Origin: Candidatus Omnitrophota bacterium | Lineage (GTDB): Bacteria > Omnitrophota > Gorgyraeia > Zapsychrales > Zapsychraceae | Length of the DNA stretch: 64,000 nt | Direction of reading: 5' to 3' | NCBI GenBank assembly: GCA_035292445.1 | Contig: DATDQB010000017.1 | Location: 55,051-119,050 of the forward strand | In this document: positions 1 through 64,000 of the stretch, in pieces | Layout of the letters: every line of letters begins with the position of its first letter | How positions within the stretch are numbered: the first letter of the stretch is position 1 | Notes under the pieces: generated by a model | The model's input: only the letters and a program-made list of their open reading frames with translations | Databases searched by the model: none | What the model was told of the DNA's origin: nothing | Position numbers and translations under genes: made by a program

Positions 1-28
1 CGGGATTAAAATCCCTGACGATGAGGCG

Positions 29-3000
29 ATGGGGACCGACCCCGCCATGCTGGGGGAAGAGCAGGCGCCAGACACCAGACGCCAAACGCAAGACGATCGC
101 GACGAAGCGATGGCAACCGAAGATGAGGAAGGGCTAAAAAGTTTGATCCGTCAATTGGCGAGCGGTAATAACGTGGATCCAATCGGCGTCCGCAGGCCGG
201 CACCTGCGGGGCCCGTCATAGACATAGCTTCCGCAATGAAATACGACTTTGCTTCTGATGGCGCGGATAACAAGCTGAATAGATGGAATTTGCGGTTTGA
301 AAATTATGAAATCAAAAGCATCAACCTGACAGATGGCGTTTATTATGCGGAATTTCGTTCTTTAGGAAATGCTTTGGGCGCACCGCACATCAGGCATGGT
401 TTAATCAACTCTCGGCAGCTTGATCAGATCATAAGGACGTTAAACAAGATAAGCCCACTCAATTTTATTGAGTTTGAAGGTCTGTTCAGGTATTACAGCG
501 GCTTTCTTGCCCCGCTAGAGGTAAATGAGAGCGAAGACGCCGTATCTTTTAGCTTGAGATGGAGCGGCCGCTCGTTGGATGGATATAAAATTGATGCATC
601 TGAACTTAAGGAGCATCGAGAGGTCGGGTTGACGCTAACAACGCCCAGCGGTGAAAAATCGGTGTTTATGAAAACCTCTGATTTTCTTAATTGGGTTATC
701 GCTCTCCAGCATTTATCGGCAGAAGGCAGGGTGGAGGAATTCAAGGGGCTTTTTGACCGCGAAGATAACGGCGGAATGATGGGCTTTGATTATGACTATA
801 AACTCCTTGATTTTGTAAAGCGACCCCCGCCGGCTTCAACGCCCATTAAGCAACCAAGAACCCTAGAGCAATTATATGATATCATTGCGGGCGCTGAAGC
901 CGGTGCAGCGCTATCCTCCTATACGTTACGCACCTATGACCCTCATAAAAGCATAACCATTACGGTCCTTGCTTACTTTTCCGATGATATTTTTGTTATT
1001 GAGTATTCCAGACCGGAAGAGAGTGGCCACCCCGCCATCAAAAGGCGCGGGTTGCTTAGAAAATATGATCTTGATCAGATGATTTTCGATAAGTATGATT
1101 CCATCAAAACATATATGGACTCCTATGATGCGGAAAGGCTCCCGAGAGAAATGTTTTATGTAGAAAAAACGGCTGAAAAGCTGGAGAAAAATGCATCAAG
1201 CCAATATGAGATCACCCTGGGCAGCTTCCATTATTACCACAATACCAATAAAATCGAGGCCAGTTTTGATCCGGCCATCCCGGATGATGTATCTGTTGAA
1301 ATTTATGATTTAGAAAAAGGGGTTCGGGTCAAAAAATCCGGTACGATGGGCTTTTTTGATTTTTTTGAGATAATAAAAACGGTGTATTTCGGAAGCTATG
1401 GTAATTCGTTCTTAATGGGTGCTCTGTCTGACATGCTCTTACTGAATGATTCTGCGAGCATGATCGCTGATAAGGATTATGGCGCGCGCAAAACCCTCGT
1501 GGCCATACGTTACATCAGGTCATGGCTTAATTCTGATGTGTTTAAGGCGAGCGTCTATAAACCTAAAATGCTGCCGAGCGCGGTCGATCTAACCGTGCAG
1601 AATATAATTCGATTTGACCGATCATTGGATGATGAAATTCAAGAAATTGTTGCCGCTTTATTCGGGGAAATGGGCGCCGCCCTGGGATTAAAAATAGAGA
1701 TATCAAAACGGGAGAACGGCACCTATATACACATCCGCCGAAAGCACGTATTAGGAAAAATTAAAGCTAACGTAACCGAATCAATAGACGACTTTACAAA
1801 AGGAATCCGCCAAAGCATGGGAACATGGTTAAAAGATTTTGAATCTCAGCTGTGGATTGTCCACGCACGGGAAGACGGTTTTGAGGTCATGGACCGACAA
1901 TCCGGCCGCAAGCCAGACCCCGCCATGCTTGGGGAAGAAGAGACGCCAGACGCCAGACGCCAGACACCACATGAACGCGATGAGGCGATGTTAAATATAA
2001 CCTTGAGAGAAGAAATGACTGCGGGAGAACTTGCCGAAAGACTGGGCATTAATATTGAAAGCATAGTTCTTATCTATGGAGAAAATGAAGAGCTGCCTCT
2101 TTTTATTCACCCGACACAAAACCATCCCAATCTGCCTTTAGAAACACAACGCACATATTACATAGACACAAAGAATTTGGATTCTGGAGTTCTGGCCCGA
2201 CTTTTTAATGCGGATTTCATCGGTGGCGTTGGTATTTCAGACATTAAAGAACTGCCTGAAGAAGAAGAGCTTGAAATGCGTTTCAAGATGGCATCGCAAC
2301 AAGTTACGCAAGCTCAAAAAGATTTAGAAGAAGCTCAGCGATCCGCTGATCGCACTGGAAATTATTCGCTAGTTCGTTCTAAAGATAGACTGTTAGAGCT
2401 TGAATTAGCCAACATGGATCGTACGTTAAAAGAACTGCAAAAATTTCGTACGCGAAAGGAAGGTGGCCAAAAGAAAGCTGATGAGGCGATGATGGGGAAG
2501 GAAGAACCGCACATCGTAGATCGCACTTCGTACATCGAAAAAGATAAGGCAATGACAGCTGTTAAACTTAGAGGTTTTACACATTTGGAGCCAACTAGTG
2601 GACGCAGATTTAATGAGGCTGTCTTTGATCTGGAGGGGGTTAACGAACCTGAAACGAACAATACCCACAGAAGATACAGAGAAAATATCGAACAATTGTT
2701 ATCAGATCATGAAGAAATACTCAAAGAACAGGAAAAATTACTTGCCGAAATAGAATCCGCTCTTGACCAAGGAAAAACAGTGGCTATCGGTGTCGAAGAA
2801 GATAGTCAAGGAGTTCAAGAAATCCAACTTGATGCGAGTTTCATTTTAGATCAGATCGTTGAACTCATGCGCATGAGAGGTTTTACTGCCCCCGAAGAGA
2901 AAGCCAGACAGGTATATTTATTAGGAAACGGTGTGGCAAGTTATCTCGTAGCGCTTAAGAAAAATATCCATCTGTTTCCGCTTGAAAACCAAGAATTACG

Positions 3001-3673
3001 TCAACAATCGGGTTCGCTTGCTAGGGAATATGCTGAAATATCGGAAAAATTGAAACCTATATTAATGGGAATTGCTGAATCTGAATTCATTTTATTCGAT
3101 GACACGCTGTATGAAGTAATACTGTCAATCAATGACCCGGATGAGATCTATACAACAATCAACAAATCTGCCGATGCGCTACTAGCAAAATTCCTTGGCA
3201 CTGAACATGAAGCCGATATACGCAGAATGATCGCAATCGCCTCAAAATTCATTCAAAATGCGAGGGAAAGAGAGAAGCCGATGGCAGCTGCAATCAAGGA
3301 ACATGTTCGATCCTATCCGGATTATATTACATTTATTCTTGTTGGCTCCAGCCATGTGGCTGGCTTAAACAGACTTCTAAACAAAAAAGATCAAGAAGTT
3401 GGTGGTATCGATCTTAACCCGCAACTCTTGGACCTTCAGATCAAACGCGATGAAAAGGGAGTACCGCTTCCCGTCAACATGCAGCCCATTCATAATATTC
3501 ATATCGAAGGATTCCTGCCGATCATTATCAACATAACACCGATCAATGTGTCGTTGCCGGTGTATTTGGGATTGGAGGGAGATGGGGAGGATGACACACA
3601 ATTTGGGTTTCAGGATGAATATAAGGCGAGGGAACCGGAGAAAATAAGTTTATTGGATAATAATCTCCAATAA
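29..3673 (+). CDS. large hypothetical protein (1214 aa); the reading frame is open back to window position 2, so it may be 5'-partial
   Basis: Long ORF without Walker or HExxH motifs. An acidic linker motif DEAM../DPAMLGEE.. recurs three times (aa ~1-35, ~630-660, ~815-825). There is a coiled-coil-like segment around aa 760-810. The C-terminal ..FILVGSSHVAGL.. segment weakly resembles the GxxH motif of the Tiki/TraB/GumN superfamily. Confidence 0.5.
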   Translation: MGTDPAMLGEEQAPDTRRQTQDDRDEAMATEDEEGLKSLIRQLASGNNVDPIGVRRPAPAGPVIDIASAMKYDFASDGADNKLNRWNLRFENYEIKSINLTDGVYYAEFRSLGNALGAPHIRHGLINSRQLDQIIRTLNKISPLNFIEFEGLFRYYSGFLAPLEVNESEDAVSFSLRWSGRSLDGYKIDASELKEHREVGLTLTTPSGEKSVFMKTSDFLNWVIALQHLSAEGRVEEFKGLFDREDNGGMMGFDYDYKLLDFVKRPPPASTPIKQPRTLEQLYDIIAGAEAGAALSSYTLRTYDPHKSITITVLAYFSDDIFVIEYSRPEESGHPAIKRRGLLRKYDLDQMIFDKYDSIKTYMDSYDAERLPREMFYVEKTAEKLEKNASSQYEITLGSFHYYHNTNKIEASFDPAIPDDVSVEIYDLEKGVRVKKSGTMGFFDFFEIIKTVYFGSYGNSFLMGALSDMLLLNDSASMIADKDYGARKTLVAIRYIRSWLNSDVFKASVYKPKMLPSAVDLTVQNIIRFDRSLDDEIQEIVAALFGEMGAALGLKIEISKRENGTYIHIRRKHVLGKIKANVTESIDDFTKGIRQSMGTWLKDFESQLWIVHAREDGFEVMDRQSGRKPDPAMLGEEETPDARRQTPHERDEAMLNITLREEMTAGELAERLGINIESIVLIYGENEELPLFIHPTQNHPNLPLETQRTYYIDTKNLDSGVLARLFNADFIGGVGISDIKELPEEEELEMRFKMASQQVTQAQKDLEEAQRSADRTGNYSLVRSKDRLLELELANMDRTLKELQKFRTRKEGGQKKADEAMMGKEEPHIVDRTSYIEKDKAMTAVKLRGFTHLEPTSGRRFNEAVFDLEGVNEPETNNTHRRYRENIEQLLSDHEEILKEQEKLLAEIESALDQGKTVAIGVEEDSQGVQEIQLDASFILDQIVELMRMRGFTAPEEKARQVYLLGNGVASYLVALKKNIHLFPLENQELRQQSGSLAREYAEISEKLKPILMGIAESEFILFDDTLYEVILSINDPDEIYTTINKSADALLAKFLGTEHEADIRRMIAIASKFIQNAREREKPMAAAIKEHVRSYPDYITFILVGSSHVAGLNRLLNKKDQEVGGIDLNPQLLDLQIKRDEKGVPLPVNMQPIHNIHIEGFLPIIINITPINVSLPVYLGLEGDGEDDTQFGFQDEYKAREPEKISLLDNNLQ
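68..95 (+). repeat. heptanucleotide tandem repeat (CCAGACA/CCAGACG/CCAAACG/CAAGACG) inside the CDS
   Basis: Direct reading: four imperfect 7-nt units in tandem. Confidence 0.8.
1946..1966 (+). repeat. heptanucleotide tandem repeat (CCAGACG x2 + CCAGACA) inside the CDS; part of a ~50-nt intragenic direct repeat also seen at 36-110
   Basis: Direct reading. The unit is not a multiple of 3, so changing copy number by one unit frameshifts. Confidence 0.85.
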
Positions 3674-3674
3674 A

Positions 3675-3788
3675 CAAATCCCAAATACCAAACAATATAC
3701 AAACAACAATGACCAAAACTAAAAAATTGGTTATTGGGATTTGAATATTGTGATTTGTTTGGAATTTGGGCTTTGGAATTTGGAAATT
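3675..3788. repeat. heptad-periodic palindromic element between convergent genes
   Basis: Left arm caaatcc caaatac caaacaa tatacaa acaacaa; right arm ttgg ttattgg gatttg.. tttggaa repeats complementary to it. Lies between two stop codons. Confidence 0.7.
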
Positions 3789-3797
3789 AACTTTCCA

Positions 3798-4754
3798 TCA
3801 CCAAATAATTGATTTCACGCTTTTGGGCATTCCATGAATTTTCCCCACAAACCGCACTTCACGAATAAGGTCAAGATTAAACTTTTCCTTAGCCAGCGCC
3901 GCCATCATTTTGTGCAGCTCGAACACGTCTTTCGCCGTGCCGTTCTTTCTTTTGATGATAATATTGGCATGTTTGGGGAAGATATAAGCCCCGCCGGATT
4001 TTAAAGATTTGCCGCCGGCCTGCTCAAGAAACCACCCTGTGGCCTGGCGTTTTCCAGCCTTGGAGGTGGGTTCAATGTTGCGAAAGAATGATCCGGCACA
4101 AGGTTCTTGGGCAAGGTCAGGATGTTTCTCGTGACGCGTTTTTAAAATACCTTCACGCTCTTTAAGCAGTTCTGCCGGATCACCCTCTTTGAAGCTCAAC
4201 GTAACATCAACAACGATATCACCCGTCTCCTTGAGCTTTGAATGGCGGTAGGAGAAACCGCATTCCTTAGCCTGCGCCGTTCTAAGCGTCCCGGAGGAAG
4301 AGAGCAGGCTGACGCTTTTAACCATATCGCCGATCTGCTTGCCGAAAGCCCCCGCATTACCAACGACCGCGCCGCCCACTGTCCCCGGAATGCCGCTGCA
4401 GGTATTAATTCCTTCATAACCCAATTCGGCGGCAAAGACAGCCAGATCATCAAGGATCGTGCTGCCGGAAACTGTTAAGCTGTTATCGCCTTCTTCAATA
4501 TAGGGTGTCTTGCTGAAATAGCGGATCACGTGGCAATCCAGGCCCTCATCGGCAACGACCAGGTTTGACCCGCCGCCGATCAGGATGAATTTTTCTTTCT
4601 TTGCATAAAGCTCTTTGACCGCATCTATTAACTGCCGGGGCGTTTCACAATTGATAAGCCCCTTGCACGCTCCGCCCAAGCGGAAGGTTGTGTAATCGGA
4701 TAATCTGGCATTTTTAATAATTTCATGGGAGAGAGGAAAAATGATTGATTCCAT
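3798..4754 (-). CDS. murB: UDP-N-acetylenolpyruvoylglucosamine reductase
   Basis: 318 aa with an FAD-binding PCMH domain and a MurB C-terminal domain (..GSNLVVADEG.., ..AGSFFRN..). Confidence 0.9.
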   Translation of the reverse strand: MESIIFPLSHEIIKNARLSDYTTFRLGGACKGLINCETPRQLIDAVKELYAKKEKFILIGGGSNLVVADEGLDCHVIRYFSKTPYIEEGDNSLTVSGSTILDDLAVFAAELGYEGINTCSGIPGTVGGAVVGNAGAFGKQIGDMVKSVSLLSSSGTLRTAQAKECGFSYRHSKLKETGDIVVDVTLSFKEGDPAELLKEREGILKTRHEKHPDLAQEPCAGSFFRNIEPTSKAGKRQATGWFLEQAGGKSLKSGGAYIFPKHANIIIKRKNGTAKDVFELHKMMAALAKEKFNLDLIREVRFVGKIHGMPKSVKSIIW

Positions 4755-4759
4755 TTAAT

Positions 4760-4817
4760 TGTAGGGGCGGACTTTACGTCCGCCCGATTAAGGGCAGGTG
4801 CAAGACCTGCCCCTACA
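4760..4817. other. structured intergenic element: outer stem tgtaggggc/gcccctaca enclosing two hairpins (ggcggac-ttta-gtccgcc and gggcaggt-gcaag-acctgccc)
   Basis: Perfect complementary segments read directly. It exactly fills the 64-nt gap between the moeB-fusion stop and the murB start and has no U-tract. A three-way junction is plausible. Confidence 0.5.
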
Positions 4818-4818
4818 T

Positions 4819-6390
4819 TTATTTGACCGTTTCTTTAAATCGATGACGTAGCGCCTCGATGCCGTCTTTGATGGCAAAAATATTCTCGTAACCTTCTTCG
4901 CGCAGCATCTGCGCCAATTGGGAGCTGCGTACGCCCATGCTGCAAAACAGAAGGTATTTCTTATTTTTGGCAAAAGGGGAGGTGTCGCCCGTGACCCGGC
5001 TTAAAGGAACATGTTCACTTTTGATTTCCATGAGTGGACTATCCGCCCGCTCTTCGGCTTCCCTGACATCGACCAACGTAAAACTTTTCAGCAAATCGGC
5101 ATTTAAGGCGTGGCAATCAATAAGAAATTCCGCCAACGGCTCATAATGCTCTTTACTGATCTGTGTGATGACGGCGTCTTTGCCGCACAGAGGGCAACGG
5201 CTTTCCGGTTTGATCTTCAAACGCCTGATATGGAAATCGGCGACGTTAAGAATCAACAATTCGTTCTCGAACACTTTCTGCATGTTTAGAATGATCCGGA
5301 TCGCTTCCATGGCCTGCAGATGGCCGAAAATGTTGGGGATGACGCCCAGGACGCCTCCGTCGACACATGTTCCCACGCAACCAGGTGTTGGAACGGAAGG
5401 CCACAAACAGCGCAGGCACCCTTTTTGAGAAGGGAGCATGACCCGCAACTGGCCTTCCCATTGAAAAATGCCTGCCTGGATGAGCGTCTTGCGGTTAAGA
5501 AAGCAGGCGTCGTTCAAAAGATATTTTGTTTTAATGTCATCGGTGCAATCAAGGACGATGTCATAGTTCTCGATAAGCCGTTGCGCGTTCTCAAGGTTCA
5601 GGTGTTCCTGGTGCGCGTTGATGGTAACGGAAGGGTTGAGCGAATTGATCTTTTCCTTGGCCACCTGGACCTTGGGCCGGCCGATGTCATCGAACCCGTA
5701 AAGGAACTGGCGGTGGAGGTTGCTGAGCTCAACTTTATCGTGTTCGCAAATGCCTATCGTGCCGACACCCGCCCCTGATAAGCTCATGAGCGCCGGGCAG
5801 CCCAAACCGCCGACGCCCACGATCAAAACCTTGGCCTCTTTCAATTTCTTTTGGCCTTCGGCGCCGACCTCGGGAAGATTGATCTGACGGGCGTAGTAAT
5901 CACTTTCTTCGGGTAACCGGTAACCGGTAACCGGTAACGGCGTGGAGTTACCTGTTACCTGTTTCCCGTACTCCGTTGATTTACAACCCACCCATCCCGA
6001 ATCGCCGCCCGCGTAATATTCCTTTTTCCAAATTGGCAACCGCTTTTTTATCTCATCTATGATATATCGGCAGGCTTTAAAAGCCTCATCGCGATGGGCG
6101 GCCAAGCATCCGACCCACACGGCCATTTGACCGACCTCAATGATCCCCAAGCGATGATAACAGCGAAGTTCGATCGTTGAGAATTTTTCCTTCGCCTCCC
6201 GAAAAATCTCCTCGGCCTCCTTCGTGCACAAGGTTTCTTCGGCTTCGTATTCCAGCCGCAGCACTTTCTTGCCATCGCTATGATCGCGCACACGGCCCTC
6301 AAATGTGGCGAAGGCTCCGGCGCTATCGGCGGTGAAGCCCTCTTTAATGTTGATGCGTTCTAAGGGGAGTGAGGTTAGTTTAAACATCAT
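4819..6390 (-). CDS. MoaE (molybdopterin synthase large subunit) - MoeB/ThiF E1-like adenylyltransferase - rhodanese triple-fusion protein
   Basis: N-terminus matches MoaE (..FEGRVRDHSDG..IWKKEYY). The middle has the ThiF/MoeB Rossmann motif (LIVGVGGLGCPA), RQ motif and CxxC..CxxC zinc site. The C-terminus is a rhodanese with catalytic Cys (FCSMGVRS). The first 15 codons of the track ORF (MLVVREQRTTNNEQR) are encoded by the repeat element at 6387-6450, so the start is set at MMFKL. Confidence 0.8.
   Translation of the reverse strand: MMFKLTSLPLERINIKEGFTADSAGAFATFEGRVRDHSDGKKVLRLEYEAEETLCTKEAEEIFREAKEKFSTIELRCYHRLGIIEVGQMAVWVGCLAAHRDEAFKACRYIIDEIKKRLPIWKKEYYAGGDSGWVGCKSTEYGKQVTGNSTPLPVTGYRLPEESDYYARQINLPEVGAEGQKKLKEAKVLIVGVGGLGCPALMSLSGAGVGTIGICEHDKVELSNLHRQFLYGFDDIGRPKVQVAKEKINSLNPSVTINAHQEHLNLENAQRLIENYDIVLDCTDDIKTKYLLNDACFLNRKTLIQAGIFQWEGQLRVMLPSQKGCLRCLWPSVPTPGCVGTCVDGGVLGVIPNIFGHLQAMEAIRIILNMQKVFENELLILNVADFHIRRLKIKPESRCPLCGKDAVITQISKEHYEPLAEFLIDCHALNADLLKSFTLVDVREAEERADSPLMEIKSEHVPLSRVTGDTSPFAKNKKYLLFCSMGVRSSQLAQMLREEGYENIFAIKDGIEALRHRFKETVK
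5912..5961. repeat. heptad-periodic palindromic element embedded in-frame in the MoaE-MoeB linker
   Basis: (ggtaacc)x3 ggtaac - ggcgtggag - (gttacct)x2; same architecture as the intergenic elements. It translates without a stop as ..QVTGNSTPLPVTGYRLPEE.. Confidence 0.75.
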
Positions 6391-6450
6391 TCGTTGTTCG
6401 TTGTTCGTTGTTCGTTGCTCGCGAACAACGAGCAACTAGCAACGAGCAAC
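6387..6450. repeat. heptad-periodic palindromic element between the ferredoxin 3' end and the moaE-fusion 5' end
   Basis: (ttgttcg)x3 ttgctcg | cgaacaa cgagcaa ctagcaa cgagcaa c - arms of complementary 7-mers. Confidence 0.8.
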
Positions 6451-6459
6451 AAAACTCTA

Positions 6460-6714
6460 TTAATATGTAATTTTCACTGTGCCTTTCAGGATGCTACATT
6501 GGCAACTCAAACGGTTATTGCGGTCCATCCCAAGCTCTTTTTCCTCATCGTTCAGATCGCCCAAATTATCCGCGCCTTCCTGCACTTCGATCTGGCACGT
6601 GCCGCACACGCCGGAATTGCAGCTGAAGGGGATCCCGGATTTCTCACAGACCTCATCGATCCTTGCGCCATCGGGAATATCGTGTTCTTCACCGTCTATG
6701 ATCAACTTTGCCAT
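6460..6714 (-). CDS. small 2Fe-2S ferredoxin (plant-type C-x4-C-x2-C..C motif)
   Basis: 84 aa with ..CNSGVCGTCQ.. and a downstream ..CQC.. Confidence 0.75.
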   Translation of the reverse strand: MAKLIIDGEEHDIPDGARIDEVCEKSGIPFSCNSGVCGTCQIEVQEGADNLGDLNDEEKELGMDRNNRLSCQCSILKGTVKITY

Positions 6715-6721
6715 AAGGAAT

Positions 6722-6832
6722 TAAGTTAATAGTAAATAGTTAATGGCAAATAGTGTTATCGTTCTAAATGGGGCTTCGTCGCCTTTTTGTCATTTCCCCT
6801 ATTAACTATTAACTATTTACCATTAACACTTT
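6722..6832. repeat. heptad-periodic palindromic element with a 47-nt spacer, overlapping the ispH stop
   Basis: Left arm taagtta atagtaa atagtta atggcaa; right arm tattaac tattaac tatttac cattaac. Confidence 0.75.
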
Positions 6833-7767
6833 CATTTTAATGCGTTTTCTATCTCCGGTAAAGCAAAGACAATATTCTTTTCCGGGTTCTCAAAGGCATG
6901 AACTTTGGAGTTGGGGAAATGCTCGTTAATGCGTCCGATCAGCTCATCCACAATGACGCGCGGCACGGAAGCGCCGGAGGAGATGCCGACCTTTCGCTTG
7001 CCCTTAAGCACATTGAAATCCAGCTCATCCGCATTGTCGATGATGTAGCTTTCGCAGCCGCCCTTTTCCCCGGTCTCGCGAAGGCGGTTGCTGTTGGAGC
7101 TGTTAGGGGAGCCGCAAATGATGATGCAATCGCAAAAGGAAGCGAGTTCCTTGACGGCATCCTGGCGGTTTTGGGTGGCGTAGCACAGATCCGAACGGGG
7201 CGGGGCCTGCATCTGCGGGTATTTCTCTTTTAACTTGCGGATCATCTGGGTGGTTTCATCCACGGAAAGGGTCGTTTGGGTGACAACGGCAACGGTTGCC
7301 TGCGGGGCGATATCCAAATTCTCAATGTCACTTTCGTCCTCTACAATATGAAGATATTCAGGGTCGACATACCCGGCCGTGCCTTTCAGCTCCTGGTGGC
7401 CGCGGTGGCCGATCAAAACGGTTTCATAATGTTTCTGGGAAAATTTACTGGCTTCGTTATGGACCTTGGTCACCAAAGGACAGGTGGCATCGACAAAACG
7501 CAGCTTTCTTTTCCTGGCATCCTGCACAACAGCAGGGGGAACGCCGTGGGCGCTGAAGATAATCCTTGAGCCTTCCGGCACTTCATTGACGTCCTCCACA
7601 AAGATCGCGCCTTTTTGACGAAACTCGTTGACTACGTAAGTGTTGTGGACGATTTCGTGGTAAACGTAAAGAGGGGGGCCGTATTGCTCAAGCGCCCTAT
7701 CGACTATGTCGATGGCGAATGACACGCCCGCGCAGAAACCTTGGGTTTTAGCAAGATAAATGTCCAT
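6832..7767 (-). CDS. ispH: 4-hydroxy-3-methylbut-2-enyl diphosphate reductase
   Basis: 311 aa LytB family (..TQGFCAGV.., ..DATCPLV.., conserved Cys triad). Confidence 0.9.
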   Translation of the reverse strand: MDIYLAKTQGFCAGVSFAIDIVDRALEQYGPPLYVYHEIVHNTYVVNEFRQKGAIFVEDVNEVPEGSRIIFSAHGVPPAVVQDARKRKLRFVDATCPLVTKVHNEASKFSQKHYETVLIGHRGHQELKGTAGYVDPEYLHIVEDESDIENLDIAPQATVAVVTQTTLSVDETTQMIRKLKEKYPQMQAPPRSDLCYATQNRQDAVKELASFCDCIIICGSPNSSNSNRLRETGEKGGCESYIIDNADELDFNVLKGKRKVGISSGASVPRVIVDELIGRINEHFPNSKVHAFENPEKNIVFALPEIENALK

Positions 7768-7860
7768 GTAAGCTATTTATTGAATTATTATTAGTATTAC
7801 TTTATAATTGGTGATAATTATAACACTAAATTTTGTAAAGTAAACTCTGATTTCGACCCT

Positions 7861-9078
7861 ATGCAACTAGCCCAAAGACGAAAAACATCAGCCGTTAAAA
7901 TCGGCCCTGTTTCTATCGGGAGCGCCTATCCGGTCGTGATCCAATCCATGACCGACACGCCAACGGCTGACATCGAAAAGACGCTTGCCCAAACGATCGA
8001 ACTCGTTGAGGCCGGAAGCGAGCTGGTGCGCTGGACCGTTAACGATGATGAGGCGGCCCAAGCCGTGCCGGAGATCATCAAGCGCTTAAATGACAAAGGC
8101 TACCAAACGCCGATCATCGGCGATTTTCATTTTAACGGCCACACGCTGTTACGCAAACATCCTGGCTGCGCCAAGGCGCTTTCCAAATACCGGATCAATC
8201 CCGGCAACGTGGGCAAGGGCCAACGGCATGATGACAATTTTACGCAGATCGTTAAAGTCGCCATTGATAACGACAAGCCGGTGCGCATCGGCGTCAACTG
8301 GGGTTCGCTGGACCAGGAACTTCTAACGCTCTTGATGGATGAAAACGCCAAACGGGATGAACCCAGCGATTTTAAAGAAGTCACCTACGATGCCATGGTC
8401 TTAAGCGCTTTGACCAGTGCGAAACTGGCGGAGAAGACCGGATTGCCGCACGATAAGATCATTTTAAGCGTGAAGATGTCGATCCTGCAGGATATGGTGA
8501 CCGTGTACGCGCGCCTCGCCAAACTGTGCAAGTATCCGCTTCATTTGGGATTGACGGAGGCCGGTTCCGAAGTACAGGGGATATCATCGAGTGCCGCCGC
8601 GCTTTCGATTTTACTGCAACAGGGGATCGGGGACACGATCCGCGTGTCGCTCACGCCGCAACCGAATGTCCCGCGCTCCAAAGAAGTCGACGTGTGCAAA
8701 AATATTCTACAATCGTTAGGCTTGCGATATTTCAAGCCGAGTGTCACCAGCTGTCCGGGCTGCGGGCGTACCTCCAGCAATTATTTCCAGATCCTCGCGC
8801 AGGAGATCAATGACCATATCGTACACAAAATGCCGGTGTGGAAAAAGAAACACCCCGGCGTTGAAAGATTGAAGATCGCGGTCATGGGTTGTGTGGTGAA
8901 CGGTCCCGGAGAGAGCCGCCATGCCGACATCGGCATCAGTTTACCCGGCGCTAGCGAGAAACCCATCGCGCCAGTTTATGTGGACGGCAAAGAAAAAATC
9001 ACCCTCAAAGGCGAGCGGATCAAGGAAGAGTTTATTGATATTTTAGAAAATTACATCAAAGAAAAGTGCGCAAAATGA
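7861..9078 (+). CDS. ispG: 4-hydroxy-3-methylbut-2-en-1-yl diphosphate synthase
   Basis: 405 aa GcpE family (..VIQSMTDT.., C-terminal ..[10 protein letters not shown]..). Divergent from ispH across an AT-rich region. Confidence 0.9.
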
Positions 9079-9221
9079 AAAACATAATTTTGCTGATTAT
9101 CCTATCAATCTTTCTTGCTGGCTGTGAAACCGTGAAGGGGCTCGGGAAGGATTTAACCAACACGGGAGAGAACCTGGAGGAAGTGGGGGAAAAGATCAGG
9201 GCCTCGGAAGCTGAAAAATAA
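9075..9221 (+). CDS. entericidin-like micro-lipoprotein (48 aa), missed by the ORF track
   Basis: [48 protein letters not shown] has a lipobox LAGC. The ATG overlaps the ispG TGA (ATGA). Confidence 0.55.
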
Positions 9222-9223
9222 AG

Positions 9224-9278
9224 GGTATCAGGACATCGGGTTTCCCTGATATCCTGATCCTCCGATCCCCTGATAACC
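9224..9278. terminator. hairpin / direct-repeat element between convergent genes
   Basis: tatcagg..cctgata stem, followed by three cctgat direct repeats. Confidence 0.4.
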
Positions 9279-9770
9279 TTAATTTAATTCTTTTAACACG
9301 GTTAAGACTTCCGCCGTGTGGTCTTGAGGCTTGACCTTCTCAAAAATCTTCGCGATCTTGCCCGTTTTATCAATAATGAACGTCGTGCGCGCAACCCCCA
9401 TATAATCCCGCCCGTACATACTTTTCTTCGCCCACACGCCGTAATCCCGGCAAAGTTTTTTCTCCTCATCGGCTAAAAGCAGGAAAGGAAGCTTGAATTT
9501 TTCGATGAACTTCTCATGGCTTTTGACGCCGTCGGGGCTTACCCCTAAGACAACCGCGTTTTTACCTTCCATGGATTTGATCTCATCCCTGAACCCGCAG
9601 GCTTCCACCGTGCAGCCGGGGGTGTCGTCTTTCGGATAAAAATACAAAACAATGTTGCGGCCGCTGAAGTCATTTAAGGAAACGGTCTTGCCGTTTGAGG
9701 CGAGCAGGTTGATGGCGGGGGCCTTGTCGCCGACTTTAAGTAAGGGCGGGGTCACCCCGCCTCTACTCAT
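9279..9770 (-). CDS. bcp: peroxiredoxin (thiol peroxidase, Bcp/PrxQ family)
   Basis: ..FYPKDDTPGCT.. peroxidatic Cys motif. The start is taken at the second Met (MSRGG). Confidence 0.85.
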   Translation of the reverse strand: MSRGGVTPPLLKVGDKAPAINLLASNGKTVSLNDFSGRNIVLYFYPKDDTPGCTVEACGFRDEIKSMEGKNAVVLGVSPDGVKSHEKFIEKFKLPFLLLADEEKKLCRDYGVWAKKSMYGRDYMGVARTTFIIDKTGKIAKIFEKVKPQDHTAEVLTVLKELN

Positions 9771-10230
9771 AGGGGCTCCATATTTTTGTTTTCGGATCAT
9801 AGATTTCTTTTTTAATCTTTTCTTTGGGCAAGCCGTCTTCCAGCGGCCACGCCGTTACTTCGACCTTATTGCCGTCAATGTCAAAAAAATAGAGCGACCA
9901 GGACTTGGAGCGTTTTTTAGCGAAACCGATCTTCGTATTATTGTCTTCCAAACGCTTGATCATCGGGTCAAAATCCTTGGCGTGGACCTGAAAAGAGAAG
10001 TGATTGGCGCCTAGGCCTTCGTCCTTGAAAAGATGGACGTCATTGGTGTTATCCGCCTGGATGATGCCGATCAAAGCGCGCGGACCGCAATCAAGGAAAA
10101 CCTCGATGCCCGGTTTCGATGGCTCGCGCTCGGTGATCTTTAAGCCGACAACTTTCGTATAAAACTCGACCGACTTATTGATGTCGCGCACGTTGATGGC
10201 AACGTGGTCAATTCCTTTAATTTCAATCAT
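9763..10230 (-). CDS. glyoxalase / bleomycin-resistance (VOC) family protein
   Basis: 155 aa with ..IDHVAINVRD.. and paired beta-alpha-beta-beta-beta modules. Confidence 0.7.
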   Translation of the reverse strand: MIEIKGIDHVAINVRDINKSVEFYTKVVGLKITEREPSKPGIEVFLDCGPRALIGIIQADNTNDVHLFKDEGLGANHFSFQVHAKDFDPMIKRLEDNNTKIGFAKKRSKSWSLYFFDIDGNKVEVTAWPLEDGLPKEKIKKEIYDPKTKIWSPYE

Positions 10231-10253
10231 GTAAATACCCCTTTAAATGACAT

Positions 10254-10349
10254 CTTAGTCATAAGTTATAAGTCGTAAGGAGTAAGTATTCTGCCCGTCA
10301 TAACGCTGTTTTATCCTTACCGCTTACAACTTACTACTTATAACTTAAC
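10254..10349. repeat. heptad-periodic palindromic element overlapping the 3' end of the PHP phosphatase gene
   Basis: Left arm gtcataa gttataa gtcgtaa ggagtaa; 28-nt spacer; right arm ccttacc gcttaca acttact acttata acttaac. Confidence 0.75.
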
Positions 10350-11141
10350 AGTTCGTTCTATTTTCCTATTCTTAAATAATACATACTCTGCGTACCCGGC
10401 TTCCTTGGCCAGCGCGACGGCCGCTTCAAAATCCGCGCCGACATGCTCCGGCTGGTGGGCATCAGATCCAAAGGTAAGAGGGACGCCGGCTTTTCGATAA
10501 ATTTTAAGGAAGTTGAGCGCCGGATACATTTCTTTGCAGGTTTTGCGCAGCCCCGAGGTATTGATCTCGACCGCCACCCCGCATTCTTTGAACGTCTGGG
10601 CGGTTTTCTTGACCTCATCGCTCATGTCTTGGCTGGCCCGGTGGCCGAATTTCTTGACCAGGTCCACGTGGCCCATGATGTCGAACATTTTCGAGCGGGC
10701 GCTCTGGCGCAGCAGGTCAAAATAGTCGCGGTACACCTGGTTCACGTCTTGTTCATCCCACGCCTTGCGCTGCGCCGGGTCATCGAAGCCCCAATCCTTG
10801 ATAAAGTGCACGGAACCGATGACGTAATCATAGGGGTAGTCATCCAGGATCTTTTTCGTTTTATCTTCGTAACCGGGGATAAAATCCGCTTCGATGGCGA
10901 CTTTGATGCGCAATTCATTTTTATACAACGTGCAGACTTCTTCGATCATGCGGTAATACGAAGGCAGCTGCTCCATGCCCATCGTGATCCCAGGATCACG
11001 CATGTGAACAAAAGGGGCATGGTCGGAAAAACCGATCTCCTGCAATCCAACTTTAATGGCCTGCTTGGCGTACTCTTTGGGCTCGCCGGTGGCGTGGCCG
11101 CAAAGGGGCGTGTGCATGTGATAATCACAAATGGGTTTCAT
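10338..11141 (-). CDS. histidinol-phosphatase, HisJ family (PHP domain)
   Basis: 267 aa with ..DYHMHTPLCGHA.. and PHP metal-binding His/Asp motifs. Confidence 0.8.
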   Translation of the reverse strand: MKPICDYHMHTPLCGHATGEPKEYAKQAIKVGLQEIGFSDHAPFVHMRDPGITMGMEQLPSYYRMIEEVCTLYKNELRIKVAIEADFIPGYEDKTKKILDDYPYDYVIGSVHFIKDWGFDDPAQRKAWDEQDVNQVYRDYFDLLRQSARSKMFDIMGHVDLVKKFGHRASQDMSDEVKKTAQTFKECGVAVEINTSGLRKTCKEMYPALNFLKIYRKAGVPLTFGSDAHQPEHVGADFEAAVALAKEAGYAEYVLFKNRKIERTVKL

Positions 11142-12823
11142 CGAAGTTGCTCGTTGATGATTTCGTTTATCTTATCTTGTGCAGATTGATTCCGCGGCTC
11201 CAAGCTCAACACCTTCTTGAAATCTTCCAGCGCTTTGGGATAATTTTTCATCGCGTAATAGCACATCCCGCGGTTGACGTAGGCGTTGGCATACGAATCG
11301 TTTGATTCCAGCGCTTTGGTGTAATCTTTAAGCGCCAGATCATACATCCCGGACATCAAGTACTGATTGGCGCGGTTATTATACGCCTCAAAATGCTGGG
11401 GGTTGTGTTCGATCGCTTTGGAATAATACCTGATGGAGCCGGTTCTGTCAAATTTTAGTGCCAGAATATTGGCCAACTTAAAATAGCCATCGGCCAAATC
11501 CGGCTGCACCTCGATCATCTTCATGAAATAAACCATGGCCTCATCGAAGCGATGCTGCTCTTCCAGATAAACCCCCATGTTATTATAGGCCAGGTAGGCG
11601 TTCGGGAAAAACCGGATCACGTTGCTCCATAAACAACCACTATTTTGCCAAATCCTGGTCTGCTGGTGACTGAGCCTGACAAGCGCCCCCAGCCAAATGA
11701 TAAAGATAAAAATAATGAGGCCCTTTAACCAGTAAATATTTTTTTGCATTCCCCGCTGAAGCGCGTAGGCGATCAGGATAAAGAACCCCAGCGACGGCAA
11801 ATACATGAACCTTTCATAAATGATGGAATCGTTCATCTGAAACAGATGCAGCACCGGCCAAATGGTAAAGGCATAAAAGAGAAAACAAAACTTCACCAAA
11901 GCCGAGCGGCGGAACGTGACCGCAATCAAAACCGCCCCCAAAACGATCAATAAAACGGATAAAATCACGATCGTCCAGGTGATTGTCGGCGCGTAATAGC
12001 AGGTGAGAGGATACGGAATGACAACCTTAATGATGTACATAACAAACGCCAGGGCGGAATACAAAACCCGTTCCCAAAACGGATACATGGCCGTATTGGG
12101 AAACGCCTCGACTTGGCCGATGATCCTTAACGTAAAGATCCCGTGAAGAAAAGCAATCAGGAAAAACGGCCATTTTTCGATGACGGAACTTCTGCGGAAG
12201 CCTTTTTCCCTATAATAATCAATGGCGATCAACACGAGCCCAAAGGTAACAGCCGTGGCTTTGGACAATAAAGAAAGAATGAAGCATACATAAGTCAACG
12301 GTTTGGCATATCTGGCGGCTGGCGTCTTGGAAAGAGATTGGAGATAGCTCATCAACCCTAAAAGGTAAAAAAACATAAAAAGCACGTCTTTGCGGGAGCT
12401 GATCCACGCCACAGGCTCGACCTGCAACGGATGGACCCCGAATAACAAAGCCGCCATCAAGGCAATTTCTGCGTTGGCCAGCAAGATCCGGACAAAAACA
12501 AAGACCAAAAGGGTGTTAAGAATATGCAGCGCCATGTTCGTCGCATGGTACGCCTTGGGGTTGAGCCCGAAGAACCGATATTCCAGCGCATAACTTAGCA
12601 TCGTTAACGGATGATATTTACCGGTCAAATTTGTCGTAAATATTTTTTTTACATGCTGCGGCGACAGGCTGCGGATGGCTTCATTCTCGAGGACATATTC
12701 GTTATCGTCCCAATTGACAAAATCGTTATTGAGGGCGGGATAAAAGCAAAAAAACGTCGCTATCAGGATAATCAGCAACAGAAAAAGTTCACGGGTTCTT
12801 GAGGAATACGGGAGAGCCGGCAT
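11138..12823 (-). CDS. TMTC/PMT-like GT-C membrane glycosyltransferase (DUF1736-like) with C-terminal TPR repeats
   Basis: Polytopic N-terminal domain with a first-loop acidic motif (NWDDNEY), and three or more C-terminal TPR units. Paralog of 55218-57020. Confidence 0.6.
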   Translation of the reverse strand: MPALPYSSRTRELFLLLIILIATFFCFYPALNNDFVNWDDNEYVLENEAIRSLSPQHVKKIFTTNLTGKYHPLTMLSYALEYRFFGLNPKAYHATNMALHILNTLLVFVFVRILLANAEIALMAALLFGVHPLQVEPVAWISSRKDVLFMFFYLLGLMSYLQSLSKTPAARYAKPLTYVCFILSLLSKATAVTFGLVLIAIDYYREKGFRRSSVIEKWPFFLIAFLHGIFTLRIIGQVEAFPNTAMYPFWERVLYSALAFVMYIIKVVIPYPLTCYYAPTITWTIVILSVLLIVLGAVLIAVTFRRSALVKFCFLFYAFTIWPVLHLFQMNDSIIYERFMYLPSLGFFILIAYALQRGMQKNIYWLKGLIIFIFIIWLGALVRLSHQQTRIWQNSGCLWSNVIRFFPNAYLAYNNMGVYLEEQHRFDEAMVYFMKMIEVQPDLADGYFKLANILALKFDRTGSIRYYSKAIEHNPQHFEAYNNRANQYLMSGMYDLALKDYTKALESNDSYANAYVNRGMCYYAMKNYPKALEDFKKVLSLEPRNQSAQDKINEIINEQLR

Positions 12824-12887
12824 TGCCCATGATTATAACATATCACCATTTCAATAAATATAACCATTTCATCCCTTTTTAGGACAA

Positions 12888-12916
12888 TTGACACCTCCGG
12901 GCGGCTATGTTATCAT
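12888..12916 (+). promoter_or_regulatory. sigma70-type promoter TTGACA-N17-TATCAT
   Basis: Direct reading; lies upstream of the reductase start at 12949. Confidence 0.5.
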
Positions 12917-12948
12917 GCCGCTTACTCGAAACAACCGACACCCTCAAA

Positions 12949-13674
12949 ATGACTCAACCATCAAAACCAACGGTACTGATAACAGGCGGCGCCAAGCGCA
13001 TCGGCAAGGCGATCTGCCTGGCCTTGGCCAAGGCGGGCTATAAAATCGCCCTTCACTACCAGCATTCCCACCAGGAAGCCTTGGGAGTACTGAAACAAAT
13101 CAAGAAAAACAAAGGCCAATGCGAGCTGTTTGCCTGTGATCTGTCCAAGGACCGGGCAACGGGACAGCTCATCAAAATGGTCAAAAAAACCTGCCCGGAC
13201 CTAAGCATCCTCGTTAACAACGCGTCCATCTTTGAAAAATCAAATATAAGATCGGCATCATTAGCCTCGCTGAACAAACATTTCGATATCAATTTCAAAG
13301 CGCCGTTTATCTTAACGCAGGAATTCACGAAGGCCTGCCGGAATGGATTGATCATCAACATCCTGGACACCAACATTGTCAGAAACACCGGCCATCATGC
13401 AACGTATCTTTTATCAAAAAAAGCGTTGGCCGAGTTGACCAAAATGAGCGCCGTTGAGTTAGCCCCGTCCATCCGCGTGAATGCGGTTGCGCCGGGATTG
13501 ATCCTCCCGCCTGAAGGCGAAACAGCGGCTTATTTAGACCGAAGGGTCAAAGCCATCCCTTTAAAAAGAAAAGGCGATGCAGCGCAAATCGCCCAAACGG
13601 TCTTGTTTCTCATCGAAAACCCTTACGTAACCGGGCAGATTATTTTCAATGATGGGGGGGAGCACTTGATTTAG
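12949..13674 (+). CDS. pteridine reductase-like SDR (FolM/PTR1-type)
   Basis: TGGAKRIG glycine motif (TGx3RxG, typical of FolM/PTR1) and a YxxxK SDR core. Sits next to folB-folK. Confidence 0.65.
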   Translation: MTQPSKPTVLITGGAKRIGKAICLALAKAGYKIALHYQHSHQEALGVLKQIKKNKGQCELFACDLSKDRATGQLIKMVKKTCPDLSILVNNASIFEKSNIRSASLASLNKHFDINFKAPFILTQEFTKACRNGLIINILDTNIVRNTGHHATYLLSKKALAELTKMSAVELAPSIRVNAVAPGLILPPEGETAAYLDRRVKAIPLKRKGDAAQIAQTVLFLIENPYVTGQIIFNDGGEHLI

Positions 13675-13735
13675 TTCTAAGCCATAAGCCTTAAGCTGTA
13701 AGCTTACGGCTTACAACTTACGACTTACAACTAAC
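13675..13735. repeat. heptad-periodic palindromic element
   Basis: ttctaag ccataag ccttaag ctgtaag | cttacgg cttacaa cttacga cttacaa. Confidence 0.8.
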
Positions 13736-13747
13736 AATTCAATTAAC

Positions 13748-14101
13748 ATGGCTATTATAAGAATTACTAATCTGAAATTACGCTCGATCATCGGCATCAA
13801 CGATTGGGAACGCAAGAAGAAACAGCGGGTGGTCATCAACATCGCCATCCGTTTCAATGCCGCCAAGTCCAGCCAAAGCGACGGGATCGGCGATACCATT
13901 GACTATAAATCCATTACCAAGAGGATTATTAAAAAAGTCACTGGCTCCCGTTATTACTTATTAGAGAAACTTTGCCAAAAGGTCCTGGATATCATCATGG
14001 AGCATAAAATGGTCAAAGAAGCCCTTGTCCGCATTGACAAGCCGGGGGCGCTTCGCTTCGCCGATTCCGTTTCGGTCGAGCTGAGCGCGAAAAGACGATG
14101 A
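13748..14101 (+). CDS. folB: dihydroneopterin aldolase
   Basis: 117 aa FolB fold (..LRSIIGINDWER..). Confidence 0.8.
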   Translation: MAIIRITNLKLRSIIGINDWERKKKQRVVINIAIRFNAAKSSQSDGIGDTIDYKSITKRIIKKVTGSRYYLLEKLCQKVLDIIMEHKMVKEALVRIDKPGALRFADSVSVELSAKRR

Positions 14102-14481
14102 ACACAGCGGTTATCGGGATCGGCTCCAACATCAGCCCCCAAAAAAACGTCAAGAAAGCAAAGAATCTCCTGGCACAGACATTCCATGTCCTCAAAGAAT
14201 CCGCCTTCATCCAGACCAAACCCGTCGGTTACACGGATCAGGGCGATTTTATCAACGGGTCGGTGTATATTGAAACGGCCCTGCCCATAGAAAAACTGAG
14301 CCAGAAAATGAAAAAACTGGAAAAACAGTTAGGCCGCAGCGCCTCTCCCATCAAATACGGCCCGCGCACGATCGATCTGGATATTGTCGTTTTTAACGGG
14401 GAAGTGGTGGACCATGATTTCTACGAAAGGGATTTCCTTAAAAACGCCGTTTTGGAGTTGATTCCCGACCTTCGATATTAA
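14098..14481 (+). CDS. short HPPK paralog (2-amino-4-hydroxy-6-hydroxymethyldihydropteridine pyrophosphokinase-like)
   Basis: ..IGIGSNI.., ..RTIDLDIVVF... Shorter (127 aa) than the canonical folK at 33735. Confidence 0.65.
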   Translation: MNTAVIGIGSNISPQKNVKKAKNLLAQTFHVLKESAFIQTKPVGYTDQGDFINGSVYIETALPIEKLSQKMKKLEKQLGRSASPIKYGPRTIDLDIVVFNGEVVDHDFYERDFLKNAVLELIPDLRY

Positions 14482-14509
14482 AATCTCTCTCAACGGGCCG
14501 AATTTTTAC

Positions 14510-14538
14510 TTGCAAAACCTTAAACCCTTGCTATTATA
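14510..14538 (+). promoter_or_regulatory. sigma70-type promoter TTGCAA-N17-TATTAT; the predicted TSS falls at or near the fabG ATG (leaderless)
   Basis: Direct reading. Only 5 nt separate the -10 from the ATG and there is no SD. Confidence 0.5.
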
Positions 14539-14543
14539 TCCAC

Positions 14544-15284
14544 ATGAAATTTAAAGACAAAATCGCCCTCGTCACCGGCTCCACTCGCGGCATCGGTAAA
14601 GAGATCGCTTCCGCCTTCGCGCAAGAAGGGGCTACCACCATTATTATGGGCCGCAATGCCGATACCGCTCAATCAACCCATAAAGAACTCGTCAAAAAGG
14701 GGCTGAAAGCCGATAGCTTTGCCTGTGATGTTACAAACCCGCAAAATGTGCAGGAAATCGTTCAAAAAATTATTGACAAATATAAGAGGGTTGATATATT
14801 AGTAAACAACGCCGGCATTACCAAAGACAATTTACTCTTTCGGATGAGCGATGCAGACTGGGATGAAGTCATGAGCGTGAACCTGAAAGGGGTTTTTAAT
14901 TGCACCAAAGCTGTATTAAAGGTAATGCTTAAAGCCAAAACGGGCAGGATCATTAACATATCTTCGATCATTGGAATTATCGGGAATGTCGGTCAGGCCA
15001 ATTATGCGGCCAGTAAAGCAGGGATCATCGGCTTTACCAAATCGATTGCGCTGGAGATGGCCTCGCGGGGCATCACGGTCAATGCCATCGCACCAGGCTA
15101 CATCGAAACCGATATGACCGCCCAACTTAAAGACACGACCCGTGAAGCGTTACTGAAAGGTATCCCGCTGGGACGTTTTGGGAGTGCCCGCGATATCGCC
15201 GGGGCGTGCTTATTCTTAGCTTCAGACGAAGCAAACTATATAACAGGACAGACAATCGTCGTTGATGGTGGGATGGCGGTTTAA
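14544..15284 (+). CDS. fabG: 3-oxoacyl-ACP reductase
   Basis: 246 aa SDR (TGSTRGIGK, YxxxK); upstream of acpP-fabF. Confidence 0.9.
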   Translation: MKFKDKIALVTGSTRGIGKEIASAFAQEGATTIIMGRNADTAQSTHKELVKKGLKADSFACDVTNPQNVQEIVQKIIDKYKRVDILVNNAGITKDNLLFRMSDADWDEVMSVNLKGVFNCTKAVLKVMLKAKTGRIINISSIIGIIGNVGQANYAASKAGIIGFTKSIALEMASRGITVNAIAPGYIETDMTAQLKDTTREALLKGIPLGRFGSARDIAGACLFLASDEANYITGQTIVVDGGMAV

Positions 15285-15308
15285 AGCTCTTCTTACAAAG
15301 GAGGAACA

Positions 15309-15548
15309 ATGGCAGTCGAAGAAAAAATTAAGTCAATCATCGCGGAGCAATTAGGGGTTAAGCCGGAAGAAGTCGTTCCGGATGCTTCATTTATCGATGA
15401 TTTAGGAGCTGACTCTCTCGATACGGTGGAACTCATTATGGCGTTAGAAGAAGAATTCGGCATTGAAATTCCCGATGAAGACGCGGAAAAAATGACTACC
15501 GTCGGTGATGCCGTCAAGTATATCGAAGAGAAAACAGCGAATAAGTAA
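15309..15548 (+). CDS. acpP: acyl carrier protein
   Basis: 79 aa with the DSL phosphopantetheine site (..[11 protein letters not shown]..). Preceded by SD aaaggagg. Confidence 0.95.
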
Positions 15549-15580
15549 ATACCATTGATCGTTAAACACCGACATTTTAA

Positions 15581-15615
15581 AATGCCTCGGCTTACTTGCC
15601 GAGGCATTCTATTAT
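15581..15615 (+). terminator. intrinsic terminator / attenuator between acpP and fabF
   Basis: aatgcctcggc-ttactt-gccgaggcatt, followed by ctattat. Confidence 0.6.
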
Positions 15616-15621
15616 AGAGAT

Positions 15622-16866
15622 ATGGAAAAAAAACGCATTGTTATAACTGGCATGGGTGTTGTTTCTCCCGTTGGGACCGGTGTGCCCAAATACTGGAAAA
15701 GTTTGTGCGAAGGCAAAAGCGGTGTCCGGCGGATCACCACTTTTGATCCCAGCGCCTTTGATTCCCAAATTGCGGGAGAAGCCAGCGATTTCGATTCCCT
15801 GGACCACTTCAACAGCAAAGAGGCCCGCATTCTGGCCAAGTTTGTCCAATTTGCGATCGTGGCCTCCGATGAAGCCGTTAAACAAGCCCGGTTGGATCTT
15901 CAGAAGCTCGATTTGGACCGCATTGGCGTGCTCATCGGCTCTGGGATCGGCAGCATTGAAACTATTGAAGAAGAGCATACTAAATATCTGGAGAAGGGGC
16001 CCAGCCGCATTACCCCGCATTTCATCCCGAAGATCATTATTAATGAAGCCGCCGGCCATGTTTCTATCCGTACCGGCGCCCGCGGGCCGGCCACATGTGT
16101 CGCCACCGCCTGTTCAACGGCCACGAACGCGATAGGCGATGCCATGCGCTTTATCCAATATGGCGATGCGGACGTGATGATCGCCGGAGGGACGGAAAGC
16201 GCCACAACACCTTTGGGTGTTGGCGGGTTCTGCGCTTTAAAAGCATTATCCAAACGAAATGACGCGCCGGAAAAAGCTTCCCGCCCGTTTGAGCTTCATC
16301 GTGATGGTTTTGTGATGGGGGAAGGCGCCGGGGTTGTGATTGTGGAAGAACTCAATCATGCCAAAAGACGCGGCGCAAAAATCCTGGCTGAATTGGTCGG
16401 CTATGGCCGCACTTCCGATGCGTTTCATATCACGGCGCCCGAATCAAGCGGCGCGGGAGCGACCAAAGCCATGGAGCTGGCCCTTCGCGATGCCAAACTT
16501 CAACCCAAAGATATCACGTACATTAATGCGCACGGCACCTCAACCTACCTCAATGACAAAGTGGAAACCATGGCCATCAAAAAAGTGTTTGGCGAATACG
16601 CGAAAAAAGTTCCCGTTAGTTCGACCAAATCCATGACCGGCCATCTTTTAGGAGCGGCCGGAGGCGTTGAACTCATCGCCTGCATTGGCGCGATCCTCGA
16701 TCAGATTGTTCCTCCAACCATCAATTATGAAACCCCGGACCCCGAATGCGATCTGGATTACGTGCCCAATACGGCGCGAAAAGTTCATGTCGATGCTTGC
16801 ATGTCCAATTCGCTGGGATTCGGCGGGCATAATGCCACGGTGGTCGTCAAGAAATTCAAAGAATAA
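15622..16866 (+). CDS. fabF: 3-oxoacyl-ACP synthase II
   Basis: 414 aa KAS II with the Cys-His-His triad context. Confidence 0.9.
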   Translation: MEKKRIVITGMGVVSPVGTGVPKYWKSLCEGKSGVRRITTFDPSAFDSQIAGEASDFDSLDHFNSKEARILAKFVQFAIVASDEAVKQARLDLQKLDLDRIGVLIGSGIGSIETIEEEHTKYLEKGPSRITPHFIPKIIINEAAGHVSIRTGARGPATCVATACSTATNAIGDAMRFIQYGDADVMIAGGTESATTPLGVGGFCALKALSKRNDAPEKASRPFELHRDGFVMGEGAGVVIVEELNHAKRRGAKILAELVGYGRTSDAFHITAPESSGAGATKAMELALRDAKLQPKDITYINAHGTSTYLNDKVETMAIKKVFGEYAKKVPVSSTKSMTGHLLGAAGGVELIACIGAILDQIVPPTINYETPDPECDLDYVPNTARKVHVDACMSNSLGFGGHNATVVVKKFKE

Positions 16867-16890
16867 TCGAGAATGCCATTAAGAAAATAC

Positions 16891-16918
16891 TTGGGAAACG
16901 CGCAAGCTATGGTATAAT
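16891..16918 (+). promoter_or_regulatory. sigma70-type promoter TTGGGA-N16-TATAAT
   Basis: Direct reading; 30 nt upstream of the ATG. Confidence 0.5.
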
Positions 16919-16947
16919 TTCCCTAATTCTTTTACACGAGGAAAATT

Positions 16948-18000
16948 ATGAAAACTTATAAATTAGCTGTTATCCCCGGAGACGGAACAGGCCCGGAAGT
17001 TATCAACGAAGGGCTTAAAGCCCTTTCAGCCATTGCGCAAAAATGCGGTTTCAAATACGCGTTAACCTCCTTTGATTTCGGCGGTGAAAGATACCTGCGC
17101 ACCAAAGAGGCCTTGCCCAAATCGGCGATCAAGGACCTTCAAAAATTCGACGCCATTTATTTGGGCGCAATCGGACACCCGGATGTCAAGCCGGGGATAT
17201 TAGAGAAGGGGATCCTTTTGACGATCCGTTTTGAGTTGGACCAATACATCAATTTACGCCCCGTGCAACTTTTTGACGAACGTTTCTGCCCGCTTAAGAA
17301 CAAAAAACCCGAAGATATTGATTTTATCGTTGTCCGGGAAAATTCGGAAGGCTTATATAAAGGTATCGGGGAATTCAAGGATAAGGGCACCAAAAATGAG
17401 ATCGCCCTGCAGGTTTCCCACAACACCCACAAAGGTGTCGAACGTTGTTTGCGTTATGCTTTTGAGGTCGCCCAAAAACGAAAAAGAAAACAACTGACAC
17501 TGTGCGGAAAAACCAACGTCTTAACGTATGCGTTCGATCTCTGGGAAAGAACGTTCCACGAAGTGGCCAAAGATTACCCAAGCGTCAAAACGGATTACGC
17601 CCATGTTGATGCAACCACCATGTGGTTCGTCAAAAACCCTGAATGGTTCGATGTGATCGTTACCGACAACATGTTCGGTGACATCATCACGGATCTGGGG
17701 GCCATGATCCAGGGAGGAATGGGGATCGCTGCCGGGGGAAACATCAACCCCAAAGGCGTTTCCATGTTCGAGCCCATCGGCGGTTCGGCCCCGAAATACA
17801 CGGGCAAAAACGTCATCAATCCGTTGGCCGCGATCTGCGCTTTAGCCATGCTCCTTGACCAGCTGGGAGAAAGCAAAGCTGCCAAATTAATTGAAGATTC
17901 CGTCAAAACAGTCGTTCGCACCAAACTGAAGGATCTGGCTGCCGGTAAAATGGGGTATTCAACAACTGAAGTCGGCGACTTAGTAGTAAAAAACTTGTAG
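16948..18000 (+). CDS. isopropylmalate/isocitrate/tartrate dehydrogenase family (LeuB-like)
   Basis: 350 aa with ..[11 protein letters not shown].., NLRP and the GDI.SD motif. Confidence 0.65.
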
Positions 18001-18066
18001 TAGCCCTAAGCCGTAAGTCTTAAGCCGTATATTTTAAAGCTTACAACTTAAGGCTTACGACTTAAA
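18001..18066. repeat. heptad-periodic palindromic element
   Basis: tagccct aagccgt aagtctt aagccgt | atattttaaa | gcttaca acttaag gcttacg acttaaa. Confidence 0.8.
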
Positions 18067-18078
18067 TGAGGTATTCCA

Positions 18079-19086
18079 ATGAAGAAATACAACGTGTGCA
18101 TCTTAGGCATCCGCGGGGCCGTTGGGCAGGAGTTTTATAAGATCCTTAAACAACGTAAATTCCCTGTCAAAGAACTGCGCTTGATATCCTCCAGCATTGA
18201 AGAAGAGGGCGCGGAAAAATTGGATGGCATACCGTTCACTAAAGTTTCTGTCGAAGCTTTTAAGGGCATGGACATCGGGCTTTTTTCGCCCGGAGCGAGC
18301 GTCAGCAAGATCTGGGCACCGATCGCGGCTAAGGCCGGGTGTGTCGTCATCGACAATACCAGCCAGTTCCGCATGGATCCTGATGTGCCTTTGGTCGTGC
18401 CTGAGGTCAATCCGGAAGATGTGGCCAAGCATAAAGGCATTATCGCCAATCCCAATTGCTCGACCATTCAGATGGTTGTCGCCCTGAAACCTTTGCATGA
18501 TTACGGTAAGATCAAAAGGATCGTCGTTTCGACGTACCAGTCTGTCTCGGGCGCGGGCTCGGCCTGCATCAGCGAACTCTCCGAACAGGAACAGGCCCAT
18601 GTGAAACATAAACCGATCAAGGTCAAAAATTTCAGCCACCAGATCTTTCATAACCTTATCCCGCAGATCGATGTGCCCATGGATAATCTCTACACCAAAG
18701 AAGAGATGAAGATGGTCAATGAGACCAAAAAGATCATGCATGATGATTCGATCCGCGTGAGCGCGACCTGCGTGCGCGTTCCCGTTGTGCGGGCACACAG
18801 CGAATCGGTCAACATCGAAACGCAAAAGAAGATCACGCGCGAAAAAGCTATTGAACTCTTGCGTAAAGCCCCTGGCGTGCAGATCATCGATGACATCACA
18901 AAAGGCAAATACCCACAGCCGCTTGATGCTGAAGGCAAGGATGATACTTTCATCGGGCGCATCCGCGAAGACGTCTCCATCGAAAACGGCCTTAACATGT
19001 GGATCGTATCCGACAACCTCCGCAAAGGCGCCGCTTTAAATGCCATCCAGATAGCGGAAGAATTGATAAAAAGAAAATTAGTTTAG
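18079..19086 (+). CDS. asd: aspartate-semialdehyde dehydrogenase
   Basis: 335 aa with ..NPNCSTIQ.. catalytic Cys. Confidence 0.9.
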   Translation: MKKYNVCILGIRGAVGQEFYKILKQRKFPVKELRLISSSIEEEGAEKLDGIPFTKVSVEAFKGMDIGLFSPGASVSKIWAPIAAKAGCVVIDNTSQFRMDPDVPLVVPEVNPEDVAKHKGIIANPNCSTIQMVVALKPLHDYGKIKRIVVSTYQSVSGAGSACISELSEQEQAHVKHKPIKVKNFSHQIFHNLIPQIDVPMDNLYTKEEMKMVNETKKIMHDDSIRVSATCVRVPVVRAHSESVNIETQKKITREKAIELLRKAPGVQIIDDITKGKYPQPLDAEGKDDTFIGRIREDVSIENGLNMWIVSDNLRKGAALNAIQIAEELIKRKLV

Positions 19087-19158
19087 CTTATTGGTTTCCT
19101 GTTTCCTGTTACCAGTTACCTGTAATTATCTGGTAACGGGTAACGGGTAACAGGTAAC
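19087..19158. repeat. heptad-periodic palindromic element
   Basis: cttattg gtttcct gtttcct gttacca gttacct g | taattatc | tggtaac gggtaac gggtaac aggtaac. Confidence 0.8.
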
Positions 19159-19162
19159 TTTT

Positions 19163-19906
19163 ATGCAGAATTACAAATTAACGATTGAATACGACGGCAC
19201 TGACTTTAGCGGTTGGCAGATCCAAACCCCGAGTCAGCGGACCGTACAAGGCGAGATCCAAGCCGCGCTTTACAAGATATTCAAACAAAAAATTACACCT
19301 CTTGGCTCCGGCCGCACCGATAGCGGTGTGCATGCGTTAGGGCAAGTGGCTAACTTCAAAATTAATACTTCTCTCAAAGTTAAGATCATTCAAAAAGCCC
19401 TTAATGCCCATTTGCCCAAAGACATCGCTATCTTGAAAGTACAGAAGGTGGATGAAGCGTTCCACGCCCAATACAGCGCCAAATCAAAAACATATCGCTA
19501 CACCATTTTTAATGGCCCTATTCGACCGGCTCTTTATCGCAATCATTGTTTCCACTATCCCTTTAAACTCAATGTAGCGCTCATGAAGAAAGAGGCGAAA
19601 GCCCTTGTAGGCCGGCATGATTTCAAATCTTTTCAAGCCAGTGATACATCCCGAAAAGAAAAGACCACCGTGCGTACGGTGAAAGGCATTTCTATTAAAA
19701 AAAGTAAGAATTTTATTACTATTAATATTGAAGCCGATGGTTTTCTGTACAAAATGGTCCGAAACATCGTAGGAACGCTTCTTAAACTGGGAAGCGGGCA
19801 AGCAGAAGAGGGATCTCTCAAGAAAATTCTGGCGCAAAAGAACCGTACCGCTGCCTTTGAAACCGCTCCCGCGCAAGGATTAACCCTTGTTAAAGTTATC
19901 TATTAA
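19163..19906 (+). CDS. truA: tRNA pseudouridine(38-40) synthase
   Basis: 247 aa with ..GRTDSGVHALGQV.. Confidence 0.9.
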   Translation: MQNYKLTIEYDGTDFSGWQIQTPSQRTVQGEIQAALYKIFKQKITPLGSGRTDSGVHALGQVANFKINTSLKVKIIQKALNAHLPKDIAILKVQKVDEAFHAQYSAKSKTYRYTIFNGPIRPALYRNHCFHYPFKLNVALMKKEAKALVGRHDFKSFQASDTSRKEKTTVRTVKGISIKKSKNFITINIEADGFLYKMVRNIVGTLLKLGSGQAEEGSLKKILAQKNRTAAFETAPAQGLTLVKVIY

Positions 19907-19936
19907 CTTAAGCCCTCCCTACTCAAAAATTTTTGT

Positions 19937-19964
19937 TTGACATTCATTGGTAAAATGCTATACT
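19937..19964 (+). promoter_or_regulatory. sigma70-type promoter TTGACA-N16-TATACT for rplM-rpsI
   Basis: Direct reading. Confidence 0.5.
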
Positions 19965-20011
19965 TCTAACTCAAAATAAACGCAGTCAACGAGTTAGCAC
20001 GGTTAACCAAA

Positions 20012-20446
20012 ATGAAACAAAAAACATATCTCGCTAAGGAAAAAGACGTTGTGCGGACGTGGTATCTGATCGATGCCAAGGATAAGATCCTGGGCCGCAT
20101 CGCCACCAAAGCAGCAACGCTTTTGCGCGGTAAGCATAAGCCGAGTTTTACTCCCCATGTGGACACGGGGGACATGGTTATTATCATTAACGCGGAAAAG
20201 GTGCGGGTCACGGGTAATAAGCTGAAAGATAAAATTTACTCGAGGTATACGGGATATCCATCAGGGCGAAGGCAAATGACATTAGAGCAATTCTTAAAGA
20301 AAGCACCGACAAGAGTCATTGAATTGGCCGTCAAACGCATGATCCCCACGGGGCCATTAGGTTACCGAACGAGGATGAAATTAAAGGTATACGCGGGAGA
20401 AACTCATCCGCACCAGACGCATAAACCGATTCCGATTGAAATATAA
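20012..20446 (+). CDS. rplM: 50S ribosomal protein L13
   Basis: 144 aa with ..TWYLIDA.. Confidence 0.95.
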   Translation: MKQKTYLAKEKDVVRTWYLIDAKDKILGRIATKAATLLRGKHKPSFTPHVDTGDMVIIINAEKVRVTGNKLKDKIYSRYTGYPSGRRQMTLEQFLKKAPTRVIELAVKRMIPTGPLGYRTRMKLKVYAGETHPHQTHKPIPIEI

Positions 20447-20450
20447 AAAA

Positions 20451-20519
20451 GTCACCAGTTACCCGTTACCTGTTACCAGATAAAACAGGCAACTGGTAAC
20501 CGGAAACAGGTAACTCGAG
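20451..20519. repeat. heptad-periodic palindromic element between rplM and rpsI
   Basis: gtcacca gttaccc gttacct gttacc | agataaaacaggcaa | ctggtaa ccggaaa caggtaa c. Confidence 0.8.
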
Positions 20520-20534
20520 GGAGTTTTAATAGAA

Positions 20535-20930
20535 ATGGTTGAAGTCATTAAATATGCTGCAACAGGCCGACGCAAGAACGCGATCGCCCACGTGATCATC
20601 ACGCCGGGCAGCGGAACGATCTCCGTCAACAAGCGCCCCTTTGAGAATTATTTCTCCCGTGAGACCGACCGTATCTTGATTCTTGAGCCTCTTAATTTGA
20701 CCAATACGCTTGGCAAATTCGATATCGCCGTCAAAGTGATAGGCGGCGGTTCGACCGGACAGGCCGGCGCCTTTCGTTTAGGCTTATCCCGGGCTTTGTC
20801 CTTGTGCGACATTGAACATAAGAATGTTTTAAGGAAAGTTCACCTGCTCAGACGCGATCCCAGAATGAAGGAAAGAAAGAAACCTGGACAAAAGGGAGCG
20901 CGTAAGAAATTCCAGTGGGTTAAGCGGTAA
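20535..20930 (+). CDS. rpsI: 30S ribosomal protein S9
   Basis: 131 aa with the C-terminal ..KKFQWVKR motif. Confidence 0.95.
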   Translation: MVEVIKYAATGRRKNAIAHVIITPGSGTISVNKRPFENYFSRETDRILILEPLNLTNTLGKFDIAVKVIGGGSTGQAGAFRLGLSRALSLCDIEHKNVLRKVHLLRRDPRMKERKKPGQKGARKKFQWVKR

Positions 20931-20966
20931 TCAGCAGTTAGAAATAAACAATAGTAGTAGCCAGCG

Positions 20967-21017
20967 AAACCTATCTCACGCTCCAAAAAGGGTTTGACGA
21001 GATAGGTTTTTTATTTT
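20967..21017 (+). terminator. intrinsic terminator after rpsI
   Basis: aacctatctc ... gagataggtt followed by ttttatttt. Confidence 0.55.
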
Positions 21018-21089
21018 AGTATAGAACATTGTTTCAAATGACCCTAACCTCTGTTTTTCTAAGAGGTTACGAATAAAAAGGACCTAAAA

Positions 21090-22109
21090 ATGGTTAAAAT
21101 AGGTATTGTGGGTATCAGCGGTTATTCCGGTGGTAAATTATTGGAGCGGCTGCTTAAGCACCCGCAAGTTAAGGTCACGTACATAAGCGCCAATAATACG
21201 GAAGGGCCGGTGGCACAGATCTGGCCGCATTTAAACGGCCTCTCTGAGCTGGTCTGCAAAAAATACGATCCGGTGCAGGCAGCCACCAAGGCCGATATCA
21301 TGTTCCTGGCCGTGCCGCATACCGTATCCATGACCATCACCCCCGAACTGTTAAAGCTGGGTAAAAAGGTCATTGATCTAAGCGGCGATTACCGCCTGCC
21401 TTCGGGGGAAGATTATAAAACGTGGTACAAGACAGACCATCAGGATAAAGCCAATTTGAAAAAAGCTGTCTACGGCCTGCCTGAGCTGTACCGGGAAGAT
21501 ATCAAAAAAGCCCAGCTGGTTTCTAATCCCGGCTGCTACCCGACGGCTGCACTCCTGGGGTTGCTGCCCATAATAACGGCGCAGACCAAAGACATCGAAT
21601 CGATCGCTATCGATGCCAAATCAGGCGTAAGCGGCGCCGGGCGCAAAGCAACGCTCGCATTAAGTTTCGGCGAAGTAAATGAAAATTTCAAAGCGTACAA
21701 GGTCTTGAACCATCAGCACACCCCGGAGATCGACCTTCATTTATCGAAGGTCGCGCAAAAACCCATTGAAGTCGATTTCGTGCCGCATTTGTTGCCGGTC
21801 CAAGATGGTATCTTAGAAACAATTTACGTACGCTTATCCGGCAAGGTAACGCTGGAAAAAATCCATCAGCTCTACCAACGTTTCTATAAAACAGAGAACT
21901 TTGTCCGCGTATTGGATGCGGGGCAGCAGGTCGAGCTTAACTATGTGGTGGGGACAAACTTTTGCGATATCAGCCTCGCCGTCAGCCGAAGCGGGAAACT
22001 TTTGGTCGTGACCTGCGCGATCGATAATCTTTTGAAAGGCGCCTCGGGCCAGGCGATCCAGAACATGAACATCATGTGCGGCTTCAAAGAAACGGAAGGA
22101 CTGCTGTGA
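21090..22109 (+). CDS. argC: N-acetyl-gamma-glutamyl-phosphate reductase
   Basis: 339 aa with ..SNPGCYPT.. Confidence 0.9.
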   Translation: MVKIGIVGISGYSGGKLLERLLKHPQVKVTYISANNTEGPVAQIWPHLNGLSELVCKKYDPVQAATKADIMFLAVPHTVSMTITPELLKLGKKVIDLSGDYRLPSGEDYKTWYKTDHQDKANLKKAVYGLPELYREDIKKAQLVSNPGCYPTAALLGLLPIITAQTKDIESIAIDAKSGVSGAGRKATLALSFGEVNENFKAYKVLNHQHTPEIDLHLSKVAQKPIEVDFVPHLLPVQDGILETIYVRLSGKVTLEKIHQLYQRFYKTENFVRVLDAGQQVELNYVVGTNFCDISLAVSRSGKLLVVTCAIDNLLKGASGQAIQNMNIMCGFKETEGLL

Positions 22110-23248
22110 AGATCGTAAAGGGTAGCGTCACCAAACCTTTGGGATTCAAGGCCAACGGCCTTTATTGCGGGATCAAACGTTCCGGCAAACCGGATCTGGC
22201 GTTGATCGCAAGCGACAACTTGGCTCAAGCCGCCTGTGTGTTCACGAAGAATTCGATCAAGGCAGCACCGCTGATCGTTTGCCAACAACACATTCGCAAT
22301 AATAAAGCGCAAGCCATTATTGCCAACAGCGGCAACGCCAACTGCTTCACCGGGCGTTTCGGGAAAATTTACGCGCAACGCACGACCGAGATCATAGGAA
22401 AACTGCTTAAGATACGAAGCAGCGATTGCCTGGTCGCTTCAACGGGAATCATCGGCAAGACGCTTCCGTTCAAAAGAATCGAGGCTTCGGCGGAAAAATT
22501 GGTCAAAGGATTAAGCCGCAACGGCGCTTCGAAAGCGGCAAAGGCGATCCTGACAACCGACCTGACCCTCAAAGAGATCGCCGTTGAGCTGACCATCGCG
22601 GGGAAAAAAGTGACCATCGCCGGCATGGCCAAAGGAAGCGGCATGATCGCCCCTAACATGGCGACCATGCTGGCGTTCATCACAACGGACGCGGCGATTT
22701 CAGGGAACATGCTCAAAAAAGCGCTCAAATTCGCTAATGATAAATCCTTTAACCGCATCACGGTCGATGGCTGCATGAGCACCAATGATATGGTCGCTGT
22801 TCTGGCAAATGGCAAGGCAAAAAATAATACCGTGAACAAAAACGGAAAAGATTTCAATAAATTTTGTGAGGCATTGACGTTCGTTTGCCTTGACCTAGCC
22901 AAAAAGATCGTCCTGGATGGAGAAGGCGCGACAAAGTTTATCGAGGTTCAAGTGAAGGGAGCGCAAAGCGAAAAACAGGCCCATCAGGCCGGCTTGGCGG
23001 TCGCCAATTCGAATTTAGTTAAAACGGCCGCCTACGGCAGCAACCCCAACTGGGGGCGCGTGGCCGCGGCCATAGGTTCCTTGGGCATCGCCCAGGTAAC
23101 GGAGGAAAATTTAAAGATCAACTTCAGCCCGTTCGACAAAAAACATATAAAGATCATCGTTGATCTCAACATCGGCAAACATAGCGCGAGCGTATTCACA
23201 TCGGATCTGTCCTATGAATACGTGAAGATCAACGTGGCGTACACTTAA
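22106..23248 (+). CDS. argJ: bifunctional ornithine acetyltransferase / N-acetylglutamate synthase
   Basis: ..ATMLAFITTDA.. autoprocessing site. The GTG start overlaps the argC stop (GTGA); the track ORF began at 22076. Confidence 0.85.
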   Translation: MKIVKGSVTKPLGFKANGLYCGIKRSGKPDLALIASDNLAQAACVFTKNSIKAAPLIVCQQHIRNNKAQAIIANSGNANCFTGRFGKIYAQRTTEIIGKLLKIRSSDCLVASTGIIGKTLPFKRIEASAEKLVKGLSRNGASKAAKAILTTDLTLKEIAVELTIAGKKVTIAGMAKGSGMIAPNMATMLAFITTDAAISGNMLKKALKFANDKSFNRITVDGCMSTNDMVAVLANGKAKNNTVNKNGKDFNKFCEALTFVCLDLAKKIVLDGEGATKFIEVQVKGAQSEKQAHQAGLAVANSNLVKTAAYGSNPNWGRVAAAIGSLGIAQVTEENLKINFSPFDKKHIKIIVDLNIGKHSASVFTSDLSYEYVKINVAYT

Positions 23249-23249
23249 T

Positions 23250-24101
23250 ATGGAAGAAGTCATTAAAAAAGCTAACATCCTGATCGAGGCGATCCCTTAC
23301 ATCCATGCGTTCCGCCGGAAACTGTTCGTGATCAAATTCGGTGGCAGCATCCTGGATAATGACGCGATCCGCCAGAATGTCCTGGAAGACATTGTTTTCT
23401 TAAGCTATGTCGGCATCCGCACGATCCTGGTCCACGGCGGCGGCCCGCACATCACGGCGCGCATGAAAGAAGCCGGTTTGAAAAGCGAATTTCACGAAGG
23501 TATCCGGGTAACGGATAAAAAGACGTTGGAGATCGTGACGGAGGAGCTGACCAAGCTCAATGAAAAGATCGTCAAGGAGACCAAAGATCTTAAAGGCGAT
23601 GTCACCGGGCTCAAGGGGCACGAGAACATCATCCACGTGCAGAAACGAAAGGCCTCGCGCGATCTGGGCTTTGTCGGGACGATCACCAACATCGATAAAA
23701 AAGCCTTGTCGGCCCACTTAAAGAAGGGGCACATCACCGTCATTTCCCCCATGGGATTATCGGTAGAGAAGATCCCCCATAATATCAACGCGGATGAAGT
23801 CGCCGCGGCGATCGCGAATTCCCTGGAGGCCGAAAAACTGGTCCTGTTAACGAACGTGCAAGGGGTCATGCGAAATCCGCAAGACGCCGAATCGCTGATA
23901 TCAACGCTTAAGGTGAACGAAATTGACAATTTAATTAAGAGTAATGTGATCCAAGGCGGCATGATACCGAAAGTGCAATCCTGCATCGAGGCGATCAACG
24001 CGGGCGTTAAAAAGACCCACATTGTCGATGCGCGGATCCAGCACGCGCTCTTGCTGGAGTTCTTTACCGACAAAGGTATCGGCACGCAAATTATACCCTG
24101 A
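23250..24101 (+). CDS. argB: acetylglutamate kinase
   Basis: 283 aa AAK family (..VIKFGGS.., ..VHGGGP..). Confidence 0.9.
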   Translation: MEEVIKKANILIEAIPYIHAFRRKLFVIKFGGSILDNDAIRQNVLEDIVFLSYVGIRTILVHGGGPHITARMKEAGLKSEFHEGIRVTDKKTLEIVTEELTKLNEKIVKETKDLKGDVTGLKGHENIIHVQKRKASRDLGFVGTITNIDKKALSAHLKKGHITVISPMGLSVEKIPHNINADEVAAAIANSLEAEKLVLLTNVQGVMRNPQDAESLISTLKVNEIDNLIKSNVIQGGMIPKVQSCIEAINAGVKKTHIVDARIQHALLLEFFTDKGIGTQIIP

Positions 24102-25282
24102 TGAAAAAATCTGACATATTAACAACCTATAAAGAATATATCCTAAATACCTACTCACGAACGGAAGGCATTTTCGTGAAAGGCAAGGGGATGACGCTCA
24201 TTGATATTGACGGAAAAAAATATCTGGATTTTTTTCCGGGCTGGGGCGTCAATAATCTCGGGCACTGCCATCCGAAGGTGATGGCCGCGGTGCGGGACCA
24301 AATTTCGAAGCTGATCCATATCCCGAACAATTTTTATCACCCGAACCAGGCCAAATTGGCCAAAGAAATTATCCGCAACACATTTCCCGGGAAAGTGTTC
24401 TTTTGCAACAGCGGCGCCGAGGGCTGCGAGGCCGCCATCAAATTCGCCCGGGCTCATGGCAAAAAAAATAATCCTGAAATTATTACAATGCAAAATTCTT
24501 TTCACGGACGAACGTTAGGAGCGTTGGCTGCTACGGGACAACAAAAGTATCGAAAGGGATTTGACCCGTTACCGGGCTTCAAAATTATTCCTTTTAACGA
24601 TATCAAAGCCGTCAAGGAGGCGGTTACGGATGAAACGATTGCGATCATGCTGGAGCTCATCCAAGGTGAAGGCGGTATCAATATCGCGAGCCAAGAATAT
24701 GTCCAAGAACTTCGTGCGCTATGCGATGAAAAAAAGCTGTTATTGATTTTCGATGAAGTGCAAACAGGCATGGGACGCACCGGAGAGATCTTTGCCTTTA
24801 AACATTACGGGGTGACACCGGATCTGATGGTTCTGGCTAAAGCCTTGGGCGGCGGACTTCCCATCGGCGCATTAGTTGTAAAAAAGGACATCTCCTATAT
24901 TTTTACGCCTGGCATGCATGCCTCGACATTTGGAGGAAGCCCGCTGATTACAAAAGCATCGCTGGCTGCATTCAAGGCTATTCATGCGGAAAAAATGCTC
25001 CCCAATGCCAAGGCCATGGGAAAATATTTAATGACCGGGCTTACTCGATTGAAAGAAAAATTTTCGTGCATCAAAGACATTCGCGGCGTGGGGCTGATGG
25101 TCGGGGTTGAACTAACTTTTGAGGGCAAAAAAGTGTTTGAAAAGTGTTTCGAGAACGGGCTCATCATCAATTGCACCCAGGAAAAGGTATTGCGCCTGAT
25201 GCCGGCTTTAAACGTCACCAAAAAGCAGGTGGACCGCGCGCTTTATATTTTGGAAAAATCTCTTAAAACGGTTACGGGGTAA
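24101..25282 (+). CDS. argD: acetylornithine aminotransferase
   Basis: 393 aa class-III aminotransferase. Confidence 0.85.
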   Translation: MKKSDILTTYKEYILNTYSRTEGIFVKGKGMTLIDIDGKKYLDFFPGWGVNNLGHCHPKVMAAVRDQISKLIHIPNNFYHPNQAKLAKEIIRNTFPGKVFFCNSGAEGCEAAIKFARAHGKKNNPEIITMQNSFHGRTLGALAATGQQKYRKGFDPLPGFKIIPFNDIKAVKEAVTDETIAIMLELIQGEGGINIASQEYVQELRALCDEKKLLLIFDEVQTGMGRTGEIFAFKHYGVTPDLMVLAKALGGGLPIGALVVKKDISYIFTPGMHASTFGGSPLITKASLAAFKAIHAEKMLPNAKAMGKYLMTGLTRLKEKFSCIKDIRGVGLMVGVELTFEGKKVFEKCFENGLIINCTQEKVLRLMPALNVTKKQVDRALYILEKSLKTVTG

Positions 25283-25284
25283 AC

Positions 25285-26199
25285 ATGGCTCGACATTTAT
25301 TGAATTTAGAGGACCTGGCATCCGAGGAGATCCTTCGGATCATGGACATGACCGAGAAGGCCAAGAAGAACAAGACGTGGCACCACGACCTTCTCAAGGG
25401 CCGCACGATCGGGCTGGTCTTTCAAAAGCCGTCCAACCGCACCCGCGTTTCTTTCGAGGTGGGCATCACCCAGCTGGGCGGACATTGCCTTTATTTGGGG
25501 CCGGATGAGATCAATCTAGGCGTGCGTGAATCGACTTCCGATGTGGCCAAAACCCTGTCACGCTTTTTGGACGGGATCGTGGCCCGCACCTTTTCCCATG
25601 AGGATATCATTGAGTTGGCCAAGCAGGCCGACGTTCCGATCATCAACGGCTTATCTGATCTGTACCATCCCTGTCAGGCCTTGACGGATATTTTCTCGAT
25701 CAAAGAAAAGTTCGGGACGTTTAAAGATATCACGCTCGCTTATATCGGCGATGGCAACAATGTCTGCCATTCACTGCTTTTGGCCTGCAGCAAAGTCGGG
25801 ATAAACATGAATATAGCGACCCCTCAAGGGTATGAACCGAATTTTACGATCGTCAATATGGCCAGAAAGCATTGCGAAGTTTCTAAAGCGCATATCTCCA
25901 TCAGCAATTCACCCCAAGAGGCGGCGCGGCAAGCGAATGTGCTGTATGCCGACACGTGGGTCAGTATGGGGCAGGAGGCCGAAGCAGCTAAGAAGCTTCT
26001 GGACTTTGACCAATTCCAGATCAACAAAGAATTGGTGAAATTGGCCAATAAAAATTACATTTTTATGCACTGCCTGCCGGCGCACCGCGGCCAGGAAGTG
26101 ACCGAAGATATTATCGATGGGCCGCATTCAATCATTTTTGACCAGGCGGAAAACCGTTTGCACACGCAAAAAGCGATCTTGATTTTCTTATATTCATAA
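25285..26199 (+). CDS. argF: ornithine carbamoyltransferase
   Basis: ..STRTR.. and HCLP motifs. Confidence 0.9.
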   Translation: MARHLLNLEDLASEEILRIMDMTEKAKKNKTWHHDLLKGRTIGLVFQKPSNRTRVSFEVGITQLGGHCLYLGPDEINLGVRESTSDVAKTLSRFLDGIVARTFSHEDIIELAKQADVPIINGLSDLYHPCQALTDIFSIKEKFGTFKDITLAYIGDGNNVCHSLLLACSKVGINMNIATPQGYEPNFTIVNMARKHCEVSKAHISISNSPQEAARQANVLYADTWVSMGQEAEAAKKLLDFDQFQINKELVKLANKNYIFMHCLPAHRGQEVTEDIIDGPHSIIFDQAENRLHTQKAILIFLYS

Positions 26200-26203
26200 A
26201 GGA

Positions 26204-27376
26204 GTGAAGATGAAAAAAGTTGTCTTAGCATATTCGGGCGGGTTGGACACCTCCTGTGCGATCAAATGGCTTCAAGAACGCGGCTATGAAACGATCGCCT
26301 TTATCGCCGATGTCGGACAAAAGGAAAATTTTGCCGAGATCAAAAAACGCGCGTTGAACACAGGCGCGAAAAAAGTCCATGTCGTTGACCTGAAAAAAGA
26401 ATTCGTTCAAGATTACGTTTTCCCGGCCATTAAAGCCAGCGCCGTCTATGAAAAGAAATATTTCCTGGCAACGGCCCTTTCGCGGCCGTTGATCGCCAAG
26501 CACCAAGTATATATCGCGCAAAAAGAAAAAGCGCAGGCGATCGCCCACGGCTGCACGGGAAAAGGCAATGACCAGGTGCGTTTTGAAGTGACGGCACGCT
26601 TGCTGGATCCGACATTGGAAATTATCGCACCGGTGCGCATATGGGAATTTAAAACGCGCGATGAAGAGATCGATTACGCCAAAGCCAAGAACATCAAGAT
26701 CGATGTCACCAAGAAAAGCCCTTACAGCGTTGATCTGAACCTCTACGGGCGCAGCATCGAATGCGGCGTGCTGGAAGACCCCTGGCGCGAGCCGCCGGAA
26801 GAAATTTATTTCCTGACGCAAAATCCGCTTAAAGCGCCGAACAAACCGACGTACATTACGGTGGATTTTGCCAAAGGTGTACCGGTCAAGATCAACGGCA
26901 AAAGCTATGCACCGGTTGAACTGATCCACCAGTTGAACGCGATCGGCGGGAAGAACAGTGTTGGCCGTGTCGATATGGTGGAAAACCGGTTAGTTGGCAT
27001 CAAATCCCGGGAGATCTATGAAAACCCAGGGGCCACCATCATCCATACCGCCAAGCACGAATTGGAGACTCTGGTTCTGGATCGGGAGACCATGCATTAT
27101 AAAGAATCCATCTCGCAAAAATATGGCGAGATGATCTATTACGGATTGTGGGAAACACCGCTTAAGAAACAACTGGATGCATATTTCAATTCCATCTCGC
27201 AGCGCGTGAGTGGAACTGTGCGGTTAAAATTGTATAAAGGTAATTGCACGGTGGTGGGACGAAAATCCAAGCACTCCCGTTATCAGGAAAAGCTCGCCAC
27301 TTACGGAAAAAAAGATGTTTTTGATCAAAAATTAGCGGATGGATTCATTAAACTGTGGGGCATGCCATATTCGTAA
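26204..27376 (+). CDS. argG: argininosuccinate synthase
   Basis: ..AYSGGLDTS.. PP-loop. Confidence 0.9.
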   Translation: MKMKKVVLAYSGGLDTSCAIKWLQERGYETIAFIADVGQKENFAEIKKRALNTGAKKVHVVDLKKEFVQDYVFPAIKASAVYEKKYFLATALSRPLIAKHQVYIAQKEKAQAIAHGCTGKGNDQVRFEVTARLLDPTLEIIAPVRIWEFKTRDEEIDYAKAKNIKIDVTKKSPYSVDLNLYGRSIECGVLEDPWREPPEEIYFLTQNPLKAPNKPTYITVDFAKGVPVKINGKSYAPVELIHQLNAIGGKNSVGRVDMVENRLVGIKSREIYENPGATIIHTAKHELETLVLDRETMHYKESISQKYGEMIYYGLWETPLKKQLDAYFNSISQRVSGTVRLKLYKGNCTVVGRKSKHSRYQEKLATYGKKDVFDQKLADGFIKLWGMPYS

Positions 27377-27464
27377 ATAGTTAATAGTAAATAGTGGATA
27401 GTGGATTTTAATGCCCCCGGACATTTTAATTTGTCCTATTAACTATGAACCATTTACTATTCAC
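27377..27464. repeat. heptad-periodic palindromic element between argG and argH
   Basis: atagtta atagtaa atagtgg atagtgg | 27-nt spacer | tcctatt aactatg aaccatt tactatt cac. Confidence 0.75.
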
Positions 27465-27483
27465 AAAACACTGAGGTTTTATC

Positions 27484-28860
27484 ATGACTAAACTATGGGG
27501 AAGCCGGTTCGAGAAAAAAAGCGATCCACTGGCGGATCAATTCAGCTTTAGTATTTCTTACGATTATCGCCTAGCCAAATACGACTGCCTAGTGGGGATC
27601 GCCCACGCGAAAATGCTGGCACAACATAAGATCATCCCGGCCAAAGATGCCCAGGACATCGTCAGCGGCCTTAAAAAGATCCTCAAGCAGATCGAAGAGG
27701 GAGTCTTTGTCATTGACCAGAGCGCCGAAGATATCCATACCCAGATCCAAGCTGTTTTAAAAGAAGAAGTGGGGGATGCGGCAGATAAACTGCACACGGC
27801 GCGTTCACGAAATGACCTGGTCGTTACGGACATGAAATTATATTGCTTGGAAAGCTATGAGGAACTCTGCGGCTTGCTGACAAAATTGCAAAAGACGCTT
27901 ATCGCTGCCGCAAAAAACCATACGGATACCGTTATCCCGGCGTACACGCATCTTCAGGCGGCGCAGGTCGTGTCGTTGGCCCATCATCTGTTGGCGTACG
28001 TGGAAATGCTGGATCGCGATAAATCTCGCCTTAAAGACGCGATCGATCGCGCCCATACCATGCCGTTGGGAAGCGCGGCGCTTTCTGGAACGTCCTTGCC
28101 CATCACGCGCAACGAAGTGGCCAAGGAACTGGGGTTCAAAGACATTGCCGCCAACTCTATCGATGCCGTCAGTGACCGCGACTTTATCATGGAAGGGCTC
28201 TCGGCCCTGGCGATCATGGCTGTCCATTTCTCGCGCATTGCCGAGGATCTGATCATCTGGTCGACCAACGAGTTTAAATTCATTGATATCGACTGGAGCT
28301 TATGCACCGGAAGCAGCATCATGCCCCATAAAAAGAATCCGGACATTCTGGAATTGATCCGGGGGGAAGCGGCAACGATCATCAGCAATCTTAATCAGCT
28401 GCTGGTTCTGGTCAAAGGGCTTCCTTTAACCTATAATCGAGACCTCCAGTTGGATAAGCCGCCTTTATTTGAATCGGTAGAAAAGATCGGCGTCATGTTG
28501 AAGCTGCTGGATAAAACATTTGCGACCCTTAAGATCAACCAGGCTGTCTTGGAAAAACGAACGCAGGATGAGTCTTTTTTTACGGTCGATATCATGGAAT
28601 ATCTGATCAAAAAAGGCGTTTCGTATCGAGAAGCTCATGATATCGTTGGAAAAATGGTGAAGGAATGCTTGGATCGTGGCGTTAAGATCTCTTCCTTGAG
28701 CAAAAATGAGTTGCAAAAGTACTCGGATCAATTCGAACTCGATGTGAAGAAGCTTTTAAACCCGAAAACGTCCGTTAAGATCAAAAAATCGTTTGGCTCG
28801 ACCAGCCCGTCATCGGTTGCGTACCAATTAAGAAAATGGGACAAAGAACTCCATGCATGA
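27484..28860 (+). CDS. argH: argininosuccinate lyase
   Basis: 458 aa fumarate-lyase family (..GSSIMPHKKNPD..). Confidence 0.9.
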   Translation: MTKLWGSRFEKKSDPLADQFSFSISYDYRLAKYDCLVGIAHAKMLAQHKIIPAKDAQDIVSGLKKILKQIEEGVFVIDQSAEDIHTQIQAVLKEEVGDAADKLHTARSRNDLVVTDMKLYCLESYEELCGLLTKLQKTLIAAAKNHTDTVIPAYTHLQAAQVVSLAHHLLAYVEMLDRDKSRLKDAIDRAHTMPLGSAALSGTSLPITRNEVAKELGFKDIAANSIDAVSDRDFIMEGLSALAIMAVHFSRIAEDLIIWSTNEFKFIDIDWSLCTGSSIMPHKKNPDILELIRGEAATIISNLNQLLVLVKGLPLTYNRDLQLDKPPLFESVEKIGVMLKLLDKTFATLKINQAVLEKRTQDESFFTVDIMEYLIKKGVSYREAHDIVGKMVKECLDRGVKISSLSKNELQKYSDQFELDVKKLLNPKTSVKIKKSFGSTSPSSVAYQLRKWDKELHA

Positions 28861-30109
28861 TTTTAGATATAAAAATAAAGAGTTGCACTGCGAAGACGTT
28901 GCCGTAAGCCGCATCGCGCAAGAGGTGGGCACGCCGTTTTATCTCTACAGCCACCACACGCTCGTGGACCATTTCACCAAGATCCAACGCGCTTTTGCGC
29001 AGGTCAAGCCGCTCATCTGCTTTGCCATGAAATCGAACGACAACTTGGCCGTCATTAAAACGTTGGTCGGCCTGGGGGCGGGGCTCGATATCGTCTCCGT
29101 TGGGGAGCTCAAGAAAGCGCAAATGGTGAACGCGGATGCGAGAAAGATCGTCTTTGCCTCCGTAGGCAAAACGGCAGAAGAGATCTCCTATGCCATCGAA
29201 TCCGATATTTTATTTTTCAACGTGGAATCGCTGCCGGAGTTGGAGGAGATCAACCGTATCGCGACGAATTTGAAAAAAAGGACCCAGGCGGCACTGCGCA
29301 TTAACCCTGATGTGGCGGCACCGACGCATGCCAAGATCATCACAGGAACTTTAAAAAATAAGTTCGGCATCGATCTTAAAACAGCGCGGACCATGCTGCT
29401 CAACCAAAAAAAATATCCGTCTGTGCGCATCAGCGGCCTGCATGTGCATATCGGCTCGCAGATCACGACCAAGCAGCCCTTTATCAGCGCCATGAAAAAA
29501 GTGGTCGCTTTTATCGATGAACTGAAAAAAGACGGCGTCCGGTTGGAATACTTGGATATCGGTGGAGGCCTGGCCGCGATCTATAAGGACGAGAAGGTGC
29601 AAACGGCCCAGGATTTTGCCGATGCCATTCTGCCGTATTTGGAAAAGACGGGCCTTAAGATCATTATGGAGCCGGGGCGGTTTATCGTTTGCAACGCCGG
29701 TATTTTCGTGAGCAAAGTACTGTATCTTAAAGACAACGGATTGAAAAAATTCCTTATCGTTGACGGCGGGATGAACGACCTGATCCGCCCGTCGTTGTAC
29801 GACGCCTATCATGACATCTGGCCGGTCAGAAAAACGAACGCAAAGCCGATGAAGGTCGACGTGGTCGGCCCCATTTGCGAAAGCGGCGATTTTTTCGCTA
29901 AGGACCGCTATCTGCCGCCGATCAGGCCGGGAGAGCTCTTGGCCGTCATGGGCGCCGGCGCTTATGGGTATGTGATGGCCAGCAATTACAACGTTCGCGG
30001 ACGAGTACCCGAAGTGATGGTCAAAGGCGACCACTACGAAATCACGAAGCCCAGAGAAACGTTTGAAGATTTGGTCCGAGGCGAAAGGATCCCCTCATTC
30101 CTAAAATGA
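28853..30109 (+). CDS. lysA: diaminopimelate decarboxylase
   Basis: 418 aa with ..FAMKSN.. PLP-Lys and the C-terminal ..CESGD.. motif. Confidence 0.9.
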   Translation: MHDFRYKNKELHCEDVAVSRIAQEVGTPFYLYSHHTLVDHFTKIQRAFAQVKPLICFAMKSNDNLAVIKTLVGLGAGLDIVSVGELKKAQMVNADARKIVFASVGKTAEEISYAIESDILFFNVESLPELEEINRIATNLKKRTQAALRINPDVAAPTHAKIITGTLKNKFGIDLKTARTMLLNQKKYPSVRISGLHVHIGSQITTKQPFISAMKKVVAFIDELKKDGVRLEYLDIGGGLAAIYKDEKVQTAQDFADAILPYLEKTGLKIIMEPGRFIVCNAGIFVSKVLYLKDNGLKKFLIVDGGMNDLIRPSLYDAYHDIWPVRKTNAKPMKVDVVGPICESGDFFAKDRYLPPIRPGELLAVMGAGAYGYVMASNYNVRGRVPEVMVKGDHYEITKPRETFEDLVRGERIPSFLK

Positions 30110-30930
30110 AAAAAATAAACTTTACAAAAATGGCCGGAGCGGGAAATGACTTTTTAGTTATAGCATCTGTCCCTAAAGGCGTGAATCTGAAAAAATTGGC
30201 CAGCAAAGCCTGCGACCGTACCAACGGCGTGGGCGCGGATGGGCTGTTGCTTCTTCAAAGATCCAAAAAGGCCGATTACAAAATGCGCATCATTAACGCC
30301 GACGGTTCCGAGGCGGAGATGTGCGGCAACGGCGCCCGCTGCATGGCGGCTTACATTGTCGCCGATAGAAAGCCAAAAAAGAAGATCTTTGCGATGGAAA
30401 CGCTCGCCGGGATCATCCAGGCCCAGGCTCAAGACGAGATGGCCACCGTAACGCTGAGCGACCCCAAAGATTACCGGGCCAACATCACGTTGGACCTGAA
30501 TGGAAAAAAGCTAAGCGTCAGTTATATCGACACCGGCGTTCCCCACGCCGTCGTCTATGTGCATGATCTGGAAAAAATCGACGTTACCAACATCGGCCCG
30601 TCCATTCGTCACCATAACCATTTTCAGCCACGGGGAACAAATGTTGACTTTGTACAGATAATCCGTCATAATTTGGTCGATTGCCGGACATATGAAAGAG
30701 GCGTAGAGGATGAAACCAAAGCCTGCGGGACAGGAAGTGTCGCCGCGGCGCTTATATCCTATTTACGCGCCAATCCGTCGGTCCATAACGTCAAAAAAGC
30801 CGAAATGAGCGTCAAAACAAAAAGCGGGGAAATCCTGAAAGTGACCTTCGACATCACCAAAGGACGTTTGCATAACGTTCAATTAAAGGGAAGCGCCAAA
30901 TTCATAGCGAGGGGGGAATACTATGTTTAG
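30106..30930 (+). CDS. dapF: diaminopimelate epimerase
   Basis: ..MCGNGARC.. catalytic Cys motifs. Confidence 0.9.
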   Translation: MKKINFTKMAGAGNDFLVIASVPKGVNLKKLASKACDRTNGVGADGLLLLQRSKKADYKMRIINADGSEAEMCGNGARCMAAYIVADRKPKKKIFAMETLAGIIQAQAQDEMATVTLSDPKDYRANITLDLNGKKLSVSYIDTGVPHAVVYVHDLEKIDVTNIGPSIRHHNHFQPRGTNVDFVQIIRHNLVDCRTYERGVEDETKACGTGSVAAALISYLRANPSVHNVKKAEMSVKTKSGEILKVTFDITKGRLHNVQLKGSAKFIARGEYYV

Positions 30931-31813
30931 TGGATCCATCGTAGCGCTAGTCACACCATTTAAAAATGACCGTGTTGATGAAAAAAAACTGAAAGAGTTG
31001 GTTGAATTTCATGTCAAGAACGGAACCAACGGTATCGTCCCTTGCGGAACGACGGGCGAATCCCCGACGCTTTCCCATGAAGAACACGACCGGGTCGTAG
31101 AGATCACTATCCAAGCGGCCGCCGGACGCATTCCCGTCATTGCCGGGACCGGATCCAATTCGACGGCGGAAGCGATCACCTTGACCAAACACGCAGCTAA
31201 AGCCGGCGCCAACGGGGCGTTGGTTGTGACCCCTTACTACAATAAACCGATGCAGCGCGGATTATATCTTCACTTTAAGGCCGTTGCCGACTCGGTGAAG
31301 ATCCCGATCGTTCTCTACAACATCGAAGGCCGCACGGCCAGGAATATCGAAACGGAAACGATCGTCAAACTACATAAAGACTGCAAAAATATTATCGGCG
31401 TCAAAGAAGCTTCAGGTTCTCTCAAGCAGGCGCGGGAAGTGAAAGAGGCCTGTGGCAAAAACTTCGTTTTACTCTCCGGTGACGATGCGCTCACGCTGGA
31501 TATGATGGAATTCGGCGGGGCCGGCGTCATTTCCGTTGTCGCTAACATCGTTCCTCAAGATGTGGCCGCCATGGTCAAAGCCTTTAAAGGCGGCGATAAA
31601 GCAAAGGCGCGTCAGATCAACGAAAGATTAAAGCCGCTCGTGGCTGCCATGTTTATCGAGACCAATCCCGTTCCCGTCAAAAAGGCGGTGGAACTATTAG
31701 GTATGTGCAGCGGCGAGCTTCGCCTGCCTTTGTGCGAGATGGAAGAGCGCAACGTTGAACGCCTCAAATCAGCCCTCGAACAATACGGACTCCTGACAAC
31801 CGCGAAAGGATAA
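30923..31813 (+). CDS. dapA: 4-hydroxy-tetrahydrodipicolinate synthase
   Basis: ..VPCGTTGES.., Lys in ..GVKEASG.. Confidence 0.9.
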   Translation: MFSGSIVALVTPFKNDRVDEKKLKELVEFHVKNGTNGIVPCGTTGESPTLSHEEHDRVVEITIQAAAGRIPVIAGTGSNSTAEAITLTKHAAKAGANGALVVTPYYNKPMQRGLYLHFKAVADSVKIPIVLYNIEGRTARNIETETIVKLHKDCKNIIGVKEASGSLKQAREVKEACGKNFVLLSGDDALTLDMMEFGGAGVISVVANIVPQDVAAMVKAFKGGDKAKARQINERLKPLVAAMFIETNPVPVKKAVELLGMCSGELRLPLCEMEERNVERLKSALEQYGLLTTAKG

Positions 31814-31815
31814 TC

Positions 31816-32544
31816 ATGGTGAAATTAGCCATCAGCGGCGCCCAAGGCCGCATGGGCCAGACCATTGCTAACCTGGCTGCCAAAGACAAAACAAACTTTC
31901 AGCTGGCAGCCCTTCTTGAACACAAAAACCATCCTAAAGCCAACGAAAAGGTCGTGGGGATCTCCGTCAGCACGGATAATAACGCTATCAAAGGCTGCGA
32001 TTGTTTGATCGAATTCACTTTGCCCGAGGCGACCATCGCCAATCTCGAAGCTTGCCTGCGGCACAGGGTCAAGATGGTGATCGGGACAACCGGGCTCAAC
32101 GAGCAACAAGAAAAAATAATCGGGGACGCTTCCCGGAAGATCCCTATTGTGTACGCCTCCAACATGTCGATCGGCGTGAACACATTATTTAAGCTCATCG
32201 AGATCTCTGGCAAAAGCCTTCAAGGGTTGACGGATATTTATATCGGTGAGACGCACCATATCCACAAAAAGGACAAACCTTCCGGCACGGCCAAGACGAT
32301 GAAAAAGATCGCCGAAGCCACCTCGCGACGCGAAGTCCGTTTTGATGAAAAAAACGTCAAACGCGAGGGAGAGGTCGTCGGCTATCACGAAATCACTTTT
32401 GAAACGGAATTCGATACGCTCAAGATAACCCACAACGCCAAAGACCGCAGCATGTTCGCCCTCGGAGCGCTTCAGGCCGCCAAATTCCTCAAGGATAAAA
32501 AAAGCGGCTTGTTCAACATGCAAGACGTCTTGGGATTGAAATAA
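31816..32544 (+). CDS. dapB: 4-hydroxy-tetrahydrodipicolinate reductase
   Basis: 242 aa with ..ISGAQGRMG.. and E(T)HHxxKxDxPSGTA. Confidence 0.85.
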   Translation: MVKLAISGAQGRMGQTIANLAAKDKTNFQLAALLEHKNHPKANEKVVGISVSTDNNAIKGCDCLIEFTLPEATIANLEACLRHRVKMVIGTTGLNEQQEKIIGDASRKIPIVYASNMSIGVNTLFKLIEISGKSLQGLTDIYIGETHHIHKKDKPSGTAKTMKKIAEATSRREVRFDEKNVKREGEVVGYHEITFETEFDTLKITHNAKDRSMFALGALQAAKFLKDKKSGLFNMQDVLGLK

Positions 32545-32566
32545 CTTCAACGAGAAAGGAACATCC

Positions 32567-33733
32567 ATGTCGGTGCCGATAGAATTTTCCGAACGGTTAA
32601 AGGCCTTGCCGCCTTATTTATTCCTGGAGATCGACCGGGCCAAGCGCGCCGCGATCGCCGAAGGCCGTGACGTGATCAACTTAGGCGTCGGGGACCCGGA
32701 TCTGCCCACGCCGGCCCATATCATTGACGCCATGAAAAAAGCGCTGGAAGACGGCAACAACCATCATTATGCTTTTGATTCCGGCTTACCGGCGTTAAAA
32801 CAAGAAATCGCCAAATGGTTCCAAGGCCGGTTCAACGTAAGTATAGACCCTAATTCAGAGATCTATCCTCTCATCGGCTCCAAAGAGGGACTGGCGCATT
32901 TGCCGTTGGGTATCATCAATCCCAAAGATAAGGTCCTTTTGACTGATCCGGCTTATCCGGCATATCGGCCCACGATCCAGTTTGCCGGCGGTAGAATAAT
33001 CGATCTACCGATGAAAGAACGAAACGGCTGGCTTCCGGAGTTAAAAAAGCTTGAAGAATCCAAAGACATTAAAATGATCGTCATCAACTATCCGAATAAC
33101 CCGACTGCCGGGGTGGCCACCAAAGAATTTTATGAAACCCTTGTGCGCCTCTGCCGGGAGAAAGGGATCATCATCGTCTCCGACATGGCCTATTCGGAGG
33201 TCTATTTTGACGGGCAGAAACCCATCAGCATCCTGGAGATCGAAGGCGCGAAGGAAGTCGCCATTGAATTCCATTCCTTCTCTAAAACATACTACATGAC
33301 CGGCTGGCGCATCGGCTGGGCCTGCGGCAACCCGACGTTAGTCGCGGCTTTAGGGAAAGTCAAATCTAACTACGATTCCGGTGTTTTCCAAGCTGTTCAA
33401 GTGGCCGCGATTAAAGCCCTTCATAGCGACCCGTCCGTCACCAACAACATGCGTGCGCTCTTTCAGGAACGCCGCGACTATATGATCAACGGCTTGCGCA
33501 GTTTGGGCTGGAAGATCCCTCCCCCCAAAGCCTCCTTTTACGTTTGGGCCAAGATCCCTAAAGGGTTCAGCTCATCGATGGAAACGGCCCAAGCATTCCT
33601 TGATAAAGCCGATATCGTTATTACACCGGGCAATGGTTTTGGAAAAGGGGGAGAGGGCTATGTCCGCATGACCCTGACCGTGCCGAAAGAAAGAATCAAC
33701 GAAGCTGTCGAACGTTTAAGAAAGGTTTTGTAA
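32567..33733 (+). CDS. dapL: LL-diaminopimelate aminotransferase
   Basis: ..LPPYLFLEIDR..INLGVGDPD.. signature. Sits in the dap context. Confidence 0.8.
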   Translation: MSVPIEFSERLKALPPYLFLEIDRAKRAAIAEGRDVINLGVGDPDLPTPAHIIDAMKKALEDGNNHHYAFDSGLPALKQEIAKWFQGRFNVSIDPNSEIYPLIGSKEGLAHLPLGIINPKDKVLLTDPAYPAYRPTIQFAGGRIIDLPMKERNGWLPELKKLEESKDIKMIVINYPNNPTAGVATKEFYETLVRLCREKGIIIVSDMAYSEVYFDGQKPISILEIEGAKEVAIEFHSFSKTYYMTGWRIGWACGNPTLVAALGKVKSNYDSGVFQAVQVAAIKALHSDPSVTNNMRALFQERRDYMINGLRSLGWKIPPPKASFYVWAKIPKGFSSSMETAQAFLDKADIVITPGNGFGKGGEGYVRMTLTVPKERINEAVERLRKVL

Positions 33734-33734
33734 C

Positions 33735-34163
33735 GTGGGCGTTTATCTTGGATTAGGCTCCAATCTGGGAAACCGTCAGGAAAACCTCACCAAAGCCATT
33801 GCGTTGCTGAAAGAAAAAGGCATAACGGTGCTGGCGCATTCCTCTGTTATTGAAACCGACCCCGTTGGCGGGCCGCCGCAGGGGAAGTATCTGAACGCCG
33901 TTATCCAGATCTCAACGCATCTTTCTGCCAACGAACTTTTATCCGTTTGCCAATCCGTTGAAAAACAAATGGGGCGCGTCAAAACGGTGCCCAACGGCCC
34001 CCGCACTATCGACATTGATATTTTGCTCTACGACAACGTTGTCCTGACGAGCGCATCGTTGACCATTCCGCACCCCCGCATGTTCGAACGCGCATTCGTG
34101 ATGATGCCTTTAAAAGAGATCGCGCCTCACATCAGCAAAGAACATTTTTATGCGAATCATTAA
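33735..34163 (+). CDS. folK: HPPK (2-amino-4-hydroxy-6-hydroxymethyldihydropteridine pyrophosphokinase), canonical copy; GTG start
   Basis: ..YLGLGSNLG.., ..RTIDIDILLY.., ..PHPRMFERAFV.. Confidence 0.85.
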   Translation: MGVYLGLGSNLGNRQENLTKAIALLKEKGITVLAHSSVIETDPVGGPPQGKYLNAVIQISTHLSANELLSVCQSVEKQMGRVKTVPNGPRTIDIDILLYDNVVLTSASLTIPHPRMFERAFVMMPLKEIAPHISKEHFYANH

Positions 34164-34998
34164 ATCCTCCCAACGCCTGCAGCGGATCGTCCGTCAGCTT
34201 AGAAAAAAAAATAAAACGATCGGATTTGTCCCTACGATGGGCGCGCTTCACGAAGGGCACCTATCGCTCATCCGCAAGGCCAAAAAAGAAAATGATATTT
34301 GCCTCTTGAGCATCTTCGTCAACCCGCTTCAGTTCGGCCCCCGAGAAGATTTCCATCATTACCCCCGCCCGGTACGCTCAGATAATTTGTTGGCAAAAAA
34401 AGAAAAAGTTGATATAATATTTCATCCGTCGGGAAAATCGATGTACCCTTCGGGCTTTTTGACAACCGTCGAGGTGGCGCAATTAAGCGATGCGTTATGC
34501 GGCCGCAGCCGGCCCGGGCACTTTCGCGGTGTCACGACGGTCGTGGCCAAGCTGCTTAATATCGTCGGACCCAATATTATGTATTTGGGACAGAAGGATG
34601 CGCAGCAGGCCATCATTTTAAAAAGAATGGTTGCAGATTTAAATTTTCCGACTACAATAAAAATATGTCCGACGGTAAGGGAAAAGGGCGGTTTGGCGCT
34701 AAGTTCGCGCAATAAGTATCTAACGGCCCGGCACCGTCAGCAAGCTGCCATTCTTTATCGATCTTTAAAAGAAGCCAAAGGGAAAATCAAAAGCGGGGAA
34801 CGACGCGCCACAGCCATCATCCGGCACATACGTTCCCGCATCGAAAAAATGAGCGCGGGGCGCATCGATTATGTGGCCTGCGTTGATGCGCGAACGCTGG
34901 TTCCACTTCAAACGATCAGAGGCCACGTGATGCTCGCGTTAGCCGTGAAGTTCGGTGAAGCCAGACTCATTGACAACATTATCTTTAAGGTTTCATGA
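34150..34998 (+). CDS. panC: pantoate--beta-alanine ligase
   Basis: ..PTMGALHEGHLSL.. HIGH motif. Confidence 0.9.
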   Translation: MRIIKSSQRLQRIVRQLRKKNKTIGFVPTMGALHEGHLSLIRKAKKENDICLLSIFVNPLQFGPREDFHHYPRPVRSDNLLAKKEKVDIIFHPSGKSMYPSGFLTTVEVAQLSDALCGRSRPGHFRGVTTVVAKLLNIVGPNIMYLGQKDAQQAIILKRMVADLNFPTTIKICPTVREKGGLALSSRNKYLTARHRQQAAILYRSLKEAKGKIKSGERRATAIIRHIRSRIEKMSAGRIDYVACVDARTLVPLQTIRGHVMLALAVKFGEARLIDNIIFKVS

Positions 34999-35831
34999 AG
35001 TCACCAAATTACCGGGTTAAAATCGGCATCGTTGGATGTGGCGCCATCGGCTCAAGAATGGCCCGAACGATCCACCGCGACTTCAAGAAAGATTGCCGGT
35101 TGGTCGGCCTTTATGACATTAAACCGTGGAAGGTCAAAGAATTAGCCCGAACACTTTCGCTGAAAGTCGATCCCAATATTAGCTTGAAAGAACTTATAAA
35201 AAAGAGCGATTGCATGATCGAAGCCGTCAACGCCCCCACGACGCGCCCCATTATTGAAGCATCTTTAAAGGCCGGAAAAACCATTTTGGCCATGAGTGTC
35301 GGCAAGCTCCTCAAACATCCTGATCTTTTTAAGTTGGCCAGAAAAAAGAAATGCTATATTCTCTTGCCCTCCGGGGCCATTGCCGGAGTGGATGCGATCA
35401 AAGCCGCCAGCTTAGGCAAAATCAATAAGATCACCCTGACCACCCGAAAACCTCCTGCGGGGCTCATCAACAATCCTTATCTCATGAGACGAGGGATCAA
35501 CCTATCAAAAATCAAAAAAGAAACAGTTCTTTACGATGGCGGCGTGGACAAGGCCGTCAAAAATTTTCCGCAAAACATCAATGTCGCCGCTACGATCGCG
35601 CTGGCTTCCCAGATCCGAAAAAATAAAAGTAAGATCCGCATCCGAATCTTAACGTCTCCCCACTATAAAAAAAACATCCACGAGGTGACTGTCGAAGGGG
35701 ATTTCGGCCGTATCCACACACGCACGGAAAACGTTGCCTGCCCGGATAATCCTAAAACCAGTTACCTCGCAGCTCTCTCCGGGTTGCAAACACTTAAGCA
35801 ATTCTGCACCGGCATTGTTATTGGGACATGA
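34995..35831 (+). CDS. L-aspartate dehydrogenase-like (NadX family)
   Basis: ..KIGIVGCGAIGS.. NAD-binding N-terminus and a DUF108-like C-terminus. Confidence 0.55.
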   Translation: MKSPNYRVKIGIVGCGAIGSRMARTIHRDFKKDCRLVGLYDIKPWKVKELARTLSLKVDPNISLKELIKKSDCMIEAVNAPTTRPIIEASLKAGKTILAMSVGKLLKHPDLFKLARKKKCYILLPSGAIAGVDAIKAASLGKINKITLTTRKPPAGLINNPYLMRRGINLSKIKKETVLYDGGVDKAVKNFPQNINVAATIALASQIRKNKSKIRIRILTSPHYKKNIHEVTVEGDFGRIHTRTENVACPDNPKTSYLAALSGLQTLKQFCTGIVIGT

Positions 35832-35860
35832 TTTTAAAAAAATGGAAAGGAGGTGACACC

Positions 35861-36118
35861 ATGGCAGAAAAAGTCGCTAAGGTAGGTATCAAAAAGCAAA
35901 AAGGATACCTCTATTTCGTTGACAAGAAAGGCGACATTTCTTGTGCAAAGATGGCTCGAGGCAGCAAAAAGGGGGGTTCCCCCAAGAAAGTTGCCAAAGT
36001 CGGCATCAAGAAGAAAGCTGGTTTTCTTTACTTCATCGACAAACGCGGAGACATCTCCTGCGCAAAAATGGTTCGCGGCGGTAAGAAAAAAAAGAGAAAA
36101 GCCAAAAAAAGAAAATAA
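35861..36118 (+). CDS. small lysine-rich protein with two tandem ~38-aa repeats (KVAKVGIKKxKGxLYFxDKxGDISCAKMxRG) and a poly-K tail
   Basis: Start chosen at MAEKV after SD aaggagg. Both repeats are conserved at DNA and protein level; very basic. Confidence 0.6.
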   Translation: MAEKVAKVGIKKQKGYLYFVDKKGDISCAKMARGSKKGGSPKKVAKVGIKKKAGFLYFIDKRGDISCAKMVRGGKKKKRKAKKRK

Positions 36119-36142
36119 AGCTGGCTTTTGCACGATCAATAT

Positions 36143-36186
36143 AAAACGGCCCTTTTACGAACAATCGTATAAGGGCCGTTTTAATT
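36143..36186 (+). terminator. intrinsic terminator (long bulged hairpin aacggccctt..aagggccgtt followed by ttaatt)
   Basis: Direct reading. Confidence 0.6.
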
Positions 36187-36191
36187 AAATA

Positions 36192-36220
36192 TTGACGTTG
36201 CCCATCCTTTCCTCTATATT
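36192..36220 (+). promoter_or_regulatory. sigma70-type promoter TTGACG-N17-TATATT for uvrA
   Basis: Direct reading. Confidence 0.5.
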
Positions 36221-36264
36221 GAATCCCGATTCTTTTTCAACCATCCTTAAAACCGCAAACTGCC

Positions 36265-39063
36265 ATGAACAACGATTACATAACCATCAAAGGGGCGAAA
36301 GAGCATAACCTCAAGAACATAAGCCTGAAGATCCCGCGCAACCAGTTTGTCGTTGTCACCGGCTTGAGCGGCTCGGGCAAATCTTCCTTGGCCTTTGACA
36401 CCATTTACGCCGAAGGCCAGCGCCGTTACGTGGAAAGCCTTTCAGCCTACGCCCGTCAATTCCTGGAACAACTGCAAAAGCCCAATGTCGAGTCGATCGA
36501 AGGGCTCTCGCCGACGATCGCCATCGAACAAAAAACGACCAGCCGCAACCCACGCTCGACCGTTGCCACGCAGACAGAGATCTATGATTACCTTCGCCTT
36601 TTGTTCGCCCGCGTGGGCGATGCGCATTGTCCCCACTGCGGCAAAAGGATCGAAAGCCAATCGGCCGAACAGATCGTCAACCAGATACTCGGGCGTAAAG
36701 AAAGCACGCCCATCACATTATTGGCCCCTTTGATCAAAGGGAAAAAAGGCGAATACCGTCAGATCCCCCAGCAGATCGCCAAAGCCGGTTTCGTCCGTTA
36801 CCGCGCTGACGGCAAAATATATGATGTCCAACAGCCGTTAAAGCTGGATAAATATAAGATCCACAACATCGAAATCGTGGTCGACCGTTTGACCATTAAA
36901 CCCTCGATCAAGAAAAGGCTCACGGATTCGGTTGAAACCGCCCTGAAGATCGGAGGCGGCATCCTCTTGGTCAACTATGATAATGCCTCATCCGAAGAAA
37001 CCTTTAGCGAGAAGAATGTCTGTCCCAGTTGTTCCTTCAGCATCCCCGAGATCGAACCAAGGCTTTTTTCCTTTAACTCTCCTTACGGTGCCTGCCCGGG
37101 CTGCAACGGACTTGGAACACGCCAGGAGATCGACCCGGCCTTGCTCGTTCCGGATGAAACAAAAGCCTGGGTCAACGCCATAGCACCCGCCAAAAGAGGA
37201 CGAAGGGGATATCTCATGTATTACCGCGCGGTCATGCGGGAATTCGCTGATCTTTACGATACAGATCCCTACGTTCCTTATAATGAACTGAAAAAAGATT
37301 TCCGACAGAAAATCCTCTACGGCAGCAACGATGAGGTTTGGGGTAAACCTTACGAAGGGGCCATCCCCTACATGGAACGGATGTTCAAAGAAACCGACAG
37401 CGACTGGCTGAAAGACGAGATCAACCGGTACATGTCGGAGTTGCCTTGCCCGGCTTGCAATGGTGCCAGGTTAAAAAAAGAAGCCTTGTCGGTGAAAATC
37501 AATAAAACGAACATCAACGATGTCAGCCGCACCTCGATCAAAGATGCCAAAGCCTTCTTCGCCTCGCTTGAACTGACCAAGGAAAAAAAGAAGATCGCCC
37601 AGGAGATCCTGAAGGAGATCGCCCGCCGGCTGGATTTTTGCATCAACGTAGGCCTGGATTACCTGACGCTGGACCGTAAAAGCGCGACCCTTTCCGGCGG
37701 GGAGGCCGAACGGATCCGGCTGGCGACCCAGGTCGGTTCGGGTTTGGTCGGCGTCATTTATATCCTGGATGAGCCCAGCATCGGCCTTCACCAAAAAGAT
37801 AATGAAAGGCTTTTGACAACGCTGCACTCGTTGCGGGATTTGGGCAACACGCTGTTGGTCGTTGAGCATGATGAAACCACCATCCGCAAGGCCGATTACG
37901 TCATCGATCTGGGGCCCGGCGCCGGGGAACTCGGCGGGGAGGTCGTTTACGCGGGGCCTGTGGCCGGCATGCTCAAGTCTTCCAAGTCGCCGACAGGCAT
38001 GTATTTAAGCGGCAGAAAAACCATTCCCCTGCCGCCTCACAGGCGGCCCATCGATGGCGACAAACAATTAAAAATTTTCGGCGCCGAAGAAAATAACCTT
38101 AAAAAAATCGACGTGACCGTTCCCCTGGGCACTTTCACGTGCATCACCGGCGTATCCGGCTCAGGAAAATCGACGTTGGTGGATGAGGTCCTCTACAAAG
38201 GGCTGGCCCAAAAACTCTATCATTCCAAAGAAAAACCCGGTAAACATAAACGCATCGAAGGGTTGGAGCACATCGACAAAGTCATTGTGGTGGACCAGTC
38301 TCCGATCGGGCGCACGCCGCGCTCCAATCCGGCCACGTATACCGGCGTGTTCAGTTACGTCCGGGATTTATTTTGCCGGCTGCCGGAAGCGCGCATGCGC
38401 GGCTATAAACCGGGACGCTTCAGTTTTAACGTCAAAGGCGGCCGTTGTGAAACATGTAAAGGCGACGGTATCCTCAAGATCGAAATGCATTTCCTCCCGG
38501 ATGTTTACGTGGAATGCGAAACATGCCACGGTAAACGTTTTAACGAGCAAACCCTCCAGATACGCTATAAAGAAAAGAACATCGCTGAGATCCTCGATTG
38601 CTCTGTCATCGAAGCCATGGAGCTGTTTGCCAACATCCCCCGCATCAAACGTATCCTTGACACCATCAACGACGTCGGCCTGGGATACATCAAATTGGGG
38701 CAGTTCGCGACGACTCTTTCCGGGGGCGAAGCCCAACGCGTCAAATTGGCCAGCGAGTTATGCAAGACATCGACCGGAAAGACCCTGTATATCCTTGATG
38801 AACCCACCACGGGCTTGCATTTTGCCGATGTGGATAAATTATTGAGCGTCTTGCAGCGCCTCGTGGACAAAGGGAACACCGTGCTGGTGATCGAGCATAA
38901 CCTGGAAGTTATCAAGAACGCCGATTACATCATCGATCTGGGCCCCGAAGGTGGAGACAAGGGAGGGACTGTTGTCTTTGCCGGATCTCCAAAGGCTCTG
39001 ATCAGGAATAAAGCGTCCCATACCGCCCGTTATCTCAAACCTCTTTTAAAGGACGGCTCTTAA
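36265..39063 (+). CDS. uvrA: excinuclease ABC subunit A
   Basis: 932 aa with two ABC ATPase modules (GLSGSGKSS / GVSGSGKST) and zinc-finger Cys clusters. Confidence 0.95.
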
Positions 39064-39077
39064 GCTTCTGTGCGAAA

Positions 39078-39105
39078 TTGCAAAAACAATCAAACCTGTT
39101 ATAAT
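39078..39105 (+). promoter_or_regulatory. sigma70-type promoter TTGCAA-N16-TATAAT; the predicted TSS falls at the ATG of the TPR gene (leaderless)
   Basis: The -10 ends 6 nt before ATGATG and there is no SD. The track ORF starting at 39070 overlaps this promoter. Confidence 0.5.
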
Positions 39106-39111
39106 AGGCGC

Positions 39112-41595
39112 ATGATGCGGCAATTACTTATATTAGCTTTACTATTTATATCTGTTAATTGGTCTCCATTACCGGCTTTCGCTCAAGAGGGCGACCGGGA
39201 ATTATTCCTGGTAGCTTCCAAAGCTTACGAGGACGGTTTTTATGATGTGGCCATCCGTTATATCGAGCAGCTTCTGAAAGATTATCCCAACACAGACAAA
39301 AAGATCCAGGCCAAGCTCCTTTTGGGCCAATGTTACTTTTTTAAAAGCCAATATTTGAAAGCCTATGATATCTTTAACGAATTGCTGGTATACACCGAAT
39401 TTAAGGACGCAACGCTTTTTTGGCTGGGGGAGACCTATCTTAAAGGCGCCGATTACAAACAGGCCGAGCGCCAGTACCGCGAGCTGGTCAGCTTCTATCC
39501 AACTTCCCTGTACACCCCGCAGGCCTATTATTCGCTGGGCTGGATTTATTTCGAACTAAACAACTATGCCCAAGCCAAAGAAATCTTCCAGAAACTCATC
39601 AATGATTTCCCCGACCATCCGCTAGGGGAAGACACGGCCTTTAAGATCGGCGAATGCGATTTTAATTCAAAAAATTATGAAGCTGCGATCTCTTATTTTA
39701 AGAACTTCCTTGAACGCTTTCCCAACACCACCCGCCAGGCGGAAGTGCATTTTTATATCGCCGAATCGTATTACTATCAAAACAACCCTCTTGAAGCGGT
39801 CACGTATTACGCCAAGGCAGCCGACGTCGCCTACGATAACAAACTGATCTTAATGGCCAAGGTGAGCCTCGGTTGGAGTTATCTGAAACTGGAAAAATAT
39901 CAGCTCTCCGAACAGCATTTTCAAGAAGCGTATGATTTTGCCAAAAGCAAAGGCATATTGACCGATGATGTGCTCTTGGGGCAGGCGAATTTGTATACAG
40001 AAACAAAAGAATATGAAAAAGCCCTGCAGGCGCATGACCAGCTGATCCAACAATTTCCCAACAGTCAAAGGATCGCCGACGCGTACTTAGGCAAGGCCAA
40101 CCTGCATTATCTGACGGGACAATATCCGCAGGCCATTCAAACCTATCAATCGCTCATCGAAAAGCTCAAGAACGACCCTTTGAAAAAAGAATTGCTGGAG
40201 AAGGCCTATTTTGGCCTGGCCTGGTCGCATCTTAAATCCGGCGACATTGACACCTCCATCAAAACCTTCGAGACCATCAGGACCGAAGCGAGCAACAATG
40301 TGGTGAAGATCAGCGCCCTGACGCAGATAGGCGACGCCTATCAGGACATCGGCGAATTTCAAAAGGCCATCCAGGTCTATGACCGGGTCCTCGAAGAATA
40401 CCCCAACAGCCCCTACACGGACTACGTGCAATACCGCCAAGGCATTGCCTTGTTGAAAATGGACAAGATCGATGCCGCCACGTTATCTTTCCAAAGCCTC
40501 CAGGCCAATTTTCCTAACAGTAAATACTTGACCGACATCAAATATTATCTGGCCGTGGCTTACTTCAAGAAAAACGATTGGGCCATGGCCAGCACCTATA
40601 TCAATGAATTTATTTTAAATTTGCCCAAAGATAACGAGTTTCTGGCGGAGGCCCATTATATCCTGGCTTTATCATTCTACAACCTGGAAGAATATAAAAA
40701 GGCCGAACAGGTCTTTGAAAAGATCATCAAAAATTTCCCTCAACAAAGAAACATGATCCAAAGCGCCGACATCTTTATCGCCAAATGCCAGTATAAAACA
40801 GGAGACGTCAAAGAGGCCCTGAAAAAATTCAAATTACTTATCCATACTTACCCGCAAACGGAAGTCGCCCAGGATGCCCTCCTTTGGCTGGGTGACCATT
40901 ATTTGGAAGCGGGAGAATATGATGCGGCGATCAGCCATTACCATGAATTCATCAAAGAATTCCCCGGCAGCGATAAGCTGGAGCTGGTTTATTATGAGCT
41001 GGGCCAAGCCTATCAGGCCCGTGGAGAATACGACAAGGCCATCAACATCCTCAAACAGATTCAACCCTTCAAAGACCGTGTGCTCTATGCCAAAGCGAGT
41101 TTGGCCATTGCCGATATTTTCTCTAAGGAACTGGATCCCCAATCCGCCATCGAGACGTATCAAAATATTATTGAAGGCTCTCCCGAATTCAAGCGCGACG
41201 CTTACGTGAAAATTGCCGATGTCCATAAGTCGACCAAACAGTTCTCCCAGGCCATCGAAGCCTACAGGGAAGCTTTAAAGGCCGAAAAAAAACACAGCAA
41301 GTTAAAAGACGTGGAATTGCAGTTTCAAATAGGCGATACATATGAACTGGCCAATCAGTCGGAAACAGCTATTCAGGAGTACCTAAAAATACCTTATCTC
41401 TACGTCAATGAAACGGTGTGGATCATCAAAGCGTACCTGCGCATCGCGCGGATTTTCGAAGACCATGAAAAATGGGAAGAAGCTGTACTGACGTACAAGA
41501 AAGTATTACAATACGAAACAGAAGAGCGCATCTTCGCTCAAGAGCGGTTGGATTGGATTAAAGAAAATACTTCCGCCGATATAACCAAGAATTAA
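39112..41595 (+). CDS. large secreted TPR-repeat protein (CpoB/YbgF-like repeats)
   Basis: Signal peptide MMRQLLILALLFISVNWSPLPAFAQEG, then more than 15 TPR-like units. Confidence 0.7.
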   Translation: MMRQLLILALLFISVNWSPLPAFAQEGDRELFLVASKAYEDGFYDVAIRYIEQLLKDYPNTDKKIQAKLLLGQCYFFKSQYLKAYDIFNELLVYTEFKDATLFWLGETYLKGADYKQAERQYRELVSFYPTSLYTPQAYYSLGWIYFELNNYAQAKEIFQKLINDFPDHPLGEDTAFKIGECDFNSKNYEAAISYFKNFLERFPNTTRQAEVHFYIAESYYYQNNPLEAVTYYAKAADVAYDNKLILMAKVSLGWSYLKLEKYQLSEQHFQEAYDFAKSKGILTDDVLLGQANLYTETKEYEKALQAHDQLIQQFPNSQRIADAYLGKANLHYLTGQYPQAIQTYQSLIEKLKNDPLKKELLEKAYFGLAWSHLKSGDIDTSIKTFETIRTEASNNVVKISALTQIGDAYQDIGEFQKAIQVYDRVLEEYPNSPYTDYVQYRQGIALLKMDKIDAATLSFQSLQANFPNSKYLTDIKYYLAVAYFKKNDWAMASTYINEFILNLPKDNEFLAEAHYILALSFYNLEEYKKAEQVFEKIIKNFPQQRNMIQSADIFIAKCQYKTGDVKEALKKFKLLIHTYPQTEVAQDALLWLGDHYLEAGEYDAAISHYHEFIKEFPGSDKLELVYYELGQAYQARGEYDKAINILKQIQPFKDRVLYAKASLAIADIFSKELDPQSAIETYQNIIEGSPEFKRDAYVKIADVHKSTKQFSQAIEAYREALKAEKKHSKLKDVELQFQIGDTYELANQSETAIQEYLKIPYLYVNETVWIIKAYLRIARIFEDHEKWEEAVLTYKKVLQYETEERIFAQERLDWIKENTSADITKN

Positions 41596-41623
41596 TCCGT
41601 AGAAAATATAAGGAGGAAGCCTC

Positions 41624-42277
41624 ATGGGTGGTATCTGGGAGATGAACGCATGGCATCTGATCAAAATTGGCGGCCCCATCATGGCCCCCATTCTGCTATG
41701 CTCGCTGTTTGCGTTGGGGATCGTCATCGAAAAACTGATTTATTTCGCTTCCATCAAAACAAACGTCCCTCAGCTCAAACAACAAGTCTTTGAGCTGGTG
41801 AAGAACAACAATATCAAAGAAGCGGTCCAGTTATGCGACCAGCATCACTCGCCCGTGGCCAAAATCCTTCGGGCCGGCCTGATTAAATACGGCTCTGCCC
41901 GGGAGGACATCAAAGAAAACATAGAAGATGTGAGCCTCTTTGAGGTTCCAAAACTGGAAAGCCGATTGAGCGCCCTGGCTACGATCGCGCATATTTCCCC
42001 GCTATTAGGTTTATTGGGAACTGTCACCGGCATGACCGCCAGTTTTCATACCATTCAAGTGCGGGCCGCCTCATTAAATCCGGTGACCCCGGGGGATTTG
42101 GCGGGAGGTATTGGAGAGGCCTTGATAACGACGGTGGCGGGTTTGATGGTTGCTATTCCGACCTTTGTCGCCTATAACTATTTTGTCAACCGCATCAATC
42201 ATTACGTCTTGGAAATGGAACGGGCCGCCACGGAACTGGTCAATTTTATGTGCCAAATTAGCGAAACGGGCAACTAA
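41624..42277 (+). CDS. MotA/TolQ/ExbB proton-channel family protein
   Basis: 217 aa with three TM segments and conserved ..LLGLLGTVTGM.. Confidence 0.85.
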   Translation: MGGIWEMNAWHLIKIGGPIMAPILLCSLFALGIVIEKLIYFASIKTNVPQLKQQVFELVKNNNIKEAVQLCDQHHSPVAKILRAGLIKYGSAREDIKENIEDVSLFEVPKLESRLSALATIAHISPLLGLLGTVTGMTASFHTIQVRAASLNPVTPGDLAGGIGEALITTVAGLMVAIPTFVAYNYFVNRINHYVLEMERAATELVNFMCQISETGN

Positions 42278-42287
42278 GAGGCCGCTG

Positions 42288-42692
42288 GTGAGATTCAAAA
42301 GACGCACAAAATTAGAATACGGGCTGGAGCAAATCGACATCGCCCCTATGATCGATGTCATTTTCCTGCTGCTTATTTTCTTTATGCTCTCATCGTCATT
42401 TACCTTTGAATCGGGCATCAATGTCAAACTGCCTAAAGCCGTCACCAGCGATGTGATCAAAGAAGAAAATTTTATCATTACGATCACGGGGGAAGATGTG
42501 ATCTATCTCAATGATAAGATCACGACGATTAAAGACTTAAAGAAAATCCTAGAAGGCGCTAAGGACAAAACACGCCCCATCCTGATCAAGGCCGACCGAA
42601 GGGCATCCGTTGGCCGGATCGTCGATGTTTGGGACCTCTGCAGGAATTTAGGCATTGAAAAGGTCAATATTGCCACCAACCAAGAAAATTAA
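42288..42692 (+). CDS. ExbD/TolR biopolymer transport protein
   Basis: GTG start; ..IDIAPMIDVIFLLLIFFM.. TM helix plus a periplasmic domain. Confidence 0.8.
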   Translation: MRFKRRTKLEYGLEQIDIAPMIDVIFLLLIFFMLSSSFTFESGINVKLPKAVTSDVIKEENFIITITGEDVIYLNDKITTIKDLKKILEGAKDKTRPILIKADRRASVGRIVDVWDLCRNLGIEKVNIATNQEN

Positions 42693-43132
42693 TGAATGTC
42701 CCGCTATTCAATATTAAAAATTTACCCAGCAAGTCTTTTCTTTTATCCACCCTCATTCATGCTTGCGTTTTCAACACCTTTATCATTGTCTGGCCGCTCC
42801 TTCCCGAAGCTCACAAGCCCAATATCATTTTTTTAGGTTCAATTTTACAGGCATCGGACATATTGATGCAAACCCTTCCACCCAGTCAGCAAAACGGCAA
42901 ACCACCAAGCGGCATTTTTTTTTCCGCGCCGCAAAAAAATTTATTTGAATCTGGATTAGAAAAGCCCGTTGCCAAAAAAGATTATACGCCCCAGCAGAAA
43001 AAAACCCTTAAATCCACCTACGAAGACACTGAGCAAGAAGAGCAAGGAAAGCAAGAAATACCGCTCAAAGACATCACCATTAACACGCATCTTGAACCGT
43101 ATAAACCGCTACGGTTAAAAACGCATGATTAA
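42692..43132 (+). CDS. TonB/TolA-like N-domain-only protein (TM helix with S-x3-H motif plus a Pro/Lys/Glu-rich spacer; no C-terminal TonB domain)
   Basis: ..LLSTLIHACVF.. then PPSQQNGKPPSG and a charged tail; 146 aa. Confidence 0.5.
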   Translation: MNVPLFNIKNLPSKSFLLSTLIHACVFNTFIIVWPLLPEAHKPNIIFLGSILQASDILMQTLPPSQQNGKPPSGIFFSAPQKNLFESGLEKPVAKKDYTPQQKKTLKSTYEDTEQEEQGKQEIPLKDITINTHLEPYKPLRLKTHD

Positions 43133-43391
43133 AATTGATTTGATTTTAGCGGTGGCCATTTATTGCTCCCTAAGCATCCTTCTTGTATTCGTGTTATGGG
43201 TATTCTATAATTATAATAAAGAAAAGCTCATCGGTAACGATTCGCTTCATTTGGAACAGTGCAATTTTTGTACCCATATTTTTTTTAATTACTTGGATAA
43301 AGAAATCGTCATATGCCCGTTATGTAAAAGTTATGTCCACACCGAAGGAGCCGCCGCAAAGAAGAATCACACGAAAGAGGGAAGAGGTTAA
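43125..43391 (+). CDS. small membrane-anchored zinc-ribbon protein
   Basis: N-terminal TM helix, then CNFC-x17-CPLC. Confidence 0.5.
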   Translation: MIKIDLILAVAIYCSLSILLVFVLWVFYNYNKEKLIGNDSLHLEQCNFCTHIFFNYLDKEIVICPLCKSYVHTEGAAAKKNHTKEGRG

Positions 43392-43393
43392 TC

Positions 43394-43729
43394 ATGCTGA
43401 AAACCTTGCAGCGTAATGAGAATGGTATTGTCTTCGTGGCCGTTTTGATGATAATCGTTGTAATGATGGCCGTAACCGTCGGCATTATTGGCTTAAACGT
43501 GAGCCAAGTCACTTTCGCTGAGCAAGAAATCAAAAGAATTAAGGCCGAGCTTCTGGCTGTAGGCGCTTTGGCCTATACCTTTGCCAACCAAACCACCACC
43601 TCCGCCGCCAGTTCCATCACGCTCTCCGAGACCTTAGATGGCATTAGTTATCAGATAGACGCCGACATCACTAGCCCCGGCACAGGCCCCAACGGCTCCA
43701 GCCCTCTGACCATCGTTGTAGACTATTAA
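43394..43729 (+). CDS. PilX-like type IV pilus minor protein (PilX_N domain)
   Basis: ..LQRNENGIVFVAVLMIIVVMMAV.. matches the PilX N-terminal consensus. Confidence 0.55.
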   Translation: MLKTLQRNENGIVFVAVLMIIVVMMAVTVGIIGLNVSQVTFAEQEIKRIKAELLAVGALAYTFANQTTTSAASSITLSETLDGISYQIDADITSPGTGPNGSSPLTIVVDY

Positions 43730-43788
43730 AAAGACGGCTTAGAGCTACATCAATTCTGGACCCTTTCAGCAAATAATCTCTTAAGCGA

Positions 43789-43817
43789 TTGACAAGGTAA
43801 GTTCATTATAGTTTAAT
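43789..43817 (+). promoter_or_regulatory. candidate promoter TTGACA-N17-TTTAAT, followed by an AGATAA-N8-TTATCT inverted repeat (43825-43844)
   Basis: Direct reading; AT-rich 160-nt intergenic region. Confidence 0.35.
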
Positions 43818-43889
43818 GAAGTTTAGATAAAAATATTATTATCTTAAATATTTGATTGGTTTTTGTAACTGAAAAAGGGGCAAGGGGAT

Positions 43890-44072
43890 ATGAAAAATCT
43901 GCTTGATGTGGACGATCTCGCCAGTTACTTAAAACTAAGAAAACAAACCATTTACAACTGGTTAAATCAACGAAAGATTTCGGGAATGAAAATCGGTGGT
44001 GTCTGGCGTTTCGACAAATCCGAAATCGATAAGTGGCTCAGGTCAAAAGCGCGAAAAGTGAGCAATCAATAA
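43890..44072 (+). CDS. excisionase/MerR-like helix-turn-helix DNA-binding protein
   Basis: 60 aa with ..LKLRKQTIYNWLNQRKISGMKIGGVWRF.. Confidence 0.65.
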   Translation: MKNLLDVDDLASYLKLRKQTIYNWLNQRKISGMKIGGVWRFDKSEIDKWLRSKARKVSNQ

Positions 44073-44075
44073 GCC

Positions 44076-45644
44076 ATGGCCGATGTCAAGAAAAAACAAT
44101 TAGGCATCTTCTGGGATTATCAAGGTTTATATTTTGTGGAAACCGAACAAGCCCAGGCAAAAAAAATCATTTCCATTCCTATAGCGGCTGAAATTCTCAA
44201 GAAGGCCGAAAACAACCCCTTGTCGCCTGATGGATCAAAAGTCATTACCACCATCCAGGATATATTAAGAAAAAATAAAATGACCAACAACGTGGTCCAT
44301 TTGTCTTTACCTTCGCGTGATATCATTTTTCGTTCCTTCCTCATCCCCTGGATGCAATCCAAAGAAATCAAAAGCGTAGTCGAGTTTGAAGCGACCAAAT
44401 ATATCCCTTTTACGCTCAAAGAATTAGCCTATTCATATCACGCCATGAATTTGATGGAAGGGAGCGCCCGGCGGTTACGGGTTGTTTTTGTTGCTATTAA
44501 GAAAGACACCCTGAGCCGCTATACCAAGCTCCTGGACGAAGCCGCCTTAAATGTCCAATTGGCCGAGCCGGCCCCTTTAAGTTTGATCCGCAGCCTAGTC
44601 CACAAAGAACGCCTTCAAACCAATCAAACCACCGCCATCATCGATAAAAGGGAAAAGATCGGAAAAATTGTCATCGTACAGGGAAATACGCCTCTGTTTG
44701 TCCGCGAATTCCCTTTGATGATTTCTTCCAATCCGGCTCTTGACGCCAGTGTCGAGGCGGCGGAACTTCTGCGGCTAACCAATGAAGTGCGCATTTCTTT
44801 GGACTATTTTAACCGTCAGGAAAAAAGCGTTAAAGTGGAAAAAATCATCTTCTTAAGCCCTAATGAACAAAATGAATTTGCCAAAGCATTGGAAGAAGAT
44901 TTGGAGATGTCTATGGAGATTATCAGCTGTTCCTCCATCTTGAATAATGACGAAATCAAAGACACGCATTTTATTAACGCCTATGGGGCCGGTCTGAAAA
45001 ATGACGTGAACCTGGAGATTAACTTCGATCTGTCTAAGGATAAACCTCAAACAGTCAGCATTTCACGCCAAACGTTCCAAAAGAACTTCAACATTAAAGA
45101 AGTCCTCCCAACAGCATTCACTTGTTTGCTGATTTCTTTCCTGGCTATCGGTTCATCGAAATTCTTTATAAACAAACAAAAAAATGAGTTAACAAACTTA
45201 TATCAGAGACTTGGGCCCTCAAAAGATATTTCTATCGATATGTTGAATTCTGGTAATGATGGCCTCCAAAAAAAACTTAATGCTTATAAAAGCATTCGTT
45301 TGAAAAGTGACATCACTTTCTTCCTAGCCGCGATCGCTCAACTACTCCCCGAGGGGGCTTGGGTCAACGGCGTCAACTTTTCCATTCAAGATATTCCGCA
45401 ACCACCAAGCACCGACCCACAAACCGCTGCGCCAAAACCGGCGTTCAAAACGACCATGGAACTTACGGGCTTGGCCTATTCGCCACAAAAGAAAGATCAA
45501 TTTCAACAAATCAACAGCCTTCTTCAAGCAATAAAGGACAACGAAAGATTTAATGAATATTTCCCAGATATTAAACTTGAAGATGTTCGTTCACAATTTG
45601 TCGAAGGATATGAAGTCACGGCATTTATAATAAGGTTTCAATAA
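44076..45644 (+). CDS. type IV pilus assembly PilM-PilN fusion protein
   Basis: N-terminal ~330 aa is an actin-like PilM. The C-terminal ~190 aa has a TM helix plus a PilN-like periplasmic domain. Confidence 0.65.
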   Translation: MADVKKKQLGIFWDYQGLYFVETEQAQAKKIISIPIAAEILKKAENNPLSPDGSKVITTIQDILRKNKMTNNVVHLSLPSRDIIFRSFLIPWMQSKEIKSVVEFEATKYIPFTLKELAYSYHAMNLMEGSARRLRVVFVAIKKDTLSRYTKLLDEAALNVQLAEPAPLSLIRSLVHKERLQTNQTTAIIDKREKIGKIVIVQGNTPLFVREFPLMISSNPALDASVEAAELLRLTNEVRISLDYFNRQEKSVKVEKIIFLSPNEQNEFAKALEEDLEMSMEIISCSSILNNDEIKDTHFINAYGAGLKNDVNLEINFDLSKDKPQTVSISRQTFQKNFNIKEVLPTAFTCLLISFLAIGSSKFFINKQKNELTNLYQRLGPSKDISIDMLNSGNDGLQKKLNAYKSIRLKSDITFFLAAIAQLLPEGAWVNGVNFSIQDIPQPPSTDPQTAAPKPAFKTTMELTGLAYSPQKKDQFQQINSLLQAIKDNERFNEYFPDIKLEDVRSQFVEGYEVTAFIIRFQ

Positions 45645-45648
45645 AGCC

Positions 45649-46290
45649 ATGGACATCCGAAAAGCCATAGAAAAACTCAACAGCATCGATGCCAAAGATT
45701 TCAAGAACATCGATTTCTCAAAATTAAAAGAATTCGACTTGGCGCGCATCAAAGAAGAGCTGGTTACAAAACCCAAATTGCTCATCAATACCATTTTTAT
45801 CTTTACGGCCATCGCCACCGCCATTCATAGCCTTTCAGGTTATCAACTAGAGGGGCGTACAACCAAAACGGAAGTAACTGAAATGAAGCAGCGGCTCAAC
45901 ATCCTTGAGCAGAACAGCGCCTTACAGGCGGAATATAACCAATTTTTGGCTGATTTTCCCGAATCCATCCCCAACAATCAAATGATCGGGAAGATTTCGG
46001 AATTTGCCGAGGCCTCCCATGTCAATATCATTTCGTTTTCGCCAACACAACCGTCACAACCACAAGAAACCGAATATACTTTAGAGTATGTTATCAGCTT
46101 AAACGTGAGCGTCCAATCTTATCAAGACCTGGTGGATTTTGTCCATGCTCTTGAAACATCAAATTACGTTTTGCGCATCGATAAATGGAACATCCACCCA
46201 CAAAGGACAATTGAATCAAAAAAAGGAAAAGGGGAGGTTCCTTTAGACGTGCACATGGAAATCATTTCCATCCATTTAAAAGATGTCTAA
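45649..46290 (+). CDS. type IV pilus assembly protein PilO-like
   Basis: 213 aa with one TM helix, a coiled coil and a periplasmic domain; sits in pilM-Q order. Confidence 0.6.
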   Translation: MDIRKAIEKLNSIDAKDFKNIDFSKLKEFDLARIKEELVTKPKLLINTIFIFTAIATAIHSLSGYQLEGRTTKTEVTEMKQRLNILEQNSALQAEYNQFLADFPESIPNNQMIGKISEFAEASHVNIISFSPTQPSQPQETEYTLEYVISLNVSVQSYQDLVDFVHALETSNYVLRIDKWNIHPQRTIESKKGKGEVPLDVHMEIISIHLKDV

Positions 46291-46816
46291 ACATTATCGT
46301 TCATGGCTTATTATTGGCTTAAGTTGCGTGCTGGTGCCTTGGGTTTTGGCCCAAGAAGAACCGCTGACTAAAATTTCACCAAAGAAAGAAGAAAATGCCC
46401 CTCAGATAAAACGCAATCCATTTACCTCTCAAATACCTGTCAAAGAAGAGATTACAGTGACGGAAGGAATAAAAAATGAAGATATCGAAATTGTCGAGGA
46501 AATACCGAAACCCATTACCGATATCATCCCCAACATGCCCGTGCAACCTATTGAGGTAAAGGTGAGTACTCCCAAACTAAACATTACCGGCCTTATCTGG
46601 AACTCAGACAGGCCTCAAGCCATCGTCAACGGCAACATTGTCGGGGTGGGGGATCGCCTTTTCGGCGTCCCATCGGATTCAGGGGAAGTGATCCCTGAAA
46701 TAACAATCGAAGACATTACCAATGAAGGCTTATTGGTGTCTTTCGCCAGTAAAACCATTGTCCTTAGACCTGTAATCGAAGAAACGCCTCAAGCAAAAAA
46801 GGAGAAAAAAAGATGA
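46283..46816 (+). CDS. type IV pilus assembly lipoprotein PilP-like
   Basis: Signal peptide plus a C-terminal beta domain; overlaps its neighbours. Confidence 0.55.
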   Translation: MSKHYRSWLIIGLSCVLVPWVLAQEEPLTKISPKKEENAPQIKRNPFTSQIPVKEEITVTEGIKNEDIEIVEEIPKPITDIIPNMPVQPIEVKVSTPKLNITGLIWNSDRPQAIVNGNIVGVGDRLFGVPSDSGEVIPEITIEDITNEGLLVSFASKTIVLRPVIEETPQAKKEKKR

Positions 46817-48309
46817 TAAGAAGATTAGTGACCATATTGAACGGGCTTGTGTTTCTAAGTTTTTGTCTAACAAGCTGCCCCTTGCACGCCGCCGATCTGA
46901 CCTTCGTGGACGAATACTTGTCCCCAGAGCTCTCCAAAAAGGTTTCCATGGATTTTCAAAACGCACAGCTGAATAACGTTTTAAAAATCCTGTCGCAGCA
47001 ATCGGGGATGAATTTCGTCGCCTCCGACACAATCGCCAATAAAGAAATCAACCTTTATTTGGACAATGTGCCCGTTTGGGAAGCGCTGGAGAGGATTCTC
47101 GAGGCCAACAGCCTCACCTACGAAGTGCGGCCCGGAAGCAACATTTTCATGGTGAAGGAGCTGAAGAAGGCAACCAAAGATTTGATCTCCCGCATCTACC
47201 AGTTGAACCACGCCACCGTTCCTTCTCATCTTCTCAATTCAACACTAACTTTTGATGAATCCCTCGGGTCCGATTCGTCCAGCTCATCCAGCGATTCTTC
47301 ATCGACGTCAGAAGATGCAGAGGGGATTGTGGCAGCCGTCAAAATGGTCTTATCAGAAGACGGCTCCGTTGTTGAAGACAGAAGAACCAATAGCCTCATT
47401 GTCACGGACTATCCGAGCCAATTTTCCCTGATTGAACAAACCATCGCCCGGCTGGATGTTCGCATCCCGCAAATACTGATCGAAGCTGAAATGCTGGACA
47501 TCACCAAAAACACAGCTGATTTATTGGGGGCCAAATTCAGCGGAGAGTTCTTCAAGCTGACCCAGGGCTCTTCAAAACAGGTCATATTTCCTTTCGATGA
47601 CAAAGATAACTCGCTCCCAGGGGGCCTCAACACATATCCGGACCTCAGTCTGGCCTCTTTTAAAGGTTTCAACGTTCTCATCCAATTCTTACGGACACAA
47701 ACAGACACCAAAAACCTTGCCAGGCCGCGTATCCTGACTCTTAATAACCAAACAGCCACCATTGCTATTAAAACAGATGAAGCCGTCGGAATTGAACAGA
47801 ATTCATCAGGAATTGGAGGATCGGAGTCTCAAACGATTGAGGCCGAACGGACAGAAACCGGCGTATTCCTAAAAGTGACCCCTTACGCAAATATCTACTC
47901 GCGTGAGATTACGATGGCCGTGGAACCGAAAGTCATTCAAGCCAGAACGGGAGCCACGTTTTCTGGCCAAAGCTTCAAAGACCCGGAAGAAAGAGGCTCA
48001 AAGAGTATCTTGCGTATCATGGATGGAGATACTATCATTATAGGAGGACTTTTGAGAACAGATATTACCGACATACGAACGAGCGTTCCGGTTATCAGCA
48101 AAATCCCTATTGTAGGCGCTGCTTTTCGCCACAAAGATAAAAAGGAAGATCAACGAGAGCTCATCGTCTTTTTAACGCCGCACATCGTGAAAGAGCATTT
48201 GGTTTCCAACGATCGGGACAAAGAGAGAAGCTTTGCCAGAGAACAAGACGCTCCGTCAGGATCCCGCTGGCAAACGATCAACGACAACCTTTCATTAATG
48301 GGCCGATAA
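46813..48309 (+). CDS. pilQ: type IV pilus secretin
   Basis: Secretin C-terminal domain (..IIIGGLL.., ..LIVFLTPHIV..). Confidence 0.85.
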   Translation: MIRRLVTILNGLVFLSFCLTSCPLHAADLTFVDEYLSPELSKKVSMDFQNAQLNNVLKILSQQSGMNFVASDTIANKEINLYLDNVPVWEALERILEANSLTYEVRPGSNIFMVKELKKATKDLISRIYQLNHATVPSHLLNSTLTFDESLGSDSSSSSSDSSSTSEDAEGIVAAVKMVLSEDGSVVEDRRTNSLIVTDYPSQFSLIEQTIARLDVRIPQILIEAEMLDITKNTADLLGAKFSGEFFKLTQGSSKQVIFPFDDKDNSLPGGLNTYPDLSLASFKGFNVLIQFLRTQTDTKNLARPRILTLNNQTATIAIKTDEAVGIEQNSSGIGGSESQTIEAERTETGVFLKVTPYANIYSREITMAVEPKVIQARTGATFSGQSFKDPEERGSKSILRIMDGDTIIIGGLLRTDITDIRTSVPVISKIPIVGAAFRHKDKKEDQRELIVFLTPHIVKEHLVSNDRDKERSFAREQDAPSGSRWQTINDNLSLMGR

Positions 48310-48313
48310 CGGT

Positions 48314-50083
48314 ATGCCTCGCTTAAAACTTGGTGAAATCTTAATCAAGCATGGCCTCATCAGCGAAGCCCAGCTCAAACAGGCCATGGAAACGCAGCAA
48401 AAAGAAAAAGGCCGCATTGGCGAGATCCTGATTAAAATGGGGGCCGTCAGCGAAGAAGACATGACCGCGACCCTGGGAGAGCAGCTGGGCCTTCCGTACT
48501 ATTCCTACACGGCCACGGAAAAAGCCGAACTCCTTAAACCCGCCTCCAATCAAAATCTTGAAAAAATAGTACCGGTTGACTTTGCGAAAAAAAACAATGT
48601 TTTGCCCCTGTCAAAAAATATAAACAATCTGATATGCGCCGTTGCGGATCCTTTAGATCTACTGCTGCAAGATAATTTGCGCCGCATCGTGGGCTGTGAC
48701 ATCCAATTGGTCATCGCCACCGAAACGAACATTCAAAAAGCCATTACCGATTTCTATTTTTCTGACAAACACCGCGACGACGGAAAAAAATCGTCCATGC
48801 TCAACCAGGCCGTTGAAAGCACTTACGCCCCCCAAAAATTTGAAGCTTCAGACACCGCAGCCGCCCCTAGAGAATCCGAAAATGTCAGCGATAAATCCGA
48901 TCTGAGCTTAGATAAACTCATCGAAAAAGCGGGCGAAGCCCCTGTCATCAAATTGGTCGACCTTATTATCCGTCAGGCGATTGATGAACGTGCCAGTGAT
49001 ATTCATATCGAACCCTTCGATAATAAAATCATCCTTCGTTACCGTATTGACGGCAACCTTTACACCATTCCTCCGCCGGCGCCCCATCTGCACTTGGCCA
49101 TCGTTTCCCGTATCAAAATTTTGGCCAAACTGGACATTGCGGAAAAACGTCTTCCGCAAGACGGGGCCATTTCGGTAAAACTGGAAGACCGCGTGGTTGA
49201 CATCCGTATTTCTACCGTGCCGACCGTCTGGGGAGAAAAAGTCGTCATGCGCCTTCTTGATAAAGGCGCCGTGAAATTGGAACTTTTTGGGTTGGGATTC
49301 GATCAAACACAAATCGATTGCCTGAAAAAAGCCCTTGCAAGACCTTATGGGCTCTTTTTCGTCACCGGCCCTACCGGCAGCGGTAAATCAACAACCCTTT
49401 ATTCCTGCTTAAATGAGACCATTGACCCCCGCGTCAACGTTGTCACGGTTGAAGACCCGGTCGAATATAAAATCGAAGGGATCAATCAAGTCGCCGTCAA
49501 GCCGGAAATTGGCCTGACATTTGCAACCGCCTTAAAGGCCTTCTTGCGCCAGGACCCTGACATCATTATGGTCGGCGAGGTGCGTGATTTGGAAACCGCT
49601 TCCATCTGCGTACGGGCTGCTTTAACAGGCCACTTTGTCTTAAGCACCCTGCACACCAATGACGCGGCCTCGGCCATCACGCGGCTTATTGATATCGGCA
49701 TTCCCAGCTATCTGTTGACCCCATCGCTGGTGCTCATCCTGGCCCAACGGCTCGCCCGGCGCCTTTGCCCGAAATGCAAAGAAGCCTACGAGCCAGACCC
49801 GGCCCAGCATGGCGGCATCAAATTCAAAAGTGATCTCATCTACCGGGCCAAGGGCTGCGAAGCTTGCAACAATTCGGGGTATAAAGGGCGCATCGTGGTG
49901 GCGGAAACATTGCTTGTTGATGATGAGATGAAAAAAATAATCAGCAAAGGGGCCACGGATCAAGAGATTAAAACTGCGGCCCGTAAAAATGGTATGACGA
50001 CCATATTTGATTCAGGCATCCGCCTCGTTGAACAGGGGTTTACCAGTTTTGAAGAAGTCGCAAGAGTCAGTGTAGACCAATAA
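48314..50083 (+). CDS. pilB: type IV pilus assembly ATPase (GspE family)
   Basis: Duplicated N-terminal T2SSE_N domain, Walker A GPTGSGKST, Asp and His boxes and a tetracysteine motif. Confidence 0.9.
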   Translation: MPRLKLGEILIKHGLISEAQLKQAMETQQKEKGRIGEILIKMGAVSEEDMTATLGEQLGLPYYSYTATEKAELLKPASNQNLEKIVPVDFAKKNNVLPLSKNINNLICAVADPLDLLLQDNLRRIVGCDIQLVIATETNIQKAITDFYFSDKHRDDGKKSSMLNQAVESTYAPQKFEASDTAAAPRESENVSDKSDLSLDKLIEKAGEAPVIKLVDLIIRQAIDERASDIHIEPFDNKIILRYRIDGNLYTIPPPAPHLHLAIVSRIKILAKLDIAEKRLPQDGAISVKLEDRVVDIRISTVPTVWGEKVVMRLLDKGAVKLELFGLGFDQTQIDCLKKALARPYGLFFVTGPTGSGKSTTLYSCLNETIDPRVNVVTVEDPVEYKIEGINQVAVKPEIGLTFATALKAFLRQDPDIIMVGEVRDLETASICVRAALTGHFVLSTLHTNDAASAITRLIDIGIPSYLLTPSLVLILAQRLARRLCPKCKEAYEPDPAQHGGIKFKSDLIYRAKGCEACNNSGYKGRIVVAETLLVDDEMKKIISKGATDQEIKTAARKNGMTTIFDSGIRLVEQGFTSFEEVARVSVDQ

Positions 50084-50105
50084 TTATTGTTAGAAGGAGT
50101 ACGAA

Positions 50106-51347
50106 TTGCCCAAATTTTCCTATACAGCAAAAGACGCGTCCGGTAAAACCATCAAAGACGTCATGGATGCCCCTAGTCAAAACACAGTGGTGGAGCGCCT
50201 GCAAAAAAAAGAGCTCTTTGTTATCAATATTAATGAGCTGTCTTTCTCTTCTCCGGCGGCCAAAAGAGCCCTTGCCAAAAAGAAAAAAACAAAACGCTTC
50301 ACTCATAAAAAGGTCAAACTCGGCGACTTGCTCACCTTTGCGCGCCAATTGGCCACCATGCTGGAAGCCGGTGTTTCCATGATCCGAAGCCTGGATGTTA
50401 TCTGTTCCCAAATTCAAAGCGAACAATTCCATAAGGTCGCAAGAAAAATACGTGATGATGTGGAACAAGGGGGCGCTTTAAGTAACGCCTTGTCCAATCA
50501 TCCCAAGGTTTTTAACCAATTCTGGACTAGTTTGATCGAGGTTGGAGAGGCCTCAGGAACGATTCCCGTAGTTTTAAATAAGCTGACTTTCTATCTGGAA
50601 CAACAAGCAAAATTCAGATCAACCATCATTTCGGGGTTGATCTATCCGGCCATTCTCTTTACTGTTTCCATGGGAGCGGTCGCCTTTTTTGCCTTATTCG
50701 TAGGGCCGCGGTTTGAAAGTATTTTTGAATCCATGGACGTGGACTTGCCTGTAATCACCGTTATTTTACTGGCGGTCTTCAAATTCATTAAAAGCAACAT
50801 TTTGTTCTTAATTGCCGGCGTTGCTTTATCTATTTTTCTATTTCGTAAATACATAAAAACATACCATGGCCGACTGCAATGGGAGAAATTCATGTTTGCT
50901 TTGCCCCAAGCCGGGGAAGTGTACCGTTTGATTATCGTTGAACGCTTCGCATCACAAATGGCCATTTTGATTGACTCCGGAGTTCCCATTCTTTATGCTT
51001 TGGACATTACAGAGCGGCTCGTTGACAACAACACCTGTGCACTGATTGTTAATGATATCAAGGAAGCGGTCAGGGAAGGGGTTCTTTTGGCCGATCCTAT
51101 GGAAAAAAGCGACTTCTTTCCGGCCATGGCTGTTCAAATGGTGCAGGTGGGGGAGGAAACAGGAGAGCTCAGTAAGATGTTAAAGCATGTTTCCGCTTTT
51201 TACCAGGATCACATCGAAACATTCATGTCCCGTTTTGCAACGATTGTCGAACCTTTTATGCTGGTTTTTATGGGGGCGATCATCGGCACCATCGTCTTGG
51301 CTATGTTCCTTCCCATGTTTAACATTGCTCAGCTGGGAGGGGGATAA
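50106..51347 (+). CDS. pilC: type IV pilus inner-membrane platform protein (GspF family)
   Basis: Two T2SSF domains, 413 aa. Confidence 0.9.
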   Translation: MPKFSYTAKDASGKTIKDVMDAPSQNTVVERLQKKELFVININELSFSSPAAKRALAKKKKTKRFTHKKVKLGDLLTFARQLATMLEAGVSMIRSLDVICSQIQSEQFHKVARKIRDDVEQGGALSNALSNHPKVFNQFWTSLIEVGEASGTIPVVLNKLTFYLEQQAKFRSTIISGLIYPAILFTVSMGAVAFFALFVGPRFESIFESMDVDLPVITVILLAVFKFIKSNILFLIAGVALSIFLFRKYIKTYHGRLQWEKFMFALPQAGEVYRLIIVERFASQMAILIDSGVPILYALDITERLVDNNTCALIVNDIKEAVREGVLLADPMEKSDFFPAMAVQMVQVGEETGELSKMLKHVSAFYQDHIETFMSRFATIVEPFMLVFMGAIIGTIVLAMFLPMFNIAQLGGG

Positions 51348-51452
51348 GGCTAAAAACTCCCTCTAGCGAAAATACTTCAAAAAATACTATTCAAACCACT
51401 CGATTTTCGCTAAATTTATTATATAATAAAGGCGTAGATAGAGCTTGGCTGT

Positions 51453-51483
51453 TTGACATGGGGCACCCTAATATGCTATACAT
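51453..51483 (+). promoter_or_regulatory. sigma70-type promoter TTGACA-N18-TATACA driving the riboswitch-pilin transcript
   Basis: Direct reading. Confidence 0.45.
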
Positions 51484-51494
51484 TATGTAGGATA

Positions 51495-51600
51495 GGTTAT
51501 TGTCCAAGGGTAAACCATTCGAAAGAGTGGGGCACAAAGCTAAAGGGCCCGGGAGTCCAAGTCAGATATTGGATGGGGGGGCAGCCAGCTACCAATAATC
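51495..51600 (+). ncRNA. cyclic-di-GMP-I (GEMM) riboswitch aptamer
   Basis: AGGGUAAACCAUUCGAAAGAGUGGGGCACAAAGCU matches the Vc2 GEMM-I core AGGGCAAACCAUUCGAAAGAGUGGGACGCAAAGCC at 31 of 35 positions. It has a GNRA (GAAA) loop in P2, and a P1 stem ggttattg / caataatc closes the domain. Confidence 0.8.
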
Positions 51601-51611
51601 GAACCAAAATG

Positions 51612-51643
51612 CCTATTCTACGAATGTGGAATAGGTTTTTTAT
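51612..51643 (+). terminator. intrinsic terminator (expression platform of the riboswitch): cctattc-N10-gaatagg + TTTTTT
   Basis: Direct reading; lies 45 nt upstream of the pilin SD. Confidence 0.55.
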
Positions 51644-51689
51644 TAGGGTGAATTTAGTGTAAAACTTTAAATAAAAGGAGTTAGCAAAC

Positions 51690-52106
51690 ATGAAACTCAA
51701 TCGCAGAAGTGGCTTTACCTTACTTGAAATTATCATTGTTATCATTATTGTAGGTGTTCTTGCTTCTTTGGCTTTACCTCGATTCTTCAGTACAGTCGAA
51801 TTCTCCAGATCAACAGAAGCACTTACATCCATGTCCACCGTTCGTCAATCCATTGAACGATGCTACATAGCATCAAACAATAACTATTCCTCATGCATCA
51901 TTGGTGCTATTGACGTTGAAAACCCAGGAATCTCACCAGGGGCTCACTTTACCTACGTGGTCACCGTAGCGCCTACTACTTTCCGAATTGTGGCCCAAAG
52001 AAACGCTGTTAATGCTGGGGACGGCACATCAACAATTAGCCTTGGAGGCAGTTCGGGTGCTGGTGTTGCTAGAAGCGGTAGTGGTGTATTCGTTGGTATC
52101 AAATAA
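51690..52106 (+). CDS. type IVa major pilin (prepilin N-methylation site G|FTLLE)
   Basis: MKLNRRSGFTLLEIIIVIIIVGVLASLALP..; strong SD aaaaggag. Confidence 0.85.
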   Translation: MKLNRRSGFTLLEIIIVIIIVGVLASLALPRFFSTVEFSRSTEALTSMSTVRQSIERCYIASNNNYSSCIIGAIDVENPGISPGAHFTYVVTVAPTTFRIVAQRNAVNAGDGTSTISLGGSSGAGVARSGSGVFVGIK

Positions 52107-52133
52107 CCCGTTCTTTACAACGGCTTAAGTTTA

Positions 52134-52176
52134 CAGAAACATCGAAGCTTTGACTTTCAAGGCTTCGATGTTTCTG
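52134..52176 (+). terminator. perfect 15-bp hairpin (cagaaacatcgaagc / gcttcgatgtttctg) after the first pilin gene; no U-tract
   Basis: Direct reading. Confidence 0.5.
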
Positions 52177-52208
52177 TGTAAGGCTACGAAAGAAGGGGTT
52201 GATGAACC

Positions 52209-52640
52209 GTGATTTTTTCCCATTTTAAAAAGAAATTCGCTCCCCAAGGCTTTACCTTAATAGAAGTAGCCGTCACCATCATACTTATAGGGGTGGTCGT
52301 GTCACTGGCCTTACCGCAATTCTCCATCACGACCAAACGCTCCCGCTCTTCCGAAGGCGTCCAAATCCTCTCTGCCATATGGAGAGCCCAGAACTTATAC
52401 ACTTTTGAAAATGGTTCGGCAGCTGGCAACTTAACCGATCTCGACATCGAAATTCCATCGCCTCTGACTAATTTCAACACACCTGTTTTATATACAACCG
52501 ATGGACAAACCGCTTATATTGTCGACAATAATAGCGATTATCGCTTGTACATCGATACTACCGGTACCATTACCTGTGATGACACCCCGGGCTTGGCCGG
52601 CATATGTGCGAAGATGGCTTTTGCCGCCTACCCGTACTAG
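52209..52640 (+). CDS. type IV pilin-like protein 2
   Basis: ..QGFTLIEVAVTIILIGVVVSLALP.. Confidence 0.75.
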   Translation: MIFSHFKKKFAPQGFTLIEVAVTIILIGVVVSLALPQFSITTKRSRSSEGVQILSAIWRAQNLYTFENGSAAGNLTDLDIEIPSPLTNFNTPVLYTTDGQTAYIVDNNSDYRLYIDTTGTITCDDTPGLAGICAKMAFAAYPY

Positions 52641-52656
52641 GCAAGAAAAGGCACAA

Positions 52657-53043
52657 ATGAATTGGATAGTTCGTAAAAAAGGGTTTAGCTTGATAGAAGT
52701 GATAACGGCCCTTCTCGTTGTTGCCGCTATTACCGGTATTGCCCTTCCTAGATTTACGCTGCAGCTGGAACGAACAAAAAGCGCGGAAGCCGTTCATATC
52801 CTGGAATCCATTTACAACGCCCAACGGGCCTACTTTTATGAATATCAGGCCTATGCGAGCGCGCTCTCCGCCTTGGATGTCACCGTGCCGGCGCCGGAGG
52901 GTTTCAACGCCCCAACAGCCGCTTCGAGCGATCCCATTGCCAGCATCGCGAGCAAAAGCGGAAATTATACGTTAAGAATAGATAGCGCCGGGGCCTTGAG
53001 CTGTGTCGGTACCGGTACCATCTGCACCCAATTGGGATATTAA
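52657..53043 (+). CDS. type IV pilin-like protein 3
   Basis: ..KGFSLIEVITALLVVAAITGIALP... Start is at MNWIV; the upstream part of the track ORF overlaps pilin 2. Confidence 0.75.
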   Translation: MNWIVRKKGFSLIEVITALLVVAAITGIALPRFTLQLERTKSAEAVHILESIYNAQRAYFYEYQAYASALSALDVTVPAPEGFNAPTAASSDPIASIASKSGNYTLRIDSAGALSCVGTGTICTQLGY

Positions 53044-53058
53044 AATGAAGGAGAAACG

Positions 53059-53469
53059 ATGAGATCAAGAACCGGTTTTACTTTAGTAGAATTAATGGTC
53101 GTGGTCGTCATTATCGGTATCCTGGCCAGCTTTGCGCTGCCCCAATATCAAAAGGCGGTGCGGAAAGCTCATGAACGCGACGCGGTTATCCAACTCACCT
53201 CGTTGCATGCCGCCAATATCATGTATGAAGCAAAACAAGACGCCTATTTGGCAGGGAACCCTTTAAACTTAGCTCAAATCAATAGCGGCCTTAACCTGAA
53301 TATCATAGCCAATGATATGACGTACTCCTATACCAGCACGGTCGCAACAGCCTACACGGCAACGGCCGCATGGACTGATTTTACTGTTCGAGTTAATCAG
53401 ACGCCTATTGCTGCTGGCACCAACCCTTGCTGTTCAGCCGGTACTTGTCCGACTTTACCGGCCTGTTAA
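53059..53469 (+). CDS. type IV pilin-like protein 4
   Basis: MRSRTGFTLVELMVVVVIIGILASFALP.. Confidence 0.75.
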   Translation: MRSRTGFTLVELMVVVVIIGILASFALPQYQKAVRKAHERDAVIQLTSLHAANIMYEAKQDAYLAGNPLNLAQINSGLNLNIIANDMTYSYTSTVATAYTATAAWTDFTVRVNQTPIAAGTNPCCSAGTCPTLPAC

Positions 53470-53478
53470 AGACGCGAT

Positions 53479-53823
53479 ATGCTAAAAATTCTTAAAAAAG
53501 AGGGGTTCGCATCTATCGTGGAAGTGATCGTGGCTTCCATTATCTTTCTGGTGACAGCCTTCGGGATATTTGCCGCTATCTCCATGCTACGGCCCCAAGG
53601 AACGACGTCCATCAAACGGCTCGAAGCCGTTTTGGCCGGGAAACGCGTCATCGATGAAATAAGGGCGGATGTCTACGGCAACCTTTGGGCCAGCGGTAGC
53701 CCTTTAGACACTGGGACGCTTTACACTCAAACCATCGGCTCTGTTACGGTCAATTATTATACCGCGGATGTCCCGAACCTTCCTTTAAGGAAATTGTATA
53801 TGAATGTTTCCTATCCCGATTAA
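53479..53823 (+). CDS. minor pseudopilin (PilV/GspI-like)
   Basis: ..EGFASIVEVIVASIIFLV.. Confidence 0.6.
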   Translation: MLKILKKEGFASIVEVIVASIIFLVTAFGIFAAISMLRPQGTTSIKRLEAVLAGKRVIDEIRADVYGNLWASGSPLDTGTLYTQTIGSVTVNYYTADVPNLPLRKLYMNVSYPD

Positions 53824-53828
53824 GGGTT

Positions 53829-54488
53829 ATGGCAAATATGATCAAGATGACAACACAAAAAGGGTTAACGTTGACGGAACTGCTGGTGGCGTCTTTTTTA
53901 ATGGGCATCGTGATGGTCGGGATTGCCGGCTTTAGCGTAACGATCAAACGCATGCAGGATACAACGGATAAGCAGGCGATTTTGGCCATTCAAACGATAG
54001 CCGCCATGACCCATATGGAAAGGAATATTTCAAGGACCATCGGGGGTCAAAGCGATCAGGGTTATGCCTCCGGTAATGCGGGCACGCCAAACCGTGCTTA
54101 TTGGTCTTTCCGGCAGGACCCTTCGAACACGCCATACAATACTTCCGATGATACCTGGCGGATCTATTTCCGCAGAACGACCGGAGGCGCCCCAACATTC
54201 GAATTAAGAACCTGTGTCCAGCCGGCAGGGGCCGGAGCCGCTCAAGGGCCCATCCCAAGTTTCCTAGGAAGTGACCCGTGCGGCCAGCCAAACATCCAAA
54301 GAGTTATCAATAAAATTCAAAGTTTTTCCATTGTCCAAACAGTCAATAATTCGCCTTCGACTCTGGACTTTTATTATACAGCAACCATCACCGCCCGCTT
54401 CAACCCTTCGGCAGCGGCTGAGCCTATTGATAATCCTGATTATACCTTAAGCACCCGCGTTCACGCGCCGGGCCACAGCTGGAATTAA
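53829..54488 (+). CDS. minor pilin PilW-like
   Basis: ..KGLTLTELLVASFLMGIVMVGIAG.. Confidence 0.6.
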   Translation: MANMIKMTTQKGLTLTELLVASFLMGIVMVGIAGFSVTIKRMQDTTDKQAILAIQTIAAMTHMERNISRTIGGQSDQGYASGNAGTPNRAYWSFRQDPSNTPYNTSDDTWRIYFRRTTGGAPTFELRTCVQPAGAGAAQGPIPSFLGSDPCGQPNIQRVINKIQSFSIVQTVNNSPSTLDFYYTATITARFNPSAAAEPIDNPDYTLSTRVHAPGHSWN

Positions 54489-55231
54489 TGCACCGATTCT
54501 ATTGCCCCAACGCTGATTTCTCTTCAAAAGAGATCACCCTTACCGACAAGGAAGAAATACACCATTTACGTGACGTTTTGCGCTTAAAACCGCCTGGTTT
54601 GATCCAATTATTCGATGGCAAGGGGAAAGAGGCCACAGCAACCATCTGTTCGATCTCTCCCCAGAAAGTTGTCGTAGCCGTTGAAAAGCTTACCCATGCA
54701 CCTGTGCAAACGTTAACGCTGACCCTCGCCTGCGCGATCCCCAAAAAAAGCAAATTCGAGACCATTATTGAAAAGGCGACGGAGTTGGGGGTTGATGAGA
54801 TCATTCCGCTTAAAACAAAAAGGACCGAAGTTGATCTAAAGGGAGAGAGGCTTCATAAAAAACTGGCGCGTTTTCAAACGGTCGCCGTCAACGCGGCCAA
54901 ACAATGCCAGAGGGAGAGGCTTCCTATCATTCACCCAACGATGGAATTTCAATCGGCCGTTGATAAATTGACAGCCGATTCGTTTATCGTTATCCCCGCC
55001 CTCATCAAAAAGCGTAAAAAATTATTCGAGGCCCTGCCGGCCGTGAAAGACAACCTGAAAATAGCCATCTTGATCGGCCCCGAGGGGGATTTTACCCCGG
55101 AGGAATATTCTTATGCCCTTGAAAAGGGGGCGCATCCCGTGTCTTTAGGGAAAACAGTTCTGAAAGTCGAAACAGCGGCTCTGTCCGCTTTGGCCGGCAT
55201 CCAGCTTTTCTATCAGCATGAACCTTCTTAA
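54488..55231 (+). CDS. rsmE: 16S rRNA (uracil1498-N3)-methyltransferase
   Basis: 247 aa with a PUA-like N-terminus and a SPOUT C-terminus. Confidence 0.85.
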   Translation: MHRFYCPNADFSSKEITLTDKEEIHHLRDVLRLKPPGLIQLFDGKGKEATATICSISPQKVVVAVEKLTHAPVQTLTLTLACAIPKKSKFETIIEKATELGVDEIIPLKTKRTEVDLKGERLHKKLARFQTVAVNAAKQCQRERLPIIHPTMEFQSAVDKLTADSFIVIPALIKKRKKLFEALPAVKDNLKIAILIGPEGDFTPEEYSYALEKGAHPVSLGKTVLKVETAALSALAGIQLFYQHEPS

Positions 55232-57020
55232 CCGAAAGCACCACCTCTGGGACGCGGCGGTTATTTTTTTCATCGCCTTTGGGCTGCGCCTGGCGTTTGA
55301 GTTGTACCTGCGGCAGCATTATCCGTTTTATGATTATCCAAGCGATGACGTCGGTTATTATCGGCAATGGGCGCAAGACATTTCCCGCCGTTCATTCATA
55401 GGCAACGAGACCTTTTGGGGTCTGCCGCTTTACCCGTATTTTCTCGCCCTGTTAGACCGTTGGTTCTTTGGCAACGCTTTCCTGATTCGCGTCTTTCATC
55501 TATTCCTGGGCTCGCTCAACTGCGTTTTCATATACGCCATCACCAACGCTGTTTTCTCGCGCAGCGTGGCCCTGACCGCCGGGATCCTGACGGCCGTCTC
55601 TTTTACCTGTGTTTATTATGACTGGCTCATGATGCCACCGCTGCTTTTGATCTTCCTTGCCGGTATTATTGTGCTAACGCTTCTTCATAAGGATCAGCTT
55701 AAAACAAAACGCCAGTGGGTGTATTTGGGGCTTCTTTTAGGCATCGCCATGCTGGGCGACGGAAAATTCCTGTTTCTTTTCGTATTTATCTGCCTTTATG
55801 AACTGAAAACTCATCAAAAAGAATGTAAGGCCATAACAACAAACGTTCTCCTGCCTTTATTGATCGGCATGATAACGATCCTCTTCTTATCAGGGCTACG
55901 GAACAAGCTGGTGGGAGGGGACTGGGTCTGGATCAGCGCCCAAAGCGGGTTGACGCTCTACAGCGGCAACAATCCCCAGGCGAAAGGGTATTACGAGCAC
56001 ATGGAAGACTTTCGGCCAACCCATTTTCATCAGGACATTGACCAAATTCTGGTTGCCGAAAAAGAGCTGGGAAGGCCGTTGACGCCCGCCCAAGTTTCCC
56101 AATTTTACAGAAATAAAGCCGTCCAATTCATCGTCCAGCAACCCGCTGCTTTCACAAAACTGCTGCTGCGTAAGCTGCATCTTTTTCTCATCGAATCCGA
56201 AAACACCTTTGACATGGACTTGATCTTTCTGCGCGATCTAAGAAACCGCCTGGACATAAACCCCTTTGCCTTAATCGGCCCCCTGGCGATCTTAGGCATG
56301 CTGGTGACCCGAAAGGCCGGCCATGGCAAGGTCTATTTATACCTTCTCATTGCCAGCCAGCTCGCGCTTGTGCTGGTGTTTTATATGTTAGACCGTTATC
56401 GGGCGAGCATCCTGCCGTTTTTGATAATCTTTGAGGCTGCCGCCCTCCTTTGGCTGGCGGAACAAATAAAACAAAAACAAATCCTTAAACTCATCTTCGC
56501 CGTATTATTCGTCTTGGGGTTCACTGTCTTTTTTCAAAGAAAGCCGCTTGATGCGGCAAGTGTCGAATTCCTGAAACAATCAAAACTCGGTTATGCCTAC
56601 GAAAAAGAAGGGAAGCTCCCCCAAGCTCAAAAGGCCTATTTAACGGCTTTGTCCATCCGGCCCAACGACACCAATGCCTTTTTTAATTTAGGAAATACTT
56701 ATGTCGCGCAAAATAATCTGGCCATGGCCAAAAAATGTTACGAGCGCGTCTTGCACCACATGCCCCATCATGTGGACGCCATCTTTAACTTGGCTCATGT
56801 AGAGGAAAATTTGGGAAATCCCGCCGCGGCCAAGCAAAAATACGCCCAAGTGCTTGAGCTGACGCCACAAAGTATTGATGCCCTCTACCTCTTGGGTACG
56901 CTTTACTTGAAAGAACAGCGTTGCGAGCAGGCCTTGAGCTATTTTCATCAGATCATCCAGCTTAATCCGGCCTACGCGCAGGAAATCAAATCCTTGATGG
57001 AGTCTTGCCTTTCCCCTTAA
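55218..57020 (+). CDS. TMTC/PMT-like GT-C membrane glycosyltransferase with C-terminal TPR repeats (paralog 2)
   Basis: Polytopic membrane domain with a first-loop DD motif (YPSDDVGYY) and C-terminal TPRs. Confidence 0.6.
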   Translation: MNLLNRKHHLWDAAVIFFIAFGLRLAFELYLRQHYPFYDYPSDDVGYYRQWAQDISRRSFIGNETFWGLPLYPYFLALLDRWFFGNAFLIRVFHLFLGSLNCVFIYAITNAVFSRSVALTAGILTAVSFTCVYYDWLMMPPLLLIFLAGIIVLTLLHKDQLKTKRQWVYLGLLLGIAMLGDGKFLFLFVFICLYELKTHQKECKAITTNVLLPLLIGMITILFLSGLRNKLVGGDWVWISAQSGLTLYSGNNPQAKGYYEHMEDFRPTHFHQDIDQILVAEKELGRPLTPAQVSQFYRNKAVQFIVQQPAAFTKLLLRKLHLFLIESENTFDMDLIFLRDLRNRLDINPFALIGPLAILGMLVTRKAGHGKVYLYLLIASQLALVLVFYMLDRYRASILPFLIIFEAAALLWLAEQIKQKQILKLIFAVLFVLGFTVFFQRKPLDAASVEFLKQSKLGYAYEKEGKLPQAQKAYLTALSIRPNDTNAFFNLGNTYVAQNNLAMAKKCYERVLHHMPHHVDAIFNLAHVEENLGNPAAAKQKYAQVLELTPQSIDALYLLGTLYLKEQRCEQALSYFHQIIQLNPAYAQEIKSLMESCLSP

Positions 57021-57142
57021 TATTTCTATTTAAATAATTTATAAATAAGAAAAAACACCATGTTGGCTCCAACAACGATTTATCTTTTTCAATAGCAATG
57101 AGTTAGGGTAATTTGCCGCCTGAACATTTATTGACACATTCA

Positions 57143-57174
57143 GCGACCCTTGACATCTTAATGTCAAGGGTCGC
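57143..57174. other. perfect 14-bp inverted repeat gcgacccttgacat-ctta-atgtcaagggtcgc, nested in a larger imperfect palindrome
   Basis: Direct reading. Lies between the glycosyltransferase stop and the recA promoter. Could be a terminator or a protein-binding site. Confidence 0.6.
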
Positions 57175-57276
57175 TTTCAGTGTCAACCCTGAGGATATAT
57201 TGAGATAAATTCTAATACTTATTTACCATATAATTTGGAATCAACTGACGAGCTTTTCATTGGGTATCCGAATGGG

Positions 57277-57305
57277 TTGACAACCCAAAACCGCTCATGT
57301 ATAAT
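57277..57305 (+). promoter_or_regulatory. sigma70 promoter TTGACA-N17-TATAAT for recA; the -35 is embedded in the palindrome GGGTTGACAACCC
   Basis: Perfect consensus hexamers read directly. Confidence 0.6.
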
Positions 57306-57350
57306 TCCACAAGCTCGATTTCATAACCGTATTTTAATAGGGAGGCATTT

Positions 57351-58379
57351 ATGGCTGAAGAAAAGAAAACTGTTGAACTGGACAACCGCAAGAAAGCGTT
57401 GGAATTGGCGTTAAGCCAAATCGAGAAGCAATTCGGAAAGGGCTCCATCATGAAGCTTGATGGGACGGTCAAAACCGACATCGAAACCATTCCCACAGGA
57501 TCTTTATCATTGGATCTAGCCCTTGGCGTCGGCGGTATCCCTAAGGGGCGTGTGATTGAAATCTACGGGCCGGAATCTTCCGGTAAGACCACCTTAACCT
57601 TAAGCGTTATTAAGCAAATTCAGCAGGCAGGCGGAACGGCCGCATTTATCGATGCCGAACATGCTTTTGATTCTGCCTACGCAAAGACAGTCGGCCTTAA
57701 GCTCGATGATCTATTAATTTCCCAGCCTGACACGGGTGAGCAAGCTCTTGAGATCGCTGAAACATTGGTGCGAAGCAATGCCGTTGATCTGGTCGTCATC
57801 GATTCGGTCGCCGCCTTAACTCCCCGCGCTGAAATTGAGGGTGAGATGGGCGATGCGCATATGGGTTTACAAGCCCGGCTCATGTCGCAGGCGCTAAGAA
57901 AATTGACGGCGGCTATCAGTAAGTCCAAAACCTGTGTGATCTTTATCAATCAGATCCGTATGAAGATCGGCGTCATGTTCGGTAACCCTGAAACAACGAC
58001 CGGCGGCCGGGCGCTTAAATTCTACGCCTCGGTGCGCATCGATTTAAGGCGCATCGAGTCCATCAAACAGGGGGAAGAGATCATCGGCAACCGCGTGCGC
58101 GCGAAAGTCGTCAAAAATAAAGTCGCCGCGCCGTTTCGCGAAGCCGAATTTGAGATCTATTTTAATGAAGGTATTTCCCGCGATTCGGATGTTATCGATC
58201 TGGCCGTCAAATACAATGTCATCGAGAAATCCGGCGCCTGGTTCGCGTATGAAGGGCAAAAGATCGGCCAGGGACGGGAGAACGCGCGGCTTTACTTGAA
58301 AGAAAATCCCAAGATCACCAATAAGATCGAAAAGCAAGTTCGTCAGGCCGCGACCGAAGAAAAAGCCAGCAAGAAATAA
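57351..58379 (+). CDS. recA: recombinase A
   Basis: 342 aa with Walker [10 protein letters not shown]. Confidence 0.95.
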
Positions 58380-58384
58380 TCTGT

Positions 58385-58852
58385 ATGACCAAAGACGATT
58401 CTGCCCAGCGTGCGCAGGCCAGAAACATGGTTTTTCGTCTTTTGAAATTTAGGATTCGCAGCGAAAAAGAGATCAGAAATAAGCTAAAAGCCAAGCGCCT
58501 CGCGGATAATATTATTGATGAAACAGTTTCGTATTTCAAAGAACTGGATTTGATCGATGATCGCCGGTTCGCTAAAGAATGGATCTCCTCACGCCTGCTA
58601 AAGCCTTTCGGCATCAAACGCATTCGACACGAGCTAGAAGCTAAAGGCATTGAGTGCGATACCCTGGAAGAAGAGTTGAAAAAAGCCTTCCAGGACAATC
58701 GCGAAGAGGATATTGTTTTCCAATTGGCCAAAAACCAAGCCGGAAAATATAAAGGCATCGAACCCTTAAAGGCCAAACAGCGGATCTTTGGTTATTTGTC
58801 CCGGCGGGGATTCAACACAGACGCCATTTACAAAGCGATCAAGCAGTTATGA
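58385..58852 (+). CDS. recX: recombination regulator RecX
   Basis: 155 aa triple-helical repeat protein directly after recA. Confidence 0.85.
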   Translation: MTKDDSAQRAQARNMVFRLLKFRIRSEKEIRNKLKAKRLADNIIDETVSYFKELDLIDDRRFAKEWISSRLLKPFGIKRIRHELEAKGIECDTLEEELKKAFQDNREEDIVFQLAKNQAGKYKGIEPLKAKQRIFGYLSRRGFNTDAIYKAIKQL

Positions 58853-61464
58853 TGACAACAGATGAGATAAGAAAAAAGTTCCTGGATTTCTTCGCCTCCA
58901 AGAAGCACACCATCATCGAAAGCGATTCGCTGGTCCCCAAAAATGACCCGACCGTTTTGTTCACGACCGCTGGTATGCAGCAGTTCAAGCGCCAATTCTT
59001 GGGCTATATTGACGGTGACACGCGCGCGGCAAGTTGCCAAAAATGTTTGCGCACTGATGATTTGGATAAAATCGGCCAAACCAACTTTCATCACACGTTC
59101 TTTGAAATGCTCGGCAATTTCTCATTCGGCGACTACTTCAAGAAAGAGGCCATCGAATGGGCCTGGGAATTTTTTACAAAGGTTTGTAAACTTCCGGCCG
59201 ATAAATTATGGGCTTCTGTTTATAAAGATGATAAAGAAGCCGAAGAGATCTGGAAAAAGATCAAAGGGTTCGATCCTAAAAAACTTATCAAATTAGGCGA
59301 TCACGATAATTTCTGGCCGGCCGACGCTAAAGAAAAAGGGCCCAACGGCCCCTGCGGGCCGTGCTCGGAGATCTTTTTCGATTTCGGCGTTAATAAGGAT
59401 TGTAAGAACAAAAAATGCGACCCCAGCTGTGATTGCGGCCGCTTCGCGGAAATCTGGAATCTCGTCTTTACGCAGTTCAACCGCAAAGACGGAGGCATTT
59501 TAGAACCTTTGCCGAATAAGAATATCGACACCGGCATGGGGCTGGAACGCCTGGCAGCCGTGTTGCAAGGGAAGAAGACAAATTTTGAAAATGATGTTTT
59601 CGCGCATATTATAAAATCCGCTAAAAAGCTGATCCCTAATATTTCTGAAACAGATGCCCGAATTGTTGCTGATCATATCCGCGGGATCGTGTTCGGGATC
59701 AATGACGGCGTCATGCCTTCGAACGAAGGCCCTGGATATGTCATCAAAAAACTAATCAATGATATCACTGATATCGCATTAAAATCAGGCAGCAGTAAAC
59801 CTGTCATTTATAAACTGGTGGCAGCTGTTGTGGACACGATGAAACGGCCTTACCCAGAACTTGCGAAGAAACAAAAAGAGATCGAGGAGGTCGTTCAAAC
59901 AATCGAGAAAGCGTACATCAAAGTTAGACAAGAACGCTTACCGGAATTTGAAAGAAAAGCTAAAGAGGCGAAATCGGGAGATGAACTCGGGCAACTTCGT
60001 TTTCTGTATCGTGATACTTATGGCCTTGGAGAAAACACATTAAATAATGCAACGATGGATTTGCCCTACCATCAGGAAGGGGCCATCAAATCCCAGAATT
60101 TAATGAATAAACAAAAGGAAAAATCCCGTGCAGCCAGCAAAATGACGGGCGATGTGTTCGCGGACGCGCAGCTGGATCTTCAAGTTCCCAAAACGAAATT
60201 TTTGGGTTATGACCACGCACATTCGACCAGTCAAATCTTGAAATTGTTCGTTGATAACAAATGTGTTAACGATGTAAAAAAAGGAACACGGGTTACGATC
60301 ATTTTGGACAAGTCGCCCTTTTACGCCGAATCCGGCGGACAGGTGGGAGATACGGGCGTTCTTATAAAAGATAGCTCGAGAATCAAAATTTTGGACACAC
60401 AAAAGATCGAAGACATTTATCTTCATGTGGGGGAAGTGACCGAAGGAAGCTTTGAAGTGAATGACCAAGTCGACGCTGAAATTGATATCGAACGGCGCAA
60501 ATCGATCATGAGAAACCACACGGCGACACACCTTCTTCAAGCGGCATTAAGGGATGTTTTGGGGTCTCATGTCAAACAACAGGGCTCGCTCGTTGCCGAA
60601 GACCGGCTGCGGTTTGATTTCACGCATCCTAAAGCGATCACCCAGGAAGAATTGCAACGCATCGAGGCGAAAGTGAATGAAATGATTTTGAACAATGACA
60701 CGGTGATGAAAGAATATCTGGATATAGAAGAAGCGCGCAACAGTGGCGCTTTGGCGTTCTTTGCCGAGAAATACGGGAAAACCGTGCGCGTTGTTAGTGT
60801 AGGAGACCATTCGAAGGAATTTTGTGGTGGGACGCATTTGGACGCGACGGGCCAAATCGGCCTTTTAAAAATTGTCGGTGAAAGCGCTATTGCCCAGGGG
60901 ATCCGCCGCATTGAAGCGAAAACAGGTTTAGGCGCGCTTTCTTTTGTCAGCGAAGAAGAGAAACAATTGAATGAGTTGTCTAAATTGCTAAAAGCGTCGA
61001 GAAACGAGCTGATGGCGCGCGTTGAGCAACAAACGAAACGGTTGAAGCAATTGGAAAAAGATACGCTGCAATACCGCTTTGAGGCGATCAAGCAATCCCT
61101 TGATAAGATCCTTAAAGATTCCGAAAACGTTAACGGCACGGCATTGATCAGCCATACCTTCAATGACGTTGAGATGGAAGTTTTACGCCAAGTATCGGAT
61201 CTGCTGAAACAAAAAGCAAAGTCGGCGATCATCGTGCTCGGTGCCAAAGGAGCAGACGGCGCGTCGCTACTCGTCAGCGTCAGCGATGATTTGGTCAAAA
61301 AAGGGATCAAGGCCGATGAGATCATCAAGACGATCGCGCCCTTAATAAACGGAAGCGGCGGCGGACGGGCGCAAATGGCCCAAGCCGGCAGCAAAGAAAC
61401 GGCCAACATAGAAGCGGCGTTGACACAAGCCAATAAATTGATCAAAGAAAGAATGAAACAATGA
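58849..61464 (+). CDS. alaS: alanine--tRNA ligase
   Basis: 871 aa with class-II core motifs and an editing domain HxxxH..CxxxH. Confidence 0.95.
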   Translation: MMTTDEIRKKFLDFFASKKHTIIESDSLVPKNDPTVLFTTAGMQQFKRQFLGYIDGDTRAASCQKCLRTDDLDKIGQTNFHHTFFEMLGNFSFGDYFKKEAIEWAWEFFTKVCKLPADKLWASVYKDDKEAEEIWKKIKGFDPKKLIKLGDHDNFWPADAKEKGPNGPCGPCSEIFFDFGVNKDCKNKKCDPSCDCGRFAEIWNLVFTQFNRKDGGILEPLPNKNIDTGMGLERLAAVLQGKKTNFENDVFAHIIKSAKKLIPNISETDARIVADHIRGIVFGINDGVMPSNEGPGYVIKKLINDITDIALKSGSSKPVIYKLVAAVVDTMKRPYPELAKKQKEIEEVVQTIEKAYIKVRQERLPEFERKAKEAKSGDELGQLRFLYRDTYGLGENTLNNATMDLPYHQEGAIKSQNLMNKQKEKSRAASKMTGDVFADAQLDLQVPKTKFLGYDHAHSTSQILKLFVDNKCVNDVKKGTRVTIILDKSPFYAESGGQVGDTGVLIKDSSRIKILDTQKIEDIYLHVGEVTEGSFEVNDQVDAEIDIERRKSIMRNHTATHLLQAALRDVLGSHVKQQGSLVAEDRLRFDFTHPKAITQEELQRIEAKVNEMILNNDTVMKEYLDIEEARNSGALAFFAEKYGKTVRVVSVGDHSKEFCGGTHLDATGQIGLLKIVGESAIAQGIRRIEAKTGLGALSFVSEEEKQLNELSKLLKASRNELMARVEQQTKRLKQLEKDTLQYRFEAIKQSLDKILKDSENVNGTALISHTFNDVEMEVLRQVSDLLKQKAKSAIIVLGAKGADGASLLVSVSDDLVKKGIKADEIIKTIAPLINGSGGGRAQMAQAGSKETANIEAALTQANKLIKERMKQ

Positions 61465-62681
61465 AAGTCCTATCACCCAACGGCCAAGGCCTTCAAAAAT
61501 TGTATAACCGGCATATGGCGATGCAAAAACGCTCCGTCACCGAAAAAGTGCAGGGCATCCTGGAAGACGTGCGCTTGCTCGGTGATGATGCCTTGATCAA
61601 ATACACGCGCCGCTTCGATAAAGCCAAGCTCCAAGTGAAAGAGATCCGCGTCAGCGAAGCAGAGATAAGTGGCGCTTTTCAGGGGATCACGAGCGAATTC
61701 ATCTCGAATTTAAAGATCATCCAGAACAACGTTTCGTTATTTTACAAAAAACAGATCCAAAAGCCCTGCAGGGTGCGCGATACGGACGGGGTCCTCTTAA
61801 AAGAAAATATTATTCCGCTGGAGAATGTGGGTATTTATATCCCGGCCGGGACAGCGCCTTTGATCTCGACCGTTTACATGACAGTAATTCCGGCCAAAGT
61901 CGCCGGGGTCAAACGCATCGCCATTACCACCCCGCCCAATAAAGAGGGGCATGTAAACCCGTATATTTTAGCGGTGGCGAATTTATTGAAGGTGGATGAA
62001 ATTTATAAAGTCGGCGGCGCACAAGCGATCGGTGCTCTTGCCTTTGGGACGAAAACCATCCCCAAAGTCGATAAGATCATCGGCCCAGGCAACATGTACG
62101 TGACAGAGGCCAAACGCCAGATCTTCGGCTACGTGGACATCGACATGCTGGCCGGCCCGACAGAATTGGCCATCATCGCCAACCGCACCAGCAACGTCGA
62201 TTATATCGTCGCCGATCTGGAAGCCCAATTGGAGCACGTCGGCGGGCTGGCTATCTTAGTGACGACCAGCAAAGCGCTTCTTAAACAGGTGCGCAGCCGC
62301 GTTTCCAAAGGCTACATTATTTTTGCCAAGAATATCGAAGAGGCGATCGGCATCGTCAACAATATCGCCCCCGAGCACGTGCAGATCATGACCAATAACG
62401 CATCCGCCATCGCCAACAAGATCAGAAATGCCGGAGCGATCTTCCTGGGCCCTTACAGCCCGACGGCCTTGGGCGATTATGCCGCGGGCCCAAGCCACGT
62501 GCTGCCGACATTAGGGACGGCCAAATTTTTCTCAGGGTTATGTTTGTCCGACTTTTATAAAAAGAGCCATATCATCTCGTATTCCAAACGCGCGTTGGAA
62601 AAAATGAAGAAGCCCATCGAAGCCGTTGCTTCGCTGGAGCAGTTACCAAAACACTACGAATCGGTGAACCTACGATTTTAA
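61461..62681 (+). CDS. hisD: histidinol dehydrogenase
   Basis: 406 aa with conserved ..GPGNMYV.. and zinc ligands. Confidence 0.85.
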   Translation: MKVLSPNGQGLQKLYNRHMAMQKRSVTEKVQGILEDVRLLGDDALIKYTRRFDKAKLQVKEIRVSEAEISGAFQGITSEFISNLKIIQNNVSLFYKKQIQKPCRVRDTDGVLLKENIIPLENVGIYIPAGTAPLISTVYMTVIPAKVAGVKRIAITTPPNKEGHVNPYILAVANLLKVDEIYKVGGAQAIGALAFGTKTIPKVDKIIGPGNMYVTEAKRQIFGYVDIDMLAGPTELAIIANRTSNVDYIVADLEAQLEHVGGLAILVTTSKALLKQVRSRVSKGYIIFAKNIEEAIGIVNNIAPEHVQIMTNNASAIANKIRNAGAIFLGPYSPTALGDYAAGPSHVLPTLGTAKFFSGLCLSDFYKKSHIISYSKRALEKMKKPIEAVASLEQLPKHYESVNLRF

Positions 62682-62695
62682 GGAAAGGAACCTGT

Positions 62696-63307
62696 ATGGG
62701 ACGCACCGCCACATTTGAACGAAAAAGCAAAGAGACCGAAATAAAAGCCAAAGTCAACATTGACGGCAAAGGGATCGGCAACAAAATCAAGACCAACATC
62801 GGCATTCTTGATCACATGCTGGAGCTTTTTGCCTTTCACGGGCTGTTTGATATCGAGCTGGAAGTCAAGAAGGCGGATCTGCAGATAGACATTCACCACA
62901 CCAATGAAGACATTGGGATTGTCCTGGGGAAAGCGTTCAAACAGGCCCTTGGGAAGATGGCCGGCATTAAACGTTTCGGGAGCGGTTTCTCCCCGATGGA
63001 ATCCACGTTAGGCAGGACGGTCATTGACTTAAGCGGCCGGGGTTATTTGACCCTCCAGGTCACGGACCCGGCGCCGCACATCAAGGACCAGGAAGGGTAT
63101 TCCATGTCCTATTTGGAACATTTTCTTGAATCTTTTGCGCACAATCTCGGTGCCACCATTCACATTACCATTGAAAACGCCAGTGAAGACCTCCACACGA
63201 CCATCGAAACGGTCTTTAAATCCTTAGGACTAGCCCTTGATGAAGCGACACAGATCGACCCAAGGCGAAAAGGTGTGGTCCCTTCGACAAAAGGTATAAT
63301 CGATTAA
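62696..63307 (+). CDS. hisB: imidazoleglycerol-phosphate dehydratase
   Basis: ..DHMLE..FAFHG.. motifs. Confidence 0.9.
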   Translation: MGRTATFERKSKETEIKAKVNIDGKGIGNKIKTNIGILDHMLELFAFHGLFDIELEVKKADLQIDIHHTNEDIGIVLGKAFKQALGKMAGIKRFGSGFSPMESTLGRTVIDLSGRGYLTLQVTDPAPHIKDQEGYSMSYLEHFLESFAHNLGATIHITIENASEDLHTTIETVFKSLGLALDEATQIDPRRKGVVPSTKGIID

Positions 63308-63319
63308 TCCCTAACGACA

Positions 63320-63925
63320 ATGATCGCGATTATTGATTACGGCATGGGCAATTTAAGAAGTGTTCAGAAAGCTTTGGAGGCATCCGGTGCGAAAGCGGCC
63401 GTGACCCAAAGCAAAGACGATATCCTGCAAGCTTCAAAAGTGGTCCTGCCCGGCGTGGGAGCGATGAAGCCGGCCATGGAAAGGCTCACCGAACTCGGAT
63501 TGATCGATGTGATTAAAAGGACGATCGAGCAACGAAAGCCTTTTTTAGGGATCTGTCTAGGCCTGCAGCTGCTGATGGAAAAAAGCAGCGAAGGCGGCTC
63601 CACCCCTGGCCTGGGGATATTTAAAGGCGACGTGCGGCAATTTACCGGCCTTAAGGTGCCGCAGATCGGCTGGAATCAGCTGAAGATGAAAGGGAAAAAT
63701 TGCCCCTTATTCAAAGGCATCGATTCAGGCTCGAATGTTTATTTCTGCCACTCCTATTACGTGAACCCTAAAGACAAGAATGATATTGCGGCCGCGACCG
63801 ATTACGGCGTCGAATACGCATCAAGCCTATGGCGGGAGAATGTCTTCGGCGTGCAGTTCCACCCGGAAAAAAGCCAAACGATCGGATTGAAGATCCTCAA
63901 GAACTTCACGGAGCTTAAACCATGA
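63320..63925 (+). CDS. hisH: imidazole glycerol phosphate synthase, glutamine amidotransferase subunit
   Basis: Class-I GATase with ..GICLGLQ.. Confidence 0.9.
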   Translation: MIAIIDYGMGNLRSVQKALEASGAKAAVTQSKDDILQASKVVLPGVGAMKPAMERLTELGLIDVIKRTIEQRKPFLGICLGLQLLMEKSSEGGSTPGLGIFKGDVRQFTGLKVPQIGWNQLKMKGKNCPLFKGIDSGSNVYFCHSYYVNPKDKNDIAAATDYGVEYASSLWRENVFGVQFHPEKSQTIGLKILKNFTELKP

Positions 63926-64000
63926 ACGTCATCCCGGCTATCGATATCAAAGACGGCAAAGTGGTCCGCTTGGCCCAGGGAAAATTCAACAAGGTCACGA
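63922..64000 (+). CDS. hisA: 1-(5-phosphoribosyl)-5-[(5-phosphoribosylamino)methylideneamino]imidazole-4-carboxamide isomerase, 5' fragment
   Basis: MNVIPAIDIKDGKVVRL..; runs off the window end. Confidence 0.75.
   Translation, partial: MNVIPAIDIKDGKVVRLAQGKFNKVT

Follow-up and report, generated by a model that had tools for sequence, protein, structure and literature searches.

A single gene in the window, i.e., the whole stretch of 64 kb that was analysed, joins a MoaE domain, a linker, a MoeB/ThiF-type E1 domain and a rhodanese in one polypeptide. Most probably this fusion combines MoaE, as catalytic subunit of the synthase for molybdopterin (MPT), with the E1–rhodanese that recharges its sulfur carrier, the gene for the carrier (moaD) having been relocated and the neighbouring ferredoxin serving IspG and IspH. 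It is an ordinary enzyme, with textbook chemistry in each domain, in an undescribed fusion; in the literature searched we found no description of a MoaE–MoeB fusion or of Moco synthesis in Omnitrophota. While the fusion leaves the understanding of Moco synthesis unchanged, it offers a natural single chain in which to study how MoaD is handed over among E1, rhodanese and MoaE. The gene and its parts are as follows.

4819..6387, minus strand: fusion gene MoaE–linker–MoeB/ThiF–rhodanese, 522 aa plus stop
5983..6387, minus strand: MoaE domain, residues 1-135, Pfam PF02391
5920..5982, minus strand: disordered linker, residues 136-156, pLDDT <50, differing between relatives in both length and sequence
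5188..5919, minus strand: MoeB/ThiF E1 adenylation domain, residues ~157-400, Pfam PF00899
4822..5130, minus strand: rhodanese domain, residues ~420-522, active-site C482 and R487

The presence of one gene and not two at 4819..6387 is confirmed. The enclosing reading frame (4819..6435, minus strand) is open throughout, without frameshifts or stops, and the same architecture was found in more than 120 homologues, with alignments spanning 95-100% of the fusion length, so the two-gene alternative that a preliminary description of this DNA had allowed for has failed. An AlphaFold2 model (mean pLDDT 89.8) consists of three folded domains and the disordered linker. The ATG at 6387 is most likely the true start, because a database protein of 522 aa (P0001) is 100% identical to the fusion from this position and because its relatives share the N-terminus MF(K/Q)L.

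All three domains scored above the Pfam gathering scores, and the triple fusion proposed in the preliminary description is real. The MoaE domain matched PF02391 at 2.6e-31 (108.6 bits, cut-off 23.4) and PDB MoaE chains at E-values of 1e-17 to 1e-25. Its residues R34, H98, R99, K114, K121 and E123 correspond to R39, H103, R104, K119, K126 and E128 of E. coli MoaE (catalytic and substrate-binding residues in the numbering of P30749), the offset having been checked by PDB-chain alignment. All six catalytic residues, which might have been lacking, are thus in place, and their columns are invariant across 84 MoaE-domain proteins, a single H103R being the sole exception.

The E1 domain matched ThiF (PF00899) at 4.3e-78 (262 bits) and contains the motifs GxGGLG (191-196, the Rossmann GxGxxG) and NLHRQ (223-227), together with K239 and D283. 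The conserved ATP-site residues, equivalent to R73, K86 and D130 in E. coli MoeB, are invariant in 55 fusions, 14 of them without MoaD. A four-Cys zinc site, already noted in the preliminary description, is predicted from C324/C327 (CLRC) and a CPLC pair, both conserved, and the invariant C341 aligns with MoeB C187 and ThiF C184, the equivalent of the crossover-loop Cys of ThiF and Uba4. The modelled E1 structure resembles ThiF and MoeB (TM 0.92-0.96), and Uba4 (6yub), an enzyme composed of E1 and RHD, appeared as the best full-length structural match of the model. The rhodanese domain matched PF00581 at 1.5e-06 (29 bits, cut-off 22.2); it has the catalytic Cys reported for it, in a C482-x4-R487 loop of which the Cys and Arg are retained in 14/14 MoaD-less fusions. 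The fusion also scored highly against the NCBIfam models for MoeZ and the SAMP-activating E1, but it missed the equivalog cut-offs (PRK08762, 305 vs 449 bits; MoeZ, 262 vs 647 bits), and these profile scores class it as belonging to the family without being an equivalog of the curated MoeB/MoeZ models, which are full-length.

Each part of the fusion has counterparts in known systems. As in MOCS3, Uba4 and mycobacterial MoeZR, a rhodanese bearing the catalytic Cys comes after the E1 at the C-terminus, and the Zn CxxC pairs and crossover-loop Cys are shared; however, these characterised enzymes have no MoaE, whereas the window protein carries one at its N-terminus via a ~20-residue linker, so that its bacterial chain corresponds to a fusion of human MOCS2B with MOCS3. 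The same MoaE catalytic residues and MoeB ATP- and Zn-site residues are found in E. coli MPT synthase (MoaD2–MoaE2) and its separate MoeB, and members of the fusion family are likewise housed in moaA–moaC–moaD operons, but in the window MoaE and MoeB form one polypeptide and MoaD is missing from the locus. MoaX (MoaD–MoaE), MoaD–MoeB(R) and MoaC–MoaE also fuse consecutive steps of Moco sulfur transfer (PMC11237513; PDB 9jbd); they contain the carrier or MoaC, whereas the window fusion contains neither.

The same MoaE–MoeB–rhodanese fusion is spread over many phyla, in ~100 clusters at 50% identity, and its surroundings there point to its function. Outside Omnitrophota, a GG-terminated MoaD (PPVAGG) lies directly upstream, abutting the fusion, in 36 of 37 loci, moaA and moaC occur within 10 kb in 33-34 of these 37, and the context consists exclusively of Moco genes. 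We therefore regard the fusion as a molybdopterin-synthase and MoaD-activating enzyme, and, since it is elsewhere almost always found beside a separate MoaD, as one that still requires a separate carrier. Molybdopterin, one of the pathways suggested beforehand, is accordingly the pathway, while the idea of a special, self-contained sulfur-carrier hub is not supported by the comparison. A two-gene module of MoaD and fusion (Hydrogenedentota, Steroidobacteraceae, Oligoflexia, Vampirovibrionales and others) is annotated in databases but uncharacterised; its full-length fusion is orthologous to the window gene, with 38-50% identity and the same domain order. In the module MoaD abuts the fusion and moaA and moaC are present, whereas in the window's clade MoaD has been lost and the arrangement is ispH–fdx–…–murB. 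MoaD has been described as seldom adjacent to MoeB (Iyer et al. 2006, PMC1779556); in the fusion family, by contrast, MoaD directly precedes the fused MoeB.

The chemistry that we propose would follow this Moco context. Established Moco biochemistry runs through adenylation of the carrier, its thiocarboxylation, its docking and the conversion of cPMP to MPT. In the fusion, the E1 domain would adenylate a MoaD-type carrier at its C-terminal glycine, and a cysteine desulfurase would load the rhodanese Cys with a persulfide, which would turn the adenylate into a thiocarboxylate. The charged carrier would then dock on the MoaE domain within that one chain, and two such transfers would convert cPMP to MPT. 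The fusion is not self-sufficient, the carrier most likely being supplied from a gene elsewhere.

The E1–rhodanese could also be a general activator of a shared or other ubiquitin-like carrier (ThiS, TtuB- or CysO-type) encoded elsewhere, in which case the loss of moaD would be a switch to a multifunctional carrier and not simple relocation. The full-length structural match to Uba4, the high scores for MoeZ and the SAMP-activating E1, and C341 as the ThiF/Uba4 crossover-loop Cys are in keeping with such a role, as is the documented dual role of MoeZR (PMC3227635). We nevertheless consider it unlikely, given that across ~170 loci no thiamine, tRNA-thiolation or CysO/CysM genes were linked to the fusion, that its context elsewhere is exclusively Moco, and that the E1 domain has been dropped altogether in sister lineages, which is hard to square with an essential general role.

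In the window, the fusion belongs to an operon with the following neighbours.

7861..9078, plus strand: ispG (GcpE), divergent from ispH
6832..7767, minus strand: ispH (LytB), first gene of the operon (ispH–fdx–moaE)
6460..6714, minus strand: plant-type 2Fe-2S ferredoxin (fdx), 84 aa, Cys 32, 37, 40 and 71
6388..6462, minus strand: fdx/fusion spacer of 72 nt, with a hairpin formed by (CAACGAA)n and its complement
3798..4754, minus strand: murB, conserved downstream gene of the operon

The preliminary description had reported no MoaD nearby, and every search of the 64 kb agreed with it. An ORF scan of the window found no small GG-terminated ORFs resembling MoaD or ThiS, the few short ORFs that end in GG having no ThiS-family match, in a profile search whose positive controls did match PF02597. 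There was no tblastn match in the window to the MoaD, MoaA or MoaC of relatives. An HMM made for this purpose from the MoaD of 72 relatives gave a best E-value of 1.5 on the six-frame translation of the window. The spacer of 72 nt is too short for moaD. By inspection, the remaining genes of the window are housekeeping genes (arg, lys/dap, type II secretion/pilus, recA, alaS, his), none of them related to sulfur carriers.

Across 90 Omnitrophota-type loci the gene order is ispG, then ispH–fdx–(moaD)–moaE…–murB, then moaA, and the extended conserved cluster comprises ispG, ispH–fdx–(moaD)–moaE–murB and moaA–nifU–nifS–sufBD. The order ispH–fdx–moaD–fusion is kept in loci L010, L133, L143, L165 and L169. 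In the window's lineage moaD, formerly directly upstream of the fusion, has been deleted from the operon. Losses of MoaD and of ThiF–Rhd were repeated and independent across the IspH tree, and at least 50 loci have only fdx–moaE, with MoaD, E1 and rhodanese all absent within 6 kb. None of the ~90 loci has a damaged MoaE, and its pairwise identity is 45-63%. MoaD-less loci of three types come from the MAGs JAGVNC01, JAHFFX01, JAGOSC01, JAHFFY01, CAYJRN01 and CAYXGG01 (complete fusion), MHGQ01 (MoaE–Rhd), and JAHFGL01, JAHFGK01 and CAZIRV01 (MoaE alone). This repeated loss of MoaD and E1 beside an always-intact MoaE raises the question of where the carrier is located. MoaD/ThiS was not found within 6-10 kb of ~80 MoaD-less relatives, and among the 120 MoaD homologues listed none was matched to the contigs of MoaD-less loci. 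Most likely the gene for the carrier lies at another site of the genome, e.g., in a moeA–mobA–moaD cluster. Clusters of resB–ccsA–moeA–mobA–moaD without MoaE were found in L167 (GCA_964612665.1) and L170; their MoaD is 59-62% identical and sister to the cis copies of the ispH operon, and the Omnitrophota-type C-terminal domain of the window is also found in L167. An unannotated 83-aa ORF near moaA in L001 was considered as a divergent MoaD and rejected (hydrophobic, Cys-rich, no GG). The linker motif 'LPVTG', which might have imitated the tail of MoaD from within the fusion, is disordered and conserved in no relative, and was likewise rejected.

The same pattern of loss might be read as decay of Moco synthesis in the clade, with the fusion a leftover and MPT no longer made. 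The repeated losses of MoaD and ThiF–Rhd would fit this, as would an in-frame deletion of ThiF in one lineage (L074 and L104) and the absence of moaA, moaC and MoaD alike from the 64 kb. However, 14/14 MoaD-less fusions have kept every catalytic residue of MoaE, E1 and rhodanese, and MoaE is intact throughout the ~90 loci; residues kept at such pairwise identities imply long-term purifying selection. With the window gene itself free of frameshifts and stops, and moaA beside the operon in most relatives, yet missing from the window together with moaC, we hold decay to be improbable.

The ferredoxin, encoded 72 nt upstream of the fusion, is the operon neighbour that the preliminary description took it to be. 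It matched Fer2 (PF00111; 1.6e-11, 44.4 bits, cut-off 21), with no match to the ThiS family (PF02597) in the Pfam search, and PDB ferredoxins with E-values down to 3e-12. The four Cys of its motif CNSGVCGTC…C (CX4CX2C…C) are invariant in 93 sequences. IspG and IspH are known to take electrons from plant-type ferredoxin (PMC12605070, PMC8717598), and by analogy the window ferredoxin is most likely their electron donor; it would reduce these two [4Fe-4S] enzymes and possibly also the nearby radical-SAM MoaA. Like the apicoplast and cyanobacterial ferredoxins of IspG/IspH, it is a small beta-grasp protein with the CX4CX2C…C pattern, here placed after ispH and opposite ispG, but it has only 84 aa and belongs to a separate, highly conserved family of Omnitrophota, always followed by moaD/moaE. 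The cluster points to a candidate dedicated MEP-pathway ferredoxin in an uncultured phylum.

Gene order cannot decide the partner of the ferredoxin, since in a ferredoxin-centred metagenome scan 80/80 loci had ispH on one side and moaD/moaE on the other (median gaps of 13.5 nt from ispH to fdx and 0 nt from fdx to moaE). The preliminary description had connected its beta-grasp fold with the missing MoaD, and the fold is indeed common to ferredoxin and MoaD (PMC1779556). Extended, this would make the ferredoxin a partner of MoaE at the MoaD dock, or a source of electrons or cluster sulfide, with MPT made without MoaD/MoeB. The fdx–moaE pair is the invariant core of the 90 loci, fdx ends where moaE begins, as is typical of moaD–moaE, and the loci with fdx–moaE alone might be explained in this way. 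However, nine loci, plus L165 and L169, hold both ferredoxin and MoaD, which speaks against replacement, and the ispH–fdx–moaD–fusion order implies that the ferredoxin predates the loss of MoaD. Its sequence is alike in loci with and without MoaD; the cluster ligands are kept, and the C-terminus is a buried, conserved VK(V/I)TY in place of a flexible GG tail. Furthermore, MoaE keeps every residue of thiocarboxylate chemistry, and the coupling of the ferredoxin to ispH, whose need for ferredoxin is known, is as tight as that to moaE. We know of no precedent for a ferredoxin replacing MoaD as partner of MoaE, and think such a partnership very improbable. We give equally little credence to the broader version, in which MoaE works without MoaD/MoeB in most of the clade, partnered by the translationally coupled ferredoxin and sometimes a retained rhodanese as sources of electrons or sulfur for the formation of the dithiolene, with the window's fusion as an intermediate of this replacement. 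If it were true that the carrier is wholly absent, it would be very surprising for MPT to be made with no MoaD. The ferredoxin is outside the sulfur relay and is not a stand-in for MoaD.

The fdx–fusion junction also differs in length between the window, at 72 nt, and its relatives, at ~0 nt, and the hairpin of the window's spacer folds with an MFE of -29.2 kcal/mol (z -4.6).

The genes at and around the fusion are arranged as follows:

3798..4754, minus strand, murB
4819..6435, minus strand, 538-codon open reading frame (ORF) containing the fusion gene
6460..6714, minus strand, fdx, encoding an 84-aa ferredoxin (Fer2)
6832..7767, minus strand, ispH
7861..9078, plus strand, ispG, divergent from ispH

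The preliminary description had proposed a MoaE–MoeB–rhodanese triple fusion, and the profile search run on the 538-codon ORF bears this out: the matches to MoaE (residues 30-132, E = 2.6e-31), ThiF (residues 181-415, E = 4.3e-78) and Rhodanese (residues 453-529, E = 1.5e-06) all exceed the curated Pfam cut-offs, in a numbering 16 higher than that of the 522-aa protein. Among NCBIfam models, MoeB and MoeZ came nearest to the middle and C-terminal part, with scores below their equivalog cut-offs. Since a database protein 100% identical to the fusion is 522 aa long and the relatives begin with MF(K/Q)L, we place the real start at the ATG at 6387. The objection that the ORF might be two genes fails, because more than 120 homologues share its architecture and align over 95-100% of its length. 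An AlphaFold2 model with 48 homologues as input (mean pLDDT 89.8) predicted that the three domains are well folded and that residues 136-156 form a disordered linker; its best full-length Foldseek match was Uba4, which likewise has an E1 (ThiF/MoeB) domain and a rhodanese, and ThiF and MoeB matched with target-normalised TM-scores of 0.92-0.96.

Catalytic residues were compared with E. coli MoaE and MoeB reference sequences, whose register agrees with PDB coordinates. MoaE R39, H103, R104, K119, K126 and E128 are all kept in the window, disposing of the concern that the N-terminal domain might lack them; 84 MoaE-domain relatives keep them too, apart from one H103R. The MoeB P-loop glycines, N70, R73, K86 and D130 are invariant in the aligned fusions, as is C341, the counterpart of MoeB C187 and ThiF C184, in 48 sequences. 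The zinc site and rhodanese cysteine noted earlier are present in the window; the four zinc cysteines also occur in 12 of the 14 fusions from loci without moaD, and the rhodanese Cys and Arg in all 14. At the level of sequence, nothing suggests a pseudoenzyme in any domain.

A genome scan for the fusion returned 80 loci from many groups, including Omnitrophota, Hydrogenedentota, Ignavibacteria, Melainabacteria/Vampirovibrionales, Oligoflexia/Bdellovibrionota, Steroidobacteraceae and other Proteobacteria, Acidobacteria, Bacteroidota and Armatimonadota. When a 191-aa fragment across the MoaE–ThiF junction was searched against 50%-identity cluster representatives (E<=1e-30), 108 matched, nearly all in one stretch across the junction, so the family comprises about 100 clusters at this identity level. 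In 36 of the 37 loci outside Omnitrophota, a MoaD whose last residues are PPV(A/S)GG stops at the fusion start, the remaining locus being cut by a contig end, and moaA and moaC lie within 10 kb in 33-34 of the 37 (typically moaA–moaC–mobA-like–moaD–fusion in Hydrogenedentota). The normal unit of the family is thus two genes, moaD and fusion, and the abutting MoaD and nearby moaA and moaC indicate a function in molybdopterin (MPT) synthesis and MoaD recharging. The pathway had therefore been named correctly, while the idea of a self-contained hub gives way to a fusion normally partnered by a separate moaD. Its chemistry is canonical, and the family is widespread, database-annotated and unpublished: annotation pipelines already assign both functions, and the literature searched held no description of a MoaE–MoeB fusion, which is not among the described fusions MoaD–MoaE, MoaD–MoeB(R), MoaC–MoaE and MoeB–rhodanese (PMC1779556, PMC11237513). 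Two of the loci compared, L040 (a Fimbriimonadaceae MAG) and L041 (a Methanoregulaceae archaeon MAG), both carry a bacterial-type fusion, and the last 30 residues of their MoaD differ at one position; the archaeal contig is probably a binning contaminant.

The absence of MoaD near the fusion was upheld throughout the 64 kb. No small ORF ending in GG (<=8 residues after) was carrier-like or matched ThiS in Pfam, tblastn with the relatives' MoaD, MoaA and MoaC found no match, and a MoaD HMM from 72 relatives reached a best E-value of only 1.5 against the six-frame translation. The fdx–fusion spacer is 72 nt and filled by a hairpin, leaving no space for a degraded moaD, and what lies next to murB is not moaA but a large protein that matches no Pfam family. 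Intergenic hairpins occur at 6388-6462, 6715-6835, 13671-13734, 19094-19158 and 20444-20528, with arms in which tandem repeats of ~7 nt, such as (CAACGAA)n, (TAATAGT)n and (GTTACCxG)n, face their complements, and with RNA folds as low as about -29 to -31 kcal/mol (z about -4.5). As the relatives' ispH–fdx and fdx–fusion junctions measure only 0-14 nt, it looks as if a hairpin-forming element had inserted at these places specifically in this genome.

The loci nearest the window share the order ispG(-), ispH–fdx–[moaD]–moaE…–murB, moaA(-), often followed by nifU–nifS–sufBD. When only the ferredoxin was used to seed a metagenome scan, 80 further loci were recovered (63-86% identity), with the same gene order in 80/80. 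Across 90 classified loci the operon took the following states.

States of the Omnitrophota operon
MoaE alone, no MoaD: 50 loci, with 4 more truncated at a contig end
Fusion without MoaD, as in the window: 14 complete loci, with 5 more truncated at a contig end and 1 more without a rhodanese match
MoaE–rhodanese fused, or MoaE and separate rhodanese, no ThiF, no MoaD: 7 loci
MoaD and MoaE: 4 loci
MoaD and fusion: 3 loci (plus 2 cut)

Two additional loci of relatives (L165, L169) read fdx–moaD–fusion. MoaE is the constant element. The states are interspersed on a neighbour-joining tree of IspH, so the operon has lost MoaD and the E1–rhodanese part in several independent events. Such repeated losses would fit a molybdenum cofactor (Moco) pathway decaying in the window's clade, but we consider decay quite unlikely given catalytic residues that are intact across deep divergence. 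In L074 (2445-3308) and L104 (4116-4979), ThiF is excised in frame and MoaE joined straight to rhodanese; these and L106, L113, L121, L124 and L163, which encode a MoaE–rhodanese protein or MoaE then a separate small rhodanese, have no MoaD or E1 nearby. Directly after moaE, L001 (11532-11900) carries a 122-aa PterinBD-DUF4346 (PF14251) gene, found likewise in L072, L084, L088 and L094-L096 and absent from the window, whose product could be a pterin (cPMP/MPT) binder linked to MoaE. Long-range synteny with L001, L165 and L169 extends over window 9279-16866 (AhpC/peroxiredoxin, glyoxalase, PHP phosphatase, SDR, folB, folK, fabG/fabF, and folE in relatives), so that pterin (folate) genes lie within a few kb of Moco genes.

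The stand-alone 2Fe-2S ferredoxin reported beside the fusion is, as judged from its conserved residues, a real cluster-binding ferredoxin. Its motif PFSCNSGVCGTCQ…RLxCQC is essentially invariant in 93 sequences, the ligand set is the plant-type CX4CX2C…C, and the nearest solved structures are 2Fe-2S ferredoxins. The invariant ligands, together with a conserved C-terminal VK(V/I)TY strand without Gly-Gly in the 93 sequences, rule it out as a cryptic MoaD. Nor did it replace MoaD, since both coexist in fdx–moaD–moaE loci; the suggested link to the missing carrier does not hold. That the ferredoxin partners MoaE and makes MoaD dispensable is highly improbable: the fdx–moaE pair is universal and abutting (median gap 0 nt), yet the ferredoxin is equally tied to ispH (median gap 13.5 nt, 1 nt in 22 loci), occurs alongside MoaD, has the same sequence with or without it and has no tail, and MoaE retains its thiocarboxylate-handling residues. 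The ferredoxin's partner cannot be assigned from gene order alone. In plastid-type systems IspG and IspH are established to receive their electrons from a plant-type ferredoxin (PMC12605070, PMC8717598), and that of the window is encoded beside ispH and opposite ispG, in a cluster type that also holds the radical-SAM enzyme MoaA; it is probably the low-potential electron donor to the cluster's [4Fe-4S] enzymes.

As fusions without MoaD keep the adenylation site, rhodanese and MoaE intact, selection is still maintaining an enzyme dependent on a GG-terminated sulfur carrier, whose gene most likely lies at another site in the genome. The data would also accommodate, as an unlikely reading, an E1–rhodanese part that serves as a general, MoeZR/MOCS3-like activator with a shared carrier, and this does not exclude such a distant carrier gene. 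An Omnitrophota MoaD profile, followed by inspection of the genomic context of its matches, recovered further copies within the ispH operon (L165, L169) and two in another Moco cluster, resB–ccsA–moeA–mobA-like–moaD (L167, 6123-8279; L170, 6220-8240), which adjoins hemA and hemH and has no MoaE nearby. These two MoaD share 59-62% identity with the Omnitrophota operon copies and are their sister in a neighbour-joining tree. Among the 120 MoaD matches listed, none had a contig of the same length as that of a MoaD-less locus. L167 also encodes a C-terminal domain, 'GGIDL…PVIINI.P', whose other occurrences in the loci compared are confined to Omnitrophota-type loci, the window with its 1214-aa ORF among them. 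The moeA–mobA–moaD cluster is a candidate site of the missing gene, and from these separate loci it is plausible that moaD would have moved there from the ispH operon.

The window ORF with this domain (29-3673, plus strand, open at the left end) encodes a protein of >1214 aa without a Pfam match and with an internally repeated motif, 'DPAMLGEE.PD.RRQT..RDEAM'. Its C-terminal ~90-aa domain, 'GGIDLNP…G(F/L)xPVIINI.P', ends other large proteins too, recurs only in Omnitrophota-type loci (L005, L113, L121, L135, L137, L144, L146, L167) and may have a sorting or anchoring role specific to this lineage.

Follow-up and report, generated by a model that had tools for sequence, protein, structure and literature searches.

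A short-tether Tol/Ton-type motor module upstream of type IV pilus genes in Omnitrophota and its possible role in the pilus machine

In a large uncultured group of Omnitrophota, a short-tether Tol/Ton proton-channel motor always lies directly upstream of type IV pilus genes, an arrangement that suggests, short of proof, a motor in the service of the pilus machine. The window analyzed here, a stretch of 64,000 nt from contig DATDQB010000017.1 of a Candidatus Omnitrophota MAG, encodes a TPR protein, ExbB/TolQ, ExbD/TolR, a 146-aa TonB-like anchor, a zinc-ribbon membrane protein and a PilX_N-type protein, followed by an HTH protein, PilM-N, PilO, PilP, PilQ, PilB, PilC and six pilin-like genes, the last of which ends at 54488. 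Two conserved promoter-like sites split this block, which in our best reading forms one conserved super-locus made up of three predicted transcription units. Our leading, though tentative, interpretation assigns the motor unit to the type IV pilus as an accessory motor or scaffold, in the form of an inner-membrane stator complex analogous to PocAB-TonB3.

An earlier note on this DNA had described a Tol/Ton-like module joined to a complete type IV pilus locus. Every gene it named was recovered at or near the position it gave, and its report that TolB, Pal and PilT are missing agrees with our searches: these proteins, a TonB-dependent receptor and PilD were all absent from the window, from 10 kb of contig past its right end and from ~6 kb past its left end. 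"Complete" is an overstatement, since our searches turned up no prepilin peptidase. The block is indeed co-directional, but this is nothing special, as every gene between 12.9 kb and 64 kb is on the + strand.

The motor unit

The first predicted unit comprises the following features.

39078..39105, + strand: promoter-like site P(TPR), TTGCAA, 16 nt, TG-n-TATAAT (10 of 12 positions in the scan, with TG)
39112..41595, + strand: periplasmic TPR protein, 827 aa, signal peptide MMRQLLILALLFISVNWSPLPAFA, lipobox absent
41624..42277, + strand: ExbB/TolQ-type proton-channel subunit, 217 aa (PF01618, E = 4e-31)
42288..42692, + strand: ExbD/TolR-type subunit, 134 aa, GTG start (PF02472, E = 2e-29)
42692..43132, + strand: short TonB/TolA-like anchor (TonBs), 146 aa, one N-terminal transmembrane helix
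43125..43391, + strand: small membrane protein (ZnR) with a cytoplasmic four-cysteine zinc ribbon, 88 aa
43394..43729, + strand: PilX_N-type minor-pilin-like protein (p111), 111 aa, final gene of the unit

P(TPR) ends 6 nt ahead of the TPR start codon, so that the TPR mRNA is probably leaderless. Most related loci have the same extended −10 element ahead of TPR, CTGnTATAAT followed by ATG after 6-11 nt, and this conserved promoter-like site marks the motor unit as separate from uvrA, a point in favor of a link.

The TPR protein consists of TPR_6/YbgF-type repeats (Pfam TPR_6 7e-87, YfiO 3e-36), and its orthologs are 41-61% identical. It scores 251 bits against the NCBIfam model tol_pal_ybgF TIGR02795 (cutoff 90), spread across 10 repeat stretches, and a sub-threshold 158 bits against T9SS PorW/SprE (cutoff 250). 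The best NCBIfam model for ExbB is TolQ, at 112 bits, short of the cutoff of 221, while ExbD reaches 67 bits against TolR (cutoff 127). ExbB carries both the TM2 LGTVTGM and TM3 GIGEAL motifs, and its more than 120 homologs at 75-87% identity, where named, all belong to Omnitrophota.

These matches bear on an explanation nearly as likely as the accessory-motor reading, in which motor and pilus are two independent neighbors by descent. The TPR protein, TolQ, TolR and short TolA-like protein would then form an Omnitrophota Tol-type envelope system for outer-membrane tethering, constriction or general envelope upkeep, with gene order merely stable in the region. It is favored by the TolQ and TolR models scoring best, by the TPR protein exceeding the YbgF/CpoB cutoff and by the housekeeping-like conservation of ExbB, whereas the missed TolQ and TolR equivalog cutoffs and the lack of TolB and Pal in the window and flanks examined count against it.

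The essential, proton-binding transmembrane Asp of ExbD, aligned with E. coli TolR and ExbD, is retained in the window protein (APMIDVIF). In 12 of 61 orthologs it is replaced by Asn, through about nine separate events, while the pil genes are conserved, which would make the pili independent of this module's proton coupling. The repeated loss argues against obligatory motor-pilus coupling; it is also hard to fit to an important housekeeping motor, as an independent Tol system would be.

The anchor helix carries S19-x-x-x-H23 (STLIH). Directly past it stands a conserved KPxFIFLGxIL, then a disordered Pro-, Lys-, Glu- and Gln-rich spacer and, on the C-terminal side, a PYKPL motif that is likewise conserved; residues H23, P43, F47-L52, K103, K107, P136, Y137, P139 and L140 are invariant in alignments. 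The protein has no match in Pfam or NCBIfam, and AlphaFold, run with an alignment, predicts helix 8-33 alone and disorder for the rest. A profile search returned 352 cluster representatives; among the 150 matches listed, nearly all are 135-165 aa long and match end to end. By these searches, the AlphaFold model and the family profile, the TonB C-terminal domain is absent, making a classical TonB-dependent receptor an unlikely target. On sequence evidence about 352 clusters, the anchor's among them, make up an undescribed family that lacks this domain. Its lack of TolA domains II and III is a further difficulty for an independent Tol system.

The ZnR gene overlaps the anchor gene by 8 nt, and its position is constant, with the anchor on one side (median gap −4 bp) and the PilX-like gene on the other (median gap 9 bp). 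Its QCPYCT...CPRCKSY pattern is conserved in 23 orthologs, and Prok-RING_1 alone matches in Pfam, weakly (E = 0.004). For p111, PF14341 PilX_N was detected in 12 of 21 family members, with E = 2.6e-6 at best; there is also a weak GspK N-terminal match, and a low-confidence AlphaFold model places strands after a long N-terminal helix. The p111 gene remains with pil genes in the motor-less loci L153 and L158, and its rate covaries with Pil proteins, not with ExbB/ExbD. The motor unit closes with this pilus gene, which counts in favor of a link and against independent neighbors.

The pilus units and their regulation

Two further units are predicted, one from the HTH gene to pilC and one containing the pilins.

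43789..43817, + strand: promoter-like site P(pil), TTGACA, 17 nt, TTTAAT, upstream of HTH-pilMN
43890..44072, + strand: excisionase/MerR-type HTH protein, 60 aa (TIGR01764, 45 bits, cutoff 28.8)
44076..45644, + strand: PilM-PilN fusion, 522 aa (PF11104 PilM_2 2e-13; TIGR01175 pilM, Amuc_1101 family)
45649..46290, + strand: PilO/GspM-like (PF04350, PF10741)
46283..46816, + strand: PilP-like, assigned by position, with a faint T2SSB match only
46813..48309, + strand: PilQ secretin with N-terminal STN/N0 domain (Secretin 2e-34, Secretin_N, STN 1.5e-6, TIGR02515)
48314..50083, + strand: PilB assembly ATPase with MshEN-type c-di-GMP-binding N-terminus (T2SSE 1e-136, MshEN 7e-16)
50106..51347, + strand: PilC platform protein (T2SSF 1e-54)
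51499..51596, + strand: c-di-GMP-I riboswitch aptamer (Rfam RF01051, 53.2 bits, gathering score 35)
51611..51645, + strand: terminator-like hairpin (51611-51636) with T-run, 11-bp stem, then TTTTTATT
51690..52106, + strand: type IV pilin (N_methyl 4e-7), probably the major pilin
52209..52640, + strand: pilin (N_methyl, Pilin_GH)
52651..53043, + strand: pilin (N_methyl)
53059..53469, + strand: pilin (N_methyl 1e-8)
53479..53823, + strand: minor-pilin-like, GFASIVE motif read from the translation, no Pfam match
53829..54488, + strand: minor-pilin-like (N_methyl 2e-5)

Among about 74 loci scanned, most have a strongly conserved motif like TTGACAAAGTAAGTCTATTATAGTCTAAT (TTGACA...TCTAAT) in the intergenic space that separates the PilX-like gene from HTH/pilM. 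The spacer of P(pil) is conserved and may be an operator. The HTH gene, 3 nt ahead of pilMN and annotated PF12728 HTH_17 in relatives, encodes the block's most conserved protein (80-86% identity in relatives); PilM-N orthologs are 28-44% identical. The PilP-like gene lies between PilO and PilQ in 54-57 loci. PilB also carries the NF053729 c-di-GMP motif (64 bits), and the riboswitch occupies the same position in loci L014, L022, L024 and L109, its terminator-like hairpin being a probable expression platform.

The earlier note's statement that no terminators intervene therefore holds up to pilC and gives way at the hairpin ahead of the pilins. Independent transcription, which that note had set against coupling, is partly predicted from P(TPR), P(pil) and the riboswitch-terminator, yet a pilus gene closes the Tol-like unit. 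The separate conserved promoter-like sites of the TPR unit and the pil operon favor independent neighbors. The STN/N0 domain on PilQ was counted for a link; its presence both with and without the motor module counts against one.

Conservation of the arrangement

Co-conservation of the Tol-like and pil genes in relatives, the earlier note's own test of coupling, was borne out. All 63 non-redundant related loci carrying ExbD preserve the motor-pilus order, and they span UvrA identities of 58-97% and PilM-N identities down to 18%; the arrangement is therefore more than chance. The order is also kept in all 20 Omnitrophota species genomes found via ExbB, in 5 metagenome contigs and in nearly all of 80 loci found via PilM-N.

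The conserved adjacency is nonetheless weak evidence of a link, and plain inheritance is possible, because the plainly unrelated panC, aspDH, uvrA, rsmE and recA are equally order-conserved in the same loci, making the whole panC-to-recA region syntenic, as independent neighbors would predict. The junctions differ: ZnR-p111 is disturbed in 0 of 70 loci and uvrA-TPR in 5 of 39 (Fisher p = 0.005, for loci that are not phylogenetically independent), a difference that speaks for a link and against independent neighbors. In locus L009, uvrA is lost upstream and TPR through pilMN is kept, where the contig ends.

Other comparisons favor independent neighbors. Rate covariation between ExbB/ExbD and Pil proteins is near zero (−0.22 to 0.33), as compared with 0.79 for ExbB-ExbD and 0.16-0.59 among Pil proteins, and two distant loci of the PilM-N type (L140 and L153/L154) lack the motor at that position. 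A large TPR gene likewise stands upstream of ExbB-ExbD in Verrucomicrobiota, so that TPR and ExbBD together may constitute a self-contained module of older origin. The earlier proposal that the motor may be coupled to the pilus or secretin machinery is thus partly supported: it gains from co-conservation, the unbroken junction and p111, and loses from the absent covariation and the Asp losses.

Within the motor module of locus L011, a YadA-type adhesin gene is inserted. The contig of the window also carries a giant gene of more than 5,600 aa.

It is improbable that the module powers another outer-membrane or surface process with the pilus genes as bystanders, examples being uptake via an unrecognized receptor, the export or handling of Omnitrophota's characteristic giant surface proteins, or an Agl/Glt-style gliding or adhesion device. 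A non-canonical anchor does imply a non-canonical partner, and the PorW/SprE similarity, the giant gene and the adhesin fit such a role. Against it, no Glt-type, T9SS or receptor genes occur in or beside the block across about 90 loci, and pil genes are the sole constant neighbors with an envelope function.

Proposed mechanism

The accessory-motor reading can be drawn as a scheme, in which we infer all physical interactions and the effect on pili. The analysis itself shows which genes and motifs are present, the kept gene order, the recurring promoter-like sites, the predicted disorder and the pilus gene that closes the motor unit. From P(TPR), the TPR protein, ExbB, ExbD, the short anchor, the zinc-ribbon protein and the PilX-like minor pilin would be expressed together; P(pil) would drive HTH and pilMN-O-P-Q-B-C, and the pilins would fall under c-di-GMP riboswitch control. 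ExbB and ExbD would form a proton-driven stator bound by the S-x-x-x-H helix of the anchor, whose disordered tether of roughly 100 residues would cross the periplasm. The C-terminal PYxPL peptide would then dock onto a partner via strand addition or peptide binding, the candidates being the co-encoded TPR protein and the PilQ N0/STN domain. Through this contact the complex may contribute to positioning, assembling or gating the secretin and alignment subcomplex, with the zinc-ribbon protein as a putative cytoplasmic adaptor. In about a fifth of lineages, the Asp-less stator would act as a static scaffold only.

Comparison with known systems

Poc genes are scattered in the genome and are not known to belong to a pil cluster. 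PocAB-TonB3, which consists of ExbB/ExbD/TonB homologs, is required for type IVa pilus assembly and placement in Pseudomonas aeruginosa, and a TonB3-PilQ N0 interaction has been proposed (PMC5285504). In Acinetobacter baumannii, TonB2 affects pilus-dependent transformation (PMC8811193). The module described here shares with this "polar organelle coordinator" the ExbB/ExbD/TonB-type trio, whose known role there lies in producing and placing type IVa pili, not in nutrient uptake, and the STN/N0 domain on PilQ. It differs in its anchor without a TonB C-terminal domain and in its large TPR and zinc-ribbon proteins; Poc, moreover, also governs flagellar placement.

Tol-Pal (TolQ-TolR-TolA-TolB-Pal-CpoB) resembles the module in its best-scoring models, in the S-x-x-x-H transmembrane helix of TolA and in CpoB/YbgF-type repeats. 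It differs in having TolB and Pal, in the long helical domain II and globular domain III of TolA, and in CpoB, of about 260 aa, where the TPR protein here has 827 aa and is encoded by the leading gene of the operon; scores also fall short of the equivalog cutoffs. ExbB-ExbD-TonB shares the Pfam domains, the order ExbB, ExbD, anchor, the S-x-x-x-H motif (TonB S16/H20) and the Pro/Lys/Glu-rich spacer, but the anchor here has a conserved C-terminal PYxPL peptide only in place of TonB_C (PF03544), and no TonB-dependent receptor lies nearby.

AglRQS/Glt of Myxococcus xanthus, to which the earlier note had compared the block, likewise has a TolQR-type motor that works alongside TonB-like and TPR proteins and has been redeployed for a surface or motility task. 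A cytoplasmic zinc-ribbon domain is part of one of the TonB-like Glt proteins; here the zinc ribbon is on a separate small protein. The TonB-like Glt proteins keep TonB_C, and the Glt outer-membrane and periplasmic components are all missing here. The comparison breaks down once individual components are considered, since Glt-type outer-membrane proteins are absent here, and PocAB-TonB3 is the closer precedent.

Type IVa pilus systems under c-di-GMP control, with an MshE-type ATPase and a riboswitch upstream of a pilin gene, are matched here by MshEN on PilB and by the c-di-GMP-I riboswitch immediately upstream of a pilin gene. Such control is an ordinary feature, which bears on pilus regulation and not on the motor.

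Gene content of the motor-pilus locus

The earlier note placed a Tol/Ton-like motor fused onto a type IV pilus locus at 39112-54488, and its gene description proved accurate when the genes were called by ORF listing, translation, Pfam and NCBIfam.

Genes of the motor-pilus locus and its neighbors, in window positions
36265-39063, + strand, uvrA
39112-41595, + strand, periplasmic TPR protein
41624-42277, + strand, ExbB/TolQ
42288-42692, + strand, ExbD/TolR
42692-43132, + strand, short TonB-like anchor (TonBs, 146 aa)
43125-43391, + strand, zinc-ribbon membrane protein (ZnR, 88 aa)
43394-43729, + strand, PilX-like protein (p111, 111 aa)
43890-44072, + strand, excisionase-type HTH protein
44076-51347, + strand, PilM-N, PilO, PilP-like, PilQ, PilB and PilC
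51690-54488, + strand, six pilin-like genes
From 54488, + strand, rsmE, PMT_2/TPR membrane protein, recA, recX, alaS and hisDBH

The remaining genes of the window are housekeeping genes (murB, ispG/H, fab, arg and dap genes, rplM/rpsI, panC and others). All genes of the proposed block do lie on one strand, but so does everything in the window from 12.9 kb onward, and co-directionality is therefore not particular to the motor-pilus block. The core parts of a type IVa pilus are present: PilM, PilN, PilO, PilP, the PilQ secretin, the PilB ATPase, PilC and pilins with prepilin motifs. The description of the locus as complete holds for these assembly genes and pilins but not for the prepilin peptidase, as neither PilD nor PilT turned up in a span made up of the window, 10 kb past its right edge and ~6 kb past its left edge. 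Both may be encoded elsewhere in the genome. The claimed absence of TolB, Pal and pilT was borne out over the same span.

Conservation of the motor-pilus junction

The order TPR, ExbB, ExbD, TonBs, ZnR, p111, (HTH), PilMN, O, P, Q, B, C and pilins is kept in five contigs found by exact look-up, and the order from motor to pilins is likewise kept in 20 Omnitrophota species genomes from a genome collection. A second, independent sample of 80 metagenome loci, drawn via a PilM-N alignment led by a divergent sequence and examined with home-made HMMs, left the picture unchanged. Junctions were counted on 93 non-redundant loci. ExbD is followed by p111 and the pil genes in 63/63 loci, one of them with a 2.5-kb insertion; ZnR and p111 are adjacent in 69/70, with a median gap of 9 bp; and p111 is linked to PilMN in 77/77. 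The clade is deep, since identities among the 25 fully covered loci range from 58 to 97% for UvrA and from 18 to 95% for PilM-N. A literature search returned no paper on an Omnitrophota Ton/Tol-pilus cluster. The motor-pilus arrangement is real, conserved and undescribed.

The order of panC, aspDH and uvrA upstream and of rsmE, PMT and recA downstream is equally conserved in most loci. Adjacency is thus the default in this clade and by itself no proof of a functional link, so that the co-conservation of Tol-like and pil genes, put forward in the earlier note as a check and found in all 63 loci, is weak evidence. This panC-to-recA conservation speaks for a serious possibility, short of even, that the motor is a separate envelope system of the Tol type, which a stable gene order has kept next to the pilus genes. 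Were the two systems independent, the finding would be an unusually stable Omnitrophota gene order together with a minimal Tol-like system. Between window positions 28000 and 60000 and in the ~90 related loci, ~25 mostly functionally unrelated genes from panC to recA keep their order at UvrA identities down to 58%; gene order seems unusually stable in the Omnitrophota clade that carries motor-pilus loci.

Three features set the motor-pilus junction apart from its neighbors: breakage between uvrA and TPR, a start site at TPR, and p111 at the end of the motor unit. The uvrA-TPR junction is disturbed in 5/39 loci, three by insertions and two (L009 and L011) by other genes upstream, as against 0/70 for ZnR-p111 (Fisher's exact p = 0.005, for loci that are not independent). 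Against a tight coupling, two distant PilM-N-type loci have other genes at the module position: L140 carries lipoate genes, and L153/L154, counted as one case, a BNR-repeat protein. A further candidate for a module-less locus, L158, was rejected because its contig ends just upstream of the minor-pilin genes, and the STN/N0 domain of PilQ failed as a module marker, being present with and without the module.

Rate covariation, computed from pairwise distances corrected for UvrA distance, is 0.79 for ExbB-ExbD, -0.22 to 0.33 for ExbB/ExbD versus the Pil proteins and 0.16-0.59 among the Pil proteins, with which the control gene aspDH also covaries. The test is crude, with some proteins saturated and one control gene, and in it co-evolution of motor and Pil proteins found no support.

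Sixty Verrucomicrobiota ExbB loci (L026-L085, ~30% ExbB identity) were judged too loose to serve as supporting cases. These loci have a large TPR gene upstream of ExbB-ExbD-ExbD, and six of them have two PilT-like ATPases ~6 kb downstream. In L050 (5647-18837), the one annotated, ExbB-ExbD-ExbD precede a gene for a VWA protein and another for a CT398-like zinc-ribbon protein.

Promoter-like sites and c-di-GMP control

A conserved extended -10 site, 'CTGnTATAAT', lies 6-11 nt before the TPR ATG, which argues that the unit starts at TPR and that the motor unit is separate from uvrA. A promoter-like TTGACA-N17-T(C/T)TAAT in the gap between p111 and HTH/pilM is very well conserved in most of the ~74 loci scanned, and the pil operon accordingly appears to have its own start, which speaks against a tight coupling of motor and pilus. 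The co-directional block of the earlier note is thus divided by predicted starts at TPR and at HTH/pilM, but the division does not follow the boundary between motor and pilus, as the motor unit ends with a probable pilus gene, p111. The spacer of the promoter-like site at 43789-43830 ('AAGTAAGTCTATTATAG') is itself conserved, suggesting a putative autoregulated operator ahead of the HTH gene. No other protein of the block is as conserved as the excisionase-type HTH protein (60 aa, 43890-44072), which is 80-86% identical in relatives.

The first pilin gene is immediately preceded, at 51499-51645, by a riboswitch of the c-di-GMP-I class (RF01051, 53 bits) and its terminator hairpin, and this too speaks against a tight coupling of motor and pilus. 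The riboswitch occupies the equivalent position in L014, L022, L024 and L109 and precedes the minor pilins in L158; it was not found in L016, L088, L100, L113, L123 or the deep group. With this element ahead of the pilins and an MshEN domain in PilB, c-di-GMP would control the supply of pilins as well as the assembly ATPase.

Assignment of p111 to the pilus

Several lines of sequence comparison mark p111 as a predicted pilus gene. Of 21 family members, 12 match PilX_N (PF14341), the best with E = 2.6e-6; the window protein itself reaches only E = 0.028. In L153/L154 a p111-like gene precedes HTH-pilMN and has no motor in front of it, L158 has one among the minor pilins behind a c-di-GMP riboswitch, and the evolutionary rate of p111 tracks the Pil proteins, not ExbB/ExbD. 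A single-sequence structure model of p111 (pLDDT 66) gave no significant Foldseek match in the PDB, where the sole near full-length alignment was to a type II secretion pseudopilin (TM 0.49, E = 1.9). ZnR and p111 are separated by a DUF2582 winged-helix gene (66-68 aa) in the intermediate and deep relatives.

The stator proteins and the short anchor

ExbB belongs to PF01618 (MotA_ExbB domain, E = 4e-31) and ExbD to PF02472 (E = 2e-29) by Pfam. The polar motifs of ExbB, 'LGTVTGM' in TM2 and 'GIGEAL' in TM3, align with E. coli TolQ. ExbD/TolR proteins have one transmembrane helix, which bears an essential Asp (D23 in TolR, D25 in ExbD), and a periplasmic domain; in an alignment with E. coli sequences the window protein has this Asp. 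The top NCBIfam models for the pair are TolQ (TIGR02796, 112 bits) and TolR (TIGR02801, 67 bits), both under their equivalog cutoffs of 221 and 127. The TPR protein reaches 251 bits against TIGR02795 (cutoff 90), a score summed over 10 repeat stretches of 827 aa, and 102 bits against the full-length CpoB model NF008068 (cutoff 383). More than 120 ExbB homologs are 75-87% identical, and all source names given are Omnitrophota. One deep lineage (L134/L143, 7683-9530) has only a very divergent ExbB-ExbD pair, with the Asp retained; the anchor and ZnR are both missing before its winged-helix gene, p111, HTH and pilMN.

The TonBs gene overlaps the stop codon of ExbD. Its product has one helix, at the N-terminus, with the motif S19-x-x-x-H23 that TonB and TolA also carry, and H23 does not vary in either of two alignments, of 17 and of 20 sequences. 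Orthologs share just 26-40% identity and keep, besides this His, 'KPxFIFLGxIL' just outside the membrane, 'KxxxKSTF' and a C-terminal 'PYxPL' peptide. An AlphaFold model from a 20-sequence alignment shows the transmembrane helix only, with disorder beyond. Searching 1.84 billion cluster representatives with a TonBs profile yielded 352 members; of the 150 listed, nearly all are 135-165 aa long and match end to end. TonBs is thus a genuine family of short anchors, so far undescribed, rather than the product of a truncated gene call, and the motor-pilus locus defines it as a new protein family, in which short S-x-x-x-H anchors form ~352 clusters. A 231-aa member (P0149) that appeared to join anchor and ZnR looks like read-through, not a real fusion. 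ZnR has one transmembrane helix and a four-cysteine ribbon conserved across 23 orthologs.

Deep relatives encode at the anchor position a 207-230-aa protein with a similar N-terminus and an additional conserved C-terminal region; its demonstrable homology to the short anchor is limited to the N-terminal part (E = 1.5e-4). In L139, L141, L151 and L156 the added region looked TonB_C-like by eye ('SSGNLEADL'), but no match came from Pfam, from solved-structure sequences searched with a profile, or from hhalign with E. coli TonB. In L011, an insert on the opposite strand (9026-11236, - strand) lies between ExbD and the anchor gene and splits the motor unit, leaving the anchor, ZnR and p111 on the pilus side. 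It encodes a secreted protein of 736 aa that combines YadA-head repeats with a Peptidase_S74 chaperone domain.

Recurrent loss of the proton-binding residue

The essential Asp of ExbD is changed to Asn in 12/61 orthologs (L023, L093, L101, L112, L113, L116, L117, L127, L141, L142, L151 and L156), always by a single G-to-A change and, on a rough tree, in ~9 separate lineages. In the more diverged of these, the TM3 Glu of ExbB is also neutralized, ExbB and ExbD scores drop relative to UvrA and PilB of the same locus, and both proteins evolve faster. Reading frames remain intact, the anchor His and C-terminal motif are kept, and the pil genes are conserved. Proton coupling is therefore dispensable in about one fifth of the lineages, and the pili cannot depend on the proton coupling of the module. 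Such dispensability fits poorly with an important housekeeping Tol motor and so weighs against an independent envelope system. With Asn as the only replacement seen, plain decay looks less likely than selection for a neutral look-alike, which would give a locked or static complex. This recurrence amounts to a natural experiment on a stator that can no longer bind protons.

Comparison with known systems

The TolA of Tol-Pal combines a long helical domain II with a globular domain III, whereas the anchor here, at 146 aa in a family of consistently ~145 aa, has no domain match. TolB and Pal, usually clustered in Tol-Pal, are absent from the 64-kb window, ~16 kb of flanks and the 20-kb related loci, and the equivalog scores are not reached. 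The TonB system is alike in encoding an S-x-x-x-H N-terminal anchor beside ExbB-ExbD, but classical TonB carries TonB_C (PF03544), for which neither Pfam nor NCBIfam gave a match in the window anchor. No TonB-dependent outer-membrane receptor was found in the window, the 10-kb right flank or the ~6-kb left flank. The likeness to Agl/Glt gliding systems drawn in the earlier note did not hold, as no Glt component occurs among the annotated genes of the window; Agl/Glt has outer-membrane and periplasmic Glt parts and TonB-like proteins that retain TonB_C, and the window has none of these.

Twenty years of Pseudomonas, Xylella and Acinetobacter genetics have tied TonB-type proteins to type IV pilus function, and we know of no mechanism for this tie. 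In P. aeruginosa, the ExbB/ExbD/TonB homologs PocA-PocB-TonB3 are needed for type IVa pilus assembly and polar placement, and the authors raised the possibility that TonB3 contacts the N0 domain of PilQ (PMC5285504). TonB2 of A. baumannii affects pilus-dependent transformation (PMC8811193). By analogy, PocA-PocB-TonB3 would be the closest functional precedent, with the difference that this family is defined by function (PMC5285504) and the basis of comparison for the window module is genomic linkage.

That the module is a Poc-like accessory at the pilus machine, with an optional proton-driven function, has close to an even chance. More tentatively, a Tol/Ton-type stator may have become a dedicated, co-inherited type IVa pilus accessory in a deep Omnitrophota clade, with its TonB-like partner reduced. 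On this dedicated-accessory reading the partner would be a membrane anchor whose disordered tether ends in a short C-terminal docking peptide. The stator might supply proton-driven work such as secretin gating, placement or retraction at a locus that encodes no PilT, and the Asp-to-Asn change would mark lineages where the motor became a static scaffold. If true, this would be the first Poc-like motor-pilus link written into gene order. Service to some other surface process is improbable. The motor, the stripped-down TonB-like tether and the pilus genes, kept together, would form a compact candidate set for interaction tests, with the anchor C-terminal peptide, the TPR protein, PilQ N0 and the zinc-ribbon protein as candidates.

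Other proteins of the window and related loci

Reading frame 2 stays open from the very start of the window up to 3673. On the source contig the gene caller gives a product of >5,600 aa with dehydrogenase, KR and HAD domains that stops near window position 1994, and after it one of 561 aa; the left edge of the window thus lies inside or just after a giant Omnitrophota gene. The 1,214 aa visible at 1-3673 have no Pfam match and contain a repeated 'DPAMLGEE..PD.RRQT..RDEAM' segment. At 4819-6435 (- strand), MoaE, ThiF and Rhodanese domains are fused in one 538-aa protein. Varied sites around the locus encode membrane proteins that have TPR repeats in their C-terminal part and weakly match PMT/PMT_2 (GT-C glycosyltransferase): in the window at 55218-57020, after rsmE, and at 11138-12823 (- strand), and in relatives in the TPR-ExbB gap of L018 (8130-9974) and the uvrA-TPR gap of L023 (5531-7384). 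These may be envelope or pilin glycosyltransferases.

Follow-up and report, generated by a model that had tools for sequence, protein, structure and literature searches.

The locus described here raises the question of what controls expression of the first pilin gene in a type IV pilus cluster of an uncultivated Candidatus Omnitrophota bacterium. The window, a 64 kb stretch of DNA, carries pilC (50106-51347), which encodes the platform protein (Pfam T2SSF), directly upstream of a gap of 342 nt (51348-51689) that ends at the pilin start codon; all features discussed lie on the forward strand. A preliminary description of this DNA had placed in this gap, correctly located but given as 340 nt, a GEMM-I aptamer with an intrinsic-terminator platform and its own promoter. 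Sequence comparison confirms a genuine class-I (GEMM-I) c-di-GMP riboswitch at this site, with its own promoter and terminator, and the proposed arrangement is borne out by an RF01051 match and by covariation. It is very probable that this element is real and acts via its terminator. It adds one more example of a well-known regulator and leaves knowledge of the riboswitch class unchanged.

In a search of the whole window with the Rfam covariance models, which the preliminary description had called for, RF01051 (c-di-GMP-I) matched significantly at 51499-51596, with 53.2 bits, above the gathering score of 35 bits (E 1.4e-7, computed for the whole window against all 4227 Rfam families). The match covers the full model (positions 1-87 of 87) and is the sole gathering-level Rfam match within the 64 kb. 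Inclusion of P1 extends the complete aptamer to 106 nt (51495-51600); in the minimum-energy fold this helix is formed, as had been suggested, by GGTTATTG (51495-51502) and CAATAATC (51593-51600). The 35-mer AGGGTAAACCATTCGAAAGAGTGGGGCACAAAGCT at 51507-51541 matches what we take to be the sequence of the Vc2 core at 31 of 35 positions, GAAA loop included, again in agreement with the earlier reading. The region has a fold z-score of -3.58, and an equally good fold occurred in none of 200 shuffles.

In the cmscan alignment, P2 is the hairpin CCAUUC-GAAA-GAGUGG (51515-51530), below which are found an AAA internal loop and a 2-bp helix (G51510-C51535 and U51511-A51534); a further AAA at 51536-51538 forms the junction from P2 to P3. 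This is the layout of the first GEMM hairpin, in which a 2-bp stem, a 3-nt internal loop, a 6-bp stem and a GNRA tetraloop are joined by AAA to the second hairpin (PMC1950547). A tetraloop receptor is usual with a GAAA loop, but is found in about half of GEMM RNAs and is not obligatory (PMC1950547). The tetraloop-receptor contact anticipated for this aptamer is not evident: the GAAA tetraloop is present, whereas the canonical 11-nt receptor (CCUAAG...UAUGG) is not seen in P3, which has only a GGGA/GGGG internal loop there. The P3 hairpin (51538-51590) is closed at its base by AGCU/AGCU (51538-51541 with 51587-51590) and contains an insertion of 30 nt not found in the Rfam consensus. Two bases of the ligand pocket, A51536 (equivalent to A47) and C51592 (equivalent to C92), were assigned from the Rfam alignment together with what we take to be the Vc2 structure. 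The third, G51509, is the equivalent of Vc2 G20, the position that sets cyclic-dinucleotide selectivity (PMC9262584). Since the pocket thus has the canonical G, A and C, c-di-GMP can be expected to be the ligand.

The predicted intrinsic terminator (51611-51642) consists of the hairpin and U-run noted previously, namely a stem-loop at 51611-51636 (11 bp, 4-nt loop) followed by TTTTTATT. The 5' arm GCCUAUUCUAC (51611-51621) and the 3' arm GUGGAAUAGGU (51626-51636) flank the loop GAAU, and four of the 11 bp are G-C pairs. The stem was recovered as a predicted terminator in a terminator scan, which predicted none between the pilC stop codon and the promoter of the riboswitch. From the end of P1 (51600) to the start of the terminator stem (51611) there is a 10-nt linker, and the two elements share no strand; aptamer and terminator form together in the minimum-energy fold of the window leader (-54.1 kcal/mol). 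The ribosome-binding site of the pilin gene is situated 45 nt past the terminator.

Upstream of the aptamer there is a sigma-70-type promoter (51453-51482). The TTGACA-N18-TATACA arrangement reported earlier is present, with the -35 box at 51453-51458, the -10 box at 51477-51482 and a spacer of 18 nt, and an extended -10 TG is found at 51474-51475. This promoter was not reported in a generic promoter scan of the window, because its -10 box is without the final T. It is nevertheless kept in 17 of 17 related leaders, with a -35 TTGACA in 14 of them, a 17-nt spacer in 13 and the extended -10 TG in 16. Counting downstream from the end of the -10 box, a pyrimidine occurs at +6 in 16/17 leaders, A at +7 in 15/17 and G at +8 in 16/17. 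The conserved GUAGA, which had pointed to the outer-helix ON switch discussed below, is better explained as start-site context, with a pyrimidine at -1 and a purine at +1, and the predicted transcription start is probably A51489.

The module of promoter, aptamer, terminator and pilin gene is found in at least 16 further related Omnitrophota species, although one leader, L166, ends before its terminator. Genome and metagenome scans with a PilC profile gave at least about 20 close relatives, and others were collected singly from PilC homologues; the comparison set comprised 17 leaders (that of the window and 16 relatives), and full-length folds were computed for 16 species. Identical pilin sequences were present on five metagenome contigs, with leaders that are 100% identical and therefore contribute no covariation. 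The closest relatives, among the matches listed, are not reported by Rfam at gathering thresholds, because their aptamers carry large hairpin insertions; they appear at 31-32 bits in a permissive scan. The alignment of aptamer and terminator has 95.6% paired cells, and 14 of its 30 pairs are changed on both sides. The whole-structure covariation measures reached the observed values in none of 500 shuffles, and shifted registers gave 34-46% paired cells. Compensatory pairs are distributed over P1 (3/7), P2 (3/6), the base of P3 (2/4) and the terminator (6/11), and in the relatives P2 cells are 100% and terminator cells 96% paired. The order of aptamer, linker (10-25 nt) and terminator is constant in 16 species. 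By sequence comparison, the presence and conservation of aptamer, terminator and promoter are shown at this locus, while we infer the ligand, the point where transcription starts and which way the switch acts.

The gene downstream is preceded by a Shine-Dalgarno sequence, AAGGAG (51675-51680), and starts at ATG 51690 (51690-52106, 138 aa). Its product has a class III signal peptide, MKLNRRSG/FTLLEIIIVIIIVGVLASLALP, and a Pfam N_methyl match (E 4.1e-07); the Gly-ended peptide, the hydrophobic helix and Glu at position 5 identify it as a type IV pilin. Immediately after the stop codon is a perfect hairpin of approximately 22 bp with no U-run (52132-52179), which could be a stabiliser of the mRNA 3' end or a partial barrier before the minor pilin genes. 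Five further pilin-like genes follow, tightly packed (52209-52640, 52657-53043, 53059-53469, 53479-53823 and 53829-54488; from ORFs and gene calls on an identical contig), where three downstream paralogs had previously been counted. Pfam N_methyl was found in three of the four downstream genes scanned, 53479-53823 being without a Pfam match; this gene and 52657-53043, which lay outside the Pfam scan, are called pilin-like from their N-terminal signal-peptide-like sequences. The first gene thus heads a series of six pilin-like genes and has a long hairpin behind it, so that 'major' pilin, the term of the preliminary description, is a reasonable but tentative reading.

The assembly ATPase may also respond to c-di-GMP. 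The PilB-type ATPase encoded upstream (48314-50083; Pfam MshEN and T2SSE) has an N-terminal MshEN domain that matches the solved domains 5htl (E 4.9e-13) and 6f8l (E 4.2e-27). MshEN domains comprise tandem 24-residue motifs, RLGxx(L/V/I)(L/V/I)xxG(L/V/I)(L/V/I)xxxxLxxxLxxQ, five residues apart; the founding member is MshE, the ATPase of the Vibrio cholerae MSHA pilus, in which motif mutants reduce biofilm formation (PMC5013675). Residues 5-57 of PilB (nt 48326-48484) contain two such 24-residue motifs with a 5-residue spacer, namely KLGEILIKHGLISEAQLKQAMETQ (residues 5-28), QKEKG and RIGEILIKMGAVSEEDMTATLGEQ (residues 34-57). Motif I deviates from the strict form by R to K and L to M, and motif II by L to I, L to A and L to M; both fit the authors' relaxed pattern. 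Judged from its sequence, PilB thus has an intact MshEN c-di-GMP-binding motif. Pilus production therefore appears to be tied to c-di-GMP at two levels, through the riboswitch in the pilin mRNA and through MshEN on the assembly ATPase. No GGDEF, EAL or PilZ domain was found in the 20 further window ORFs scanned.

The preliminary description held that an ON or OFF response could not be told from sequence. The architecture and 16 leaders do give a lean towards OFF, although it is not decisive, and we favour, with modest confidence, an OFF switch of the Cd1 type, in which pilin transcription falls as c-di-GMP rises. In the Cd1 OFF switch, the aptamer and terminator folds are present together, in competition with an antiterminator; those of the pilM ON switch exclude each other (PMC9262584). 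The aptamer and terminator described here do not overlap, as in the Cd1 platform, and the shared strand of the pilM platform is absent. The same applies in the relatives, since in the full-length folds of 13 of 16 species P2 is nearly intact (5-6 of 6 pairs) beside a formed terminator. The class-I riboswitches of Clostridioides difficile likewise function as OFF switches (PMC6200980).

An OFF switch of this kind calls for a strand that captures the terminator 5' arm, and there are two candidates. The first is the leader segment GUAGGAUAGGU (51487-51497), which shares GGU with the base of P1 and is complementary to the whole 5' arm, over 11 bp, or 9 bp with a start at A51489. The duplex is predicted at -14.2 to -16.4 kcal/mol, against -14.3 to -14.8 kcal/mol for the terminator stem, and none of 500 shuffled leaders gave as good an energy. 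For window transcripts that end ahead of the 3' arm, the unconstrained ensemble has the 5' arm 67-85% paired with the leader. This pairing is strong only in the window and is not conserved in most relatives, where the helix shrinks to about 4 bp with a start at the conserved A; in L165, the closest relative among the matches listed, it amounts to only -3.7 kcal/mol.

The second candidate is the P2 3' strand with the adjoining junction (51525-51534), for which the duplex with the linker plus 5' arm is predicted at -9.7 kcal/mol in the window and at a mean of -10.9 kcal/mol across 16 species. In all 10 of the 10 aligned species the 5' arm can pair with the P2 3' strand plus the next G (100% of 70 cells); shifted registers reach 37-64%. 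Covariation in this helix amounts to one compensatory change, a level equalled by 151 of 500 shuffles; native and swapped-species duplex energies also discriminate poorly, because both partners are conserved. The divergent terminator arms of L089, L091 and L165 pair best with their own P2. In addition, the 5'-arm core CCUAUUC is nearly invariant in the relatives, whereas A-to-G changes occur in the 3' arm facing 5'-arm U residues, and this combination implies a second partner for the 5' arm. A classical antiterminator, with the P1 3' strand paired to the terminator 5' arm, was rejected on a by-eye reading because only four A-U pairs are possible.

Across species, the 5' arm is 34-92% paired with upstream partners in transcripts ending before the 3' arm. 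When P1 is enforced, this sequestration drops or stays level in all 16 species, part of the drop being by construction. For the window it falls from 0.69 to 0.03 with a start at A51489; if the transcript begins two bases further upstream, enforcing P1 changes little in the model (0.85 to 0.72). At equilibrium the terminator is stronger than the proposed antiterminators; switching must therefore be kinetic, which a nested thermodynamic model is unable to settle.

Under the OFF model, transcription would start at the conserved extended -10 promoter, probably at A51489, and the aptamer (P1, P2 and P3; 51495-51600) would be transcribed first, with the terminator following 10 nt later. Without ligand, the nascent terminator 5' arm would be captured by an upstream purine-rich strand and, as we propose, RNA polymerase would for this reason read through into the pilin gene. 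In the window species the capturing strand may be the leader together with the P1 base (51489-51497); in most relatives it may be the P2 3' strand and the pocket junction GGCACA. On binding of c-di-GMP, P1, P2 and the pocket would be locked, the 5' arm would be free to pair with the 3' arm, and transcription would stop near 51642. Several considerations count against this mechanism. An antiterminator invading P2 would have to open a stable GNRA-capped hairpin, and the leader pairing, in the fold models, leaves most of the aptamer intact and would be ligand-responsive only if transcription starts at about A51489. Biological coherence, by analogy (MshEN on PilB and the ON precedent of pilA1), also argues against an OFF response.

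A more specific version for this Omnitrophota clade is offered tentatively. The U-rich 5' arm is nearly invariant and would be able to pair with every P2 variant of the clade through G-U wobbles, from which we propose an unusual expression platform with an antiterminator that invades P2. In that case the 5' arm would imitate the P2 5' strand, the antiterminator would invade P2 and the pocket junction but not P1, and an OFF switch on the major pilin would combine with the MshEN domain of PilB in two-level control. If this is true, one pilus would be controlled at both the RNA and the protein level, possibly with opposite signs.

The opposite response is considered less likely. In an ON switch, c-di-GMP would close P1, leader positions 51487-51494 would be held beside the 5' arm, and the resulting outer helix, stacked on P1, would block the terminator, so that pilin would be made at high c-di-GMP, in step with activation of PilB through MshEN. 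The window leader directly adjoins P1 and pairs with the whole 5' arm over the 11 bp that none of 500 shuffles equalled, and a circuit in which pilin is induced alongside an ATPase that binds c-di-GMP would be coherent. The riboswitches of C. difficile pilA1 (PMC6200980) and Geobacter pilM (PMC9262584) are, moreover, both ON switches. However, mutual exclusion of aptamer and terminator, the defining feature of an ON platform, is not found here, and the outer helix competes with three basal P1 pairs. The helix is absent in L165 and in most other relatives, and P1 closure promoted it in no species: enforced P1 raised leader/5'-arm pairing appreciably in 0 of 16.

Two further alternatives bear on the terminator and on the ligand rather than on the sign of the response. 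The hairpin and U-run could serve the upstream pilMNOPQBC operon as its constitutive terminator, or could form a palindromic operator in the DNA, with the aptamer acting otherwise or being a relic. No other terminator is predicted after pilC, the stem is unusually invariant and palindromic in the manner of a protein-binding site, and the antiterminator evidence set out above is only suggestive; but a conserved promoter lies between pilC and the aptamer, and the hairpin is therefore inside the pilin leader. The fixed order of aptamer, linker and terminator in 16 species and the covariation in both elements also make these readings very unlikely, and in a relic the canonical pocket bases and compensatory pairs would not persist. 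Least probable of all is that a different cyclic dinucleotide is sensed, for example 3'3'-cGAMP as in GEMM-Ib. Altered pockets do occur among GEMM-I relatives, and riboswitches of the cGAMP class were originally annotated as sensors of c-di-GMP (PMC9262584). Pocket bases are also altered in some of the related leaders: L168, L175 and L091 have U at the position-92 equivalent, and L174 has U at position 20. Several of the leaders score best against Rfam variant models. The pocket of the window aptamer, in contrast, is the canonical c-di-GMP set, with G51509 in place of the adenine at the G20 equivalent that is the hallmark of GEMM-Ib, and RF01051 is the only clan model that reports the window at gathering thresholds. 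The MshEN motif of PilB is c-di-GMP-specific, suggesting that the organism uses c-di-GMP.

Several characterized systems come close to the window element. Vc2 presumably carries a tetraloop receptor in its P3, which is 30 nt shorter than that of the window; in the latter no canonical receptor is evident. The two are otherwise similar, with a near-identical core (31/35), the same P2 (CCAUUC-GAAA-GAGUGG) and the same pocket bases. Vc2, upstream of tfoY (VC1722) in V. cholerae, has been described as a translational riboswitch (PMC9262584), whereas the window element has an intrinsic terminator.

Cd1 (Cdi-1-3, upstream of flgB in C. difficile) shares with the window element a GEMM-I aptamer, a separate intrinsic terminator and folds able to coexist, and is an OFF switch in which the ligand-free antiterminator unfolds part of the binding pocket (PMC9262584; PMC6200980). 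It differs in controlling flagellar genes in a Firmicute, whereas the window element precedes a pilin gene in Omnitrophota, and in its antiterminator, the candidate partners here being the P2 3' strand with the junction or the 5' leader. The linker is also far longer in Cd1, where the aptamer is complete at about nt 87 and the antiterminator is possible from nt 134 (PMC9262584), compared with 10 nt from P1 to terminator in the window.

GEMM RNAs have been linked to pilM, pilO, pilQ and pulF since their first description (PMC1950547). The pilM riboswitch of Geobacter metallireducens (GEMM-Ib) resembles the window element in using a GEMM-type aptamer for control of termination before type IV pilus genes (PMC9262584). 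It senses cGAMP, is an ON switch, has a terminator that overlaps the aptamer and precedes assembly genes, while the window element has G at position 20, no overlap and a pilin gene downstream. Cdi-2-4, upstream of pilA1 in C. difficile, provides the same setting, that is, c-di-GMP control of read-through in the 5' UTR of a major pilin gene (PMC6200980), but is a class II riboswitch of unrelated fold and an ON switch, in contrast to the class I and probably OFF element of the window.

The window locus offers a testable regulatory link for a phylum without a cultured model. The 17 related leaders are also material for the study of platform and aptamer evolution, combining an invariant terminator arm with large aptamer insertions and variable pocket bases. 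GEMM-I-family riboswitches are found before pilin genes in Actinomycetota loci as well; as part of the tentative joint reading given above, such an element may have arisen or been retained there too. Placement of a class-I riboswitch directly before the probable major pilin gene is a recurring design, seen in Omnitrophota and Actinomycetota, where previously the example was mainly the unrelated class-II element of C. difficile.

The leader between pilC and the first type IV pilin gene is a c-di-GMP-I (GEMM-I) riboswitch, as the preliminary description had noted from sequence, and the signal lies far beyond chance. The proposed check against Rfam model RF01051 was positive: the model matches 51499-51596 (+ strand; 53.2 bits, gathering score 35, E 1.4e-7) over its positions 1-87. 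This is the sole Rfam match in the 64-kb window when all 4227 families are scanned at gathering thresholds. The remaining parts are likewise as described: the promoter (-35 TTGACA at 51453, -10 TATACA at 51477; spacer 18 nt), the strands of the closing helix P1 (GGTTATTG at 51495-51502 and CAATAATC at 51593-51600) and the SD (AAGGAG at 51675). The 35-mer at 51507-51541 is identical at 31 of 35 positions to the core of Vc2, the class-I riboswitch of Vibrio cholerae. A terminator scan locates an 11 bp stem at 51611-51636, followed by TTTTTATT. P1, the GAAA-capped hairpin P2, the second hairpin P3 and the terminator are all present in the minimum-energy fold of 51485-51650 (-54.1 kcal/mol; z = -3.58); no fold of equal stability arose in 200 shuffles. 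The element has the testable defining features of RF01051.

By its PilC homologues, the organism belongs to Candidatus Omnitrophota. Comparison with 16 further distinct Omnitrophota leaders, which follow pilC or a single intervening gene, reveals a common layout of promoter, GEMM-I aptamer, linker of 10-25 nt, terminator and orthologous pilin, one leader (L166) ending before its terminator. The -35 box is TTGACA in 14 of the 17 leaders, the spacer is 17 nt in 13 and an extended -10 TG is present in 16; the -10 box reads TATAC(A/C). At +6 to +8 past the -10 box is a pyrimidine-A-G, from which A51489 is the predicted start in the window. In an alignment of the ten leaders without large insertions, 95.6% of cells in the aptamer and terminator are paired, against 34-46% in shifted registers, and 14 of 30 pairs show two-sided changes; in 500 shuffles, not one of these measures was equalled.

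Three lines of evidence suggest that this leader is probably an OFF switch, in which c-di-GMP would raise termination. The aptamer is separate from the terminator, and both form in the minimum-energy fold, an arrangement like that of the OFF switch Cd1 and unlike that of the ON switch pilM, in which the two folds are mutually exclusive (PMC9262584). The terminator 5' arm has a nearly invariant core, CCUAUUC, while P2, P3, linkers and loops vary freely, and the 3' arm carries A to G changes opposite U residues of the 5' arm. This implies that the 5' arm has a second partner. The arm, often with UGUG before it, is complementary to the 3' strand of P2 and the GGCACA pocket junction (mean duplex energy over 16 species -10.9 kcal/mol), with pairing in 100% of 70 cells in register and in 37-64% in shifted registers. 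In ensembles of transcripts that stop short of the 3' arm, pairing of the 5' arm amounts to 34-92%; with the start at the conserved A, its main partner is the P2 3' strand in 11 of 16 species; in the window it is the leader. Without ligand, the 5' arm would be captured by this candidate antiterminator, formed by the P2 3' strand and pocket junction or, in the window, by the leader. When P1 is enforced, sequestration of the 5' arm falls or stays level in all 16 species, a modelled effect that arises partly by construction.

The same riboswitch could instead be an ON switch, in which c-di-GMP raises read-through, if a helix between the leader and the 5' arm were stacked on P1. Leader positions 51487-51497 are complementary to the whole 5' arm (-14.2 to -16.4 kcal/mol; no shuffle is as good). 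However, this pairing is missing in most relatives, the closest included, the conserved GUAGA is accounted for by start-site context, and the feature that defines an ON platform is absent from the window element. The main argument against an OFF switch comes from the PilB ATPase, of which residues 5-57 (48326-48484) match the two 24-residue c-di-GMP-binding motifs of MshEN, correctly spaced by 5 residues, in a domain that aligns with solved MshEN structures. Judging from these motifs, c-di-GMP probably controls the pilus through a protein as well as through RNA, and an ON riboswitch would fit such dual control more naturally. The P2-invading helix shows just one compensatory change, and the modelled outcome in the window depends on the transcription start position. 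The terminator is always favoured at equilibrium over the proposed antiterminators, and the switching decision must therefore be kinetic. Because of these points, and of the part played by construction when P1 is enforced, OFF switching is put at somewhat better than even and ON switching is considered rather unlikely.

In the binding pocket of the window element, the equivalents of Vc2 G20, A47 and C92 are likewise G, A and C. As position 20 is the selectivity determinant between cyclic dinucleotides (PMC9262584), c-di-GMP is the expected ligand. Assignment to GEMM-Ib was rejected, its defining A at position 20 being missing from the window element. For several relatives, the best-scoring Rfam models are the variants c-di-GMP-I-GGC or c-di-GMP-I-UAU. 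U replaces C at the position-92 equivalent, the predicted partner of the ligand's guanine, in the pilin leaders of contigs L168, L175 and L091, and replaces G at the position-20 equivalent in that of L174. Such pockets may represent natural variants in specificity.

In several close relatives the aptamer is enlarged by one or two additional hairpins, inserted between the CAAAGCUA junction and P3 (L165:3870-4030 and L168:3881-4060), between P2 and the ACAAAGC junction (L166:3840-3966, also L167, and L005:5485-5600) or after P3, ahead of the P1 3' strand (L171:5712-5865). The insertions explain why such aptamers score at or just under the Rfam threshold (31-40 bits). A second conserved element, reading ..CGCGATATATAGCGGATGC.GA..TAACCTGA.GAA.., occurs in L007:6185-6240, L172:4105-4150 and L175:4085-4130, after the terminator and ahead of the pilin start codon; it is missing from the window, where the leader is much shorter past the terminator. 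A gene for a 574-aa TPR protein (L171:3745-5469) or approximately 0.7 kb of other sequence (L007:5228-5950) separates pilC from the riboswitch-pilin module, which thus travels with the pilin, not with pilC. The L166, L167 and L169 contigs stop within or just past the leader, short of the pilin gene; strain-level hypervariability of pilin genes could have broken these assemblies.

GEMM has been tied to the pilus genes pilM, pilO, pilQ and pulF since its first description (PMC1950547), and control of the major pilin by a class-II c-di-GMP riboswitch is established in C. difficile (PMC6200980). No description of the Omnitrophota element was found in the full-text literature on c-di-GMP riboswitches and type IV pili or on Omnitrophota and type IV pili. 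Of greater interest are the insertions within the aptamer, the probable control at both RNA and protein level and an antiterminator that may be unusual.

The pilus cluster begins with a PilM-like gene (44076-45644; 522 aa), followed by pilO, a short ORF, the pilQ secretin, the PilB-type ATPase and pilC. Pfam PilM matches residues 29-211 only of the first product, which may be a PilM-PilN fusion or have a divergent C-terminal half. The leader is followed by the first type IV pilin gene (51690-52106), whose product has a canonical class III signal peptide, and identical pilin and leader are present on several metagenome contigs from groundwater and sediment. Directly after its stop codon is a perfect inverted repeat of approximately 22 bp without a U-run (ACAGAAACATCGAAGC...GCTTCGATGTTTCTGT, 52132-52179), which might stabilize the pilin transcript as a monocistronic mRNA or restrict transcription of the minor pilin genes by read-through. 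Counting the first pilin gene, six pilin-like genes precede rsmE, a TPR/glycosyltransferase gene, recA, recX and alaS. Neither pilT nor a prepilin peptidase gene was identified in the annotated parts of the window; no GGDEF or EAL domain was present in any of its scanned ORFs, and an ORF of 1214 aa (29-3673) lacks Pfam matches at E <= 0.001. The remainder is ordinary chromosome, including uvrA, exbBD, ispG, ispH and fabF.

GEMM-I or c-di-GMP-I-GGC riboswitches are also present in five type IV pilus loci of Actinomycetota/Thermoleophilia (L033:5933-6007, L043:8409-8486, L055:6130-6204, L080:6143-6224 and L082:6181-6260). In four, a pilin gene (..KGFTLIELL..) follows directly; in L082 the contig stops short of a readable gene. 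In L055 and L080, a 246-aa ORF, the product of which looks like a sigma factor, is situated between pilC and the riboswitch.
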